From the IMG/VR virus record IMGVR_UViG_3300037313_001869, positions 352,001 to 416,000 of that record: a DNA stretch of 64,000 bases. One strand, given 5' to 3'. The notes below the pieces were generated by a model. That model saw nothing but the letters and a program-made list of their open reading frames with translations, was not told where the DNA came from and did no database searches. The position numbers and the translations under genes were made by a program. Source of the DNA: a virus (Duplodnaviria; Caudoviricetes). Below, piece by piece: positions 1-64,000 of this stretch (positions within the stretch are counted from its first letter, which is position 1; every line of letters starts with the position of its first letter).

Positions 1-23
1 AGAGGAGACCTGCTATGCACGTA

Positions 24-368
24 TCACCTAGACACCAGAGAGACGCGGATCTGACCGCCGCTCTCTTCGCCTCCGGCCGCCTCGGGGAAGGCCGCCAGGA
101 CCTCCCGACGGCTCTCGGCCTCGTTCGCCTGGAAGAAGCGCACGATGGCCTTGCCCCGCTCGTCCTTCGGCATGGCCTTGATGGCCTCGGTGGGGCGCCG
201 CGACGCCACCGCCCCGTAGCAGGCCCCGTCGGGGCCGTGGGTCAGGGTCATGTGGTCGCCCGTGAGCGAGGAGGGCTCCCACGCCTCGTAGACGGCCACC
301 GAGGCGCCGATGACGACGGTGCGGGTGATGAGCTTGCCAGCGGGGGTCAGGACCGAGGTGCTTTTCAT
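24..368 (-). CDS. hypothetical protein
   Basis: ORF; start re-picked at MKSTSV, 10 nt after class I motif. Confidence 0.75.
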   Translation of the reverse strand: MKSTSVLTPAGKLITRTVVIGASVAVYEAWEPSSLTGDHMTLTHGPDGACYGAVASRRPTEAIKAMPKDERGKAIVRFFQANEAESRREVLAAFPEAAGGEESGGQIRVSLVSR

Positions 369-378
369 GGTGGTAGCC

Positions 379-405
379 AAACGGAGAAAGGCTCAGGCTT
401 TTTCC
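379..405 (-). promoter_or_regulatory. class I promoter-like motif (GGAAA-N17-CGTTT variant)
   Basis: one of 18 copies with identical 27-nt span. Confidence 0.65.
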
Positions 406-662
406 GAAAAAGCGCGCTGCTCGCTCACGAGCGCCCGAAGCTCGGAATCGTGGGGAAACTCACTCTCGATCCAGGCCAGAACGAAAGCGATCTTGCTGTC
501 TCGCTCGGCGGCGAGGATCAGGCTCGTATGCACCTCGGCCATCGGACCGGCGAAGTTGACGTGGTAGGGGTTGAGCCCGGAGTTGATGGCCAGGTAGTGG
601 GCCTGCTTGGCCGTCGGGTAGAGACGGCCAAGCAGGGCGTGAAGGCGGGTAAGGGTGTTCAT
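393..662 (-). CDS. stand-alone EAD1-like (effector-associated domain) protein
   Basis: LxxLYP..A..LA..GL...V.F.G......LI..AE...KI..VL.....FP...EL pattern resembles EAD1. Confidence 0.55.
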   Translation of the reverse strand: MNTLTRLHALLGRLYPTAKQAHYLAINSGLNPYHVNFAGPMAEVHTSLILAAERDSKIAFVLAWIESEFPHDSELRALVSEQRAFSEKA

Positions 663-665
663 GGC

Positions 666-944
666 TCAGATGCTCCCGGGGCCGGTCGAGAACGCCTCGT
701 GCGAGCGGTAGTCGCCGCCCTTCTTCACGAAGGCCCGGAGCGAGCCGCAGGCCCTCTCGGCCGCCGCCTCGCTCCGGTAGACCTGCCGGCCCGAGTAGGG
801 GATCATCTCTTCGTTCTCTTCGCGGACCATCTCGACGAACCACCCGTCCGCCTCGAAGCGGCCGTCCTCGTCCGAGGCCCAGTAGCGGCCCGGGACAGGT
901 CGGAAAGTCATCGTCTCGCTCGCCTTGTTGGTCGTGGTCTTCAT
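666..944 (-). CDS. hypothetical protein
   Basis: ORF directly after class I motif. Confidence 0.8.
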   Translation of the reverse strand: MKTTTNKASETMTFRPVPGRYWASDEDGRFEADGWFVEMVREENEEMIPYSGRQVYRSEAAAERACGSLRAFVKKGGDYRSHEAFSTGPGSI

Positions 945-954
945 GGTGTCTCCG

Positions 955-981
955 AGACGATCGGCCTCCGGGCCTTTTTCC
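955..981 (-). promoter_or_regulatory. class I promoter-like motif GGAAA-N17-CGTCT
   Basis: 10 nt upstream of ATG 944. Confidence 0.75.
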
Positions 982-986
982 GAAAA

Positions 987-1409
987 TCAGCCGATCTGGT
1001 AGCGGGCCAGGAAATCCTCGGCCGCGCGGCGGGTCTCGGGCCGGACGAACTCCCGCAGGTATTGGGCGTAGCGCTCGTCGTCCATGTGGCCCGGCTTCCA
1101 GTTGCCCGTGACCATGGCGAGGCGCTGGCGCATCTGGGACGCGAGGATCTCGTCTTCGTAGGCCATGTCCCGGGTCAGTTCGAGCCGGCCCTCGTAGGTC
1201 TCGCCGTTGCTGTAGGCGACCGAGAAGTTGCCCTTGTGGCACGTCCCGTCGTCGGGCGCCGTCCGGGCCATGCGCCGGATGATCTCGTCGGCCTCGGCGA
1301 GCGAGCCGGCCTGGAACGTCCCGGTCTCGCTCGTGAAGCCCTCGCCCCGGGTGACCGAGACGGACGTGACAGTGAAGCGATCAGAAGGGATGGCGGCGAG
1401 CATGATCAT
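987..1409 (-). CDS. LPD25-like (polyvalent-protein-associated) domain protein
   Basis: SLAEAD...CHKGNFSVAYSNGETYEGRLEL resembles the YdKt.f.i...dG..YeGR.d motif; RBS GAAAGGA. Confidence 0.55.
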   Translation of the reverse strand: MIMLAAIPSDRFTVTSVSVTRGEGFTSETGTFQAGSLAEADEIIRRMARTAPDDGTCHKGNFSVAYSNGETYEGRLELTRDMAYEDEILASQMRQRLAMVTGNWKPGHMDDERYAQYLREFVRPETRRAAEDFLARYQIG

Positions 1410-1435
1410 GGGAAGGGGTTCCTTTCGGCGGGGGT

Positions 1436-1708
1436 TCAACGCTCGGCCATCTCGATGAGGGCACAAGCGAGACGGTGCTTGCAGTGGTTGCCGCCCTGCT
1501 GAGTGTCGGGACAGGTGCAGGACGAGGTACGGGCGGCGCGGTTGATGGTGACCGTGTAGTCGCCCGTGGCGCCCTCGACGCGGTAGGTGTTGTCGTCGAC
1601 CTTGTGGATGCCGCCCGTGAGCGCCACCGCTCGGAAGATCCGAGGAGCAAGCTCGGGGTGCTTGGCGGCCCAGCGGTTCGCGACATTCTGAATCTTGGTG
1701 GCGTCCAT
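1436..1708 (-). CDS. SWIM zinc-finger protein
   Basis: YTV...CTCPD...CKH. Confidence 0.8.
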   Translation of the reverse strand: MDATKIQNVANRWAAKHPELAPRIFRAVALTGGIHKVDDNTYRVEGATGDYTVTINRAARTSSCTCPDTQQGGNHCKHRLACALIEMAER

Positions 1709-1718
1709 GGTGCCTCGG

Positions 1719-1745
1719 AGACGATCGACGGCCTCGGGTTTTTCC
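1719..1745 (-). promoter_or_regulatory. class I promoter-like motif
   Basis: GGAAA-N17-CGTCT before ATG 1708. Confidence 0.75.
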
Positions 1746-1767
1746 GAAGCCGTCGATCTTTTTTCGG

Positions 1768-1971
1768 TCACGCCTCGAAGTGCAGACCACACCTGCGGCA
1801 GCACAGCTCACGCCGGCTCGTGCAGCCGTTGTCCTCGTGCGGGCCCTCGTCGCCGCACTCGGGGCAGGCGATCTCACGGCGGGCTTCTTTGGCGAGGGCT
1901 TTCAGAGCAGCCGCCTTGCCCGAGCGTTGCGTGGTGAGGATCTGGAAGGCTTTGCGATCGGTGGGGGTCAT
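1768..1971 (-). CDS. small zinc-ribbon protein
   Basis: CPECG...CRRCG; ATGA overlap with upstream gene. Confidence 0.7.
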   Translation of the reverse strand: MTPTDRKAFQILTTQRSGKAAALKALAKEARREIACPECGDEGPHEDNGCTSRRELCCRRCGLHFEA

Positions 1972-2249
1972 GGTCCCGAAGAGACGCCCGAGGCGCCGAT
2001 CTTTTTCCGGCATTCTTCGCACCAGACCGAAGGGTCGGGCAGCGCCTCTTTCGCGAGCGCGAGCGAGCCGTGACAGACCATCGTGGCGTGGTCTTCGCAC
2101 AGGGTCACCCACGGCAGCTCGGGGTCGGTTTCGATGCCGGCCTGCATGGAATGGTAAAGGCCCGCACGGCTGCCCGTGATCCGGCTCTTGCGGATCACGA
2201 CGCAGCCGGCGAGCCCGTCGAAGCCGTACTCTTTGATCTGGCGAGGCAT
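1968..2249 (-). CDS. hypothetical Cys/His-containing protein
   Basis: CEDH, CEEC; follows class I motif. Confidence 0.75.
   Translation of the reverse strand: MPRQIKEYGFDGLAGCVVIRKSRITGSRAGLYHSMQAGIETDPELPWVTLCEDHATMVCHGSLALAKEALPDPSVWCEECRKKIGASGVSSGP
1982..2008 (-). promoter_or_regulatory. class I promoter-like motif
   Basis: lies inside the 3' end of the upstream gene. Confidence 0.7.
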
Positions 2250-2258
2250 GGCCGGGGG

Positions 2259-2285
2259 AGACGATCTCAGCCCCGGCTTTTTTCC
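2259..2285 (-). promoter_or_regulatory. class I promoter-like motif
   Basis: GGAAA-N17-CGTCT. Confidence 0.75.
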
Positions 2286-2288
2286 CGG

Positions 2289-2729
2289 TTAGATCACGTC
2301 CCGTTCAGGGAGCGGCCGGGAGTTCCATTGCAGTTGGAACCTCCGCAGGTACTCGGAGAAGCTCTCGCCCCGGAACGGGTCAACCCCGTCCTTGGCCTCG
2401 GGACCGGCCGAGAGAACCTCGTCAAGCGCCTGGACCACGCCCGCGAGGGTCGTTGGGTAGCGGCAGACCATGCGCTCGAAGGGCAGGTTCACCGAGAGCC
2501 AGTAGCGCTTTTTGCTTGGTTCGTAGGTGATCGAGAAGGTGACCGATTCGGGCCGGGCCACCTTCCGAAACCGGTTCTCGCCCGGACGGACCCTCACAGC
2601 GGGGCGGCCGAGGGTCGGCTCCCGCCGGCCGCCGTGGCCGAAATAGATCACCTCGTCGCCCCTCTTGTACGTCTTGCCGATGGTCAGGCCGCGCGAGGCG
2701 CAAGCCCTCCGGAAGGTCGACTCCCTCAT
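2289..2729 (-). CDS. hypothetical protein (MRESTF...)
   Basis: ATGA overlap, RBS GGAGGAG; distal part of the 728-aa track ORF. Confidence 0.7.
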   Translation of the reverse strand: MRESTFRRACASRGLTIGKTYKRGDEVIYFGHGGRREPTLGRPAVRVRPGENRFRKVARPESVTFSITYEPSKKRYWLSVNLPFERMVCRYPTTLAGVVQALDEVLSAGPEAKDGVDPFRGESFSEYLRRFQLQWNSRPLPERDVI

Positions 2730-3004
2730 GGCTCCTCCCGAAGGACCCGATCGAAGAGGGTCTTTGGCGGGTTCTCTTCCAGCTCGAACTCGTGCCAGCC
2801 GTAGGCCGCCACGCTCCCGTCGTCGTGCTTCACCCAGTACACGTCGCCCCCGTGGCCGCCGACGAACGAGCCGAGAACGCCCCGCAACCCTCCCTTGCGG
2901 GCGGCGAGGTAGTCTTGCCGGACCAGCATCCCGGTCGGGGCGCCGATCTGGTCGTGAACGACGATGCGCGTGCCTGGTGTGAGGATCTCGCTTGGCTCTT
3001 GCAT
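2726..3004 (-). CDS. SH3-like hypothetical protein with weak RFDR-type tail
   Basis: ends KTLFDRVLREEP; RBS GGAGG. Confidence 0.7.
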   Translation of the reverse strand: MQEPSEILTPGTRIVVHDQIGAPTGMLVRQDYLAARKGGLRGVLGSFVGGHGGDVYWVKHDDGSVAAYGWHEFELEENPPKTLFDRVLREEP

Positions 3005-3024
3005 GGGCTCCCTCCGAAAGCAGA

Positions 3025-3059
3025 AGAGGGGCCTTCCCGCTCACCGGAAAGGCCCCTCT
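3025..3059 (-). terminator. GC stem-loop, probable intrinsic terminator
   Basis: AGAGGGGCCTTTCC/GGGAAGGCCCCTCT 14-bp stem, 12 nt after TTA 3072. Confidence 0.65.
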
Positions 3060-3071
3060 CCCGGGGTCAGC

Positions 3072-4151
3072 TAACCACTTGCCGTCGCGCACGCCGGGGG
3101 CCGGAACCGGCTTCGGCGAGAGGTCCCGGATCTGCTCCTTCGGGATCTCGATGCTCTTGGCGATGTCGGCCGCGAGGTGCATCCCCTTCTGGAAGCCCAG
3201 CTCCTTCAGGCCCTTCAGGTTGGCGAGAAGGGGCGTGCCTTCGAGCGCCTTCAGGTCCTCACGGTAGTAGTCGAACCAGGGGTAGCCGCGCTGGCGGTAG
3301 TAGTCGGCCGAGGCCGGGGTCGAGGGCGCCGGCTCGCCCGTGATGATCTCCCAGGCCAGGCTGTTGGCGAGGCTGACGAAGCACCTCTCCTTGGCCGAGA
3401 GGTCCCACACGTCGAGCCCGTGCGGGTCGTCGAACACCTGCTGCTTCATCTTGCCGCCGGCCGCGAGGCCCATGTCGGCCGCCGGAGCCGCCGCCGCGAA
3501 GGACATGCACTCCAGGGCTCCGCCCATGCTCTCCAGGCTCCTGATGCCCCGGCCGCGGTAGCGCCGGTCCTCGGGCACGATCGGGAACTTCTTCTCGAAG
3601 ACCTCGCGCTTCATCGGGTAGGCTTCGATCTGGATGCCGCCGAAGGTCTCCTTGCCCGTGAGCTGCGCCTCGACCGTGAAGCCCATCCCGAGCGGAGCGG
3701 CGACGAACTGGCGGATCGTGCCCTTCTCGACCGTGAAGCCGTCGAGCCACGGCTGCTCGGGGATCGTGACGTAGTCCTTCGCCCGCAGCTCGTTCGTCCA
3801 CGCCTCGCCCGTCACGGCCGAGCGCATCCCGGCGCCGATCTTGAGCGCGATCGGGTAGTTGGTCTGCCGCTCCTCGTCGAAGGTGCCGCTGAAGGAGAGC
3901 CAGAGCGCCTCGGCCTGGTACATCGGCAGGAAGATGCCGCCCCGCTCGACCCACGAGGCCGGCACGCGCTCGCGGTAGGAGTCCACCTTGCGCAGAGGGA
4001 AGCTCCCGAGACCCGGGGGCAAGGGGTAGTTCTTGCCGTCGTCGGGGATGCGGATCGTCCGCTCGAACTCGATCTCGGCCTTGGCCGAGGGGTGGACGTT
4101 CGGGAACGCGAACGCGAGGCGGGTGTTGTGCTGAGTCAGGTCCATCTTCAT
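3072..4151 (-). CDS. conserved hypothetical protein (RTxRIPDDG..YPLPPGLG family), ends at TTA
   Basis: motifs LPMYQAEALW, QPWLDG, IRQFVA, YPWFDYY; ends VRDGKW then TTA and hairpin. Confidence 0.75.
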
Positions 4152-4201
4152 TTCCTCTCGTAACGGGTGGGTACTGCCGGACAGGAGCTTTTCTACACCG
4201 A

Positions 4202-4537
4202 TCAGGTCGCCGGAAGATCCGACTTTTCGCCGGGCAGCGCCGGCTGCCAGCTCGTGTCGAGCTGGATCTTGAAAGCGTCTTCGACCAGCTTGGCCCAGTG
4301 CTGCCAATCGCCGATCGTCGTGAAGAACTTGGTTTCCAGGACCGGCTCTCCGTTGCGTTCGCCGGGGCCCCGGGCCCGGCCCGTTCCCTTCGAGCCAACG
4401 ACCCACTGGCCGCTGTTCACCTCGAAGCCGTTCGGCCCGAACCGAGCCATGCAGCCCAGGATGCCGTTGACCCACACGATCCGGCCGTCGGTCGAGACCT
4501 CGTAGGCGCCGATCTTCTTCGTCTTGATCTTTTTCAT
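4202..4537 (-). CDS. hypothetical protein
   Basis: ORF MKKIKTKK; GGTGTAG upstream. Confidence 0.75.
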   Translation of the reverse strand: MKKIKTKKIGAYEVSTDGRIVWVNGILGCMARFGPNGFEVNSGQWVVGSKGTGRARGPGERNGEPVLETKFFTTIGDWQHWAKLVEDAFKIQLDTSWQPALPGEKSDLPAT

Positions 4538-4599
4538 AGGGCCCTTTCGGGGGAGCGCTCCCCGCCTCGGCGAATCTACACCGAGGCGGGGAGAAGGGC

Positions 4600-5145
4600 T
4601 CAGAGGCCGTCGTTCTCGCTGAGCGCTTGCCGAACCCGGCGAAACCGCCACTCGGGAAAGGCCCCGCCGAAGTAGAGCGCCGCGTCGACTCCGTTCTTGG
4701 CCAGCACCCGCTGCTCGAACTCCCGCCCGCTCGGGTCGCCCTCGATCACGAAGGAAACCACGTAAGCCGTCCGCTCGCCCGCGGCTTTCACGAGGGGCGA
4801 GACCTCTTCGATCTTCGACCGAAGCCTCGGGCCGTCGAAGCCGAGCCTCTCGCAGACCTCGTGCGTCAGGCCCTCATCGCCGAAGATCACGAGCCGGACG
4901 GCCAGCTCGTTCAGGTTGATGTCGACGAGGTACCGGGCGTAGCTCTTGTTCGCTTCCTCGTGAAGGGGCGTTTCGTAGCCCTGGACCATCTGGTCGATAA
5001 GCTGACGCTGCCTCTCGGGCCAGAGCTGCCGAATGGCCTGGACCATGAGGGTCTCGGTCCGGCTCACCCGGATCTCGTCGGTACCGTCGCGAAGCACGGG
5101 AGAAAACGTCTCGGGCAGGGGGCTTGAGGGGGCGAGGCTGGTCAT
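4600..5145 (-). CDS. hypothetical protein
   Basis: ORF, RBS GAAAGGA, class I motif. Confidence 0.75.
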   Translation of the reverse strand: MTSLAPSSPLPETFSPVLRDGTDEIRVSRTETLMVQAIRQLWPERQRQLIDQMVQGYETPLHEEANKSYARYLVDINLNELAVRLVIFGDEGLTHEVCERLGFDGPRLRSKIEEVSPLVKAAGERTAYVVSFVIEGDPSGREFEQRVLAKNGVDAALYFGGAFPEWRFRRVRQALSENDGL

Positions 5146-5172
5146 GGCAGGGGTTCCTTTCAGGCAGGCCCG

Positions 5173-5199
5173 AGACGATCGGGCCTGCCCGCCTTTTCC
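5173..5199 (-). promoter_or_regulatory. class I promoter-like motif overlapping an 11-bp inverted repeat
   Basis: GGCAGGCCCGA-GACGA-TCGGGCCTGCC at 5163-5189. Confidence 0.7.
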
Positions 5200-5206
5200 G
5201 AACTTC

Positions 5207-5794
5207 TCAGGCCGACAGGATCTCGATCCGGCCCCGGTCGTTGATGAGTGCCCCGGGGAAGCACTTCCGGAGGGCCGAGAAGAGCGCCCCCTCGCACGAG
5301 ACGGGCACGAGGCGGGCCTTACGGGCCCCGTCCCAGCGCTGGCCAGGGACCGACCACATGCAGCGGAGGAACGCCTCGTTGTAAGGGCCCTTGACGATCA
5401 GGCTCGATCCCTCGACCTCGACCGACAGGCCCTTCTTGCCCTGGAGGCGCTTGCTCACCCGTTCGGCGAGGACCGAGAAGCCGAGGTGGTGGAGGGCCAG
5501 GGTCCAGCGGGCCACCTTCTCGCCCGTCTGCTCGCAGGCGATACGGTGAACCAGGATGTTCGCTGCGCGGCGGAGGTCGCCGTCGATCATGGCCCGACGA
5601 GCCTCGGGCAGGTCGAGGGCGAGAACCCAAGCGTCTTCGAGTGAGACCTCGCCGCTCTGCTTCGTGTAGCCGTGCTTCTTGCGGCAGACCGGGCCCATGC
5701 CGGTCTCAATGCTGACGGCGTCGAGAAGCTCCTTGCCGCAGCAAGCGCAGAAGGTGGCGAGAAGCTGGGTGGCGGGGGCGGTTTCGTAGCTCAT
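5207..5794 (-). CDS. DUF6011-like zinc-finger protein
   Basis: CACCGKELLDAVSIETGMGPVC. Confidence 0.75.
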   Translation of the reverse strand: MSYETAPATQLLATFCACCGKELLDAVSIETGMGPVCRKKHGYTKQSGEVSLEDAWVLALDLPEARRAMIDGDLRRAANILVHRIACEQTGEKVARWTLALHHLGFSVLAERVSKRLQGKKGLSVEVEGSSLIVKGPYNEAFLRCMWSVPGQRWDGARKARLVPVSCEGALFSALRKCFPGALINDRGRIEILSA

Positions 5795-5804
5795 GGTGCC
5801 CCCG

Positions 5805-5831
5805 AGACGATCGAGGTCCCGAGCTTTTTCC
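5805..5831 (-). promoter_or_regulatory. class I promoter-like motif
   Basis: GGAAA-N17-CGTCT. Confidence 0.75.
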
Positions 5832-5844
5832 GAAAAAGCGCGCC

Positions 5845-6150
5845 CTACCTGCCGAGGTTCATCCGGAACTCGTTTTCGCGGGCTTCCCACGAGACGAGCG
5901 GAGCCGTCACCGCCTCGTGGACCCACGCTGTCACCCGCTCGTCGGTCGCCTCCCCAGCCCGCAACGTGAGCGAGAGCGGGGTAAAGCCCTCGGCCGAAGC
6001 CACGGCCACGATGTAGCGTCCTTCGTTGACCGCCTCGCGAAGGAACGCGAGCGCCCGATCCGGCTCTTCGGTTCGCTCCTGCCGAAAAACGAGCTTCCGG
6101 GCCGGGTCGGCAGGCAGGAGGATCGTGAACTTACGCGGCATGTCCGCCAT
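5845..6150 (-). CDS. hypothetical protein
   Basis: ORF MADMPRKF. Confidence 0.65.
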   Translation of the reverse strand: MADMPRKFTILLPADPARKLVFRQERTEEPDRALAFLREAVNEGRYIVAVASAEGFTPLSLTLRAGEATDERVTAWVHEAVTAPLVSWEARENEFRMNLGR

Positions 6151-6379
6151 CTTGCACCGTCCGTGCCGCAGGGGCGAGAGGTTTCTCAGCCCAGGTCTTG
6201 TGCGTAGACCTTCGCGGCGCACACGATCAGAAACGCCCCCGAGGGCGAGAAGCCCTCGTGAACAAGCATGTCGAGGGCCCCCTCTTCGCCGATAACCTCG
6301 ATGAGCTGGGCCACACGACGGATGGTCTCGGCGAAGGGAGGGGCGGGCATCGGGCGAACTCCTGCTCTCGGTGGACCGA

Positions 6380-7063
6380 TAAGACGTTCGTGAGGAACTC
6401 GTCGTCCGACGGCTCGACCTTCGCATCGCTCGGAGCCGGGATGGTCCGCTCCTCGGGATCGGGCTCGTTCACCCGGTCGTAGCGGTTGCCGCCCGGCAGG
6501 CTCCCGGTCTTGCCGCAGAGGCGCTCGACGAACTCCACCACCTGCCTTACCGTCGCCGCCTCTCCCCGCAGGATCAGGGTCTCCTTGTCCCCCGAGACCT
6601 TCAGGTAGTAGCGGACCGGCATCGGGATCTCGGCCGAGGCCGACGGAACGCCCTGGCCGTAGCTGCCGGTCTGCATGGACCCGGTGACCGTGTAGGGGGC
6701 CTTGTCCTCCGGCCGGCCCTGGGCCTCGCGGATCTCCAGCTTGGCCCCCGTCGCCCCGCCCGTCTCGAAGACCGAGGTGTAAGAATACAGGTGATCAGCC
6801 ATGCCGTTCAGGACGGCCGCGGGGGTGTGCTCGACGATGTCCTTGGCCTCTTTCAGGCCGAGGCCCGTCACCTGCCGGACGGCCTTGATGCAGTTGATCC
6901 GGTTGATGCCCGGGTCGACGAGAACGAGCACGCTCGGCACCGGCCCGGCCGCCCCCGGTCCCGCGAAGCGCTCGACGAGCCCTGTCGCCTCCGAGAGCCG
7001 GGCGATCTCGGTCTTCAGGATGGCCTTCTGGCCGTTGATCTCCATCTTCAGGTAGGCGCGCAT
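6380..7063 (-). CDS. protein with ribosomal bL12 (L7/L12) C-terminal-like domain, ends at TTA
   Basis: [23 protein letters not shown]; sequence after TTA looks non-coding. Confidence 0.75.
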
Positions 7064-7064
7064 G

Positions 7065-7373
7065 TAAATACTCCTCCGGCAGAAGCGCCGTCGTCACCGA
7101 GCGATCGGCCTCGGTGATCACGTACACCTTCTGCTTGCCGAACTGGTACACCGACAGGAGCCGGTCGCCCGAGGTGACGCCGTCGTCGTTCGCCTTCTTG
7201 TCCTCGGCGCACACGTTGCCCCAGTCGGCCTTCGCGTGACGGGCGAGAAAGCCCGACAGAACCTCTCCGGTCACGCCCGCGGCGGCGACGCCGGATGTGT
7301 AGACGACCTCGCCCAAGCGAAAGAGGTTCTGCTCGGGCATCACAATGACAAGGGGGGCTTTTTTCATGTTCAT
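7065..7373 (-). CDS. conserved plasmid/phage protein (RH..GDWG...N...RLLSVY...ITEADRS.TT.LLPEEY), ends at TTA
   Basis: family-typical end LLPEEY followed by TTA, 1 nt before next ATG. Confidence 0.8.
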
Positions 7374-7390
7374 TTCCTCTCTTCGGTAGC

Positions 7391-7684
7391 TCAGGAGATG
7401 CCCGAGTCGCTGAGGGTCACGCGCAGGCCGGGGAAGAACTCCTCGACCATCTGACGCGCCTCGGCGTTACCAGCCCGGTCGATGCCGTACTCGCGGGAGG
7501 TCTCGCTGTCCCTCCGGCCGATGACCATCCTGAGCGAGGCAACACTGTAGCCCGTGGCCGCGAGCTTCTCGACCTTCTGGGCAAGGCTTTCCATGGCCTC
7601 GCGCACCGTTGCGGACGGCTTGCTGTCGAGGGCACGCTTGCTGTTGACGTTGGCGCTGGCGCGGTAGAGCTTGGGGGTGTTCAT
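7391..7684 (-). CDS. hypothetical protein
   Basis: ORF 7 nt after class I motif. Confidence 0.75.
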   Translation of the reverse strand: MNTPKLYRASANVNSKRALDSKPSATVREAMESLAQKVEKLAATGYSVASLRMVIGRRDSETSREYGIDRAGNAEARQMVEEFFPGLRVTLSDSGIS

Positions 7685-7691
7685 GTCCCCC

Positions 7692-7718
7692 AGACGATCG
7701 AGCCGGCTGTCTTTTTCC
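7692..7718 (-). promoter_or_regulatory. class I promoter-like motif
   Basis: GGAAA-N17-CGTCT. Confidence 0.75.
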
Positions 7719-7744
7719 GAAGCCGGCTCGATTTCTCGCCGGAC

Positions 7745-8032
7745 TCAGACCTTGTTGTAAAGCAGGGTGATATCGCCGTTGGTGACCGTGGTGCCAGTCG
7801 CGAAGACCTGCCGGATCGCGATCGGGATAGGCACGCCCACGGCGCAGGCAGGCAACGTCACCTCCGAGCCGTCACGGGTCTTCACCTTGATGGCCCCGCT
7901 CGCGTGGAGCATGAAGCTCACGGCGTGCCGCTTCATCTCGAAGTCGTCGCTGATGACGCCAGCGGAATCATCGGACTTTGTGGCCACGTCGCCCTGCTGG
8001 GCGTCGGTCGCTACGATGTGGAGAATGTGCAA
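7745..8032 (-). CDS. head spike base-like protein (RcGTA Rcc01079-like)
   Basis: G.IKV...DG..VTL...VG..IPI.IRQVFATGTT motif; TTG start. Confidence 0.6.
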   Translation of the reverse strand: MHILHIVATDAQQGDVATKSDDSAGVISDDFEMKRHAVSFMLHASGAIKVKTRDGSEVTLPACAVGVPIPIAIRQVFATGTTVTNGDITLLYNKV

Positions 8033-8068
8033 GGTCGGGCCTCCGAAGAGGCGAGACCTATCGAGAGA

Positions 8069-8347
8069 TTAAGGCAGGATCTCGACGACGTGGGCCGGAT
8101 TGACCTCGATCTCGACCACGCCGCACTTCGGGCACGCCTCGCCCTCGGCCGGCTCGTCCGGCTCGACGTAGAGCCGGATCGTCGTCGGCGCCGTCGGGTG
8201 GTCGCCCCGGACGTGGCGCACCGTGCCCACGACTTCGCGCGGCGTCCCTTCGACCTTGGGCTGGACGCCCGCGAGCGAGACCGTCCTGGCCTCGACCCAG
8301 CGGGCCCGGAGCCTCGTGCCCTTGGTCACGTAGCAAGGCGGGCTCAC
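8069..8347 (-). CDS. hypothetical protein
   Basis: GTGA overlap; CPKCG. Confidence 0.7.
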   Translation of the reverse strand: MSPPCYVTKGTRLRARWVEARTVSLAGVQPKVEGTPREVVGTVRHVRGDHPTAPTTIRLYVEPDEPAEGEACPKCGVVEIEVNPAHVVEILP

Positions 8348-8712
8348 GCGCCCGCCTTGGTGGCCAGGAAGGCCGCCAGCTTGGCCGCCCGCTCAGCCTT
8401 CCTCTGCTCGTCGGCCGCGAGGGCCTTCTCGTTCAGGGAAGGGAAGAGGGCCCGGCCCGCCTCGCTCAGCTCCTCACGGCCGTAGTAGTACGTGCGGAGA
8501 GCCATCTCGTCGGCGAGCCACTTCGCCCGCGCTTCCTCGGTCATGCGGGCGAGAAACTCCTCCTTCGGCACCTGACGGAGCAGGCCCTTCTGAAAGAGGG
8601 CGTGCCGCACGCGGGGGTCGGGCACCTTGATGCCTCGGGCCATGATCTCCTTGAAGTTGGAGAGGCCGTAGTAGAGGACGCCGTTTTCCTGAGCGGGGGA
8701 GAGCTTCTTCAT
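8344..8712 (-). CDS. hypothetical protein
   Basis: MKKLSPAQ after class I motif. Confidence 0.75.
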   Translation of the reverse strand: MKKLSPAQENGVLYYGLSNFKEIMARGIKVPDPRVRHALFQKGLLRQVPKEEFLARMTEEARAKWLADEMALRTYYYGREELSEAGRALFPSLNEKALAADEQRKAERAAKLAAFLATKAGA

Positions 8713-8722
8713 GGTGGGGCCT

Positions 8723-8749
8723 AGACGGACGGGGTACCGGGCTTTTTCC
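8723..8749 (-). promoter_or_regulatory. class I promoter-like motif
   Basis: GGAAA-N17-CGTCT. Confidence 0.75.
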
Positions 8750-8757
8750 AAACTTCG

Positions 8758-9114
8758 TCAGGTGCCCCCGAGAAGCTTCGCCTTCGCCCGGGCGAGCGCC
8801 TCGGGGTCATGCCCGAGCACCTCGGCCAGCACCCGAAGCTGAGCATCCCGGGTCCTCTCGGCCTCGACCTCGGTGGGGTTTCTGAACCGGCGTACGTCCT
8901 CGACGGCCTCGGCCGCCGCTTCGGCCGGGTCGGTCGCGTGGTAGCCCCGGAAGGTGCGAGTCAGGGCCGGCTTGCCCTTGTTCGCCCTCACGACGACGAA
9001 GATCGCCGCCTCCCAGACGAACGCCCCTTCAAGCTTCGAGAACGTGAACGAGACGTTCTCTTCGGTGACGCTGGCCTTCTTGGCCGTTTCGATGACAAGC
9101 TGGGTGAGGTCCAT
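8758..9114 (-). CDS. hypothetical protein
   Basis: ORF after class I motif. Confidence 0.75.
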   Translation of the reverse strand: MDLTQLVIETAKKASVTEENVSFTFSKLEGAFVWEAAIFVVVRANKGKPALTRTFRGYHATDPAEAAAEAVEDVRRFRNPTEVEAERTRDAQLRVLAEVLGHDPEALARAKAKLLGGT

Positions 9115-9125
9115 GGCAGTCTCCT

Positions 9126-9152
9126 AGACGGACGAGAGCCGGCGCCCTTTCC
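9126..9152 (-). promoter_or_regulatory. class I promoter-like motif
   Basis: GGAAA-N17-CGTCT. Confidence 0.7.
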
Positions 9153-9203
9153 GGTCTCCCCGGTCGAACGCCAGCACGACCAGCGCCGCGAACAAGAGCC
9201 AGC

Positions 9204-9647
9204 TCACTTGGTCGCCTCGGGCCCGAGCCACTCCTCGGCAAAAACCACGCGGTAGAACGTGCCGCCGGGCCCGCCCCAGGTCGAGATTTCGTCGCGATGG
9301 AGGTAGAAGAAGCGCGAGACCGCGTCCCTCCAGGCCGAGTCGTGGTCGCCGATCTTCGTCCAGGCGCTCTCGCCCTTCCGGTAGCCCTTGCCGGGCTTCG
9401 GCTCCTCGGTCTTCTCGTCGAGGTCCTCTTCAGGGATCACGTCCCACCGCTCCCGCTCGAAGACCCGAACGTAGTTCATCGGGGCAAAGAGCAGAAGATC
9501 CCGCGACCGGTAACCCTCTTCGCCCTCGCGGGTGTCGATGTTCACGGTCACGACCATAGCGCGGGGCCGCTCCTGCTGAGCCTGGAACTTCCCCGCCTCT
9601 TTCATGAAGGTCTGGCAGACCACGTCGGCCAGGAGATGATGAAGCAT
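9204..9647 (-). CDS. hypothetical protein
   Basis: ORF in operon. Confidence 0.7.
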   Translation of the reverse strand: MLHHLLADVVCQTFMKEAGKFQAQQERPRAMVVTVNIDTREGEEGYRSRDLLLFAPMNYVRVFERERWDVIPEEDLDEKTEEPKPGKGYRKGESAWTKIGDHDSAWRDAVSRFFYLHRDEISTWGGPGGTFYRVVFAEEWLGPEATK

Positions 9648-9650
9648 GGG

Positions 9651-9812
9651 TCACTCGTCTTTCAGGTAGTCACGCTGGCGGTTACGGGCGCCGCCCCGCC
9701 CTTCGGTCCGGTGCTTCATCGTGGTCGTGGTGCGGCTGTAGCGAGCCGCCATCGCGACCACGATGGGGTTTTGGGGGAGCTTCGGCTGGGCCTTCTTGGT
9801 CTTCTTGCTCAT
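9651..9812 (-). CDS. small basic protein
   Basis: MSKKTKK 7 nt after class I motif. Confidence 0.7.
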   Translation of the reverse strand: MSKKTKKAQPKLPQNPIVVAMAARYSRTTTTMKHRTEGRGGARNRQRDYLKDE

Positions 9813-9819
9813 AGGCGAG

Positions 9820-9846
9820 AGACGTGCGAGGCCCGGGCTGTTTTCC
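9820..9846 (-). promoter_or_regulatory. class I promoter-like motif
   Basis: GGAAA-N17-CGTCT. Confidence 0.75.
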
Positions 9847-9849
9847 AAA

Positions 9850-10251
9850 CTACTTGATCAGCTCGACCAGGTCCGCGAAGATCGAGGCAACCTCGGAATG
9901 GCCGTTCGCGTGCCCCAGCTCGTACGCTTTGGCAAAGCAGAGGTCGGCCTTCGGGTTCTTGGTCACGTCGTGGTAGAGCAGGAGATCCCGGCGAAACTCG
10001 ACATCGAGCCTTGCCTGATCCCGATTGCAAGCGGTCATGGCGGACTGGCCCCCGCGCCAGTCGAGCTTGGTCTTGTAGTAGTCGTTGTCGAGCTTCTCCC
10101 GGAACGCGAGGACGAGCGTGGTCTCCTCGGGAGAAGACCCGCGGGCCTTCTTCTCCGGCTTGATCTTCTTCAGGGCCGGGGGCTTCTTCGCCGGAGAAGG
10201 GGCGTCGTCCTCGCTGATGCGGTCAAACCGGGTCTTCTGGCTTTTTGCCAT
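9850..10251 (-). CDS. hypothetical protein, N-terminal TRFDR motif
   Basis: MAKSQKTRFDRISEDD. Confidence 0.75.
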   Translation of the reverse strand: MAKSQKTRFDRISEDDAPSPAKKPPALKKIKPEKKARGSSPEETTLVLAFREKLDNDYYKTKLDWRGGQSAMTACNRDQARLDVEFRRDLLLYHDVTKNPKADLCFAKAYELGHANGHSEVASIFADLVELIK

Positions 10252-10274
10252 GGCATGGGCTCCTTGAACGGGAG

Positions 10275-10301
10275 AGACGTTCGAGGCGTCTCGGTTTTTC
10301 C
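10275..10301 (-). promoter_or_regulatory. class I promoter-like motif
   Basis: GGAAA-N17-CGTCT. Confidence 0.7.
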
Positions 10302-10306
10302 CTGAT

Positions 10307-10654
10307 TCAACGTCGCGAAGATGCCAGCCTCGCAGCGCTGTCTCGGAGCGCGAACCGGTCCATCGAAGCCACCGGCCCTTCCGGCAGACCTTCGACGCTG
10401 CTCGCCCGGACGTAGAGCACGAGCACGGGCGTATCGCGCCAATCGATAAGCCAGGGCCGCTCCCGCATGGCTTCCAGGGTCACGACGACGATCGTGCGCC
10501 GGTCCCAGCCCTCTTGCTCCAGGGCTTCGCCGCTCTTCACCAGGACCCAGCGGAACTCGGGCCGGTACATCCAGGCTTCCGGGTCTTCCTCGGGCGCGGT
10601 CTCCATCGTCACGTCCAGGATTCCGCCGGGCTTCCAGGTGGTGTGCGGGCACAT
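10307..10654 (-). CDS. hypothetical protein
   Basis: ORF in tight operon. Confidence 0.65.
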   Translation of the reverse strand: MCPHTTWKPGGILDVTMETAPEEDPEAWMYRPEFRWVLVKSGEALEQEGWDRRTIVVVTLEAMRERPWLIDWRDTPVLVLYVRASSVEGLPEGPVASMDRFALRDSAARLASSRR

Positions 10655-10656
10655 AC

Positions 10657-10929
10657 TCAGAGCCCCGGGACGTGGATCACGATGTAGCCCGAATCGCAGA
10701 TGACCGCGTCACGCTGGACGTAGCAGGCAAACGATTCGTAAGGCTCTGCCGACGCGGGCCTTTCCTTCTTCAGGTGCGGCCGGAACGCCACGCTCGAAGC
10801 CTCGGTGATCGGCTCGCCGTCGGGGTAGGCGGCCTCTTCTTTGACCAGTTCCGCGATGATGATCCGCCCCGCTTGCTCGAAGGTGGGGGCGTGGCCAACG
10901 TGGCGGCGGCCTTCTTTGATGCTCAGCAT
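10657..10929 (-). CDS. hypothetical protein
   Basis: ORF in tight operon. Confidence 0.7.
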   Translation of the reverse strand: MLSIKEGRRHVGHAPTFEQAGRIIIAELVKEEAAYPDGEPITEASSVAFRPHLKKERPASAEPYESFACYVQRDAVICDSGYIVIHVPGL

Positions 10930-10932
10930 GGC

Positions 10933-11121
10933 TCAGAGGGTCTCTCCGGTAAGAACACGGTAGAAGCGATCAGGCGGAGGGTCCTCGATGGTCACCCCAT
11001 CGTCGCCGCAGGTGATGATCGATGCCGAGAGACCCATGACCTCCGCGAGCGTCTGCCACTTCACGTCGACATCGACCGAGATCCGGATCGGCCCCGTTCT
11101 TCCGGGCAGGTACTCCGGCAT
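10933..11121 (-). CDS. hypothetical protein
   Basis: ORF in tight operon. Confidence 0.65.
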   Translation of the reverse strand: MPEYLPGRTGPIRISVDVDVKWQTLAEVMGLSASIITCGDDGVTIEDPPPDRFYRVLTGETL

Positions 11122-11124
11122 TGC

Positions 11125-11580
11125 TCAGCTCCCCCGGAGAAGGCGAAAGCGCTCGACCGCCTCGGCGAGGTCGTCGTCTTCGATATGCCCGAGCCGGCTC
11201 TCGTTCGGAGAGAGGGCGTTGCGGAGGAGCTGCCCGAGCCGCTGCTCCTTGTACTTCGGCTGCGTCCAGATCCACAAGATCCGCTCGACGATCTGCCGCT
11301 TCTGATCGTCGGTGACGGCCCGGCCGCGTGGTGAGATCGCCACGTTCACGATGTCGAGGTCGTCGAGGAGGTTGTCGCCCGCGCCGTTGTCGACCTCGTC
11401 GCCGAGGTCCCGGAAGGAAGCGAGCAAGGAGCTGTAGAGAACGGCAAGCTGGGCCGGCGAGAGGTGCTCGCGCAAGTACCTGCCGTGCTCTAGCCAAGTC
11501 CGGGCTGTCGAGCCCTGCAAGAGGTCCCGGAGCCGCCCGGTCATGGCTTGGGCGTTTGCCCGGGCCTCTTCGAGGGTCAT
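11125..11580 (-). CDS. hypothetical protein
   Basis: ATGA overlap; contains RLGQLL motif. Confidence 0.7.
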   Translation of the reverse strand: MTLEEARANAQAMTGRLRDLLQGSTARTWLEHGRYLREHLSPAQLAVLYSSLLASFRDLGDEVDNGAGDNLLDDLDIVNVAISPRGRAVTDDQKRQIVERILWIWTQPKYKEQRLGQLLRNALSPNESRLGHIEDDDLAEAVERFRLLRGS

Positions 11581-11774
11581 GGGTGCGCGAATCCCTCCCG
11601 GATCATCCGGGCTAGGTGGTTGGCCATTGTCCGGTGGTCGCTTGGGGTCCCGCTGGTCACCAGGATGCGTCTCCCCGCTTCGGGGGGCACGAACCGCCAG
11701 TGGCTCTTTCGTGTCCTCTCCACCTTCCACCCCTGCCTTCGCGCCTCTCGGATCACCTTTGCTAGATCGTCCAT
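11577..11774 (-). CDS. HicA-like mRNA interferase fold protein
   Basis: GWKVERTRKSHWRF.PP....VTSGTPSD.R...N. Confidence 0.65.
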   Translation of the reverse strand: MDDLAKVIREARRQGWKVERTRKSHWRFVPPEAGRRILVTSGTPSDHRTMANHLARMIREGFAHP

Positions 11775-11790
11775 GGGTCACGCTTTCTTT

Positions 11791-12327
11791 CTACACCGGG
11801 GTTGTGGTCTCAGGCTGGGCTGGGGCCTCGCCCTTTTCGAGCGCCGCGATCTCGCTCTCGATCTTGCGAGTCTTCTCCCGAAGGACCGAGAGCGTCACCT
11901 GAAGGGAACGGACGCGCTCGCTCGTCATCTTGCGCTTCTCCTTGGCGTACGAGATCGCCTGACGAGCCGTCGGGAGCGCCTGGAGGATGACGTAATCCTC
12001 GGTGAGGACCATCACCACGCCGAACCAGCGCTTACGCCGCAGGGCGCCGCGCGAGGTCCGGTAGTCGGCCGCGAACTCCAGGGCATCGAACACGTCGAGC
12101 GCCCCGACCATGTAGAAGCACTCGCCCCGCGCCGGGTCGAGAAAGTCCCGGGAGAGTCCCCCGGGCTTGGTCGGATCGATGCCAATGATCGCAACCCAGT
12201 TGCTCCCCCGCTCGTGCGTCTCGTGGATCGGTACCTCCATGAGGGCGCCGTTCGCCACGGCAAGCTTCACCGGCTCGGCGGGGGCCGTCGACACATTCAG
12301 AGGGGCTTTGCGTACTGGGGTGGTCAT
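11791..12327 (-). CDS. hypothetical protein with C-terminal coiled coil
   Basis: ORF. Confidence 0.75.
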   Translation of the reverse strand: MTTPVRKAPLNVSTAPAEPVKLAVANGALMEVPIHETHERGSNWVAIIGIDPTKPGGLSRDFLDPARGECFYMVGALDVFDALEFAADYRTSRGALRRKRWFGVVMVLTEDYVILQALPTARQAISYAKEKRKMTSERVRSLQVTLSVLREKTRKIESEIAALEKGEAPAQPETTTPV

Positions 12328-12376
12328 GGGGTGCCTACGTGCTCTCTCGGAAGGGCTCTGCCAAGTCCGGTAGTTT

Positions 12377-12673
12377 TCAGCCGTAGTCGGGGTCAGGGTG
12401 GGCGTGCTGCTCCCCGTATTCCTTCTGGAGCTTGTCTTGCTGATCTCGCAAGAAGTCCCAGTTGTACCCCGTGTCCGGCCGCTCCTCGATGGTGATGAAG
12501 AGCCCGTAGCTCTCCTGTTTGACCTTCGAGACGATGGCCCAGCCGCCCGCGAAGTCGTCCTCGCCGTGGTCGATGTACCACGCGCTCGGAACGTAGATCC
12601 GGTCGCCTACCTGGGGCGGGTCGTTCCGTGTTTTCTCTGTGTCGCCTGCGATCCGATCGAAACGGGTTGCCAT
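12377..12673 (-). CDS. hypothetical protein, N-terminal TRFDR motif
   Basis: MATRFDRIAGD; GGTGTAG upstream. Confidence 0.75.
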   Translation of the reverse strand: MATRFDRIAGDTEKTRNDPPQVGDRIYVPSAWYIDHGEDDFAGGWAIVSKVKQESYGLFITIEERPDTGYNWDFLRDQQDKLQKEYGEQHAHPDPDYG

Positions 12674-12682
12674 ACGGTAGAG

Positions 12683-12970
12683 CTACACCGGCGGCTCTCG
12701 GTAGTAGCGGGGCAGGGTCATCGGAAGGGCCGAGATTTTCCAGCCCTGCGCGGCCAGGGCCTCGAAGGCAAAGCGCCGGACCTCGCTGTTATCGAACACT
12801 AGCTCCGCTCCCCACCAGCCTACCTCGACCACCCCAGCCCGTAGGCTCGTCTCTCCGATCTGAAGGGTCATCCCGGCCCGCAAGTTCTTGCGCCAGAAGG
12901 CCGCTTCGTGCTCCCGAGGCTCTCGCTTTCGGAAGAGATTCCACAGACTAAACGGGAGCTTCACGGTCAA
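12683..12970 (-). CDS. hypothetical protein, RFDR-type tail
   Basis: ends LPRYYREPPV; start uncertain. Confidence 0.65.
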   Translation of the reverse strand: MTVKLPFSLWNLFRKREPREHEAAFWRKNLRAGMTLQIGETSLRAGVVEVGWWGAELVFDNSEVRRFAFEALAAQGWKISALPMTLPRYYREPPV

Positions 12971-13490
12971 ACCTCGTGGGTACCGGTTCGATCAGGTAGT
13001 AGGCGGCGAGGTCTTCGAGCCTCACCCGGAGCTTCTCGCCCGAGGGACACACGACCTCGGCTTCGTCTTCCTCGTCGAGCACCTGAAGGACCGTGACGAG
13101 CCCCCGCTTGGGGTACCGGACGTTTGTACCCTTGCAAAGCCTCGCCCTCAAGTAGCAGACGTGGTCGTTCACTTCATCGACGAAGGCTTCTCCGTCCTTC
13201 GGGGTCCAGCCGGGCGGGGGCTCGCCGCGAAACCGCACCCAGTAGGCCGTGTAGAGGAGGTTGTCAGCTTCGTCGAACAAGGCGTTCTTGCTCGCCAGGG
13301 TCCCGCTGAGCGTCGCCCGATCCGAGACCCGATCGTACTCGGCGACCAGGGCTTCGTAGGTCCAGACCCGGGGTGGTCGGGTCTCTCCCGTTCTCGCGTG
13401 CTCCATCTTCCGGTCGAGGCAGTCGCCGCAAAGAAGGGGCGAGCCGGGCTTGATGCGGCACCCCAAGCATTCGACGAACGGCTCGCCCAT
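12948..13490 (-). CDS. zinc-finger hypothetical protein, RFDR tail
   Basis: CLGC/CGDC; ends PTRFDREAPV. Confidence 0.75.
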   Translation of the reverse strand: MGEPFVECLGCRIKPGSPLLCGDCLDRKMEHARTGETRPPRVWTYEALVAEYDRVSDRATLSGTLASKNALFDEADNLLYTAYWVRFRGEPPPGWTPKDGEAFVDEVNDHVCYLRARLCKGTNVRYPKRGLVTVLQVLDEEDEAEVVCPSGEKLRVRLEDLAAYYLIEPVPTRFDREAPV

Positions 13491-13493
13491 CGC

Positions 13494-13799
13494 TCAGATC
13501 CTTTCGTAGCGGCTCGGGAACCGGGCCCGTGCGGCCTGCTCTTGTTCGATCTCCCACTCGATCTGCGCAAACCAGAGGTCGAACTCCTCCCGGGCAGCGA
13601 GGTTCTCCGGCAGACGAAAGGTCCATACGCCCGCCGCGTAGGAGGTGCTCAAGAAGCCCTGGTAGGTGAGGCTCTCCGCCTCCGGGCTAGCGGCCTCCCT
13701 CGCCTCGGTGATGGCCCCCTGCGCGAGGAGCCTCTGAAGAAACGCTAGCTCCTTCGGCGTCGGTCGGTAGCTCTTTTGCATCGTCAACCTCACTCGCAT
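13494..13799 (-). CDS. hypothetical protein, RFDR-type tail
   Basis: ends PSRYERI. Confidence 0.75.
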   Translation of the reverse strand: MRVRLTMQKSYRPTPKELAFLQRLLAQGAITEAREAASPEAESLTYQGFLSTSYAAGVWTFRLPENLAAREEFDLWFAQIEWEIEQEQAARARFPSRYERI

Positions 13800-14100
13800 C
13801 GCCTACCCTCTCGTACCTCGTTGGAAGCGCTTCGTGCTCCGCTTCGGCCTTCGCTTCCTCGTCGAGCTGCTTCAGGACCTTCATGTCCTCGGAAAGCCTC
13901 ATGAATGCCTGGGTGATGAGGTCGAAGCCCCGGGCCCTCACCGCCCACGAAGCCCCGTACGGTGCCTGGGGCAGGGCGTCCAGCTCGGCTCTTTCGGGCG
14001 GGTCCTCCCCGGCTTCCTCTCGAACCCTCGCCTTCTCGGCCTCCTGGGCTTCGGCCGCTTTCAGGGTTTGGGTGATGCTCTCTTCGAGGTCCTTGTCCAT
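13687..14100 (-). CDS. hypothetical protein with PTRYERV motif
   Basis: MDKDLEE; ORF runs 113 nt into the next gene. Confidence 0.6.
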   Translation of the reverse strand: MDKDLEESITQTLKAAEAQEAEKARVREEAGEDPPERAELDALPQAPYGASWAVRARGFDLITQAFMRLSEDMKVLKQLDEEAKAEAEHEALPTRYERVGDASEVDDAKELPTDAEGASVSSEAPRAGGHHRGEGGR

Positions 14101-14108
14101 CGCTTCTT

Positions 14109-14492
14109 TTACACCCGTTCGTACCGGAGCCGTGGGGCGCCCACCTGCCATTTCACCACCTCGTCGAGGGGCCAGACGTGGTAGGCGCCCCCGTGGCATT
14201 GGGGGCGAAACCGGATATCCTCGCGCTCGATCGAATCGACCTGGATCGACTCCCCGTTGTAGTGCCGGAGAAAGGCCCCTGGGTGGACCCAGGCGAGCAG
14301 GGCCGTCACAGCCGGGTTCTCGGGGCGCTCCGGTACCCGGCAGAAAAGCGGCTGAGCCGCCCGGGGCTTCAGCCCCGCGGCCTCGATCTTCGCCCGGAGC
14401 TTCTCTGTGGCCACGGCCTTCCGCCGCCGGTCCACGAGCCAGTTCGCCACCGGGCCGTCCAGGATCTCTCGCTCGTAGCGGGTCGGGGCCAT
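14109..14492 (-). CDS. hypothetical protein, motif at both termini
   Basis: MAPTRYERE ... PRLRYERV. Confidence 0.75.
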   Translation of the reverse strand: MAPTRYEREILDGPVANWLVDRRRKAVATEKLRAKIEAAGLKPRAAQPLFCRVPERPENPAVTALLAWVHPGAFLRHYNGESIQVDSIEREDIRFRPQCHGGAYHVWPLDEVVKWQVGAPRLRYERV

Positions 14493-14908
14493 CAGATCGG
14501 CTCGTCCCGGTCGAACCGGGTTGGGGGTGGCGGGGGCGGCGGCGCTTTCGGGAGGTTGCCCGTGCTCGACGAGCGGTAGATCATCCCCTCTTTCTGGAGC
14601 TGGCTGATCAGCCTATGAACGACAGAGAAGTCCTGCCCCGAGGTCGTGACGGGCGGGTCCGGGTGGTAGACCGTGACCCCTTCCGATCGCAGAGCCTCGA
14701 CGGCCCCGACTCTTCCCGGTTCCCAGGGCCCGAGCGGGATCTCTCGGCAGGGGTTCCGGCCGATCGAAGGAGGCGGGAGGAGGGTGCCTGGCTCGGCCGG
14801 AGGGGGCGGCAGGATCACGACTCGCCCTTCGGCGAGGAGCCGTCGCATTTCTTCGAGCGAGGGCGGGAGCGACGCGGCTTCGGAGGCGAGGTCGATTCGG
14901 GTGGGCAT
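14492..14908 (-). CDS. Pro-rich hypothetical protein, RFDR tail
   Basis: ends PPPTRFDRDEPI; start uncertain. Confidence 0.65.
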   Translation of the reverse strand: MPTRIDLASEAASLPPSLEEMRRLLAEGRVVILPPPPAEPGTLLPPPSIGRNPCREIPLGPWEPGRVGAVEALRSEGVTVYHPDPPVTTSGQDFSVVHRLISQLQKEGMIYRSSSTGNLPKAPPPPPPPTRFDRDEPI

Positions 14909-15309
14909 TCGAGGTTGATCCTCTCGTAACGGGTCAGGCGGTCGTCGAGGTGCGCTGCGCCGCACGGGCCCCGGCGCTTGCTCGGTTTGGTGATGCCACG
15001 GTCTTCGAGGGCCCGCACGAACCGGCTCCGCTGGGCCCGTGCGGCGGCCTCTTCTTCGTCAAAGAACGCGCCAGCCTTCATCAAGGTGAAGAAGAACGTT
15101 TGCCGGAGCTTTTCGCGGGGGTTCCTCCCGGGCCAGACCTCATTGAGCTGATCGAGGTGCCGCATGGCGTTCTTGTAGGTTTGGTCCAGCTCTTGGATCA
15201 CCTCGGTCTCGCCCCGCATCTGAAGGAACCCGATGGTCTCGGCGAGAAGCCGAGCGAGCTTGTCGGGATCTTCACGAGCCGCAACGACACGCTGACGAAA
15301 CCGTTTCAC
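14815..15309 (-). CDS. hypothetical protein with TRYERI motif
   Basis: GTG start after GGTGTC motif. Confidence 0.65.
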   Translation of the reverse strand: MKRFRQRVVAAREDPDKLARLLAETIGFLQMRGETEVIQELDQTYKNAMRHLDQLNEVWPGRNPREKLRQTFFFTLMKAGAFFDEEEAAARAQRSRFVRALEDRGITKPSKRRGPCGAAHLDDRLTRYERINLECPPESTSPPKPRRSRPRSKKCDGSSPKGES

Positions 15310-15353
15310 GTCTTCTAAGACACCGATCCCCCGGTGTCAGAGAGAGCACGGCC

Positions 15354-15617
15354 ATGAGCTACCGCGAACCTGCCCCCGTAGAGGCTCTTCCCGAGCCCCA
15401 GAAGCGCTCGTTCCGTCTGCCCCGGGCCTTGCGCCTGTCCGACGGGGCCGTCCGGTTCTGGCTCATCGTAGGCGCCTCGGTGCTCGGAAACGGGGTCAGT
15501 CACCTCTGCATCGCTTTCAAGGCCGGTGGCTCGCTCGCGGCACCGGTGGCCCTGCTGGTCATCGGTGCCGTCCTCCTCGTCGTGACGATCGTGTGGGCGA
15601 TCCTGAGCGACCCCTGA
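15354..15617 (+). CDS. 2-TM membrane protein
   Basis: two hydrophobic segments; N-terminal YREPAP. Confidence 0.75.
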   Translation: MSYREPAPVEALPEPQKRSFRLPRALRLSDGAVRFWLIVGASVLGNGVSHLCIAFKAGGSLAAPVALLVIGAVLLVVTIVWAILSDP

Positions 15618-16024
15618 TGCCCAAGATCGACAAGAGCTGGTACGCGATCTGCTGGGAGGTCCCCTTCTGCCCCGCGTGCGACTGGGCCGCCTACGAAGCG
15701 TGGTGGGCCTCGGGTGACCGGGAAGAAGAGCAAGAGCAGCTCATCCGGCTCGCCCACGCCCGAGCCCACCCTGACCGTTACCCCACCATCACCTTTGCCG
15801 ACGAGCCCATGACCTACCGCAACCCCGCCCCCATCGAGCCGACCGAACCCCAGCCGAAGCCTCTCGACCTCGAACGTTTCACCCCGGGCCGGGTCTTCGG
15901 TACCATGGCGGCCGGCTTCCTCGCGATCGTCGGGCTTCTCACCTTGGAGTTCGGCACGCAGGTCCTCGGCTGCGCCGCGCTCTTCGTGATCTTCCTCGTC
16001 CTCGTCGCCTTCATCCCCCAGTGA
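15617..16024 (+). CDS. membrane protein (possible internal start MTYRNPAP)
   Basis: TGATG overlap; two C-terminal TM segments. Confidence 0.65.
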   Translation: MPKIDKSWYAICWEVPFCPACDWAAYEAWWASGDREEEQEQLIRLAHARAHPDRYPTITFADEPMTYRNPAPIEPTEPQPKPLDLERFTPGRVFGTMAAGFLAIVGLLTLEFGTQVLGCAALFVIFLVLVAFIPQ

Positions 16025-16272
16025 AAGAACCCATGTACGAGATCGTCACCCGCCAGGTCTACTCTCGCAAGAAGCTCGCCCTCGTCACGCTACGGGAGAT
16101 CGAGCCCGTGACGCACGAGGTCCTGAAGGAGAGCGCCCGGCCCCCGGTTGGCACGACCCTCCGCGACCAGCTCGGCAACCTCTGGAAAGTGAAGAGCCAC
16201 GTCGGCGCGGCCGTGGCTCTTTCGGGTCCGAGCGATCTGCCTTCGGGCAACTACTTCGAGACGGGGAAGTGA
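16021..16272 (+). CDS. hypothetical protein
   Basis: GTGA overlap. Confidence 0.65.
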   Translation: MKEPMYEIVTRQVYSRKKLALVTLREIEPVTHEVLKESARPPVGTTLRDQLGNLWKVKSHVGAAVALSGPSDLPSGNYFETGK

Positions 16273-16451
16273 GCCCCACGCAGGGGCCGGCCCCGCGAGG
16301 TCTTTTCCTTGGGGGCGCCCTGCTTCTCTAGCGCCGCCCGGAGCTTCGCCTCGTCGCCGAAGGTCCGGTAGCTGTAGCCCTGCTCCAGGTGCCGGACCTT
16401 CCAGGCGCCGGGCCCGTCCTCGACCGCCTCCATGGGCCCGACCTGGATCAT
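16251..16451 (-). CDS. hypothetical protein
   Basis: ATGA overlap, MIQVGP. Confidence 0.55.
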   Translation of the reverse strand: MIQVGPMEAVEDGPGAWKVRHLEQGYSYRTFGDEAKLRAALEKQGAPKEKTSRGRPLRGAHFPVSK

Positions 16452-17011
16452 GCGCTCAGGGTTTCGGTCGGGCTCGCGAGCGACGGGGACGAAGGCGTGG
16501 GCGATGATGACGACGGGTCGCTCGCGGGTGAGAGGACGGGGGCGCTCTTGGGCGACCGGGGCCGGGGGGACCTCTTCGCCTTTTCCTTCGGGGCGTTCGG
16601 CTCCTTCGAGATCGAGAACGCCTTGGTCTTCTCGTCCTTCACCAGCATCCGGTCCTTCCTCAGGTGGTAGAGGACGTTGTAGACCTTCGTTTTGTCCTCC
16701 CCCGCCGTCCCCAGAAGCTTCAGCAGGGCCCGGGTCTTCATCGGGCCGCGGTCCTGGATCAGGTCGTAGACCTGCTTCCGAAGGCCGGTGTGCGGCCCTC
16801 CGACCGGGCCGCGGGACGGGGCGGGGGGCACGCCGGGGTTCGCCGCCCTCCGCGAGAAAGGGCCCGGGGGCGCCTCCTGGCCCGACGCGGTCTCGATGTC
16901 CGTGGCGACGGAGGAGAGCAGCCGGAGAGCCACCTCCGGCGAGAGCGGCGCGAGCGTCCGAAGGACCTCCGCCTTGATCTGGGCCTGCTCGGCCAACGCT
17001 TGGATAGCCAT
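16448..17011 (-). CDS. winged-helix DNA-binding protein
   Basis: VYDLIQDRGPMKTRALLKLLG...VYNVLYHLRKDRML. Confidence 0.6.
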   Translation of the reverse strand: MAIQALAEQAQIKAEVLRTLAPLSPEVALRLLSSVATDIETASGQEAPPGPFSRRAANPGVPPAPSRGPVGGPHTGLRKQVYDLIQDRGPMKTRALLKLLGTAGEDKTKVYNVLYHLRKDRMLVKDEKTKAFSISKEPNAPKEKAKRSPRPRSPKSAPVLSPASDPSSSSPTPSSPSLASPTETLSA

Positions 17012-17020
17012 GGCTCCTGT

Positions 17021-17434
17021 CTACACCGGGTCGGGCCGATCGAAACGGGTCTCGGCGAGCGGGCGATAGAAGGACTCGATCGACCAGAGGTGCATCGTCA
17101 GTGTCGCCCCGTCCGGGACCCGCGCGAGCACCAGGCTCTTGTTGACCATGCCCACCACCTCGAAGACCTCTTCTTTGGCCTTCTTGTCCATCTTGCCGAT
17201 GACGAACTTTCCCCGGTAGAGCCACGGGGGCACAGACGAGAGCCGGCGCTCGCGGAGAAGGGAAAGCACCCCCTCGACCGGGAAGCGCCGTTTGTGAATG
17301 AGGGGCCGTAGCTCGTCGGCGAGGTACCGTTCGTCCTCGGTCGAAAAGCCCCCCTTCACGAGGCTTTTCGCTAGCTCCCTCGCCGTCGTCGCCGCCTCGA
17401 TGAGCGGGATGCGTGGGTCGTCTCCCTGGCTCAT
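17021..17434 (-). CDS. hypothetical protein, RFDR tail
   Basis: ends ETRFDRPDPV. Confidence 0.75.
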   Translation of the reverse strand: MSQGDDPRIPLIEAATTARELAKSLVKGGFSTEDERYLADELRPLIHKRRFPVEGVLSLLRERRLSSVPPWLYRGKFVIGKMDKKAKEEVFEVVGMVNKSLVLARVPDGATLTMHLWSIESFYRPLAETRFDRPDPV

Positions 17435-17631
17435 AGCGGATCTTCCCTGTCGAAGCGGGGCAAGGGTACCGGCTCGTAGTCGTCGAGCACTGAGCGGGGA
17501 CGGACCTTGATCGTGGCCCCGTCGCGGTAGGCCACGTTGCCCATCTCGGTGAGGCGCGGAAACTCCTCGTCGGGCAGTACGAGGATGGTCCTGTTGGTGC
17601 GCGGGTTGCGGTAGGGTCTTGGCGGGGGCAT
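17431..17631 (-). CDS. hypothetical protein, RFDR tail
   Basis: ends LPRFDREDPL. Confidence 0.75.
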   Translation of the reverse strand: MPPPRPYRNPRTNRTILVLPDEEFPRLTEMGNVAYRDGATIKVRPRSVLDDYEPVPLPRFDREDPL

Positions 17632-17642
17632 GGCCCCTTCTG

Positions 17643-17837
17643 TTACACCCGAGCGAAACGAGTCGGGGGCTCGGGCCGGAAGAGCGCATCAAACGACTCC
17701 TTCGGCCAAAACCCCCGCCTACCCCACATATCCTCGACCACCATCACCGGCTCGACGCCGGGCCCGGGCCTGCGGATCTCGACAAGCGTGACTACCTCGT
17801 CGCTCGAAAGGCACAGGTACGTCCGGGGGCGCCTCAC
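17643..17837 (-). CDS. hypothetical protein, RF tail
   Basis: ends PTRFARV; start uncertain. Confidence 0.55.
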   Translation of the reverse strand: MRRPRTYLCLSSDEVVTLVEIRRPGPGVEPVMVVEDMWGRRGFWPKESFDALFRPEPPTRFARV

Positions 17838-17880
17838 ACGTAGGGGATTTTCATAAACGGAAACGGTGTAGCTAGCTTGC

Positions 17881-18705
17881 ATGTACGACACGTTTGGCAC
17901 GCTCCTTCCTGAGCAAAAAGACGCACTTCGGCCCTTCGTTCGCGGGCGCAAGGTGACCGACCTCGGCGCCGGCAGCGGGGGCTTTTCTCTCGACCTGCTC
18001 ACCATGGGAGCGAGCGAGGTCACGGCCGTCGACAAGGAGGAAATGTCTCTTCCGCCTCGCAAGGGGCTTCGCGCCGTACGGACGTACTTCTCTTCCTTTT
18101 CCGACACGATCGACGTGGCGTTCCTCTCGTGGCCAGCGAACCGCAACGATCGGGACCTCAACGATCTCCTCGCGTCGGCCCCCACGGTCGCCTACCTCGG
18201 CAAGAACACCGATATGGTCTCGTGCGGGTCCACGGGGCTCTTTGTCGGCCTGCTCGGCCGGCCGATCCTCGCCTACGTGCCCGACCGCAAAAACACCCTG
18301 ATCGTCTACGGCCCCAAAGCCGAAAGCGGCCCAAGGCTCGTCCGGGGCGAAGAGGCCGCGGGCCTTCTGCTCTACAACCCCGACACGGGCGAGCCCTGGC
18401 GGTACGAAGAGGCGGAAGGTACCTCGCCAGAGCGGCTCACCGAGATGGTCGATAAGCCCGGCTACCGGCCGAAGCTACGCTTTGCCGAGCTGGAGGATGG
18501 CACGGTCGTGTGCGTTTCGATCCAGCCCGTGAACGAGCACGAGTCGACCCTCGTGCTGAACGGTGATCGGATGCGGAGTCTCTACGAAAACAGCACGGCC
18601 GCCGACGACGCCCGGCGCCTCGTCGAGATCCGCTACCGCTCCAGGATCGTTCGCTGGAGCGCCGACGGACCCGGCAAGGCTCACTTGCCCTTGAAGGCCA
18701 CGTAG
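17881..18705 (+). CDS. class I SAM-dependent methyltransferase-like protein
   Basis: VTDLGAGSGG and VTAVD motifs. Confidence 0.7.
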   Translation: MYDTFGTLLPEQKDALRPFVRGRKVTDLGAGSGGFSLDLLTMGASEVTAVDKEEMSLPPRKGLRAVRTYFSSFSDTIDVAFLSWPANRNDRDLNDLLASAPTVAYLGKNTDMVSCGSTGLFVGLLGRPILAYVPDRKNTLIVYGPKAESGPRLVRGEEAAGLLLYNPDTGEPWRYEEAEGTSPERLTEMVDKPGYRPKLRFAELEDGTVVCVSIQPVNEHESTLVLNGDRMRSLYENSTAADDARRLVEIRYRSRIVRWSADGPGKAHLPLKAT

Positions 18706-19589
18706 AGAAGCAGGGCGGGTACCTTGCGGTTCAGGCCCGCCTTGACCCGAGCGGTCATGTTGTAGAGGGCCGAGTTCCGGGCCGCGAGCGCAGCCTTGTG
18801 CAGGGCCTCCCAGTGAACGGCCGAGACCGTGCCGGGCCGGTAGTAGAGGAAGTTCTTGCCCACCATCTCGTCCCGCGCCTCGTCGATGATGGCTTCGAGC
18901 TTGTCGAGCGGCAGAAGAAGCTCGGCATCTTCCCGTGGGATGGCCGGGGCGTTGATCGAAGCGAAGATGAGGCTGCGAGCCGTCACTTTCAGGATCTCGA
19001 ACTCGATCCACGCCCCCATCGCATCTTCGTCGTTCTCGATCGCGTCCGGCAGCCGGAGATCCACCTCGTCCGGCCGGATGCCCGGGTTCTTTTCGTAGAG
19101 GCTCTCCCGGGTGCGGGCGATGGCGTTCTCGAAGTCGATCCTCGCTTCCTTGGCCGCCTGGTTACGGTTCTCGACCATGCGCGAAGCGTAGAAGGCGCGC
19201 ATGTACCGGACGAACGCCGCCGTCGCCTTCGCCGCCTTGACCAGGAACTCCTTGTCGAAGCTGTCGATCTTCGACAGGTTGCTCTTGTACTTCTTGACGA
19301 ACTCGACGATCGCCCGGAGCTTCAGCTCCGACGCCTTCGGGGCGCTGATCTTCAGCTCGTCGTATTCTTCCTTCGCCTCACGCATGTCGGCGATCTCCTG
19401 GTCCTTCAGGATCTCGTCGATCTGGTCGCCGCGGTAGTCTTCCGACGAACCCTCCCCCTTCTTCAGGCAGTAGGCCATGGCCGCGAAGCGGGCCGGGTCG
19501 GCCCAGTGGACCTCCTGAAAGACCGTCTTGATGTCGGTGATGTGCGCCCGGCGAAGGACGCGATGGGTGAGCGGGTCGAGACGCTTCAT
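18681..19589 (-). CDS. helical hypothetical protein, possibly virion-internal
   Basis: MKRLDPLTHRV; ATGA overlap. Confidence 0.75.
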   Translation of the reverse strand: MKRLDPLTHRVLRRAHITDIKTVFQEVHWADPARFAAMAYCLKKGEGSSEDYRGDQIDEILKDQEIADMREAKEEYDELKISAPKASELKLRAIVEFVKKYKSNLSKIDSFDKEFLVKAAKATAAFVRYMRAFYASRMVENRNQAAKEARIDFENAIARTRESLYEKNPGIRPDEVDLRLPDAIENDEDAMGAWIEFEILKVTARSLIFASINAPAIPREDAELLLPLDKLEAIIDEARDEMVGKNFLYYRPGTVSAVHWEALHKAALAARNSALYNMTARVKAGLNRKVPALLLYVAFKGK

Positions 19590-20770
19590 CGGGAGACCTC
19601 GATCAGAAGAAGATCCGAGAGGGGCCGGGCGAGCAGGTTGGACGCCTCGGCCGAAGAGACGCGCGAGAGGAGCTTCGCGTAGCGGCTCGCCAGGTACTTG
19701 CCGTCGGCTCGGTAGATCGCCTGGAACTCTTCCTTGTCCTCGTAGTATTCGAGCGCCTGGGTGAGGGCCAGGATGCACTCGGTCGGCTCGTGGGTGAGCG
19801 AGAAGACCAGGTCGCCGAGCGCGAGGGCTTGCGAGTGGGCCTTCATCCGGGAGAGGTTCAGCACCGTGCCGTCGTCGACCACCTTGGTCGTACGGTTGAG
19901 CATCTGGACGAAGCGCTTCTCCTCGCACGTCGCCGGGTCGAGCTGCCACTGCCGCCCGTTGACCCGGACGTGGATGTCGTAGCTCTCGTACTTCGCGTTC
20001 GGGCTCCGGTCCGGACCCCGGCGAAGCTCGTTCAGCTTTTGCCGAAGCTCGTTCTCCTCGAAGACGATTTCGACGATCGGGGCCCGATCGACCTTCTTCT
20101 TGGTCGCCCCCATCCCGAGCGTCTCCAGGGTCGTCTTCATCGGCGCCCCGCCCCGCTGCCTCGCCGCCCTCTTGTACGTCTGTTCGGTCAGCTTGCCGCC
20201 CGGCCAGACGTTCCAGTTCCGGACCGGGCTCGCAAACCAGCGGTCCCCGAGCTTGCTGAGGGCCTTGCTGATCTCCTTGCCCACGTCGCCCTTGACCGGC
20301 GGAAGGACGAGCGCCTCGACCTCCCACCAGTATTGGGGCTGGCCCGTCGGCGAGTGCTGGATGCCCGCGACCACGACCTTGCCGCCCTTCACCCCCACGA
20401 AGGCCAGGCACGAGTAGACCTTGCCGCCTCCGTTGCTCCCGCCCCACATCTTCCAGTCCACCCCGGAGGCGATGCCCGCTTTCGACAGCTCCCCGTCGAG
20501 CGTTGCTTCCTCCGCCCCCTCGGGCGGCTTCGGCTCGTCGTCGTCGAGGTCGAGCGGCTCGTCGAACACGTCCCGCTCTTCTTCCGCGACCCGAAGGAGC
20601 AGATCCTTCGCCGCGTGCCCGACAGGGCCGAGACCCCGGGATGCCTCCCAGGCGCGAGCAATCGACGCCGCCGTACGGGTCTCGCTCTGGGGCAGGCCAA
20701 GAACTAGGGCCGCTTGCTCGGGCGTGAGAGACGCTCGCTTGACCCAGTAGCTCGCTTCGATTTTGCGCAT
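19586..20770 (-). CDS. hypothetical protein, possibly virion-internal
   Basis: 394-aa ORF after TAAGCCTCTTGT motif. Confidence 0.8.
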   Translation of the reverse strand: MRKIEASYWVKRASLTPEQAALVLGLPQSETRTAASIARAWEASRGLGPVGHAAKDLLLRVAEEERDVFDEPLDLDDDEPKPPEGAEEATLDGELSKAGIASGVDWKMWGGSNGGGKVYSCLAFVGVKGGKVVVAGIQHSPTGQPQYWWEVEALVLPPVKGDVGKEISKALSKLGDRWFASPVRNWNVWPGGKLTEQTYKRAARQRGGAPMKTTLETLGMGATKKKVDRAPIVEIVFEENELRQKLNELRRGPDRSPNAKYESYDIHVRVNGRQWQLDPATCEEKRFVQMLNRTTKVVDDGTVLNLSRMKAHSQALALGDLVFSLTHEPTECILALTQALEYYEDKEEFQAIYRADGKYLASRYAKLLSRVSSAEASNLLARPLSDLLLIEVSR

Positions 20771-20788
20771 CGCAAGACGAGCTTCCTC

Positions 20789-20800
20789 ACAAGAGGCTTA
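20789..20800 (-). promoter_or_regulatory. class III (late-like) motif TAAGCCTCTTGT
   Basis: 11/12 identical to 40970-40981. Confidence 0.5.
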
Positions 20801-20859
20801 TTCTTGCGATGGCCATGGACCCAAAAAAATTTGGGAATGGACGCGACGTTTTCCCCGGA

Positions 20860-21204
20860 TCAGTGGATCGTGCGCGGCAGCTCGTCCCTCAGATCGAGCG
20901 CCCGGGCGTCCTCGATCATGAGCCCGATCAGATCGGGGCTCTCGACCGTGGGATCGGCGGGTACCGCCCTCGCCGCCACGATCCTCTCGCCGAGCCCGAT
21001 CCCCCGGGCCAGGGCCGGCAGCTTCGAGACGGGCAGAGGCCGCCGGCTCACGTAGGGCCGGGTCTGATCTTCGGCCACGCAAAGGCACGCCCAGACCAGG
21101 CCCTCGACCGGCGTGGGCGTCACCGTCAGAAACCCAAACTCCCCACGGCTCCCGCGCAGAGCGAAGAGCCACCTCGTGGTCGTGCTGAACGTCGGCAGGT
21201 TCAT
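20860..21204 (-). CDS. hypothetical protein
   Basis: GGTGTA upstream. Confidence 0.65.
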   Translation of the reverse strand: MNLPTFSTTTRWLFALRGSRGEFGFLTVTPTPVEGLVWACLCVAEDQTRPYVSRRPLPVSKLPALARGIGLGERIVAARAVPADPTVESPDLIGLMIEDARALDLRDELPRTIH

Positions 21205-21212
21205 GTCAAAGA

Positions 21213-21236
21213 GTACACCGGTGATCTTCGGTGTAG
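21213..21236. promoter_or_regulatory. back-to-back class II CGGTGTA motifs at a divergent junction
   Basis: GTACACCG...CGGTGTAG between ATG 21204 and ATG 21248. Confidence 0.6.
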
Positions 21237-21247
21237 AGAACCGGGCG

Positions 21248-21757
21248 ATGCACCCCTCCGAGCGCCTCGTGGCCTTTCTCTATGACCTCATGCGGGACAA
21301 CCTCCCGGTCGGCACCGTCGAGCAGCTCGTGCGGAACAACGAGCCCATCGGGCTCGGCGAGATGGTCACCTACTCGAACAAGTACCTCGCGACCTACGCC
21401 CGGGAGCTGGCCATCCGGCTCACCTCGGTCATCGTCCAGACTCCGCACGAAGAAGCCGCGACCCTGCCCATCACCCGCATCCTCTACGGCCTCGCCTCCC
21501 ACCGGCTCGTCCCCTTGCAAAATCTTGGGCCCATCGTCGATCAGGTCGTCAAATGCCCCAAGACCCCGACGAGCATTGGAGGGGTCCGGGTCCCGGCCCC
21601 TTCGCCCGCGGCCCGGCTTCTCTGCGTCCTCGCCGCCAACAACATTCCCTTCGACAAACTCCCGCCCGGCACCTCGATCGCCGACCCGCCCGATCTCGAC
21701 GTGGGGCTCTGGCAAGGCTGCCGCGTCTGGGCGAGACGCATCGTAGAGGAGACCTGA
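21248..21757 (+). CDS. hypothetical protein
   Basis: MHPSERLVAFLYDLMRD. Confidence 0.75.
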   Translation: MHPSERLVAFLYDLMRDNLPVGTVEQLVRNNEPIGLGEMVTYSNKYLATYARELAIRLTSVIVQTPHEEAATLPITRILYGLASHRLVPLQNLGPIVDQVVKCPKTPTSIGGVRVPAPSPAARLLCVLAANNIPFDKLPPGTSIADPPDLDVGLWQGCRVWARRIVEET

Positions 21758-21759
21758 CC

Positions 21760-22212
21760 ATGAAAGTCCTGGAAAAAGGCACCCCCACCGCTCCCACCTG
21801 GACCGCCGAGGTCCTCTGCACCGGCGTCGGTACCGGAGGGGGCGGCTGCGGCGCCAAGCTCCTCATCGAGAAGGACGACGTGGTGGCCGTCCCCCACCCC
21901 GACGGCCACGCCGCCCAGATGTTCGCCTTCTGCTGCCCCGAGTGCGGCGTCGAGACGGGCATCGCTTCGGTACCCAGCTTCGTCCGGAGCCAAGCCCGGG
22001 TGATGCCCGCCCAGGCCCCGGTCGACTCCGGCGAAACGGCCCGGCTCATCGCCCGGATGACCGAGGCCCGCATCGCCGTCGAGGCGATCCGCCCCCCTTC
22101 GCACCGGGGCTCTTGCCCCATCGAAGACGACACCTCGTACGCCCCGTGCAACTGCGGCGCAAGCGACGTAGAGCGGGCGATCGAAAAAGCCAAAACCCTC
22201 CTGAGGGTCTGA
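21760..22212 (+). CDS. zinc-ribbon protein, paralogue of 22871-23158
   Basis: CTG..GGGCGAKLLIE...CPECGVET. Confidence 0.8.
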   Translation: MKVLEKGTPTAPTWTAEVLCTGVGTGGGGCGAKLLIEKDDVVAVPHPDGHAAQMFAFCCPECGVETGIASVPSFVRSQARVMPAQAPVDSGETARLIARMTEARIAVEAIRPPSHRGSCPIEDDTSYAPCNCGASDVERAIEKAKTLLRV

Positions 22213-22216
22213 CCCC

Positions 22217-22624
22217 ATGCCCAAAACCCGGTTCGATCACATCTGCGGGGACGACGCCCCACCCCCCGTAGAAAAGGGCGTCTACAACACGGCCCCCGTC
22301 TGGCCCAAGGAAGACCGGTACGCCGCTCTGACCCGGATTCGCGAGGCCCGCCTGGCCCAGTGCCGGAAGAGGGGCTGCGTGGGCTGCCCTACGTGCCGGG
22401 CTATCGAGCGCGTCTTCGAGGCCGACCGGCAAGACGAGAGAAAGAAGGCCCGCGAGGCCGAAGACCAGGCGTGCATGGAAGAGCTACGGATTCTCTTCCA
22501 GGACCGGTGGCCCGACCCCATCGAGCTGATGGCGCAGGTTCTCGCCTTCATGAAAGACGCCCGTGTGGCCGGAGTCAACTTGCCCAATCTGATCCGGCAG
22601 TTGAAAGCTACCAAAGGGGTGTAA
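22217..22624 (+). CDS. hypothetical protein, N-terminal TRFDH motif
   Basis: MPKTRFDHICGDD; Cys cluster. Confidence 0.75.
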   Translation: MPKTRFDHICGDDAPPPVEKGVYNTAPVWPKEDRYAALTRIREARLAQCRKRGCVGCPTCRAIERVFEADRQDERKKAREAEDQACMEELRILFQDRWPDPIELMAQVLAFMKDARVAGVNLPNLIRQLKATKGV

Positions 22625-22634
22625 GGGCCAGGAC

Positions 22635-22874
22635 ATGAAAGCCAAGGTCGTCGAGTTCAACGTCATGCCCTTCGATCCCTACGAGCTGTGCGGGCTGCCC
22701 CCAGGGATCTCTCACATCCTCCTTCGCTTCTACGCCGACCCGGAGGCTACAGCCAGGATCGTGCGCTTCTTCAAGGAGAACGGCTTCATCATGGACGCCG
22801 ACGCCTCCCCTCCCCCTGGACCCGACCCTATCCTCACCGAGGGTGTCCCTGCCCTCCCGGAGAAAACGCCATGA
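22635..22874 (+). CDS. hypothetical protein
   Basis: GGTGTA upstream. Confidence 0.7.
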   Translation: MKAKVVEFNVMPFDPYELCGLPPGISHILLRFYADPEATARIVRFFKENGFIMDADASPPPGPDPILTEGVPALPEKTP

Positions 22875-23158
22875 GAGTCCTGAAGAAAGGCACCGGCCAG
22901 CGTGGCTGGAGCGTCGAGGCCGAATGCACCGGAGCCAACAACGGCGGCGGCGGGTGCAGCGCGAAGCTCCTCGTCGAGCAAGACGACCTCTACAAGACCT
23001 ACTCCTCCGACCGCCCCGGCTACCAGATGCACATCACCTTCCGCTGTCCCGAGTGCGGCGTCGAGACGGACGTGCCCGACAACAAAGTCCCGGGCCACGT
23101 CGTCTCGAAGCTCGTCGACAAGAAGGACAGGCACCCTACCGACCGGGACCCGCTCTGA
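22871..23158 (+). CDS. zinc-ribbon protein, paralogue of 21760-22212
   Basis: CTG..GGGCSAKLLVE...CPECGVET. Confidence 0.8.
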   Translation: MRVLKKGTGQRGWSVEAECTGANNGGGGCSAKLLVEQDDLYKTYSSDRPGYQMHITFRCPECGVETDVPDNKVPGHVVSKLVDKKDRHPTDRDPL

Positions 23159-23664
23159 TGAGCGACGCCATTCTTGCCCAGGCTCGTATCTCGTTCCGGA
23201 GTCTTGGCGTCCGCGACGCGAACCTTCGGATTGAACCTTCCATCGAGGAGCGGACCGCCCGCGGACCCGACGAGGGCCCGTTCGCTTCGCTCCTCGAAGC
23301 CACCGTTCCCTCAGGACGGACCTACCACCTGGTGAGGGGCGACGAAGACCTCGTCGTGGGCTACCTCGCGATCCGTAACGGCAGGGTGGTCGAGTGCGGC
23401 ATTTCGTGGATCGCCACCGACATGGCCCTGGGCCTTTCGGTTCTTCTTCCCGCCCCCATGGCCACGGTCCGGATCATTGATGCCCCGTGGTTTCACCTCC
23501 GGGCCCTTTGGGTCACCGACCCCTCGGGTCTCGAACGCTGCTGGGTCGGAACGCCCCCCTTCCCCTGGGACGGACCGAAGGGGGAGCAAACCCCGGAGAC
23601 TGTCTGCCACGCCCTCGCGAACAGGACCCCGGAAGGAGGCATGGTCACGGTCTTTCTCGACTGA
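23158..23664 (+). CDS. hypothetical protein
   Basis: TGATG overlap. Confidence 0.65.
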   Translation: MSDAILAQARISFRSLGVRDANLRIEPSIEERTARGPDEGPFASLLEATVPSGRTYHLVRGDEDLVVGYLAIRNGRVVECGISWIATDMALGLSVLLPAPMATVRIIDAPWFHLRALWVTDPSGLERCWVGTPPFPWDGPKGEQTPETVCHALANRTPEGGMVTVFLD

Positions 23665-23667
23665 GCC

Positions 23668-23958
23668 TCAGGTGACGAACGCGCCCCAGCCGGCGAGGTT
23701 GACCGCGAGCACGGCCGTTTTGTGGGGAACGGCCAAGAGCGTGCGCAGCAAGTCATCGGTCGGCTGGCCCGGCTGCATCGGTAGATCGAGCCTCCGACCC
23801 GCCACCCGGACGATCCCCCCCTCGTCCCAGTAGGCCGCGAGGCCGGAGAGATCGTAGCTCTCCGTCGAGCACGCGCAGTCCGTCTGCACGTCGAGGTGGA
23901 AGGCTTTCAGCAAATCCTTGCTCACGCCAGAGAGCCGGAAGACGGGGTCGTCAGCCAC
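23668..23958 (-). CDS. hypothetical protein
   Basis: ORF. Confidence 0.6.
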   Translation of the reverse strand: MADDPVFRLSGVSKDLLKAFHLDVQTDCACSTESYDLSGLAAYWDEGGIVRVAGRRLDLPMQPGQPTDDLLRTLLAVPHKTAVLAVNLAGWGAFVT

Positions 23959-24436
23959 GCTTCTCTGCCTTCGCCCTGCGCCTCGCCATGTACCCGGGCT
24001 TGTAGTCGGGCAGCCGAACCACCGGACCCTCCGAGAACGAGGCGTACCAGAAGATCCCGTTGTGGCCCGGGTCCTCGTCCTGGTTGTGGCACCGGAGCGT
24101 CAGCACTTGGCTCATCGGACGCTTGTAGTGGATCTCGTCGCGGACCGAGACCACGACGTACTTCCACATCCCCTCGGTCCCTCGTCGCGGCGTCGCAAGA
24201 TCGGGCGCATGGTCGATGATGTAGAGCCGGTGCCCGAGCGGCCTCTTGAACGACGGCTGCTTCTTGCCCTCTCGCTTCCGGGTGAACGAGTAGCCGTAGC
24301 CCGCGTAGATCCCGGGGGTGCAATACTTCGGCCGAAGGTCGTCCTCTCGTTCGATCCCCTCCTCGATCAGCACGGCCAGGGTCGTGCGGTAGCGGGAAGG
24401 GTCGATCTCAGGTTTGCCCGTCAGGTCGATCAGCAT
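23951..24436 (-). CDS. hypothetical protein
   Basis: GGTGTAG upstream. Confidence 0.75.
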   Translation of the reverse strand: MLIDLTGKPEIDPSRYRTTLAVLIEEGIEREDDLRPKYCTPGIYAGYGYSFTRKREGKKQPSFKRPLGHRLYIIDHAPDLATPRRGTEGMWKYVVVSVRDEIHYKRPMSQVLTLRCHNQDEDPGHNGIFWYASFSEGPVVRLPDYKPGYMARRRAKAEKRG

Positions 24437-24443
24437 CCCTTCC

Positions 24444-24638
24444 CTACACCAGCCACGACTCGAACGGGAGAAGCTCGTAGCCCACCGGCACGAGCTTCTT
24501 TACCCCGCCCTGCCCCCAGACCCAGGCGTGGGTCCCCAGCGCTACCCAGGCGTCCGCTTCTTCGAGGCTCGTCGCCGAACCAAGGCTGAGATTCGGCAAG
24601 ACCACGCCGACAACCTCCGTCACGCTCCAGCCCCTCAC
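24444..24638 (-). CDS. hypothetical protein
   Basis: GTGA overlap; start uncertain. Confidence 0.5.
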   Translation of the reverse strand: MRGWSVTEVVGVVLPNLSLGSATSLEEADAWVALGTHAWVWGQGGVKKLVPVGYELLPFESWLV

Positions 24639-25096
24639 CCGATCTTGTCCCATCGCGTGCTCCTCTTCTCTTCTTCCTCGAACTTCGCGTACGCCAGGCG
24701 GGCACGGTAGAGCGACTCCCGCGCCTCTTCCTCGTCGTGGTGGCACTCGGTCTCGCCGAACCTCCCGTCGGTGACGAGCCACACGTCGTCCTCGACCCTT
24801 CTCATCCTCGGCCCAAGCTCCAGGTCGGGCTCCGTCCTCATGTGCCAGTCCACCCCCACCTTCACGAGCCCCCGGTCATGCAAGGTCAGCGCTGCCGACG
24901 AGACCTCCCCCCGAGAGCCCTCGTAGGGGTACTCGTTCGGCATCAGCCCCTCCTCGCCTCGTTCGTGAACCGCGAGCAGAAGCCGGACTTCAAGATCGGT
25001 GAGCGGGCGCAGGGCCATGGCCCGGGTACCTACACCGGGCTTGGCGGTGAGCCAGTAGTTGGGCGTCGGGACGACACGCAGGTCACGGGGGCTCAT
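24635..25096 (-). CDS. hypothetical protein (wHTH-like), ends STRWDKIG
   Basis: ATGA overlap; alternative start MALRPL after GGTGTAG. Confidence 0.65.
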   Translation of the reverse strand: MSPRDLRVVPTPNYWLTAKPGVGTRAMALRPLTDLEVRLLLAVHERGEEGLMPNEYPYEGSRGEVSSAALTLHDRGLVKVGVDWHMRTEPDLELGPRMRRVEDDVWLVTDGRFGETECHHDEEEARESLYRARLAYAKFEEEEKRSTRWDKIG

Positions 25097-25323
25097 GGTT
25101 TGACCCCGACCTCTGCCAAGGCCCGAAGGGCCCGGGCGTCCTCTTCCCTCCGGATGAGGTCCATCAGGAGCTTCGGCCTCGGGTCGAGGCCAAGCGCCCG
25201 ATCCAGAAACCGATCCTTCCAGGCGAACCGGACGTAGGGCGTAGGACCCGGGAGACTCTCGACCTGAAGCTCTCCGGCCAGGATGGCGATAACCCGCGCG
25301 TCTTCGTAGTCAGCGATCGTCAT
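25093..25323 (-). CDS. hypothetical protein
   Basis: ATGA overlaps. Confidence 0.7.
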   Translation of the reverse strand: MTIADYEDARVIAILAGELQVESLPGPTPYVRFAWKDRFLDRALGLDPRPKLLMDLIRREEDARALRALAEVGVKP

Positions 25324-25616
25324 GGGGTTGCTCCGCAGTCAGGACAAACCGAACGAGGCGTCGGCCGGACCCAGTCGCAGATCGGGCACGCCCTCGCGTC
25401 CATGTACCGGTCGGCGCAGCCGTGGCACTGCCTCAGCCCCCGGCCCCGATCCCCAGGGACGCCGCACGACCCGCCGAGGAGCCTCCCCCCGCACACGTCA
25501 CACCGACTCCCGCGGTAGGCCCGGTACCGAGCCCGCGACCACGCCGCAGCCCACCGGAGCAAGGCCCCTACCACGACCCCGAGCCCGAACACGGCAAGGG
25601 CTGCGGGGCTGGTCAC
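25320..25616 (-). CDS. membrane-anchored multi-CxxC protein
   Basis: N-terminal TM, four CxxC. Confidence 0.65.
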   Translation of the reverse strand: MTSPAALAVFGLGVVVGALLRWAAAWSRARYRAYRGSRCDVCGGRLLGGSCGVPGDRGRGLRQCHGCADRYMDARACPICDWVRPTPRSVCPDCGATP

Positions 25617-25993
25617 GGCTTCTTCTTCCGGTCTTCGAGCCGCTCGGGCACAGCCCTCTTGAACATCGCCGAAGCCCGCGCCTGCGTCATGCCCGGGACC
25701 CGCTTGACCATCTGGCCCACGAAGTAGTCCTTGGCCCGGTGGTAGAGCACGACCCGGTTCACGACCGCCTCGACCCGCGTGAGCCCCACCCTCGTGCAAG
25801 GCTCACACGACAGCTCCCACGGCTGCGGGTGCTGCCGATAGTCCTCGCAATAGAGGGCCCGAGAACGGCCGCAGCTCTGGCATTTACCCCTGGCCTTCCA
25901 GACCTTGAAGTGGAGGTCGCCGACGCTCTGGTGGATCGTGAACGTCTCGGGCTCTTGCGGCAGGGCCGGTGTTTTCTTGGGCTTCGGGGGCAT
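25613..25993 (-). CDS. zinc-finger protein
   Basis: CQSC...CEPC; GGTGTA upstream. Confidence 0.75.
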   Translation of the reverse strand: MPPKPKKTPALPQEPETFTIHQSVGDLHFKVWKARGKCQSCGRSRALYCEDYRQHPQPWELSCEPCTRVGLTRVEAVVNRVVLYHRAKDYFVGQMVKRVPGMTQARASAMFKRAVPERLEDRKKKP

Positions 25994-26054
25994 GGGACCT
26001 ATTTACACCCGTGGACCGAAAAAATGGCCGGGGGAAAATTTTGGAGCCGGGCTC

Positions 26055-26231
26055 CTAGTCCCGATCGGTCTCGACTTCGGCGCGGACCTCGGCCTTCGCC
26101 CCCGTTCGCTCCGCTTGCGTCTCGATCTGCTTTCGCTTCGACCACGCCCGCTTCTGGTTCCGGGACCCGAGCACCGTGTCCTTCCAGAACTTGCAGCGCT
26201 GTCCGTACCGGCTCTTGTTCGACCTGCTCAT
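26055..26231 (-). CDS. 58-aa basic protein (absent from ORF track)
   Basis: MSRSNKSRYGQRCKFWKD...ETDRD; purine-rich RBS. Confidence 0.55.
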   Translation of the reverse strand: MSRSNKSRYGQRCKFWKDTVLGSRNQKRAWSKRKQIETQAERTGAKAEVRAEVETDRD

Positions 26232-26535
26232 GATTTACCGCCTTTCCCCAGAAAAAGAACCGGGGGACTTTTTAGGAGGCCCGGGCCTCCGAGGGGCCTT
26301 TTCGGTTTTACCTGAAAAATGCGGCCGGGCCAGTTTTTCCATGGGAGATACCGGGTTTTGCCCGGTCACGATCCATTTCCGCTCGCCTACTGAATACGCC
26401 CATTTACGCTACCCGTGCAAAACGAAAACGATAATGAAGCGGTTTTTCGTTGCACTTCCGGAGGGTCTACCCAGTGACCCCCGGAGATACGTTTCAGTCT
26501 TACGAGCGGGTTCGATGGGCACTACCCTCCCGTCC

Positions 26536-26721
26536 ATGCAAGAAAAAAGCGATGCGATCGAGAGACCGAACCGCAAGATGCGCCGGGCCGTGGCGAAGAC
26601 CTACCGATCGAACCCAGGGGCCGAGGTGGTAGGTCTTGAGCTACCGCGCGAGGACATGACCCGCGACACGAAGAGGCGCGAGGGAGGGAAGACGGGCCGG
26701 TTCTTCCCCTCGGGCACGTAA
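26536..26721 (+). CDS. small basic protein
   Basis: MQEKSD...NRKMRRA; TAA stop shared with convergent TTA. Confidence 0.6.
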   Translation: MQEKSDAIERPNRKMRRAVAKTYRSNPGAEVVGLELPREDMTRDTKRREGGKTGRFFPSGT

Positions 26722-26997
26722 GTCAACGAAGAAATCGCGAAGGGCCTTCTTGGCCTCTGCGAGGGTGGAGAAGCTCTTCTCGTCGAGGGCGTCTGCCCCC
26801 GGGCGGGAGAAGGCCCGGCCCACGAGGGCCACCTTGTAGCCGGTGACCTCGACCCTCTGCTGTCGGGTCGAGCCCACGTAGGAGACGGAGACCTCCCGCT
26901 CGATGTAGCCCACGAGGGCCTCGCCGTGGTGGACGAGGGCCGAGGGGTTGTTGCCGGGGGTGACCTTGCCGAGCTTGCCGAAGGAGAGGAGGGACAT
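26719..26997 (-). CDS. hypothetical protein, ends at TTA
   Basis: MSLLSFGK...ALRDFFVD then TTA; class I motif upstream. Confidence 0.7.
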
Positions 26998-27004
26998 GGG
27001 GGAG

Positions 27005-27031
27005 AGACGAGCGGGAGGGGGGCTTTTTTCC
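27005..27031 (-). promoter_or_regulatory. class I promoter-like motif
   Basis: GGAAA-N17-CGTCT. Confidence 0.75.
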
Positions 27032-27069
27032 AAAAAAGCCTTCCCCAGGGGGGTGTACTGGAGGGGGCG

Positions 27070-27744
27070 ATGCGAAACGCTCTTCCCGTCAAGCCGGCGG
27101 AGTGGCCCGAGCGGGCCTACAAGCTGGCGTACGTGAGCCCGTCCTGGGGCCCGGAGGGGTCTAGCCGAGACCTCTCGGACCTGATGAAGCTTCCGGTGCC
27201 GAGCCTGCTCCTGCCGCCCGCGGTGGTGCTTCTCTGGGTACCTGGGGGCAAGCTGGAGGAGGGGCTGGATCTGCTCTGGGGGTGGAAGCTCCATTACCGG
27301 GGGGTCGCGTTCGTCTGGGTGAAGACCGACAGCAAGGGGGTACCTCTCGGGGCGCACGGGCCGAGGCCGACGGTCTCTTCGAGGGGGTCAACCGAGCTTG
27401 TGCTGGCGGCCGAGACGGGGCCGGAATACGTGCTCGCGGGATCGACCGAGAAGAGGGGCCGGCCCTTGCCCATCGTGGACGAGACCGTGGGCCAGGTGGT
27501 GATGGCCCCTGTAGGTCCTCGGCCCCCGGAGGTGCGAGCGAGGATCGAGCGCATGTACGGCTCGGCCGTCTCTCGGGTCGAGCTGTTTGCGCCGGGCGAG
27601 GTACCGGGGTGGGACGTATGGGCCCCCGGGGCCGCGGTGGTGGTCTCGGCTCCTTCTCGGGAGGGGGCGGAAGAGAAGCCTGCCCCCCAGGGCGGGACCG
27701 AGAAAGAGGGCTTCGAGCTGGCGATGGGCCTCGACGATGAGTGA
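27070..27744 (+). CDS. MT-A70 family methyltransferase homologue, catalytic motif degenerate
   Basis: LLWV, AFVWVK, STELVL, RVELFA, GWDVW; DPPW replaced by SPSW. Confidence 0.75.
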   Translation: MRNALPVKPAEWPERAYKLAYVSPSWGPEGSSRDLSDLMKLPVPSLLLPPAVVLLWVPGGKLEEGLDLLWGWKLHYRGVAFVWVKTDSKGVPLGAHGPRPTVSSRGSTELVLAAETGPEYVLAGSTEKRGRPLPIVDETVGQVVMAPVGPRPPEVRARIERMYGSAVSRVELFAPGEVPGWDVWAPGAAVVVSAPSREGAEEKPAPQGGTEKEGFELAMGLDDE

Positions 27745-28066
27745 AGAGACCCCGAAGCCCCCGATGCGAAAGGGCGACCGCTACCGGGTGCGGGCTCCGT
27801 ACGGGGGCTGGGCCGAGGGCCAGGTGATGATCGTCTCGGAGGCCCGGGCGTGGGGCGGCTGGCTCGGGGGCTTCCGGGTGCAGCTCATGGGGCAGGAGCA
27901 GCGAGGGGACCTCTTCTTCGAGATCAGCGTCACCTTGAAGACGACCGAGGCCGTGGCGGCGTGGCAGGAGAAATGGGAGCTACTGCCCCGGGCCAAGCGA
28001 AAGAGCCCTTCCCACCGGGCCTACGGGCGAAGGGTCAAGAGCCGCTTCGAGAGGGTGCTCGGGTGA
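27737..28066 (+). CDS. SH3-like hypothetical protein, RF tail
   Basis: ends KSRFERVLG. Confidence 0.7.
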   Translation: MSEETPKPPMRKGDRYRVRAPYGGWAEGQVMIVSEARAWGGWLGGFRVQLMGQEQRGDLFFEISVTLKTTEAVAAWQEKWELLPRAKRKSPSHRAYGRRVKSRFERVLG

Positions 28067-28314
28067 GACTGCCCAGGATGGGCGCTTGCTTTCAGCTCGT
28101 CCGGCCCTTCGGGGGCTGGACGGTGGGCGAGAGGGTCGAGGTCGGCGCCATCAACGACGGCTACGTCTGGCTCTGGACCTACCCCGAGGTTCTCAACCCC
28201 TACGGCCACCGGGACTGGACCGCCTGCGTGCCCCTGAAGGGGTGGCTGAAATGGGTGAAGCCCTGGAGAGAGGTCCCCCTGCCCACCCGGTACGAGCGGG
28301 TGCTCAGCGGGTGA
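28063..28314 (+). CDS. SH3-like hypothetical protein, RY tail
   Basis: ends PTRYERVLSG. Confidence 0.7.
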   Translation: MRLPRMGACFQLVRPFGGWTVGERVEVGAINDGYVWLWTYPEVLNPYGHRDWTACVPLKGWLKWVKPWREVPLPTRYERVLSG

Positions 28315-28492
28315 GGTCGGCCAGGCGCTCGCGGGCGTAGGCCGTGGCCTCCTCCAGGGTAGCCCAGGGCGGCGGCTCCTCCTCGCCCGCGAGCAGCCGG
28401 TCGAGGGTCTCTTGCCAGTCGAGCCGGATCTCCTCGTCCGAGGGGCAGTCGCAGGCGAGGGCGTTGCAGTTGGGGGCGTGGGAGGTCTTCAT
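28304..28492 (-). CDS. hypothetical protein
   Basis: after class I motif. Confidence 0.65.
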   Translation of the reverse strand: MKTSHAPNCNALACDCPSDEEIRLDWQETLDRLLAGEEEPPPWATLEEATAYARERLADLTR

Positions 28493-28501
28493 GGCTAGGG
28501 C

Positions 28502-28948
28502 CTAGACGACCGGGCGCTTCGGCTTTTTCCACACCTTGGGCTGCGCCGCGTACCAGGCCCGGGCCTGGTCGAGCAGCTCGTCGGTGATGACCCGGGTGTC
28601 GTAGATGCTCCGAAGCTCCCGGGCCGTCTCGAAGGTCATCACCTGGTCGGCCCCGTCTCCGAGCTTGAACGTCTCGCCCCCGAGGTCGCAGAGCAGGTCG
28701 TCGTTGTCGTCCTGGTAGAAGCGCGGGCCGACGAGCCTCGCCTCGAAGACCTCGCTTGCGGGCTCGCCGAAGGCCGTGTAGCCCGAGCGCTCCAGGCGGA
28801 CCCCGAGAAGGACCGCCTCCCTCGGGGTGAGCCGGTCGATGCGGGCCAGGAGCGCCTCCAGCACCTTGTGGTTGCCCTTGCGCCAGGCCCGCTCCCATTC
28901 GGCCCCGATGGCGCTCACCAGGTCCTCGACCTTCTCTTCGGGGCTCAC
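28502..28948 (-). CDS. hypothetical protein
   Basis: GTGA overlap; LTPREAVLLG resembles next gene. Confidence 0.7.
   Translation of the reverse strand: MSPEEKVEDLVSAIGAEWERAWRKGNHKVLEALLARIDRLTPREAVLLGVRLERSGYTAFGEPASEVFEARLVGPRFYQDDNDDLLCDLGGETFKLGDGADQVMTFETARELRSIYDTRVITDELLDQARAWYAAQPKVWKKPKRPVV
28504..28530 (-). promoter_or_regulatory. class I promoter-like motif
   Basis: GGAAA-N17-CGTCT in the 3' end of the upstream gene. Confidence 0.7.
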
Positions 28949-29232
28949 GGGCTATCCTCGCCTTCCCGCCCCGCCATCATCTTCGCCCGAAGGTCGGCCG
29001 TCACGGGCTCGAAGATGCGGGCCCGGAGCGCCTGAAGGGCCTCGGGCTTGGCCAGGTGCGACGCCTCCCCCAGGGCGAGGCCGAGGGCGAGGGCCTCGCG
29101 GGGGTCCAGCTTGCCGAGGTCCTCGACGAGGGCGTCCATGCCCTCCTGGTAGTCCGTCTCGTAGGCGTGGTCCCACGAGCGGACGAGGGCGGCGGCCCAC
29201 TCGCGGGGGGCCTCTTGGGTCTTCTTGGGCAT
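28945..29232 (-). CDS. hypothetical protein
   Basis: RBS AAGGAG; LDPREALALG. Confidence 0.75.
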   Translation of the reverse strand: MPKKTQEAPREWAAALVRSWDHAYETDYQEGMDALVEDLGKLDPREALALGLALGEASHLAKPEALQALRARIFEPVTADLRAKMMAGREGEDSP

Positions 29233-29265
29233 GGTTGGCTCTCCTTGGGGTTGGGGGTGGGAAGC

Positions 29266-29502
29266 TCAGCGGGCGGGCTGGACGAGCTGGAACTTGGCCT
29301 CGTCGAGCCTGCCGCCCTCCTGACGGATGCCCACCCAGCCGTCGTGGGTCATGTACTCGGCCACGCCCGCGAAGGCGGCCTCGACCCCGTCGGGCCGGTA
29401 CTCGACCCGCTGGCCGAGGGGGAAGAGCACCGAGCCGCGCGAGGTCTTGCACGAGGTCAGGTTGTGCTGCGAGGCGATGGGCTTGGGGTAGGTCTTTTCC
29501 AT
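29266..29502 (-). CDS. hypothetical protein
   Basis: leader CGTCTCGGAGACACC identical to that of gene 666-944. Confidence 0.7.
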   Translation of the reverse strand: MEKTYPKPIASQHNLTSCKTSRGSVLFPLGQRVEYRPDGVEAAFAGVAEYMTHDGWVGIRQEGGRLDEAKFQLVQPAR

Positions 29503-29544
29503 GGTGTCTCCGAGACGGGGCGAGAGGGCGAACGTTGACAAGGC

Positions 29545-29799
29545 TCAGCTACGAAGGGCCCGGTCCCACACGTCCAGCTCCTCGATGAGCACGCGCGTGG
29601 CTTCCTCGGCCGTGGGCCCCTCGCTGTGGATCGCGTGGGGCTTCTTCCGACGGGAGTTCTTCAGGGTGACCGAGACGGTCATGGACACACCGAGCCGGCT
29701 GATGCACACCATGGGGTCGCCCGCTTGGGCGAGGCCCTCATGGGCCGAGAGGGCGGCTTCGAGCTTCTTGACGTAGGGGAGGATGTCTTCGGGGCGCAT
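29545..29799 (-). CDS. hypothetical protein
   Basis: after class I motif. Confidence 0.7.
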   Translation of the reverse strand: MRPEDILPYVKKLEAALSAHEGLAQAGDPMVCISRLGVSMTVSVTLKNSRRKKPHAIHSEGPTAEEATRVLIEELDVWDRALRS

Positions 29800-29810
29800 G
29801 GTGTTCTCTA

Positions 29811-29837
29811 GGACGCTCGGGGGCCCGGGCTTTTTCC
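29811..29837 (-). promoter_or_regulatory. class I promoter-like motif (CGTCC variant)
   Basis: same 27-nt span. Confidence 0.65.
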
Positions 29838-29887
29838 GAAAGAAAGGGGCCCGCTCGCCCTGCACGAGCGAGGGGCCCCGGGGGCTC

Positions 29888-30523
29888 TCAGGCCGCCTTT
29901 TTGGCGCGGCTCTTCTTGGGGGCCGGGGGCACCGGAACGTGGTTCTTGGCCCCGAGGTTGCGGCTCCGGTCCTGGTAGAGCGCCGTGTCGTGGCGCTTGA
30001 CCTCGAACTCGTTGCCCACGAGGGCGCCGAGCTGACGGGCCGAGAGGGGCAGCTCGTAGCGGCCCTCGACCAGGCTCGCGAAGAACTGCGTGTAGAGGCT
30101 CTTGCGGAACTCGCTCCGGAAGGTCTTGGTGCGGAGCAGGTCCGCGAGGCCCATCTTCTGCCCCGTGGGCAGCTTCAGGAAGACCCGCTGGACCTTCTCC
30201 GGCCAGGTCGGGCAGACCCCGCAGCCCCACACCCACTTCCAGGCGACGCGGTTCGCCACCCACTCTTCCACGCTAAGCCAGTGGGGGAGCACCACCTCGT
30301 TCACCTCGTAGACGTGCCCCTTGGTGAGCATGTCGTTGTCCCACGACACGCAGTAGTTCTCGACCTCCTGGAGGAGCGCCTCGTCCTCGCCCTCGACGAA
30401 GAGGCGGACGGGGTCGGGCGCGGTGGTGATGTTCTCGCCGTTGCGACGGAAGAGCACCTTGTGGGTGACGAGGACGGTGAGCGAGGCGTTGAGGGCGGCG
30501 GCGAGGAAGGAGAGGTTGCTCAT
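29888..30523 (-). CDS. hypothetical protein
   Basis: MSNLSF after class I motif. Confidence 0.8.
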   Translation of the reverse strand: MSNLSFLAAALNASLTVLVTHKVLFRRNGENITTAPDPVRLFVEGEDEALLQEVENYCVSWDNDMLTKGHVYEVNEVVLPHWLSVEEWVANRVAWKWVWGCGVCPTWPEKVQRVFLKLPTGQKMGLADLLRTKTFRSEFRKSLYTQFFASLVEGRYELPLSARQLGALVGNEFEVKRHDTALYQDRSRNLGAKNHVPVPPAPKKSRAKKAA

Positions 30524-30533
30524 GGTGCTCCCG

Positions 30534-30560
30534 AGACGGCTGGGGCCCGACCCTTTTTCC
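30534..30560 (-). promoter_or_regulatory. class I promoter-like motif
   Basis: GGAAA-N17-CGTCT. Confidence 0.75.
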
Positions 30561-30569
30561 GAAAAAGAA

Positions 30570-30866
30570 CTAGGCGACCCGCCTGACCTCGACCCCCGCC
30601 ACGATCCGGCGCTCGCCCACCAGCACGAGACCTGCGACCGCAAGGCTCCTCTCCTCGGCCCCGAGACCGATGGAGTCGAACAGGTCGGAGAGGAGCAGGG
30701 TCACCCCTCCGACTGAGACGGTGACCAGCCGGGCCCAGACCCGTTCGAGCGCCCTCACCTCCTCGTCGGGGTAGGGCGGCCCGGGCAAGAGCCGGTTCCG
30801 GGCCTGGCTGATGGAGTTCGTGAGGGCCCAGAGAAGGGCCCGCCTCTCGACGGGGTCAATGTCCAT
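30570..30866 (-). CDS. hypothetical protein
   Basis: ORF. Confidence 0.65.
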   Translation of the reverse strand: MDIDPVERRALLWALTNSISQARNRLLPGPPYPDEEVRALERVWARLVTVSVGGVTLLLSDLFDSIGLGAEERSLAVAGLVLVGERRIVAGVEVRRVA

Positions 30867-31299
30867 CAGCGCACTCCCTAAAAGCGTTGTAGTTCATCTC
30901 GGCCTCCATGGCCTCGACACGGTAGGCCCGTGCCTGCTCGTGAAGGTGTACCCCAGTGGGCCCCTCCAAAGCCTCGGCCTTCTGCGTTCGGTCCAGGTAG
31001 ACCATGTACGAGCACAGCTCGGGCCCAAGGTGGAACCACTCCCCTCGGTGCCGGTGAGCCTCGAAGCGCTCGTGAAGCTTGCGCTCCTCTCGCTTACCCC
31101 CGGGCACGACCAGCATCAGGTGCAGGGGGAAGGGGTTGCCGATGGCCAGGCTCGCGAGACGCTGCGAGACCACGGCGGCGAACCCGATCTTGACGTAGGG
31201 CCCGCAGACCACCCAGTAGACCCCGGCCTGCGAGCCCGGTACCAGGGGCTTCAGTTGCTCCGCGTACCCGAGGGCCCGCAGCGTTTCGAGTCCGTCCAT
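30856..31299 (-). CDS. T5orf172/MUG113 GIY-YIG-like nuclease domain protein
   Basis: VYWV...VKIGF...RL..L..GNP...E..LH..F...R.RGEWF. Confidence 0.8.
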   Translation of the reverse strand: MDGLETLRALGYAEQLKPLVPGSQAGVYWVVCGPYVKIGFAAVVSQRLASLAIGNPFPLHLMLVVPGGKREERKLHERFEAHRHRGEWFHLGPELCSYMVYLDRTQKAEALEGPTGVHLHEQARAYRVEAMEAEMNYNAFRECADGH

Positions 31300-31304
31300 G
31301 GCCC

Positions 31305-31625
31305 CTACCGTACCCGCCTGACCTCGACATGGCCCGGGCCGAGGAAGCACACCCGGTGGATGGGGAGGGTGAGCAGCTCGACCACGTCCGACTCGCTGAG
31401 GTCGGGGTTCGCCTCGAAGACGCTGGCCAGGGTACAGGGCTCGCCCCCGTCGACCCTGACGAGGTAGAGCTGAGCCAGGACCCTCCGGAGGGCTTCGCGC
31501 CGAGCCACGGCCCTCTTGCCCCCGTTGGGCCGGCGCACGGCCTCGTCCGCCCAGTCGAGGGCGTCCGCTACCGCATCCCGCAAAGCCACCTCTTGCTCTT
31601 CTGTGAGCGTCAGCCTCAGCTCCAT
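31305..31625 (-). CDS. hypothetical protein
   Basis: TGATG overlap. Confidence 0.7.
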   Translation of the reverse strand: MELRLTLTEEQEVALRDAVADALDWADEAVRRPNGGKRAVARREALRRVLAQLYLVRVDGGEPCTLASVFEANPDLSESDVVELLTLPIHRVCFLGPGHVEVRRVR

Positions 31626-31918
31626 CAGCCAAGCCCTCCCTTGCACGTCACCAGCGACGGCCCGCACCTCAGCCCGTCCCGGTGCAGCTCGTCGAGCCCC
31701 CCGGGCATGTGCCCCGCGACCAGCTTCCCGTAGATCCCGTGGTCCCGCCCGATGGCCTCCCCGTCCCGGGGTAGGAAGTAGGCCCGGAGACCGAGGGCCC
31801 GCATTGCCCCAGCAAAGCCCTCGGCGGACTCCTCGTCGCCGAAGGTCATCTGAGCCACCGAAGGCCCGTGGAACAGACCCGACCTCCCCGGCTCGTAGCA
31901 GATCATCACATGCACCAT
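31625..31918 (-). CDS. hypothetical protein
   Basis: TGATG overlap. Confidence 0.65.
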   Translation of the reverse strand: MVHVMICYEPGRSGLFHGPSVAQMTFGDEESAEGFAGAMRALGLRAYFLPRDGEAIGRDHGIYGKLVAGHMPGGLDELHRDGLRCGPSLVTCKGGLG

Positions 31919-32229
31919 CACCCTTCCTCCTCTCCGCATGAGCAGCAGCCCTGGCACTCGCCGCACCCGTCACACGAGGGCGGTACCTCCCCGCAGTTGG
32001 GGCACATACCCCTCTCCCCCTCGGGGCTGACCGCAGCGAGCTTCTCCCCGAGGTCCACGAGCTTGCGGTAGACCCCGACGTAGAACGCCTTCTCGTCCTC
32101 GCTGCCGGCCGCCTCCCGGCCCTTGCGGGTGAACTGCATCGAACGGCCCACCCCCGCCTGGAGGAGCTTCAGCTCTTCCTCGGTCACCCGGAGGGTCAGG
32201 AGCTTCGGTGTCTGTTTGCTTGTGGCCAT
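31918..32229 (-). CDS. hypothetical protein with Cys-rich tail
   Basis: after class I motif. Confidence 0.7.
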   Translation of the reverse strand: MATSKQTPKLLTLRVTEEELKLLQAGVGRSMQFTRKGREAAGSEDEKAFYVGVYRKLVDLGEKLAAVSPEGERGMCPNCGEVPPSCDGCGECQGCCSCGEEEG

Positions 32230-32238
32230 GGATGTCCT

Positions 32239-32265
32239 AGACGAGCGAACGGCCCGTCTTTTTCC
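32239..32265 (-). promoter_or_regulatory. class I promoter-like motif
   Basis: GGAAA-N17-CGTCT. Confidence 0.75.
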
Positions 32266-32275
32266 TGAGAAACCC

Positions 32276-32614
32276 CTACACCACCTTGACGTGGGCGAAC
32301 TCTTTCTCGATGGCCTCGGCCCCCGTGACCAGCTCGCCCAAGAGCCCGTGAAGCAGCTTCATCGTACCCGGGCCCGTGGTCATCCCCACCGTGTAGATGA
32401 CCGCCCGCACCCTCCGGGCCAGCACCGAGACCTCGACGTGCATCCGGTAGCCCCACGCCCGGACCTCCAGCCCCGCCACCCCGCACCGGCCGTACGCCTC
32501 GTAAGCCCCCTCTCCCTGCTTCACCACCGAGAGAGCCCGGCCCATCCGGTCGAGGCTCTCGGCCGCCCGCATCACCACCCGCGCGTCCCCATGTACGATC
32601 TCTTCCAAGGTCAC
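32276..32614 (-). CDS. hypothetical protein
   Basis: RBS GGAGGT. Confidence 0.7.
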   Translation of the reverse strand: MTLEEIVHGDARVVMRAAESLDRMGRALSVVKQGEGAYEAYGRCGVAGLEVRAWGYRMHVEVSVLARRVRAVIYTVGMTTGPGTMKLLHGLLGELVTGAEAIEKEFAHVKVV

Positions 32615-32628
32615 ACCTCCAGGGGGCT

Positions 32629-32655
32629 AGACGATCGGGGGCTCAGGCTTTTTCC
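32629..32655 (-). promoter_or_regulatory. class I promoter-like motif
   Basis: GGAAA-N17-CGTCT. Confidence 0.75.
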
Positions 32656-32660
32656 AAGAA

Positions 32661-32734
32661 AGAAGAGCCCCGGGCGGGCCCGACCTCACCTTTCCAGCCA
32701 CATCAAAAAGAAAGGGCCCGCCCGGGGCTCTTCT
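32661..32734. repeat. perfect 21-bp inverted repeat, 32-nt loop
   Basis: AGAAGAGCCCCGGGCGGGCCC ... GGGCCCGCCCGGGGCTCTTCT. Confidence 0.85.
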
Positions 32735-32930
32735 CCCCCGCTCTTTGGCACGCCAACAGCGCCACGAGAACGGCCCGTCCTGGCCGTTTCCCCGAAAATA
32801 CGATCCCGGTCTCGTCCCGAGGTTCGACGCCTTGGAAGAGATCCTGGCGGGACCATTTCTGCCCGCGAGGCGCCTCGGAGAACCGCGCAACCGCGTTTGG
32901 TTTCCGACCCCCTGGCCCGAGCCTGCCCCC

Positions 32931-33175
32931 ACCAGGGCCCCTGCGGGGCTGGGGGTCTGGGCCTGCTAGGGCTCCCTCTCCCCGGACAGACCAGGGCCCC
33001 TTCGGGGCAGGGTAGGTCGGTGACCTTGGGGGCAGAGCAAGCCCCCACCAGGGCCCCCTTCGGGGGCGAGGGGTAAGGGCCGGCTGGGGCTCCTTCCCTG
33101 GACGGACCAGGGCCCCCTGCGGGGGCCGGGTAGGTCGATGGTCTCTAGGGGGCTCGGTGCTCAGGGGCCCCTTCG
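32931..33175. repeat. about 58-bp periodic hairpin repeat ACCAGGGCCCC(C)T(T/G)CGGGG
   Basis: copies at 32931, 32990, 33047, 33106, partial near 33162. Confidence 0.8.
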
Positions 33176-33367
33176 TTTGGTCCCTACCCACCGTTCTCTC
33201 AGAGAGCGTGAGAGGGTGACGATCAGGGCGTAGGGGAGCACGGCGAACTGGACGGGGGCGAGGGCGATGTTCTCGAAGGGAACGGGGTGCCCGGGGCGCT
33301 TGACGAGGAGGTAGGCGACCGACCACGAGACGGGGCACCAGAGGGCGACGAGGAGGAGAAGGGTCAT
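33161..33367 (-). CDS. small membrane protein
   Basis: hydrophobic ORF. Confidence 0.55.
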   Translation of the reverse strand: MTLLLLVALWCPVSWSVAYLLVKRPGHPVPFENIALAPVQFAVLPYALIVTLSRSLRERWVGTKRRGP

Positions 33368-33412
33368 ACCCCTAGTAGGCGTGGAGGGGGTCAGGTGGCC
33401 GGTCTTTCCCTC

Positions 33413-33640
33413 TCACCTCCCCTTCTTGGGTCTCCTATCCCTGAGGTAGGCGAGGGCTCGTGCGTTCTCACCGTCGAGCGTGGCGTGGACGGACGACTCC
33501 CCTGTGCCGTAGTCGAGGGTGTTGATGTCGCTTCTCGAAGCCAGGGCGAGCAGGAGCGAGAGCCACGCCTTGGTTCTGGGGTTGGTCTCCTCTTCGATGG
33601 CCTTTTCGAGGTCGTCCTTACGGGGCAGGTTCTCGTTCAT
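33413..33640 (-). CDS. hypothetical protein
   Basis: CGGTGTAG upstream. Confidence 0.65.
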   Translation of the reverse strand: MNENLPRKDDLEKAIEEETNPRTKAWLSLLLALASRSDINTLDYGTGESSVHATLDGENARALAYLRDRRPKKGR

Positions 33641-33662
33641 GGTGTAGGTGGGCTACACCGGG

Positions 33663-34076
33663 ATGTGGATCATCATCAAGGCCGAGAGGGTAGGGGAGTC
33701 GAACGACTGCGTGGACCGGGTCTCGGTGGAGTCTGGGGGCCTTGGGCTCTGGCTTGTGCCTGTTGGGGCCCGTTACCGGGTGGGGCGGGCCCCGACGCTC
33801 CGTCCGTTTCGGGAGCTTGACCCTGTGAAGGGGGCTTTGGAGCTTGGGCTCTTGGCTGGTGAGTGGCGGCTTCACTACCAGGTGCAGCGGGAGGGTCGTT
33901 ACCAGGAGGGTCCGGCCATCCACATTGTGGGGGAGGTCATCGAGGGCCGGTCTCTTCTCCGGGTGTCTGGGGCCCACACGGGCTTTTCGGTGGACTTCGA
34001 GATGGGGGGCCCGCTGCCGGTGCTTGGGGAAGCTCGTTCGGGAGTCTCGCGTTACGAAAGGGAGGGCCTTCTCTGA
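33663..34076 (+). CDS. RFDR-tail array protein 1
   Basis: ends SRYEREGLL. Confidence 0.75.
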   Translation: MWIIIKAERVGESNDCVDRVSVESGGLGLWLVPVGARYRVGRAPTLRPFRELDPVKGALELGLLAGEWRLHYQVQREGRYQEGPAIHIVGEVIEGRSLLRVSGAHTGFSVDFEMGGPLPVLGEARSGVSRYEREGLL

Positions 34077-34462
34077 TGCTCATCCGGGTGGTGGGGCGCG
34101 AGAGCATCGAGGTGGACCTTTCGGGGGAGTCTGGGAGGGTGGTGGTGGGGTGCGACCAGGGCTACCAGGTGACGCGGTACGGGGACCGTGTGCAGTGGGG
34201 GTCGATTCACGGGGAAGAGGTCCGCTACGTCCTTTGGGGGCACGGGGCGGGGGCTGTGTACGTCTACGAGCTGACGGGGAAGGTGGGCTGGGGGGTCCCG
34301 TGGCTTCGTATCGAGGGCGGGTGGGAGCGGTCGACGGGTCAGTACCTCGTGGTCGTGGGGCCTCGGGAAGGGGCGCCGCTGCTTCTCCGGCCTGTTTTGG
34401 CGCCTATTCGGGGCGGGGGAGTGGTGGGGGCGCCGCGGTACGAGAGGGATGACGTTCTATGA
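34076..34462 (+). CDS. RFDR-tail array protein 2
   Basis: ends PRYERDDVL. Confidence 0.8.
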   Translation: MLIRVVGRESIEVDLSGESGRVVVGCDQGYQVTRYGDRVQWGSIHGEEVRYVLWGHGAGAVYVYELTGKVGWGVPWLRIEGGWERSTGQYLVVVGPREGAPLLLRPVLAPIRGGGVVGAPRYERDDVL

Positions 34463-34860
34463 GGGTCGAGCTTCGGGCGGGTAACGGTCTCTACGGGCTC
34501 TGGACGGACCCTGACTTGGAAGGGGAGCGTTTGGCCCTCTGGGTGCCGGTGGGGCACACGCTGGTCTCGGGCGATGGGGCTGTGCTACCGCCCTCGGGGC
34601 ACAGGGAGGGGATGCTACGGCACTGGCTCTTCCTCTCCGCTTCGGAGGGGCTGAGGCGCTACCAGATTCGGATCGGGGGCGGGGTGGGCCACCCGGTGGT
34701 GAGCGACCTTACGCTCTTTCTCGAAGAGGGCAGGGCGGTCTTGCGGGTCGAGGGTCTCGGGGGCCGGCTCCCTGTGATGGTCTACCTTCGGGAGGTACCT
34801 ACGGAAGGGGGTAGGGAGGTGATGGGCCCGGCCCGGTTCGAGAGGGACGAGGTTTTGTGA
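34459..34860 (+). CDS. RFDR-tail array protein 3
   Basis: ends PARFERDEVL. Confidence 0.8.
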   Translation: MRVELRAGNGLYGLWTDPDLEGERLALWVPVGHTLVSGDGAVLPPSGHREGMLRHWLFLSASEGLRRYQIRIGGGVGHPVVSDLTLFLEEGRAVLRVEGLGGRLPVMVYLREVPTEGGREVMGPARFERDEVL

Positions 34861-35252
34861 TGCGGGTGACCTTGGCCGGGAAGGACAGGCAGGTACTCGT
34901 GGACGAGGGGTTGTACCCTCACTCGTTCGTGGTCGACGATCCGGTGGGCTACCTCGTCTATCGGGAGGGGGCGGGGCCGCCGCCGGTTCCCTCCTATGCC
35001 GGGGAGACCCGGAGCTACCTCCTTCTCCCGTTCGGGGCTGGCGACCCTTTCGTTTACAAGTTCGAGGTGGCTCCGGGGGTGGCGCTGGCCTTCCTCGACA
35101 GGGTCCGTTTCACAGGGGGGTGGGAAGCTGGGGGCTACATCGTGACGATGAAGGCCCAGGTCGGCCCCTCGTGGCGGTTCCGTTTTGCGTCGGCGCCCCG
35201 GCCGATCGCGCGTGTGGCCGTGGGTCGCTTCGAGAGGGACGAGGTGGTGTAG
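34857..35252 (+). CDS. RFDR-tail array protein 4
   Basis: ends GRFERDEVV. Confidence 0.8.
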   Translation: MMRVTLAGKDRQVLVDEGLYPHSFVVDDPVGYLVYREGAGPPPVPSYAGETRSYLLLPFGAGDPFVYKFEVAPGVALAFLDRVRFTGGWEAGGYIVTMKAQVGPSWRFRFASAPRPIARVAVGRFERDEVV

Positions 35253-35260
35253 AGGACAGG

Positions 35261-35665
35261 GTGCGGATCTCGCTCATCCCGTTCGGCTCGCGGTTCCGGG
35301 TGACGTTTCGCCCGTGGATCGCGGGAGGGGACGTACTCTTTCGCCTGCCTTCGCACCTGGAGCTTCGGCTCATGGGTTCCCTGGTCTTGGACGAGGTCTC
35401 TTCGGGGTCGGGCTTCAGCGTCTACCGGATCTCCCGGGAAGAGCTGGCGAAGGACCACGTCTACGTGGTGAACGAGCCCTACGTGGCGGGGGATCTCCCG
35501 GTCGTCGTGGGGAAGCTCCAGGGGACGTGGCACCCTGATGGCCTTTGGGTCTTGCACCTTGCGGCGGGCGAGGTCGATATCCAGTGGCACGTCCCGTCCG
35601 AGGAATGGACGTGGGAAGAACGGGGGCCGGCGGCGCCGCGGTTCGATCGTGAGGGCCCGCTGTGA
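35261..35665 (+). CDS. RFDR-tail array protein 5
   Basis: ends PRFDREGPL; paralogue of 7. Confidence 0.8.
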   Translation: MRISLIPFGSRFRVTFRPWIAGGDVLFRLPSHLELRLMGSLVLDEVSSGSGFSVYRISREELAKDHVYVVNEPYVAGDLPVVVGKLQGTWHPDGLWVLHLAAGEVDIQWHVPSEEWTWEERGPAAPRFDREGPL

Positions 35666-36096
35666 GGCTTGTCGTGATGCCCGATCTCGGCCGTCCTTGT
35701 CCGGGGCAAGAGGTCGAGGTCATCCAGCAGCCGTGGGCGCACCCGGGCGAGGTCGTCCTCTCGGTGCCTGGGGCCTACGGCCTTTGGTGGACCGACGGGA
35801 GGGAGCGGACGGTCTATTCGCCCTTCGAGGTGTACGGCTCGCACCAATCGTTCTGTCTCTCCCGCTCTGCGATCGTTCGGGGCGAGTCCTACGTGCTCTA
35901 CTACAAGGCCGGGGACCTGCTCTTCGGGAACATTCACGGGATGGAGAAGCTGAGCGTCCCTGGCACGGCGCTCTTTCTCAAGATGGAGCACTCCCCCGTG
36001 CTTCAGCGGTTCGACATCCCTTCCGGGCAGTGGACCTTGGAGCCTGGGGGGCGGCCGTCGGAGCTGACGAGGTTCGATCGCGACGAAGTGGTGTAG
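35662..36096 (+). CDS. RFDR-tail array protein 6
   Basis: ends TRFDRDEVV. Confidence 0.8.
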   Translation: MRLVVMPDLGRPCPGQEVEVIQQPWAHPGEVVLSVPGAYGLWWTDGRERTVYSPFEVYGSHQSFCLSRSAIVRGESYVLYYKAGDLLFGNIHGMEKLSVPGTALFLKMEHSPVLQRFDIPSGQWTLEPGGRPSELTRFDRDEVV

Positions 36097-36104
36097 GGGG
36101 CGGG

Positions 36105-36533
36105 GTGCGGATCTCGCTCTTCCCCTTGGGCACGCCTGGGGACTACTATCGGTTTCGGGTGGCCACCTGCCCCTGGTCGAACCGCGGGTCACTGGTGCTC
36201 TGCGTCCCTCGGCCGTTCCGGCTCTTTCTGGTCGACGATCGGGCGGGGACCGAGAGCGAAGAGACCTACAAGGTCGACGACGGCTACCGCGCGTACCCTC
36301 TCTCCCGGCTCGCTTTTCAGTCGGGGGGCACATACGAGGTCCGGATGGGGGAGAGGGGTCCGACTGCCTTGGTCGCGACGCTTCGTGGCCGGCACCAGCG
36401 GACCGAGGGCCTTTGGCTCTTGCATGTGAGGGGGACGGGGCTCGATGCTCGCTGGCAGATGCCCGACGACGAGTGGACGACCGGGCCTTCGGACGAATCC
36501 TTGGCACGCTTCGACCGTGAGGAGCCCCTGTGA
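36105..36533 (+). CDS. RFDR-tail array protein 7
   Basis: ends ARFDREEPL. Confidence 0.8.
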   Translation: MRISLFPLGTPGDYYRFRVATCPWSNRGSLVLCVPRPFRLFLVDDRAGTESEETYKVDDGYRAYPLSRLAFQSGGTYEVRMGERGPTALVATLRGRHQRTEGLWLLHVRGTGLDARWQMPDDEWTTGPSDESLARFDREEPL

Positions 36534-36910
36534 TCATCGAGGTGACCACAGGCTCTCTCCTTCACGTCCGGCCCGACGTGGTCCCCGGGCGCCTGATCTT
36601 CTACTTTCCGAGGGGGGAGCGGGTCTTCAACCTGGCGAATCAGGGCGAGGTCCTCCCCGTGGCGGGCCTCCGGGACCTCGTGGGCGAGCGCGGCTACGTG
36701 CTCGGGGTGGGGGACGACACGGCCCAGATGCTCAACTTCGTCGCTCGCGGGGCCTGGGGCGACACGGTGATCCGGGGCTGGACCGCCTCAGGGGGCTTCG
36801 TCGTTTCGGTCGTGACCCCCGAGCGTTTCTCGACCACCGTGCTTTTGAGCTGGGTACCTCGCCTCTCGGTCATGGGCCAGGACCGTTTCGGCCGGGACGA
36901 GGTGGTGTAG
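36530..36910 (+). CDS. RFDR-tail array protein 8
   Basis: ends DRFGRDEVV. Confidence 0.8.
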   Translation: MIIEVTTGSLLHVRPDVVPGRLIFYFPRGERVFNLANQGEVLPVAGLRDLVGERGYVLGVGDDTAQMLNFVARGAWGDTVIRGWTASGGFVVSVVTPERFSTTVLLSWVPRLSVMGQDRFGRDEVV

Positions 36911-36913
36911 ACC

Positions 36914-37312
36914 ATGCGCGTGGTCATCGAAACCGACAACGATCGCTGCGTGGTGGTCCACTCGTACGAGGGCCTCGATTCAGGGTCTCTCTCGGTGGTC
37001 ATCCCCTCGCAGCAGGCGCTTCTCATCATGCGGGAGCCGGTCTGGCGTGCGGTCGGGCCCTCGTGGGAAGAGGGCAAGGTCGAGGGCTACTGGCTCTCTC
37101 TGCCCGAGGGGGTCGACGAGGCCCGCTACCAGGTCGAGGGCGGTCCGATGCTCCTTGGGCTCGTGCTTCGGAGGCTCCTGCTCTCGGGGGAGGGAGAGCT
37201 TCGGATCAACGGGCCTCGCATCGCCTGGGCCCTGCGCCTTCCTTCGGTACCCATCGGGCCGGGGGAGGTCTTGCCGCTGCGTCCGAGGTTCGACCGGGAA
37301 GAGGTGATCTAG
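36914..37312 (+). CDS. RFDR-tail array protein 9
   Basis: ends PRFDREEVI. Confidence 0.8.
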   Translation: MRVVIETDNDRCVVVHSYEGLDSGSLSVVIPSQQALLIMREPVWRAVGPSWEEGKVEGYWLSLPEGVDEARYQVEGGPMLLGLVLRRLLLSGEGELRINGPRIAWALRLPSVPIGPGEVLPLRPRFDREEVI

Positions 37313-37683
37313 TGCGGGTCGTGATGTTTCGGGCCATCCGGACCATGCCGTGGCTTGACGAGGAAGCGCTCTCGCTGGTGATCCCGTTTGCGAGCGATCT
37401 TCGCCTCGAACAGGGGACCTTGATCGACCCGGCGGCCATGGAGAGCGGAATCAAAAAGTTCTGGCTCTACTTCCCCCCGGGCGCAGAAGTTGTGGAATAC
37501 AAGGTGGTCAACTTGGCTTCGCGTGTCGTCCGGATTCTCCTCTACCGGGAGGGGGCCTTCAGTGTCGTTCGGATCAGCGAGTCGGAGCATCAGGTGCCGA
37601 CGGAGCTAATCTTGCCATTCGTCCCTTCCGCGCCCGGGGTGATGCGGGGCCCCGCTCGTTTCGACCGGGAAGAGGTGATCTGA
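37312..37683 (+). CDS. RFDR-tail array protein 10
   Basis: ends PARFDREEVI. Confidence 0.8.
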   Translation: MRVVMFRAIRTMPWLDEEALSLVIPFASDLRLEQGTLIDPAAMESGIKKFWLYFPPGAEVVEYKVVNLASRVVRILLYREGAFSVVRISESEHQVPTELILPFVPSAPGVMRGPARFDREEVI

Positions 37684-38090
37684 TGCACATTGGACTTTTG
37701 ACCAACAAGGACGAGACGACCCGCGTGCTCGTGGGCGAGGCGCATCCGGGGATGGTCATCCTGAGCCTCGTGGCGCGCTACGGGCTCTTTCGGGGGAGCG
37801 ACACGGTCCCTATGCCCCTCTACCGGAAGGACGGCATGTTCCATCGCTACCGGCTCGGGCTTCGGCCGGGCGAAACGGACTGCGTGTATCGGGCACACTG
37901 GCTCGGCACTCCCTCAGCCCGCCCCCAAGTCCAGGTGAAGCTTCGCGAGAGGCTCCCTGAGTACGGAGGCATCCCGATCCTCTGTACCCAGATCGAGGAC
38001 GGGCCGATCTGGGAGCTGGAGCTGTCGTTTCGGCCGACCGAGACAGACGACTTTCCGTGCCTCCGTTTCGAGAGGGGCGAGGTCATCTGA
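37683..38090 (+). CDS. RFDR-tail array protein 11
   Basis: ends LRFERGEVI. Confidence 0.8.
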   Translation: MHIGLLTNKDETTRVLVGEAHPGMVILSLVARYGLFRGSDTVPMPLYRKDGMFHRYRLGLRPGETDCVYRAHWLGTPSARPQVQVKLRERLPEYGGIPILCTQIEDGPIWELELSFRPTETDDFPCLRFERGEVI

Positions 38091-38479
38091 TGCTCGTGAG
38101 ACTCTATACCTCCTACGGCTGCCCGCGGTTCTTCGAGGGCATCTACCCCCGGCGCTTCGTGGTCGAGACGACCGACCCTTACGAGGTGAGGCGGGACGGG
38201 GCGGAGCTGACGCCGTCGTTCGTGGACCGGGGGGTACGGATCTTCGCGCTCGCGGCCGAGGGGTCGAGCGCGGCAACGTACGACTTCGAGCTTCGGGGCA
38301 ACAGCGGGCCGATGGGGGGCCTTCGGGTCCGGGTGATGCCCGCGAGGGGCGGGGTGGGCTACGAGGTCTCTCTGAACTTTCGGGGAGGCCCTACGATGGC
38401 CTTCTGGACGGCGGACCAGCCTATGCCGTGGGCTGGGAACGAGGCCGTGCCTCGGTATGATAGGGGCGAGGTCATCTGA
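38090..38479 (+). CDS. RFDR-tail array protein 12
   Basis: ends PRYDRGEVI. Confidence 0.8.
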   Translation: MLVRLYTSYGCPRFFEGIYPRRFVVETTDPYEVRRDGAELTPSFVDRGVRIFALAAEGSSAATYDFELRGNSGPMGGLRVRVMPARGGVGYEVSLNFRGGPTMAFWTADQPMPWAGNEAVPRYDRGEVI

Positions 38480-38895
38480 TGCGCCTTCGCATCGACCCCC
38501 CTGGCGTGCTTGGAGGCGAGACGGGCCGGCTCATGGTCGACCTTGCCCTTTGCCCGGGCGAGGTCGTCCTCTACGCCTACCCCACCTACAAGGTCTACCG
38601 GGTCTATCGGTTCGTGAAAGACGAGGTCTTCGCCCCGGGGCCCAAATACGGCCTCCACTGCACCTACTGGCTCGGGTCGGACCCTGCCAAGGAAGACCGA
38701 GAGGTGGCCTACGAGGCGAGGCACCCGTCGGGCCTTCCGTTTCACTTCGCGATCGTACGGGGCGAGGGAGCCGTGAGGGTCCAGGTCTCGGCCAAGGGTC
38801 TGCCCTACGTGCTTGACGCCTCCCTCGACTTCTGGCCGAGGGGGAGCACGGGCGAGGGCGGGCCGCCCCGGTTCGATCGGGACGAGGTCCTATGA
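38479..38895 (+). CDS. RFDR-tail array protein 13
   Basis: ends PRFDRDEVL. Confidence 0.8.
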   Translation: MRLRIDPPGVLGGETGRLMVDLALCPGEVVLYAYPTYKVYRVYRFVKDEVFAPGPKYGLHCTYWLGSDPAKEDREVAYEARHPSGLPFHFAIVRGEGAVRVQVSAKGLPYVLDASLDFWPRGSTGEGGPPRFDRDEVL

Positions 38896-39302
38896 GGGTG
38901 CGCCTCTACAGTGGGGTCTTTGGCTGGACGGTCGAGATCAACCCTTGGTCGGACGAGGGCCGGCTCGTGCTCACGATGCCCGAGCGGTTTCGGCTGGTGA
39001 GGTATGGCCACGACGACATCAAGGTGCCCGTGGCCCCGCTCCCAGGGGACGTGGACGCGGTCGGGCACAGCCACTTCGAGCTAGGGGCGAACGAGGGGGA
39101 AGAGGGCTTTCGCTACGAGGCCCAGGACGCAGGGGTCACGGCCGTGTTTCTCCTCTTCAAGGATTTCGGCGTCCTCGGCTCCCGCTATCTCTTCCGGGGC
39201 CGGGTCGAGGGGGGCGGGTTTCTTTGTGACACGGTCCTCCCCTGCCCGCCGAGGCTCGGGGGAGAGGGTGCGCCTCGGTTCGAGCGTCCCGAGGTGCTTT
39301 AG
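38892..39302 (+). CDS. RFDR-tail array protein 14
   Basis: ends PRFERPEVL. Confidence 0.8.
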   Translation: MRVRLYSGVFGWTVEINPWSDEGRLVLTMPERFRLVRYGHDDIKVPVAPLPGDVDAVGHSHFELGANEGEEGFRYEAQDAGVTAVFLLFKDFGVLGSRYLFRGRVEGGGFLCDTVLPCPPRLGGEGAPRFERPEVL

Positions 39303-39916
39303 ACGACTGCGACGCTGACCATGGTGGCGTCGGGGTTCGCTCGGCTTCGCTGGGCGACGACCTTGGCTTTGACGGGGCCGAGGTCGTTGCGGACGACCTG
39401 CACGATGGCGTCGCGGTCTGCCCAGGGGCCGGCCTCGAAGGTGATGGTGAGGAGGTTCTTGCCCACCTTCAGATCGTCCGGCCCTACCTTGTAGCCCGCT
39501 TTGGCGAGGGCCCCCAGGAGCTTCTTGCCCAGGTCCTCTAGCCCCTCGGTCTGCTCGACGAAGTAGTGCATGGCCGCCCCGATGGCCATCTCGATGTCCG
39601 ACATCAGCTCGACGCCCTTCTGATCCGTCATGGTCCGCTTGATGCCGGAGACCTCCTGGGCGAGGTCCGAGAGCAGGTCCTTTTCGGCGGTCCAGGGAGA
39701 AGAGGAAGCGCGGCGATCGTAATGGTAGGGGGCCATCGTGGTACGGTGGCCAAAAGTGGATTCGGGCTTCTGCTGGTGGGCGAGGACAGCTCGCACGTAT
39801 TCTTGGGCAAAGATTTCTCGGTTCTCGGGGGTCGAGGCCGCCCGCATGAGAATCTCGAACTTCTCCTCCAAGGTGAACTCACGACCGGGCGAGGGTTTGT
39901 CTTGGTCTTCGCTCAT
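39299..39916 (-). CDS. hypothetical protein interrupting the array
   Basis: MSEDQDK; possible second start MAPYHY. Confidence 0.7.
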   Translation of the reverse strand: MSEDQDKPSPGREFTLEEKFEILMRAASTPENREIFAQEYVRAVLAHQQKPESTFGHRTTMAPYHYDRRASSSPWTAEKDLLSDLAQEVSGIKRTMTDQKGVELMSDIEMAIGAAMHYFVEQTEGLEDLGKKLLGALAKAGYKVGPDDLKVGKNLLTITFEAGPWADRDAIVQVVRNDLGPVKAKVVAQRSRANPDATMVSVAVV

Positions 39917-39947
39917 GGGCCGAAAACATAACATCGGTGAGGCGTAC

Positions 39948-40154
39948 ATGGCTGCAAAAAGGCGTTCGGAGGTGCCCTTGGACGTGACCGGTCGTGTGCT
40001 TCGGATCGGGGACCGGGTCGAGTCGACGCCGGGGCTCTCTTCCGAGAGGGAGACGGGTGAGGTCGTGGGCGTGAAGGACACGCGGGTCGAGGTCCGCTAC
40101 GACTCGACGGGCGTGATCTGGCGTTCGTCGGGGAAGCTCTGGCGGGCGGTGTAG
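39948..40154 (+). CDS. small KOW/SH3-like protein
   Basis: LRIGDRV...TGEVVGV...VEVRY. Confidence 0.65.
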   Translation: MAAKRRSEVPLDVTGRVLRIGDRVESTPGLSSERETGEVVGVKDTRVEVRYDSTGVIWRSSGKLWRAV

Positions 40155-40169
40155 GGGACGGCAGATCCC

Positions 40170-40565
40170 ATGCTCATCGACGTTGTCACTCCGCAGCGGT
40201 TCTGGATCTACGCAAACCGTTTCACGACCACGCTCGTCTTCACCGTGCCCGACGGGGGGAGGGTGACTCACGGGCAGCCCTTCACGGTCCCAGGCGAGGT
40301 GGGTCCTTCGTTCGAGGTCGCGCGCTCCTCGCTCCCGTCCGGAGCGGGGCACCGGATCGCTGTTTCTTGGTCGGCTCGTGGCAAGAGAGAGCGGCTCGCG
40401 TTCCGGCTCGTCGTGGCGGGCGAGGAAACCTGGCTCGACTTGCCCAACAGCGGGGGCGTCCTCTGGGTCCCTGGCTACGGCCGGATTCGCCGTATGAAGC
40501 AGGTGGAGCGGTACCAGCCTACGCCTCCGCCGCCTCCTCGGTTCGATCGGGGCGAGGTGCTCTGA
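40170..40565 (+). CDS. RFDR-tail array protein 15
   Basis: ends PRFDRGEVL. Confidence 0.8.
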   Translation: MLIDVVTPQRFWIYANRFTTTLVFTVPDGGRVTHGQPFTVPGEVGPSFEVARSSLPSGAGHRIAVSWSARGKRERLAFRLVVAGEETWLDLPNSGGVLWVPGYGRIRRMKQVERYQPTPPPPPRFDRGEVL

Positions 40566-40972
40566 TGCGGATCAACCTGAACCCTTCCGAGGGGAAAGAG
40601 CCTGTGGTGCGGCCGTGGGAAGACCTGGGGAAGCTCGTCGTGACAACGGAGGCGCCGGCCGTCATGCAGCCCGTGGACATTCGGCTAAACCCCCTCGTGG
40701 GCCAGCCGTATAGCGGGTGGTTGATCTTTGAGATTCCCCGGCCCGAAAACGGGGTCTTTGGCTACTACATCCTGCCGGCCGAGGACAAGCCCTACCTCTA
40801 CGCCATCCAAGCGCTGATTCGCCAAGCCTTCGATGGTTTTGCGGAGTGGAACTTGCATATCGTCTCCTCGTCGGGGCCGTCCGTGCGGGTGCTCTTGCCC
40901 GACCGGGAGTGGCGCAGGCCCCTGCCTTCCGATGGGCGCCCGGCCCGTTTCGAGAGGTCCGATGTATTGTAA
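40565..40972 (+). CDS. RFDR-tail array protein 16
   Basis: ends PARFERSDVL. Confidence 0.8.
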   Translation: MRINLNPSEGKEPVVRPWEDLGKLVVTTEAPAVMQPVDIRLNPLVGQPYSGWLIFEIPRPENGVFGYYILPAEDKPYLYAIQALIRQAFDGFAEWNLHIVSSSGPSVRVLLPDREWRRPLPSDGRPARFERSDVL

Positions 40973-40981
40973 ACCTCTTGT
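40970..40981 (+). promoter_or_regulatory. class III (late-like) motif TAAACCTCTTGT
   Basis: 15 nt before peptidase ATG. Confidence 0.5.
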
Positions 40982-40996
40982 CACTGGCGGGTGGGT

Positions 40997-42466
40997 ATGC
41001 CCCGCCTCTCGCCGCTCGCTTACAAGGTTGCCGCTGCCTACCGCCTGATCCGGGCGATGGACGAGAGCTTGTGGGACGGGGCCGTGGCGGCTCTGCAAGA
41101 CTTCCAGGTCGAGGCCGAGAAGCTCCGCGACTTCGACATCACGACGCAGGAGGGCATGGAGACCTTGCGGCAAGCTCGGTTCTCGAACAAGAGCGTCAAC
41201 AAGCTCGTCGGGGGTCTCGGCAAAGATCAGGGCTTCGTCGAATGGATGAAGGTGGCCCTGCCGAACCACAAGGACTGGGAACGCTCGCTCTACGGTTACA
41301 TGCGAGCGGTGGCCGAGGGGGCGAACAAGCTCTTCGAGGCGGAGGGCCTGGGGGACCGGTCGACCGTTCTCCGGCCGCTCGAAACCTACGAGAAGGTCGT
41401 CTCCGATCTGGTCTCGAAGGTCGCCCCGGCCCGCCTCACCTACGACGGCTTCGCGGTCGATAACCCCGACCGTCTGCTCGAACCCACGGTCCGGGCCTTG
41501 CTCGGGGGCGTGGACTACGTCCTTGCCCTCTTCAAGAAGCGTGGCCTCGAAGAGATGCTCCGCGACGGCCTTCGCGGGGGCATCGGGCTCTACGGCCGTC
41601 CTCCGGAGGGCAGTGACGCTGCCGGGCACTACTTCTCGACCAAGGGTCGTATCCAGCTCTACGCCGTCCACATGATCGGCGCCTCGGGCGGCAAGCTGAT
41701 GCAGGACTGGATCGCCGAGGTCTTCCTCCATGAGTTCGGCCACCACGTTCACCTGTCCGTCATGCCCAAGGACGCCATGGAAGCGTGGAACGGGACGTGG
41801 GACGAGGTGAAGAGCGAGAAGAAGAAGCTCGAAGAGACCTTGCAGAGCATCACGGGGCCCGAGCGCATGAGGTACTGGAACCTCCTCGAAGCCGCGGGCT
41901 ACCAGCCGAACAAGGCTGCGGCGAAGATGAAGCCGATCGACAAGCTGAAATTCGGCGTCTGGCTCCGCAACCCTCGCATCAACGGGCCCCTCATTACCCC
42001 GGCACAGTTCCGGCTCTCGAAGGAGGGGCAGGAATACTTCTCGTTCTTCCTCGACCCGGAGAAGTACCTTCGCGAGGAGCGCTTCACCACCAAGGAGCAG
42101 GACGGCGAAAAGGCGTATGAGGACCTCTTCAACCGGGTTCAGCGCCAGCGCTACAGCCGGCTCGGGCTCCTCGACGCGGGCAACGACCCACTCCCGATCG
42201 CCATGGCCGAGGAGCTGATGAAGGCGGACCCTTCGCTTCAGAAGGCCGTGGATGCCGCCCTCGACAAGCTCCAGCCCGTAACCGAGTACGCGAAGACCAA
42301 CGAAAAAGAGGACTTCGCCGAGGCATTCGTGGCGTTCGTGGCCGCGCCGGAGAAGCTCACGCCTTCGGCGAAGTTCCGGATGCAGCGGGCCCTCTCGCTC
42401 GCCGGTCTTTACGGCAAATCCCTGGGCCGCGTCTCTTCCAAAAAGCCCGACATCGATCCTGCGTGA
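40997..42466 (+). CDS. zincin metallopeptidase (anthrax-LF/phage MPTase-like)
   Basis: HEFGH and VTEYAKTNEKEDFAEAF. Confidence 0.8.
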   Translation: MPRLSPLAYKVAAAYRLIRAMDESLWDGAVAALQDFQVEAEKLRDFDITTQEGMETLRQARFSNKSVNKLVGGLGKDQGFVEWMKVALPNHKDWERSLYGYMRAVAEGANKLFEAEGLGDRSTVLRPLETYEKVVSDLVSKVAPARLTYDGFAVDNPDRLLEPTVRALLGGVDYVLALFKKRGLEEMLRDGLRGGIGLYGRPPEGSDAAGHYFSTKGRIQLYAVHMIGASGGKLMQDWIAEVFLHEFGHHVHLSVMPKDAMEAWNGTWDEVKSEKKKLEETLQSITGPERMRYWNLLEAAGYQPNKAAAKMKPIDKLKFGVWLRNPRINGPLITPAQFRLSKEGQEYFSFFLDPEKYLREERFTTKEQDGEKAYEDLFNRVQRQRYSRLGLLDAGNDPLPIAMAEELMKADPSLQKAVDAALDKLQPVTEYAKTNEKEDFAEAFVAFVAAPEKLTPSAKFRMQRALSLAGLYGKSLGRVSSKKPDIDPA

Positions 42467-42519
42467 CCTTCGCCCGGTGTAAAACCGGGCATGAGCGCGA
42501 TCTCCCGGGCGGCTGAGCC

Positions 42520-42942
42520 ATGCGGGTGACGGTCCTTCCGTCCCGTCCCGGCCTCCAAACCAAGGTCTCATCGGTCCGGGTCGACCCGACCCTCGACAGG
42601 GGTTTGGTCCTGGTCGCTCCCGAGAGCTACCGGCTGATCGCCGCTCGCTCGTCGGTGGATAGCCACCTCGCCGTGCCTTTCCGCACTGTCAACGCCCTCT
42701 CCTACTACGAGCTGGGCTACGATGAGGGGGCCGACCGGGCCACCTACAGCCTCTATCACCACGAGACGGTCACGACCCAGACGCGGCTTTCCATCGTGGG
42801 CGTGGCCGGCGACAGCGAGTGGTCACTCTTGATCGAGCCCCCCGAGGCCGCGATCGTGGTGGCTGTGCTGGGTACCGACAAGCCGAAGCTCGGGAGGGTG
42901 CGGCTCGAAGCCTCTCGGTTCGATCGGGAAGGGGTGCTCTGA
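42520..42942 (+). CDS. RFDR-tail array protein 17
   Basis: ends SRFDREGVL. Confidence 0.8.
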   Translation: MRVTVLPSRPGLQTKVSSVRVDPTLDRGLVLVAPESYRLIAARSSVDSHLAVPFRTVNALSYYELGYDEGADRATYSLYHHETVTTQTRLSIVGVAGDSEWSLLIEPPEAAIVVAVLGTDKPKLGRVRLEASRFDREGVL

Positions 42943-43334
42943 TGCTCATCGACTTTCGGAACCTCGCCACCCCTCGGATCGAGCAGCCCTGGCAGGGCCG
43001 GGTCTTGCTTCAGGGGGAGGAAGGGTGCCAGGGCCTCGTGGTCATGCCTACGACGCTCAACCTCGGCGGGGGCGTCTTCGAGATCGTGCCCCCTGAGCCC
43101 AACGAGGGCCTGGCAGAGATGCAGTGGGACTACACGTTCCGGCCCACGGCGCAGGCCGCGCCCACGATCCTCATCTCGCTATTTGCCTGGCAGAGGTTCC
43201 GCTTCTGTACTCGCTGGGTCTGGGAAATCCGCTGGGAGATGAACCAGCAGCTCTCGAAAAACTGGTACTATCGCGGGCGCCTGAACGGCCTCACCACACA
43301 GCCCTCGCGCTACCTCCGGGACGAGGTGCTCTAA
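42942..43334 (+). CDS. RFDR-tail array protein 18
   Basis: ends PSRYLRDEVL; paralogue of 19. Confidence 0.8.
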   Translation: MLIDFRNLATPRIEQPWQGRVLLQGEEGCQGLVVMPTTLNLGGGVFEIVPPEPNEGLAEMQWDYTFRPTAQAAPTILISLFAWQRFRFCTRWVWEIRWEMNQQLSKNWYYRGRLNGLTTQPSRYLRDEVL

Positions 43335-43684
43335 TGCTCCTCGACTTCACCTGCGACCGTCCGAGGCCGCACCCCGATAAGTGCCTGGGCCGGCTCATTC
43401 TCCGGTGCGAGGAGGGGGCCGAGGGCCTTCATTCGGGGGGCATCAATCTGGGCCGTGGGCTCTTCGAGATCCCTTGCCCCGAGTTTGACAAGGGCAAGGG
43501 CCGTGGGTCCTGGACCTACCGCCTGAAGGCGAAGATCGGCCCGGGCGGGCACCATTTCGTTTCGCTCGTGTGGCATGGGACCTTCTGGCGCGTGTCGTTC
43601 ACGGCCCAGCACGGGGGCAGCTCCTACCCCCTTATCAACTTCCACCCGATGCCTTCGCGGTTCGAGAGGGAGGAGATCCTGTGA
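43334..43684 (+). CDS. RFDR-tail array protein 19
   Basis: ends PSRFEREEIL. Confidence 0.8.
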   Translation: MLLDFTCDRPRPHPDKCLGRLILRCEEGAEGLHSGGINLGRGLFEIPCPEFDKGKGRGSWTYRLKAKIGPGGHHFVSLVWHGTFWRVSFTAQHGGSSYPLINFHPMPSRFEREEIL

Positions 43685-44130
43685 GGATCGTGATCGACCC
43701 AGCCATGATCGTGAAAAACCAGTTCGGGCGGGACGAGCACCGGATCGAGCTTCTCGAAGAAGACCTCGGGCAGGTAGCGCTTTACGTTCCTCCGGTCTTC
43801 GAGCTTCAGCGGGGAGGGCTCCCGGTACCCAGCGTCGAGGCCGGGTCGTGGCGTCGCTACGAGCTTGGGGTCTATACGGACGAGGCCCGGGCCACCTACC
43901 ACCTACGGGGGCCGACCATGGGTCCCAGACAGCTCGCTTGGGTTCGGATCAATCTCTTTCGCGAGTCCTACCCGGACGCCCAGGGCGTCGAGGTCCAAGG
44001 GCTCGTGGGGACGCTACACACGGCCGGCGGGGTTGTGCGGGTCTTCGTGGCCAAGCCGGTCTCGCCCCCGTCGTGGCATCCACGGGCACCCTCGGCAGCG
44101 ACCCGCTTCGAGAGAGACGGGGTGCTCTGA
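43681..44130 (+). CDS. RFDR-tail array protein 20
   Basis: ends TRFERDGVL. Confidence 0.8.
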   Translation: MRIVIDPAMIVKNQFGRDEHRIELLEEDLGQVALYVPPVFELQRGGLPVPSVEAGSWRRYELGVYTDEARATYHLRGPTMGPRQLAWVRINLFRESYPDAQGVEVQGLVGTLHTAGGVVRVFVAKPVSPPSWHPRAPSAATRFERDGVL

Positions 44131-44516
44131 TGCTCGTCTATGTTGGCCCGAGCCACTCGCAGCCCACGGTCACCTTCGAGACGTTCGCCTACCCGAACGA
44201 GCTGGTCTTCGAGCTGGACGATCACCTCCGGCTCTTCCCCGAGCAAGGTGACCGGCTGGAGAGGTCGGTCGATGGCCATACCCCATGGCGAATCAAGCTC
44301 CCGAAAGGATGCGACGAGGGCTACAACCTCGACCTTCAGACAGCGCCCAAGGGGCAGAAGACCCACCTCGAAATTCGTTTGCGAAAGCAGGATGGCGTGG
44401 GGACCTGGCGCGTCACGGTCGTCTACGGCGTCATGTTCACGTCCCTCCTTTTTCTCTGGCACCCGACGAAGGAGGCCCCACCGCCTCTCCGCTTCGAGCG
44501 GGAAGGGGTCCTCTGA
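44130..44516 (+). CDS. RFDR-tail array protein 21
   Basis: ends PLRFEREGVL. Confidence 0.8.
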   Translation: MLVYVGPSHSQPTVTFETFAYPNELVFELDDHLRLFPEQGDRLERSVDGHTPWRIKLPKGCDEGYNLDLQTAPKGQKTHLEIRLRKQDGVGTWRVTVVYGVMFTSLLFLWHPTKEAPPPLRFEREGVL

Positions 44517-44980
44517 TGCTCGTCATCTTGACCCGGCTCATCGCCGACTATGCCGAGGGTCCCTTGCCCCTTCAGGGTCCGCCCTACATCGATTTGCGTG
44601 CCTGCCCGGGAAGGGTCCGGATCGCAGTGCCGTGCGTGCATCTGGTCACGATCGACCGGCAGAGCCGGTACGGTACCCGGACGCTCAACATCCCCGAAAA
44701 CGAGGGCATCTACCAGCTCTACTCGGTCGGCTACCGGCCGGGCGAAGAGGGCCAAGAGGTGGTCCACCGCGCGTGGGCGAGGGAGAGTGGCAAGGTGCTG
44801 GAAGCGTGGGTGACGCTCGACAAGGAAGCCCGGCCCGATCCCGCTCAGGTCGTCACGGTGCGGCACGGGTTTCCTGCGAAGGTCATCGCTCGTGTGTTCC
44901 TCGGCGAGGACTACGACCTCGACTACCAGGAAGAGATCCCGCGGGAGGGCGAGAGCCCCTCTCGCTTCGCGAGGCTCTGA
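44516..44980 (+). CDS. RFDR-tail array protein 22
   Basis: ends PSRFARL. Confidence 0.8.
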   Translation: MLVILTRLIADYAEGPLPLQGPPYIDLRACPGRVRIAVPCVHLVTIDRQSRYGTRTLNIPENEGIYQLYSVGYRPGEEGQEVVHRAWARESGKVLEAWVTLDKEARPDPAQVVTVRHGFPAKVIARVFLGEDYDLDYQEEIPREGESPSRFARL

Positions 44981-45399
44981 TGCTGGTCGAGGTCAGCGTT
45001 CGGCATCGGATCGACCCGGGCCTGCACCCGGGCGAGATCCGGCTTCGTGTGAGACCCAGCTACACGGTGAACGGGCCCGAAGGCCGGCTCGCGTCCGTTC
45101 ACAGGGTCCCGAACGATGGGATGCGATTCGGCTTCGCGGACTACCTGCTCGCTCCGCCTCGGCCCGGACTTGACGTGGCCGAGTATCACATCTGCGGGCC
45201 CGAAGGCGGGTGGCCTATCTCGCACGTACAGCTCTTCTGGGAGACGAGCGAAGGCAAGGTCATCTGGTGGGTGAAGTCTGACGGCCTTTCGGTCCGAGCC
45301 TACGACTTTCAGCCCGGCATGACCATCGAGGGCGGGAGCCTGGTCTCTCCCGAGACGCCCGACCGTTTCTCTCGCGTGGGGGATAAAGACCCGTTCTGA
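44980..45399 (+). CDS. RFDR-tail array protein 23
   Basis: ends PDRFSRVGDKDPF. Confidence 0.75.
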   Translation: MLVEVSVRHRIDPGLHPGEIRLRVRPSYTVNGPEGRLASVHRVPNDGMRFGFADYLLAPPRPGLDVAEYHICGPEGGWPISHVQLFWETSEGKVIWWVKSDGLSVRAYDFQPGMTIEGGSLVSPETPDRFSRVGDKDPF

Positions 45400-45431
45400 G
45401 TCTCGCCTCCCCGGTGTAAGGGACGCCCACA

Positions 45432-63520: not shown

Positions 63521-63957
63521 TCCCGGACGAGACGCCGGGCCCGCCTCTCTTCGGCGTAGCCCTGGTCCATGGCCTCTCGCTGCTCTCTCGCCTGCTCTGC
63601 CTCGTGGGCCTCGGCGGCTCGGATGGCCTTGGATGCGGGCTCGTACTCGTTCGGGTCGAGAGCGTCGATCTCGGCCGCTTCTTCGGGCGTCAGCTCCCGG
63701 CAGTGGCCCACGTTCACGCCCTGCTCACGAAGCATGATGCGCTCGGCCGTGTACCGGTCGAAGCCACGTTCCATGAGCATCTCGACGGAAGGGGGCGGGG
63801 CCTCGACCACGATGCAGCCGTCGATCTCCCCCAGCTCTCGCGCGTAGACCTCTTCGGCCTTCTGCCGGTCGTAACCGAAGTTCTTCATCAGCGACTCGAC
63901 GCTGAGAGGCACCGTCTTCGGCTTGCGACGCTTCTTTCGACGGGGGAGAGCGCTCAT
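63517..63957 (-). CDS. hypothetical protein with internal repeat
   Basis: SVESLMKNFGYDR / SVEMLMERGFDR. Confidence 0.7.
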   Translation of the reverse strand: MSALPRRKKRRKPKTVPLSVESLMKNFGYDRQKAEEVYARELGEIDGCIVVEAPPPSVEMLMERGFDRYTAERIMLREQGVNVGHCRELTPEEAAEIDALDPNEYEPASKAIRAAEAHEAEQAREQREAMDQGYAEERRARRLVRE

Positions 63958-64000
63958 GGCATCTCGATGGGATGGGTGTAGGGTGGGGGCTCTTTTTTGG

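Follow-up and report, generated by a model that had tools for sequence, protein, structure and literature searches.

The soil phage investigated here carries a short peptide tag of 8 to 12 residues, with the core logo P-[TS]-R-[FY]-[DE]-R, on mutually unrelated proteins, and the tag looks like an undescribed address label with one shared partner. Roughly one protein in six bears it, mostly at an end, in this phage and also in its closest huge-phage relatives. The tag was noticed in a reading of the window from its letters alone (the sequence-only reading); the window is a stretch of 64,000 nucleotides, positions 352,001 to 416,000 of the IMG/VR record IMGVR_UViG_3300037313_001869. We scanned the whole phage genome (435,218 bp, 629 called genes). 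R[FY][DE]R is found within the last 12 residues in 84 of the 629 called genes, whereas 0.4 are expected (200 shuffles, maximum 3) and the density in protein interiors predicts 0.65 C-terminal genes with the strict motif. The first 16 residues contain the strict motif in 5 genes genome-wide, against about 0.5-0.9 expected, and the enrichment amounts to approximately 200-fold at C-termini and 10-fold at N-termini. Among 152 six-frame matches, 53 lie exactly four codons and 12 one codon before a stop. Position -1 of the logo is T or S in 77% and position -2 is Pro in 60%; in the 12 residues upstream of the tag Pro is 2.7-fold enriched. The comparison with shuffled controls bears out the terminal enrichment, and the tag is genome-wide, as the sequence-only reading had it, and conserved in related phages of very different GC content.

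Selection on the tag acts at the peptide level. Codon and nucleotide logos reveal a period-3 wobble (R is encoded by CGC, CGG, CGT or AGG, and D/E by GAC, GAT, GAG or GAA), and they show no conservation 3' of the stop codons of the tagged genes. The free wobble positions and the lack of conservation past the stop indicate a peptide signal rather than a DNA or RNA element. The tag is also found on genes whose downstream neighbor is convergent, and it is therefore no translational-coupling or promoter signal.

The claim that the tagged proteins are unrelated holds at E<1e-5 in BLAST searches, with the exception of weak paralogy within the array (Table 1), whose members are detectable paralogues with 26-39% identity and a common N-terminus M[RL][VI]x[VLI]; the last array gene ends in RFDREGPL, followed by TTA. 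The tagged proteins are 42 to 374 aa long (median about 135 aa); among them are zinc-ribbon-like proteins, a RecA/KaiC-like ATPase and a protein with a capsid fragment. None of the 20 tagged G000 proteins tested belongs to a Pfam family, and the PHROG matches are to families of unknown function alone. The proteins are soluble and slightly acidic, and membrane segments are not in excess: TM-like segments occur in 3-9% of them, no more often than in untagged proteins. Tag and linker are hydrophilic, without the adjoining hydrophobic helix of Sec, Tat, sortase and PEP-CTERM signals. The tagged genes sit in accessory arms, outside the structural module.

Homologous cores are found with and without the tag, and also with the tag at opposite ends, which makes the tag a portable add-on, as had been proposed. 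The pairs g106 and B_274, and g481 and A_115, differ by the tag plus linker only; A_115 is the G001 homologue of the 133-aa protein in Table 1 and does not have its extension of about 45 aa. In the orthologue sets g420/A_697/B_384 and g014-16/A_028 the cores have diverged and the tag has been retained. The tag is found at C-terminal, N-terminal and internal sites, behind Pro-rich linkers. Peptide-level selection, portability and conservation fit the address or docking label of the sequence-only reading; the outcome may be any of those that it named (recruitment, import, packaging or degradation).

The tag occurs in two positional classes. Class A has the form RFxR-polar-polar-[VP]-[LIV], and in 88 of 90 instances its RFxR is followed by exactly four residues and then the C-terminus; the free C-terminal end of class A almost certainly matters. 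The tail, checked against the ssrA-like ClpX C-motif 1 (two or three small or non-polar final residues, …LAA, with a free carboxylate), is [VP]-[LIV]-COOH in a fixed register, with acidic residues preceding it. Class B has the form RFxR-[ILV]…acidic and comprises all N-terminal and nearly all internal copies. The earlier claim that the tag does not need a free C-terminus is thus correct for class B, where I, L or V follows RFxR directly, and almost certainly fails for class A.

In the window, all genes listed by the sequence-only reading between positions 9850 and 28,314 bear the motif in its strict or a variant form, its N-terminal copies are all found, with that of the doubly tagged 127-aa protein among them, and the internal copy near the end of the putative bL12-domain protein is present (Table 1). 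A stop codon lies four codons upstream of the ATG of the 98-aa gene, which places its tag at the earliest possible N-terminus. The tail of the ORF at 13687-14100 and the next gene share an overlap of about 100 nt.

Table 1. Features of the window (nucleotide positions within the window)
Position	Strand	Length or size	Tag	Other features
2726-3004	-		C-terminal variant, ending TLFDRVLREEP	
6380-7063	-	227 aa	internal, 30 aa from TTA stop	putative bL12-domain protein (label of the sequence-only reading)
9850-10251	-	133 aa	N-terminal class B, KTRFDRISEDD (MAKSQKTRFDRISEDD), motif nt 10230-10219	Pro/Lys-rich linker after tag; PHROG 10980, unknown function
12377-12673	-	98 aa	N-terminal class B, MATRFDRIAGD, nt 12664-12653	
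12683-12970	-	95 aa	C-terminal variant, ending LPRYYREPPV	
12948-13490	-	180 aa	class A, ending PTRFDREAPV, nt 12974-12963	N-terminal CxxC…CxxC; no Pfam family
13494-13799	-	101 aa	short class B, ending PSRYERI	
13687-14100	-	137 aa	internal, PTRYERVGDASEVDD (PTRYERVGD), 39 aa from stop	ORF
14109-14492	-	127 aa	two tags: N-terminal MAPTRYERE and C-terminal, ending RLRYERV	
14492-14908	-	138 aa	class A, ending PPPPPPPTRFDRDEPI (PTRFDRDEPI)	poly-Pro linker
14815-15309	-	164 aa	internal, LTRYERINLE, 34 aa from stop	
17021-17434	-	137 aa	class A, ending ETRFDRPDPV	
17431-17631	-	66 aa	class A, ending LPRFDREDPL	
17643-17837	-	64 aa	C-terminal variant, ending PPTRFARV	
19586-20770	-	394 aa	untagged	distant paralogue of phage J-domain family (g214); no own Pfam match
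22217-22624	+	135 aa	N-terminal variant, MPKTRFDHICGDD	
24635-25096	-	153 aa	weak C-terminal variant, ending STRWDKIG	
27737-28066	+	109 aa	class B, ending KSRFERVLG	
28078-28314	+	78 aa	class B, ending LPTRYERVLSG	
33663-50932	+	about 35 small genes, 116-205 aa	nearly all end in class A tag	array; weakly paralogous
45432-46583	+			Cdc48/p97-like single-domain AAA ATPase g561, within array; Pfam AAA, E 1e-8

The tag is conserved across the clade. As P-T-R-F-E-R it is found in four further huge-phage contigs from IMG/VR with 49-51% GC, on 15-45 ORFs per contig (44 tagged genes in G001 and 39 in G002; 28 near-stop matches in G004 and 15 in G005); the controls gave no match. The peptide is nearly invariant and is conserved between genomes of 65% and 49% GC whose DNA differs. 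The nearest relatives without the tag are LR745208.1, Tunturi_5 and phage G, and LR745208.1 has no alternative enriched terminal motif either. An 8-Mb MAG labeled 'delta proteobacterium' bears the tag on about 8-10 ORFs in small integrated mobile islands, and these ORFs otherwise share nothing with the phages; their small number makes the tag a feature of mobile elements and not of the host proteome. Tagged genes are also found on satellite-like islands that encode a VapE-type primase or an integrase. The MAG islands encode no Cdc48-like AAA, and the reader could thus belong to the host or be supplied by a helper phage.

The explanation that we tentatively favor, though we give it somewhat less than an even chance, is that the tag is a portable docking motif for one shared partner, and that this partner is an AAA+ proteostasis machine of the phage. 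A Pro-rich flexible linker would lead into P-[TS]-R-[FY]-[DE]-R and then into either the class A ending (polar-polar-[VP]-[LIV]-COOH) or the class B ending ([ILV]-x-x-acidic). With the tag attached to some 100 small accessory proteins that are unrelated to each other, a single partner could bind them all; it may be a Cdc48-like one-domain AAA ATPase encoded among the tagged genes or else the ClpX/ClpP of the phage. A large, fast-evolving library of small effectors, adaptors or substrates would thereby be tethered to a protein-unfolding or protein-degrading machine. Both the existence of a single reader and its identity we infer. It seems nearly an even bet that this phage-G-like huge-phage clade runs proteome-scale addressing, in which one label on about 15-20% of the phage proteins, adopted also by satellite-like elements in the host, connects a rapidly diversifying library of small effectors to a single phage-encoded machine, be it an AAA unfoldase/protease or the capsid interior. 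If true, this would be a viral counterpart of F-box/PROTAC-style adaptor libraries or of an effector secretion signal, and an addressing system of a kind undescribed for any bacteriophage.

Judging from co-occurrence, g561 is the best, if unproven, candidate reader. Its AAA family (g561 and the paralogue g104, which matches p97/AFG2 D1 in the PDB with E 6e-24) is embedded in the clusters of tagged genes, and orthologues are found in five of five tagged phage contigs, including fragments of 14% and 28%, and not in LR745208.1. The latter absence discriminates weakly, because LR745208.1 is a fairly distant relative that shares 105 of the 629 genes and is also without ClpX and about 110 other genes. 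Several observations speak against an AAA reader: its N-domain is only moderately conserved between the two subfamilies, whereas the tag hardly varies; the DLAG pore loop does not have the aromatic residue of processive unfoldases; and more than 100 clients far exceeds any AAA+ adaptor set known to us. The predicted structure of the g104 N-domain (pLDDT 74) did not match the Cdc48 N-domain, a double-psi-barrel, and gave weak matches (Z 7-9) to the spermine-synthase N-domain, adaptin-appendage platforms and alpha/beta sandwiches. In favor of a proteostasis machine, the phage also encodes ClpP, GroEL, a J-domain protein, and a ClpX with a zinc-binding adaptor-docking domain.

Parallels to known systems are instructive for a docking motif. 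In SspB, too, a long flexible linker leads to a short peptide at the very C-terminal end, the XB tail, which docks the protein on an AAA+ machine, and the zinc-binding domain of the phage ClpX is of the type that reads XB tails. In ssrA an adaptor-binding part and a terminal hydrophobic part are held at fixed spacing, and class A may do likewise. However, the sequences are unrelated (LRVVK in SspB and AANDENYALAA in ssrA, PTRFEREDVI in the phage), and these systems have a handful of clients, against about 100 putative ones here. Cofactors of p97/Cdc48 are also unrelated proteins that present a short Arg- and hydrophobic-containing motif to an AAA N-domain, and the phage AAA is most similar to p97/AFG2 D1. 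Nevertheless, the tag fits no VIM (Rx5AAx2R), poly-Arg VBM or SHP (FxGxGx2h) consensus, and the phage AAA has one ring where p97 has two. The ankyrin-PRANC proteins of poxviruses follow the same adaptor-library logic, a large fast-evolving family with variable target modules and one C-terminal hub-binding element; in their case, however, the element is a helical domain with a fold of about 40 aa and with host Skp1 as its partner, and not a linear motif on non-homologous proteins.

An alternative explanation, unlikely in our view, is that the tag loads cargo into the capsid: it would dock small proteins on the inner face or scaffold of a phage-G-type T=52 capsid, built of about 3,100 copies of a 292-aa HK97-fold protein, and a large set of ready-made effectors would be packaged and injected with the DNA. 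For giant phages, the packaged ejection proteins are reported to amount to tens of MDa (PMC7411985). Encapsulins send unrelated cargo inside an HK97-fold shell by a like layout, in which a flexible linker leads to a short peptide at the C-terminus or, less often, at the N-terminus, and the small size of the tagged proteins would suit passage through the tail. The shell protein of the phage, g268, is the virion capsid protein and not a separate encapsulin; it matches phage G gp27 (PDB 6wkk, E 1e-59) and Pfam Phage_capsid, and with 94% identity between G000 and G001 (the next most conserved protein has about 74%) it would fit a hub under extreme constraint. Every tagged phage keeps a tagged protein with a copy of capsid residues 12-139, and the tagged genes on satellite-like islands agree with loading, too. 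However, the capsid protein of LR745208.1 is 83% identical and yet there is no tag, as in phage G and Tunturi_5. Encapsulin peptides are hydrophobic and Gly-rich, serve one to four cargos and adjoin the shell gene, whereas the phage tag resembles no known cargo peptide, is charged (R-F-[DE]-R) and is shared by about 100 proteins, whose genes lie 100-200 kb from g268. The polymorphic, unrelated small proteins that T4 targets to its capsid (IPI-III, Alt) also share one short peptide and come from hyper-variable loci, but in T4 this peptide lies at the N-terminus, attaches to the scaffold core and is removed by the prohead protease at [LI]-x-E; the phage tag has no such site, is 10-20 times more numerous and is C-terminal in 84 against N-terminal in 5 genes. 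Furthermore, the T4 internal proteins are basic and the tagged proteins are not.

We also doubt that the tag is read by a conserved hub of the host, for example its ClpX, some other chaperone or protease, or the machinery of transcription or translation, which the phages and mobile elements of one host lineage would all use. The constancy of the tag across phages of 49-65% GC and its presence on the otherwise dissimilar ORFs of integrated elements in the MAG would fit such a hub. However, the tag-less nearest relatives presumably meet the same universal hubs, and the islands could equally rely on the reader of a helper phage.

It is improbable that the tag is only a degron, timing the destruction of early or accessory proteins by ClpXP or another protease without tethering. 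The fixed spacing of class A to a hydrophobic free C-terminus resembles two-part degrons such as ssrA, ClpX reads both C-terminal and N-terminal signals, and ClpX, ClpP and a tmRNA are all phage-encoded. However, the tmRNA tag is the canonical …ALAA, which has no resemblance to RFxR, internal class B copies fit terminal degrons poorly, and we know of no precedent for about 17% of a proteome being unstable by design.

Common descent, with the tagged genes as paralogues diverged beyond recognition and the tail as their slowest-evolving part, is very improbable: the array paralogues and their shared N-termini suit it, but the range of sizes and protein types and the cores that occur with, without or with oppositely placed tags do not, and strong tail conservation would still require a function. 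That the tag is a nucleic-acid element of gene junctions, such as a promoter, a ribosome-binding or coupling element, a site of RNA processing or a linker for recombination, and is translated only by chance, is hardly credible and largely refuted. Class A tail codons do often spell a Shine-Dalgarno-like GAGG(T/A)G a few bases 5' of the next start, and AGG is used in excess for the second Arg where GAG precedes it. However, third codon positions vary almost freely, with Arg switching between CGN and AGR, the peptide outlasts the change in GC content, convergent genes are tagged, the motif sequences read by eye form no consistent hairpin, and the motif is always in the frame of the ORF, with all N-terminal copies in frame and open into the gene.

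The short peptide P-[TS]-R-[FY]-[DE]-R at the ends of unrelated small proteins, noticed in a sequence-only reading, was found at the assigned end in every gene which that reading had named. The observation is confirmed and extended. Among the 629 genes of the phage record (G000), 84 encode R[FY][DE]R within the last 12 residues, compared to 0.4 in shuffled sequences (maximum 3 in 200 shuffles) and 0.65 predicted from the interior density of the motif; five genes carry it in the first 16 residues, with 0.5-0.9 expected. In six-frame translations 53 matches lie exactly four codons, and 12 one codon, before a stop, and looser variants (RFAR, RYDK, RFNH, RFGR, RYYR, RWDK) are present in about 25 further genes. 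The tagged genes occupy both arms by the genome ends, from ~330 kb through the terminus to ~66 kb, whereas few of them are found in the conserved core of structural and replication genes. The tagged proteins are orphans. BLAST searches among them returned nothing at E<1e-5 except weak paralogy inside the array of small genes; Pfam gave no match for 20 tagged proteins of G000 and, for ten from the related contigs G001 and G002, a single weak match of RecA/KaiC type that falls short of the Pfam cut-off; and PHROG matches were to families of unknown function only. Overall, Pfam and PHROG together gave almost nothing for ~40 tagged proteins from three genomes. Full-text literature searches found no description of the tag.

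G000 is a single-contig virus record of 435,218 bp, with 64.8% GC and direct terminal repeats; the window covers G000:C1:352001-416000. The major capsid protein of this phage, g268, has a match in gp27 of phage G (PDB 6wkk, E 1e-59), and the capsids closest to it in the databases belong to the uncultured 485-kb phage LR745208.1 (83% identity), to Tunturi_5, a Tunturiibacter phage from a cultured system (47%), and to Bacillus phage G (38%); G000 is therefore a phage-G-type huge phage. A megablast search of the region against cultured phages returned no match. Genes were called with a self-trained codon model in which TTA was counted as a stop; this assignment is supported by one array gene that reads RFDREGPL followed by TTA. 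A scan for sigma-70-type promoters at positions 9500-29400 of the window found 0 sites and therefore provides no timing information.

The logo of 168 tag instances reads P (position -2, 60%), T/S (position -1, 77%), R, F/Y, E/D, R, and proline is 2.7-fold enriched in the 12 residues upstream. The instances separate cleanly into two classes. In class A, RFxR is followed by two polar residues, [VP] and [LIV], and, for 88 of its 90 instances, lies exactly four residues before the C-terminus; in class B, I, L or V follows RFxR directly, usually with acidic residues next, and the motif is found near C-termini (78), internally (17) and at N-termini (4). In the region of the original observation the N-terminal and near-terminal internal tags all belong to class B, with the exception of MAPTRYERE, where glutamate follows the motif. 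The earlier suggestion that the tag does not need a free C-terminus therefore holds for class B, but not for class A with its fixed four-residue spacing. The tag is portable, as illustrated by homologous cores that occur with and without it: g106 and its G002 homologue B_274 differ in the continuation …RDRFERVDDE, found in g106 only, and g481 has a 45-aa N-terminal extension of tag plus linker that its G001 homologue lacks. The tag is kept in the orthologue sets g420/A_697/B_384 and g014-016/A_028, whose cores are down to 30-40% identity, and A_420 has a TRLER variant at the position of NRFDR in g115. This anatomy is best read as that of a portable address label. In one ORF with PTRYERVGD the putative end lies 39 codons beyond the tag, and the overlap with the following gene is ~100 nt.

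Scanning IMG/VR with degenerate DNA patterns for the tag peptide matched few contigs, and reversed-pattern controls gave zero matches. Four contigs were taken in full: G001 (512,571 bp with terminal repeats, 49% GC, 44 strict C-terminal tagged ORFs), G002 (228,619 bp, 51% GC, 39 such ORFs), G004 (145,487 bp, 49% GC, 28 near-stop matches) and G005 (71,488 bp, 50% GC, 15 near-stop matches). In these contigs the tag has a tighter consensus, [RY]-P-T-R-F-E-R with EDVI* or IL-x-D-D…* after it. About 200 proteins in a syntenic core are common to G000 and G001; thus the tagged phages form one clade. No enrichment of the tag was detected in LR745208.1, Tunturi_5 or phage G; the whole of LR745208.1 has 21 six-frame matches with no pile-up at stops, and no alternative motif stands out among its terminal 3-mers. 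The tag therefore represents a derived feature of one sub-clade.

Locations of the features discussed (window coordinates unless a record is named)
Feature	Location	Remark
Array	33663-50932 (+)	~35 small genes, nearly all class A
g481	9850-10251	N-terminal extension
MAPTRYERE gene	14109-14492	
ORF with PTRYERVGD	13687-14100 (-)	next gene 13494-13799 (-)
g268, major capsid protein	G000:C1:215185-216063 (-)	292 aa
g079, tagged	G000:C1:42960-43859 (+)	299 aa
g104, AAA ATPase	G000:C1:58066-59166 (+)	
g561, AAA ATPase	45432-46583 (+)	inside array
g177, ClpX	G000:C1:103235-104575 (-)	
ClpX orthologue of G001	G001:277071-279446	791 aa
ClpP homologue	G000:274091-274564	
tmRNA	G000:C1:269912-270439 (-)	L003:1501-2028; Rfam 78.8 bits
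…L[KR]PPGR(S) family	G000:C1:62530-62823 (+)	97-104 aa; also A_418, B_015
2H phosphoesterase	G000:C1:64307-64870 (-)	Pfam Acb1 (anti-CBASS) match
D-P-L-x-x-R-V leader proteins	18681-19589 (-), 40997-42466 (+), 50930-52054 (-)	
D-P-L-x-x-R-V leader proteins	G000:C1:132157-133503, 315661-317256, 428385-429521	
MAG islands	L159 (G003:C27:138001-158000), L160, L161	2-4 ORFs each ending PTRFERE[DP]VI

Docking of the tag on a phage AAA+/Clp machine is a reading that we put forward tentatively. The proteostasis genes of G000 are a notable set, with several classical AAA ATPases, a GroEL-type chaperonin, a J-domain protein, a ClpP homologue and a ClpX with a zinc-binding adaptor-docking domain (C4 zinc-finger N-domain); in the ClpX orthologue of G001 an intein-like insert splits Walker A (GPSG|C…). 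The AAA ATPases g104 and g561 are one-domain paralogues, most similar to p97/AFG2 D1, and are both located amid tagged genes. All five tagged phage contigs have orthologues of them and LR745208.1 has none, a co-occurrence that is suggestive but weak as a pointer to these proteins as tag readers, because the AAA gene is part of a conserved gene block where arm and core meet, ~110 other shared genes, ClpX included, are also missing from LR745208.1, the N-domain is only moderately conserved, and the pore loop, DLAG, has no aromatic residue. The g104 subfamily ends in a poly-Asp/Glu tail. The alpha/beta N-domain of ~140 aa has no clear known fold, and fold searches gave middling matches (Z 7-9); a possible resemblance to the adaptin-appendage platform is a lead, not a finding. 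Complex prediction for g104 (residues 1-345, 6-row alignment) with a 33-aa tagged tail (89-row alignment) returned "no answer" (score 0.00), a result that carries no weight either way on binding.

The other candidate reader of note is the capsid protein, and a signal that loads proteins into the capsid would be a rather unlikely function of the tag. Between G000 and G001 the capsid has 94% identity, although their GC contents are 65% and 49%; every other orthologue is far less conserved. In addition, all the tagged phages retain a tagged protein with a copy of capsid residues 12-139; in G000 this is g079, in which the copy has diverged, and similar tagged copies are present in G001, G004 and G005 and absent from LR745208.1. 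However, the tag-less LR745208.1 has a capsid that is 83% identical.

Reading of the tag by a host hub is unlikely. When 185,579 species genomes were scanned once for the tag pattern, three contigs matched, all from an 8-Mb MAG labeled "uncultured delta proteobacterium" (CAWEUH01). This MAG has 8-10 ORFs with a terminal PTRFERE[DP]VI*, placed in small islands that adjoin a VapE-like primase or integrase gene, amid ordinary chromosomal genes. The tag on these islands makes the MAG lineage a candidate host of the phages and shows that other mobile elements use the label too. The tagged ORFs have nothing besides the tag in common with the phage proteomes, and the only telling Pfam matches among the island genes were the VapE-like primase, the integrase and, weakly, sigma-70 region 2. 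It may be that these islands are satellites, or defence islands, which make use of the phage tag and possibly tap the same hub as the phages.

That the tag is a pure degron is improbable, even with ClpX and ClpP homologues in the genome. G000 also encodes a tmRNA, found with Rfam and not with ARAGORN, whose tag frame reads ANDNFAASPALAA and is closed by TTA, again consistent with TTA as a stop; mimicry of the tmRNA tag by the RFxR tag was rejected, since the two differ. A non-functional tag or one that acts as nucleic acid is, even jointly, very improbable: arginine (CGC/CGG/CGT/AGG), phenylalanine (TTC/TTT) and aspartate/glutamate (GAC/GAT/GAG/GAA) codons vary within the motif, and the nucleotide logos show clean period-3 with no conservation past the stop, so that the signal lies in the peptide. 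The tag is retained on genes with a convergent gene downstream, which excludes a coupling or promoter role towards the following gene; translational coupling was rejected on this ground. That CGGTTCGA forms an RNA hairpin or resembles a T-loop was rejected by eye, as pairing is not preserved among copies. A Shine-Dalgarno-like bias (GAG-AGG, GAGGTG) is superimposed on the tag codons and cannot explain their conservation.

To our knowledge, short terminal address peptides of phages are known for a handful of proteins only, the internal proteins of T4 among them. In the present case a single label marks about one-sixth of a proteome, and its conservation extends over several huge phages, which come from different samples. 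Provided that there is one reader, the tag would represent a new principle by which "dark matter" genes are organised in huge phages, scanning of C-termini would offer a one-step, sequence-only route to their effector repertoires, and the tag itself would be a natural, transferable means to load, tether or destabilise proteins in these systems.

Several further features were observed. The …L[KR]PPGR(S) family, which adjoins the AAA gene in G001, is present in all tagged contigs and not in LR745208.1, with this motif as its conserved C-terminal end, and the 2H phosphoesterase lies in the conserved block beside the AAA gene. In G001 (L039-L064) eight to ten proteins start with …SYWEG…, an N-terminal enrichment of about 35-fold; these proteins either are a family of paralogues or share a further terminal motif. 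Larger untagged proteins have a common N-terminal leader resembling D-P-L-x-x-R-V-x-x-x-[YF]; the set includes the J-domain protein and two proteins with weak HExxH metallopeptidase matches, and the leader may be a second address peptide.

What the first reader, a model, noticed from the sequence alone, without database searches (positions are those of the whole stretch)
26719..26721. Convergent genes sharing one 3-bp stop (TAA on plus, TTA on minus)
Seen: gene 26536-26721(+) ends in TAA, and gene 26997(-) reaches TTA in frame on exactly the same base pairs. Without it the minus ORF would run 26 more codons antisense through its neighbour. Inference: such a dual-strand stop works only if TTA terminates. 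Because the base pairs are fixed by the functional TAA, this case cannot be a stop-loss sequencing error.
Basis: partly seen in the sequence, partly recalled or inferred. Interest (0 to 1): 0.75.

Follow-up and report, generated by a model that had tools for sequence, protein, structure and literature searches.

The report
Phage gene ended by TTA codon
In this 435-kb high-GC phage the leucine codon TTA acts as a fourth stop codon; here it ends a 92-residue minus-strand gene on the same three base pairs that read TAA on the plus strand, but the plus-strand partner is only a doubtful gene.

Summary
The geometry is as described. The minus ORF from ATG 26997 has an in-frame TTA at 26721-26719, on the base pairs that read TAA at the end of plus ORF 26536-26721. 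Read-through would add 26 codons up to TAG 26643-26641.

The reading "TTA terminates" is strongly supported.
- Coding signal of the minus gene stops at the TTA.
- Its nearest homologue (88 aa) ends within one residue of that point, with TGA.
- Genome-wide, TTA behaves like TGA/TAA/TAG and unlike the other 60 codons. About 67 genes end in TTA.
- Orthologues in relatives and bacteria end with standard stops where this phage has TTA.
- The phage's own tmRNA tag reads ...ALAA-TTA.
- 13 of 46 convergent junctions share one TAA/TTA triplet.
- A 69% GC relative shows the same trait. A 58% GC relative does not.

The weak point is the plus ORF. It is barely coding-like and has no homologues, so this site may be a one-sided TTA stop, not a shared one.

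The release mechanism and the host are unknown; the phage encodes no release factor.

Earlier reports of this scan found the TTA stop and shared stops in other windows of this genome. I found no published phage or bacterial case; known cases are organellar.

The parts
26719..26721 (.). The triplet in question: TAA on the plus strand, TTA on the minus strand. It is the in-frame terminal codon of the minus gene and the stop of the plus ORF.
26722..26997 (-). Coding sequence of a 92-residue protein of unknown function (P0001 residues 1-92). It is the first gene of a leftward gene run and diverges from the MT-A70 methylase gene.
   Evidence: GC3 0.93 and 0.50 bit/codon; Markov 0.37 bit/codon. Remote homologues P0003 and P0005 align to residues 1-91. 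The AF2 model is confident to about residue 100. No Pfam, PHROG or PDB fold match.
26641..26718 (-). Run-on that would be translated only if TTA were read as leucine: 25 codons plus TAG. Most likely untranslated 3' region.
   Evidence: GC3 0.56, -0.46 bit/codon; Markov -0.38. Not conserved in homologues. pLDDT below 50 from residue 104.
26536..26721 (+). Plus-strand ORF (P0002, 61 aa; alternative ATG at 26515 gives 68 aa) ending in the TAA. Gene status doubtful, about 30%.
   Evidence: Best of six frames, but 0.07 bit/codon and Markov 0.00. Only self-hit in 5.8 billion proteins. No SD-like site.
3072..3074 (-). TTA that ends the 359-aa gene 3075-4151. It supports the TTA stop within the same window.
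   Evidence: Relative G001 has ...RDGKW+TGA at the same residue. Bacterial homologues end VR[ED]G.[FW] plus TGA/TAG/TAA there.
7065..7067 (-). TTA that ends the 102-aa gene 7068-7373.
   Evidence: G001 also has TTA at this position. Seven lower-GC relatives end ...LLPE[ED]Y plus TAA or TGA at exactly this position.
6380..6382 (-). TTA that ends gene 6383-7063 (contains an L7/L12 C-terminal domain).
50930..50932 (.). A well-supported shared stop in this window: TTA ends plus gene 50315-50929, and TAA ends minus gene 50933-51994.
54342..54344 (-). TTA that ends gene 54345-54590.
58962..58964 (+). TTA that ends gene 58698-58961.
61003..61005 (+). TTA that ends gene 60577-61002 and overlaps the next start (TTATG), a coupling junction like TAATG or TGATG.

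Best explanation
Translation of the minus-strand gene 26997-26722 ends at the TTA codon 26721-26719 and gives a 92-residue protein. In this phage and its closest high-GC relative, UUA is not a leucine codon but a fourth termination signal, as in NCBI table 23 (bacterial code plus TTA = stop).

TTA is the reverse complement of TAA, so the same three base pairs can stop reading on both strands. The genome uses this at 13 well-supported convergent junctions. At this site the plus-strand TAA closes only a weak ORF, so the two-way use here is possible but unproven.

Shown: TTA marks the ends of genes.

Inferred: release at UUA is carried out by a class-I release factor of broadened specificity supplied by the unknown host. 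This rests on analogy with RF2 Ser204 variants in labyrinthulean mitochondria and peDinoflagellate plastids, and the phage has no release factor of its own.
For: This site:
- GC3 of the minus frame is 0.90-0.97 down to about 26740 and 0.56 beyond the TTA.
- Markov score is +0.37 bit/codon before the TTA and -0.38 after it.
- The nearest homologue, P0003 (88 aa), ends with TGA one residue from the TTA position. P0005 has an unrelated tail.

Genome-wide statistics:
- Take codons preceded by 40 stop-free coding-like codons. The downstream coding score for TTA (n=49, median -0.40, 10% still coding) matches TGA, TAA and TAG. The other 60 codons are at -0.02 or higher.
- Fisher test: TTA against rare sense codons p=2e-9; TTA against true stops p=0.8.
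- Adding TTA as a stop raises predicted genes from 537 to 585, coding density from 82.7% to 86.4%, and the total score. 67 genes end in TTA.
- Junctions such as TTATG, TTAATG and TTAccATG look like operon coupling sites.

Homologue ends:
- TTA matches TGA in G001 at ...RDGKW.
- TTA matches standard stops across bacterial homologues.
- TTA matches TAA or TGA in 7 of 7 lower-GC relatives, and TTA in G001, at ...LLPEEY.
- Four further genes end within 0-4 residues of the orthologue's stop.

Independent evidence:
- The phage tmRNA tag reads ANDNFAASPALAA followed by TTA.

Shared stops and controls:
- 13 of 46 convergent junctions share TAA/TTA. Read-through would run 23-817 codons antisense through the partner gene.
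- The 618-kb, 58% GC relative G002 loses score if TTA is a stop.
- 480 kb of high-GC bacterial DNA has only 6 in-frame TTAs after coding sequence, against 101 in the phage.
- The 44 phage tRNAs include Leu CAA, GAG and CAG but no UAA.
Against: - There is no protein, RNA or read-level evidence.
- No release factor is encoded: no PCRF or RF-1 domain and no RF-like GGQ context. The host is unknown.
- Ten metagenome contigs encode RF2 with Ala or Gly in place of the SPF serine. In the six where I could judge it, TTA reads as a sense codon, so this substitution alone does not predict the trait.
- One in-frame TTA, at genome position 89879 (+), is followed by about 35 more coding-like codons. TTA may be leaky or sometimes sense.
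- The target protein has only three remote homologues, and the best end-match is offset by one residue.
- The last helix of the AF2 model runs to residue 95, three residues past the TTA.
Confidence: 0.87

Rival explanations
1. Full two-gene reading. Both ORFs are real genes, and the single triplet 26719-26721 ends both, as TAA for the plus gene and TTA for the minus gene.
For: - The geometry is exact.
- The same arrangement occurs at 13 other junctions.
- The plus frame is the best of six frames in 26536-26718, with GC1/2/3 of about 0.70/0.50/0.80.
- It beats 99.6% of wrong-frame decoys.
- The coding-like signal starts near an ATG.
- The source's gene caller called a 68-aa product.
- A 487-nt gene-free gap would otherwise be unusual in a genome that is 86% coding.
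Against: - The plus ORF scores below every one of 135 short predicted genes and below the 5th percentile of genes.
- No homologue and no SD-like site.
- It would be a lone plus gene inside a minus-strand gene run.
- A weak minus-strand terminator-like site lies at 26568-26545, inside it.
Confidence: 0.3
2. UUA is not read by a release factor. It is an unassigned (hungry) codon with no decoding tRNA. Ribosomes stall, and the chain is freed by a rescue route, for example peptidyl-tRNA drop-off followed by the phage's Pth2-like hydrolase, or another rescue factor.
For: - There is no tRNA-Leu(UAA) among the 44 phage tRNAs.
- No release factor is encoded.
- The phage encodes a PTH2-family hydrolase at genome 332417-332695, and also a tmRNA.
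- From my own knowledge, very high-GC bacteria can have unassigned codons (AGA and AUA in Micrococcus luteus).
Against: - A tmRNA tag that ends in an unassigned codon would stall the rescue system itself.
- TTATG and TTAATG coupling junctions imply orderly termination and re-initiation.
- About 12% of genes, some over 1100 codons long, end this way. From established knowledge, drop-off of long peptidyl-tRNAs is inefficient.
- No SmpB, bacterial Pth or ArfB-like GGQ protein is encoded.
Confidence: 0.15
3. Standard code applies. TTA is leucine, the minus gene encodes the 118-aa protein ending at TAG 26641, and it overlaps the plus ORF by 81 bp.
For: - The source's gene caller produced exactly this 118-aa product.
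- The ORF is open to 26641.
- One TTA elsewhere, at genome 89879, may be sense.
Against: - The tail is non-coding in composition, unconserved and predicted disordered.
- The genome-wide evidence above shows that TTA marks gene ends.
Confidence: 0.04
4. Sequencing or assembly artefact: true TAA or TGA stops were miscalled as TTA.
For: None specific.
Against: - About 67 sites have the same precise change, and no stop is lost in any other way.
- TTA is conserved at the same gene end in the independently assembled relative G001, from another metagenome, and G001 shows the same statistics.
- At 13 shared stops the complementary strand needs the same base pairs as TAA.
Confidence: 0.01

Closest known systems
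NCBI translation table 23: Thraustochytrium / Labyrinthulea mitochondrial code (TTA = stop)
   Same: UUA is the only added stop. TAA, TAG and TGA remain stops, and UUG remains leucine with its own tRNA-Leu(CAA). All other codons look standard.
   Different: - That case is a mitochondrion; this is a 435-kb high-GC phage and presumably its bacterial host.
- There the change is tied to Ser204 substitution in mtRF2a (Zihala et al. 2020, as cited in PMC12574857). Here no release factor is known.
- Here the TAA/TTA complementarity is exploited as a two-way stop at about 28% of convergent junctions.
UUA and UCA termination codons in peDinoflagellate plastids (PMC12574857)
   Same: Leu-to-stop change of UUA, inferred in the same way: the codon occurs only at gene ends as defined by homologues.
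   Different: - UCA is an ordinary sense codon here (median downstream score +0.27).
- No RNA editing is involved as far as can be seen.
- That paper calls its case the first sense-to-stop change outside mitochondria, and it is still organellar.
UUA/UUG termination in Marsupiomonadales and Pseudoscourfieldia mitochondria via altered mtRF1a (PMC12574857, PMC6551751)
   Same: UUA ends genes.
   Different: UUG is sense here: 249 in-frame cases behave as ordinary codons, and tRNA-Leu(CAA) is encoded.
Stop-codon recoding in large phages (TAG or TGA read as an amino acid; for example Lak phages, PMC8346664, and crAss-like phages, PMC7886860)
   Same: A phage genome that departs from the standard code and carries many tRNAs, including a suppressor-type tRNA(CUA).
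   Different: The direction is opposite: a sense codon becomes a stop, not a stop becoming sense. TAG still behaves as a stop at about 81 genes.
Rare UUA codon and bldA tRNA in Streptomyces and their phages (PMC10732093)
   Same: High-GC setting in which UUA is nearly absent and has a special role.
   Different: There UUA is leucine, read by a regulated tRNA, and sits inside genes. Here it sits only at gene ends, and the downstream sequence is non-coding.

Membership tests
Table-23-type genetic code (TTA = stop) | TTA occurs in frame only at gene ends, not inside genes | tested here: met
   The downstream coding score after TTA equals that after TGA, TAA and TAG and differs from all other codons (Fisher p=2e-9). 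67 genes end in TTA. One possible exception lies at genome 89879.
Table-23-type genetic code (TTA = stop) | Homologues end with a standard stop where this genome has TTA | tested here: met
   Exact matches at ...RDGKW...LLPEEY and ...LRV. Others fall within 1-4 residues. The target gene falls within 1 residue of P0003's TGA.
Table-23-type genetic code (TTA = stop) | Other codons keep their standard meaning (TAA, TAG and TGA stops; UUG and UCA sense) | tested here: met
Table-23-type genetic code (TTA = stop) | No tRNA able to read UUA | tested here: inconclusive
   The phage's 44 tRNAs lack Leu(UAA), but the host's tRNA set is unknown.
Table-23-type genetic code (TTA = stop) | Release factor 2 with the Ser204 substitution, the proposed cause in the organellar cases (PMC12574857) | not testable with these tools
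   The phage has no release factor and the host was not identified. In the six of ten RF2 Ala/Gly-variant metagenome contigs where I could judge it, TTA is sense.
Table-23-type genetic code (TTA = stop) | Direct proof that polypeptides end at UUA | not testable with these tools
   No proteomic or ribosome-profiling data. The tmRNA tag ...ALAA-TTA is indirect support.
Shared two-way stop of convergent genes (TAA/TTA) | The triplet is in frame and terminal on both strands | tested here: met
Shared two-way stop of convergent genes (TAA/TTA) | Both converging ORFs are real genes | tested here: inconclusive
   The minus gene is clearly coding. The plus ORF is marginal.
Shared two-way stop of convergent genes (TAA/TTA) | The arrangement recurs above chance in the genome | tested here: met
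   13 of 46 convergent junctions, against well under 1 expected. One more occurs in relative G001.

The most novel reading that the evidence does not exclude
This phage clade, and by implication its unidentified high-GC bacterial host, runs a true four-stop genetic code in which a release factor reads UUA. That would be the first sense-to-stop codon reassignment outside organelles. It creates a self-complementary TAA/TTA stop that ends convergent genes on both strands with three base pairs.
Probability: 0.6. Interest if true: 0.9.

Novelty: new variant of a known kind. Interest (0 to 1): 0.8.

Why it matters
All code changes known so far in bacteria and phages turn stops into sense codons or swap amino acids. 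Sense-to-stop changes are documented only in mitochondria and, since 2025, one plastid lineage (PMC12574857).

A phage with TTA as a stop would have several consequences.
- It implies that a free-living bacterial translation system can acquire a fourth stop. That gives the codon-capture model a tractable test case: a codon nearly extinct at 66-69% GC is then captured by a release factor.
- Standard gene callers mis-annotate such genomes. Here about 12% of proteins get false C-terminal extensions of up to hundreds of residues, and about 50 genes are missed.
- The TAA/TTA complementarity gives a compact two-way stop, which this genome uses at more than a quarter of its convergent junctions.
- If the host reads TTA as leucine, the trait would instead point to a phage-encoded way of redefining a host codon.

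Tried and rejected
- +1 slip from UUA onto UAG/UAA: rejected as a general mechanism. Among 54 non-shared TTA stops the next base is C in 23, G in 16, T in 12 and A in 3, so 35 of 54 would land on Tyr codons. This site is TTAC.
- Back-up standard stops just after TTA: not enriched.
- Phage-encoded release or rescue factors: no PCRF, RF-1, SmpB or bacterial Pth, and no RF-like GGQ context. Only a PTH2-family gene turned up.
- Host search:
  - The 359-aa family is too widespread to point to a host.
  - BLAST of the phage tmRNA against five candidate genomes gave noise only.
  - A metagenome scan for RF2 with Ala/Gly in place of the SPF serine found 10 contigs. In six of them I could judge the codon, and TTA is sense:
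    - synonymous TTA/other-Leu differences between L143 and L148 at a site that L149 shares;
    - a conserved LysRS-like motif in L144;
    - a TTA in coding sequence in L151;
    - the Pfam Tocopherol_cycl match running through the TTA in L150.
  - Earlier notes of this scan name no bacterial TTA-stop genome.
- RNA elements:
  - No Rfam family in the window.
  - The hairpin just after the TTA folds no better than shuffles (z=0.31).
- Function of the 92-aa protein:
  - No Pfam or PHROG hit.
  - Atlas leads fall below the useful range.
  - No PDB fold match.
  - The weak hit to a YDG-repeat protein (E=3e-4) is probably chance.
- TAG recoding despite a tRNA(CUA): TAG behaves as a stop.

Full report
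**Setting.** The window is bases 352001-416000 of a complete 435,218-bp virus record with direct terminal repeats and 66% GC. The region of the finding holds a leftward gene run, 26997 down to 23668. It diverges from an MT-A70 DNA methyltransferase gene at 27070-27744.

**The observation.**
- The minus ORF that starts at ATG 26997 reads 92 sense codons ending ...ALRDFFVD, then TTA at 26721-26719. It then runs 25 more codons to TAG 26643-26641.
- The same three base pairs read TAA on the plus strand and close ORF 26536-26721 (61 aa).
- So the geometry and the "26 more codons" are correct.

**Where the minus gene ends.**
- Third-position GC of the minus frame is 0.90-0.97 from the start down to about 26740 and 0.56 in the run-on.
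- Codon log-odds are +0.50 bit/codon before the TTA and -0.46 after it.
- A 3rd-order periodic Markov model gives +0.37 and -0.38.
- The word-indexed search of 5.8 billion proteins found nothing but the protein itself.
- The exhaustive HMMER search of 1.84 billion representatives found three remote relatives.
  - P0003 is 88 aa and 43% identical. It aligns to residues 1-91 and ends ...IFAGK+TGA, where the query has ...DFFVD+TTA. That is a one-residue offset.
  - P0005 has an unrelated longer tail.
  - P0004 is a YDG-repeat protein and probably a chance hit.
- An AF2 model is confident to about residue 100 and falls below pLDDT 50 from residue 104.
- The function of the protein remains unknown.

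**Genome-wide test.**
- I trained codon log-odds on long high-GC3 ORFs.
- For each of the 64 codons I took every occurrence preceded by 40 stop-free, coding-like codons and scored the next 40 codons.
- TTA (n=49; median -0.40; 10% still coding) cannot be told apart from TGA (204; -0.60), TAA (37; -0.41) and TAG (52; -0.39). The next-lowest codon, AGA, is at -0.02, and most codons are at +0.3 to +0.45.
- Fisher tests give p=2e-9 against pooled rare sense codons and p=0.8 against true stops.
- A simple gene finder improves when TTA is added as a stop: 585 genes against 537, 86.4% coding density against 82.7%, and a higher total score. The stops are then TGA 377, TAG 81, TTA 67 and TAA 60.
- Many TTA ends sit in typical operon junctions: TTATG six times, TTAATG, and TTAccATG.
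- UUG and UCA behave as ordinary sense codons.

**Homologue ends.**
- Window gene 3075-4151 ends ...VRDGKW+TTA.
  - The 69% GC relative G001 (IMGVR_UViG_3300036715_004341) ends ...VRDGKW+TGA.
  - Bacterial homologues from several phyla end VR[ED]G.[FW] plus TGA, TAG or TAA at the same residue.
- Window gene 7068-7373 ends ...LLPEEY+TTA.
  - G001 has TTA at the same place.
  - Seven lower-GC relatives have TAA or TGA there.
- Elsewhere in the genome, apparent alignments across a TTA each contain the orthologue's stop within 0-4 residues.

**Independent witness.** Rfam finds a tmRNA at genome 269912-270439 (78.8 bits). Its tag frame reads ANDNFAASPALAA, then TTA, then six more codons and TGA. 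The canonical ...ALAA end exists only if TTA terminates.

**Controls.**
- G001 shows the same statistic. It gains genes and score with TTA as a stop, including one TTATG junction and one shared TAA/TTA stop.
- The 618-kb, 58% GC relative G002 loses score, and TTA looks like a rare sense codon there.
- In 480 kb of high-GC bacterial loci only 6 in-frame TTAs follow coding sequence, against 101 in the phage by the same GC3 criterion.

**Shared stops.**
- Of 46 convergent junctions, 13 have an exact 3-bp overlap, always TAA on one strand and TTA on the other. Both partners are coding-like up to the triplet.
- Read-through would carry the TTA gene 23-817 codons antisense through its partner.
- TAA and TTA each close about 10-11% of genes, and no other junction has a spacing of -3. 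With those frequencies I expect about 0.03 such junctions.
- One robust case lies in this window, at 50930-50932.

**The weak point at this site.** The plus ORF scores poorly.
- It scores 0.07 bit/codon by codon usage.
- It scores 0.00 by the Markov model. That is lower than all 135 short predicted genes, though higher than 99.6% of wrong-frame decoys.
- It has no homologue and no SD-like site.
- It would be a lone plus gene inside a minus-strand run.
- I put its reality at about 30%.

Hence this site is certainly a TTA gene end but only possibly a two-gene shared stop.

**Mechanism.**
- The phage encodes 44 tRNAs, with Leu CAA, GAG and CAG but not UAA, plus a class-II tRNA(CUA).
- It has no PCRF or RF-1 domain, no RF-like GGQ protein, and no SmpB or bacterial Pth.
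- It does encode a PTH2-family hydrolase.
- In the organellar precedents UUA termination is linked to substitution of Ser204 in RF2 (PMC12574857).
- The most likely mechanism is therefore a host release factor with broadened specificity. It would have arisen after TTA had almost vanished at high GC.
- A stall-and-rescue route is the main rival. The TTA-closed tmRNA tag and the coupling junctions speak against it.
- A +1 slip onto UAG/UAA cannot be general.
- I tried to find the host by scanning metagenomes for RF2 with Ala or Gly at that serine. Ten contigs turned up, half of them at 65-69% GC. In the six where I could judge it, TTA is sense. The host is still unknown.
- One unexplained in-frame TTA, at genome 89879, is followed by about 35 coding-like codons.

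**Literature.**
- Full-text searches found UUA termination only in organelles: PMC12574857, PMC6551751, PMC4824035, and table 23.
- They found no phage or bacterial case. The library is incomplete, so this is not proof of absence.
- Earlier reports of this scan reached the same reading on other windows of this genome.

Noticed in passing
genome 269912-270439 (-), outside the window (L042:7912-8439): Phage-encoded tmRNA of 528 nt, oversized for the family. Its tag ANDNFAASPALAA is closed by TTA. ARAGORN missed it; Rfam scores it at 78.8 bits.
   Followed up: yes
genome 331929-332021 (-), outside the window (L044:6929-7021): 93-nt class-II tRNA with a CUA (amber) anticodon and A73, although TAG behaves as a stop at about 81 genes. 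About 400 nt upstream on the same strand lie a PTH2-family hydrolase gene (genome 332417-332695) and a tRNA-like sequence with an odd anticodon loop that neither ARAGORN nor Rfam calls.
   Followed up: partly
window 6383-7063 (-): 227-aa protein with a ribosomal L7/L12 C-terminal domain (Pfam E=1e-12). It is another translation-related gene, and it too ends in TTA.
   Followed up: no
genome 89879-89881 (+), outside the window: The one in-frame TTA whose downstream frame stays coding-like, for about 35 codons up to TGA at 90043. It could be a sense or leaky TTA, a recent truncation, or a small in-frame gene.
   Followed up: partly
window 3075-4151 (-): 359-aa protein without a Pfam family. It has over 300 relatives at about 50% identity across many bacterial phyla (Krumholzibacteriota, Planctomycetota, Acidobacteriota, Gemmatimonadota and others), all with a conserved C-terminus VR[ED]G.[FW].
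   Followed up: partly
window 27737-28066 (+) and 28078-28314 (+): Two adjacent small genes end in near-identical tails, ...SRFERVLG and ...TRYERVLSG. This fits the R-[FY]-[DE]-R C-terminal motif that another reader noted on about 20 proteins of this genome.
   Followed up: no
window 26232-26535 and 27021-27040: A 300-nt lower-GC gene-free stretch holds terminator-like hairpins at 26275-26305 and has no Rfam match. A perfect palindrome GGCTTTTTT/AAAAAAGCC sits in the divergent region between the target gene and the methylase gene.
   Followed up: no
L143, L147, L148, L149, L151 (metagenome contigs) and L150: High-GC (65-70%) metagenome contigs encode RF2 in which the SPF serine is Gly (GVHRLVRIGPFD) or Ala (L150). 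TTA appears to be sense in most of them, so what these variants do to stop recognition is open.
   Followed up: partly
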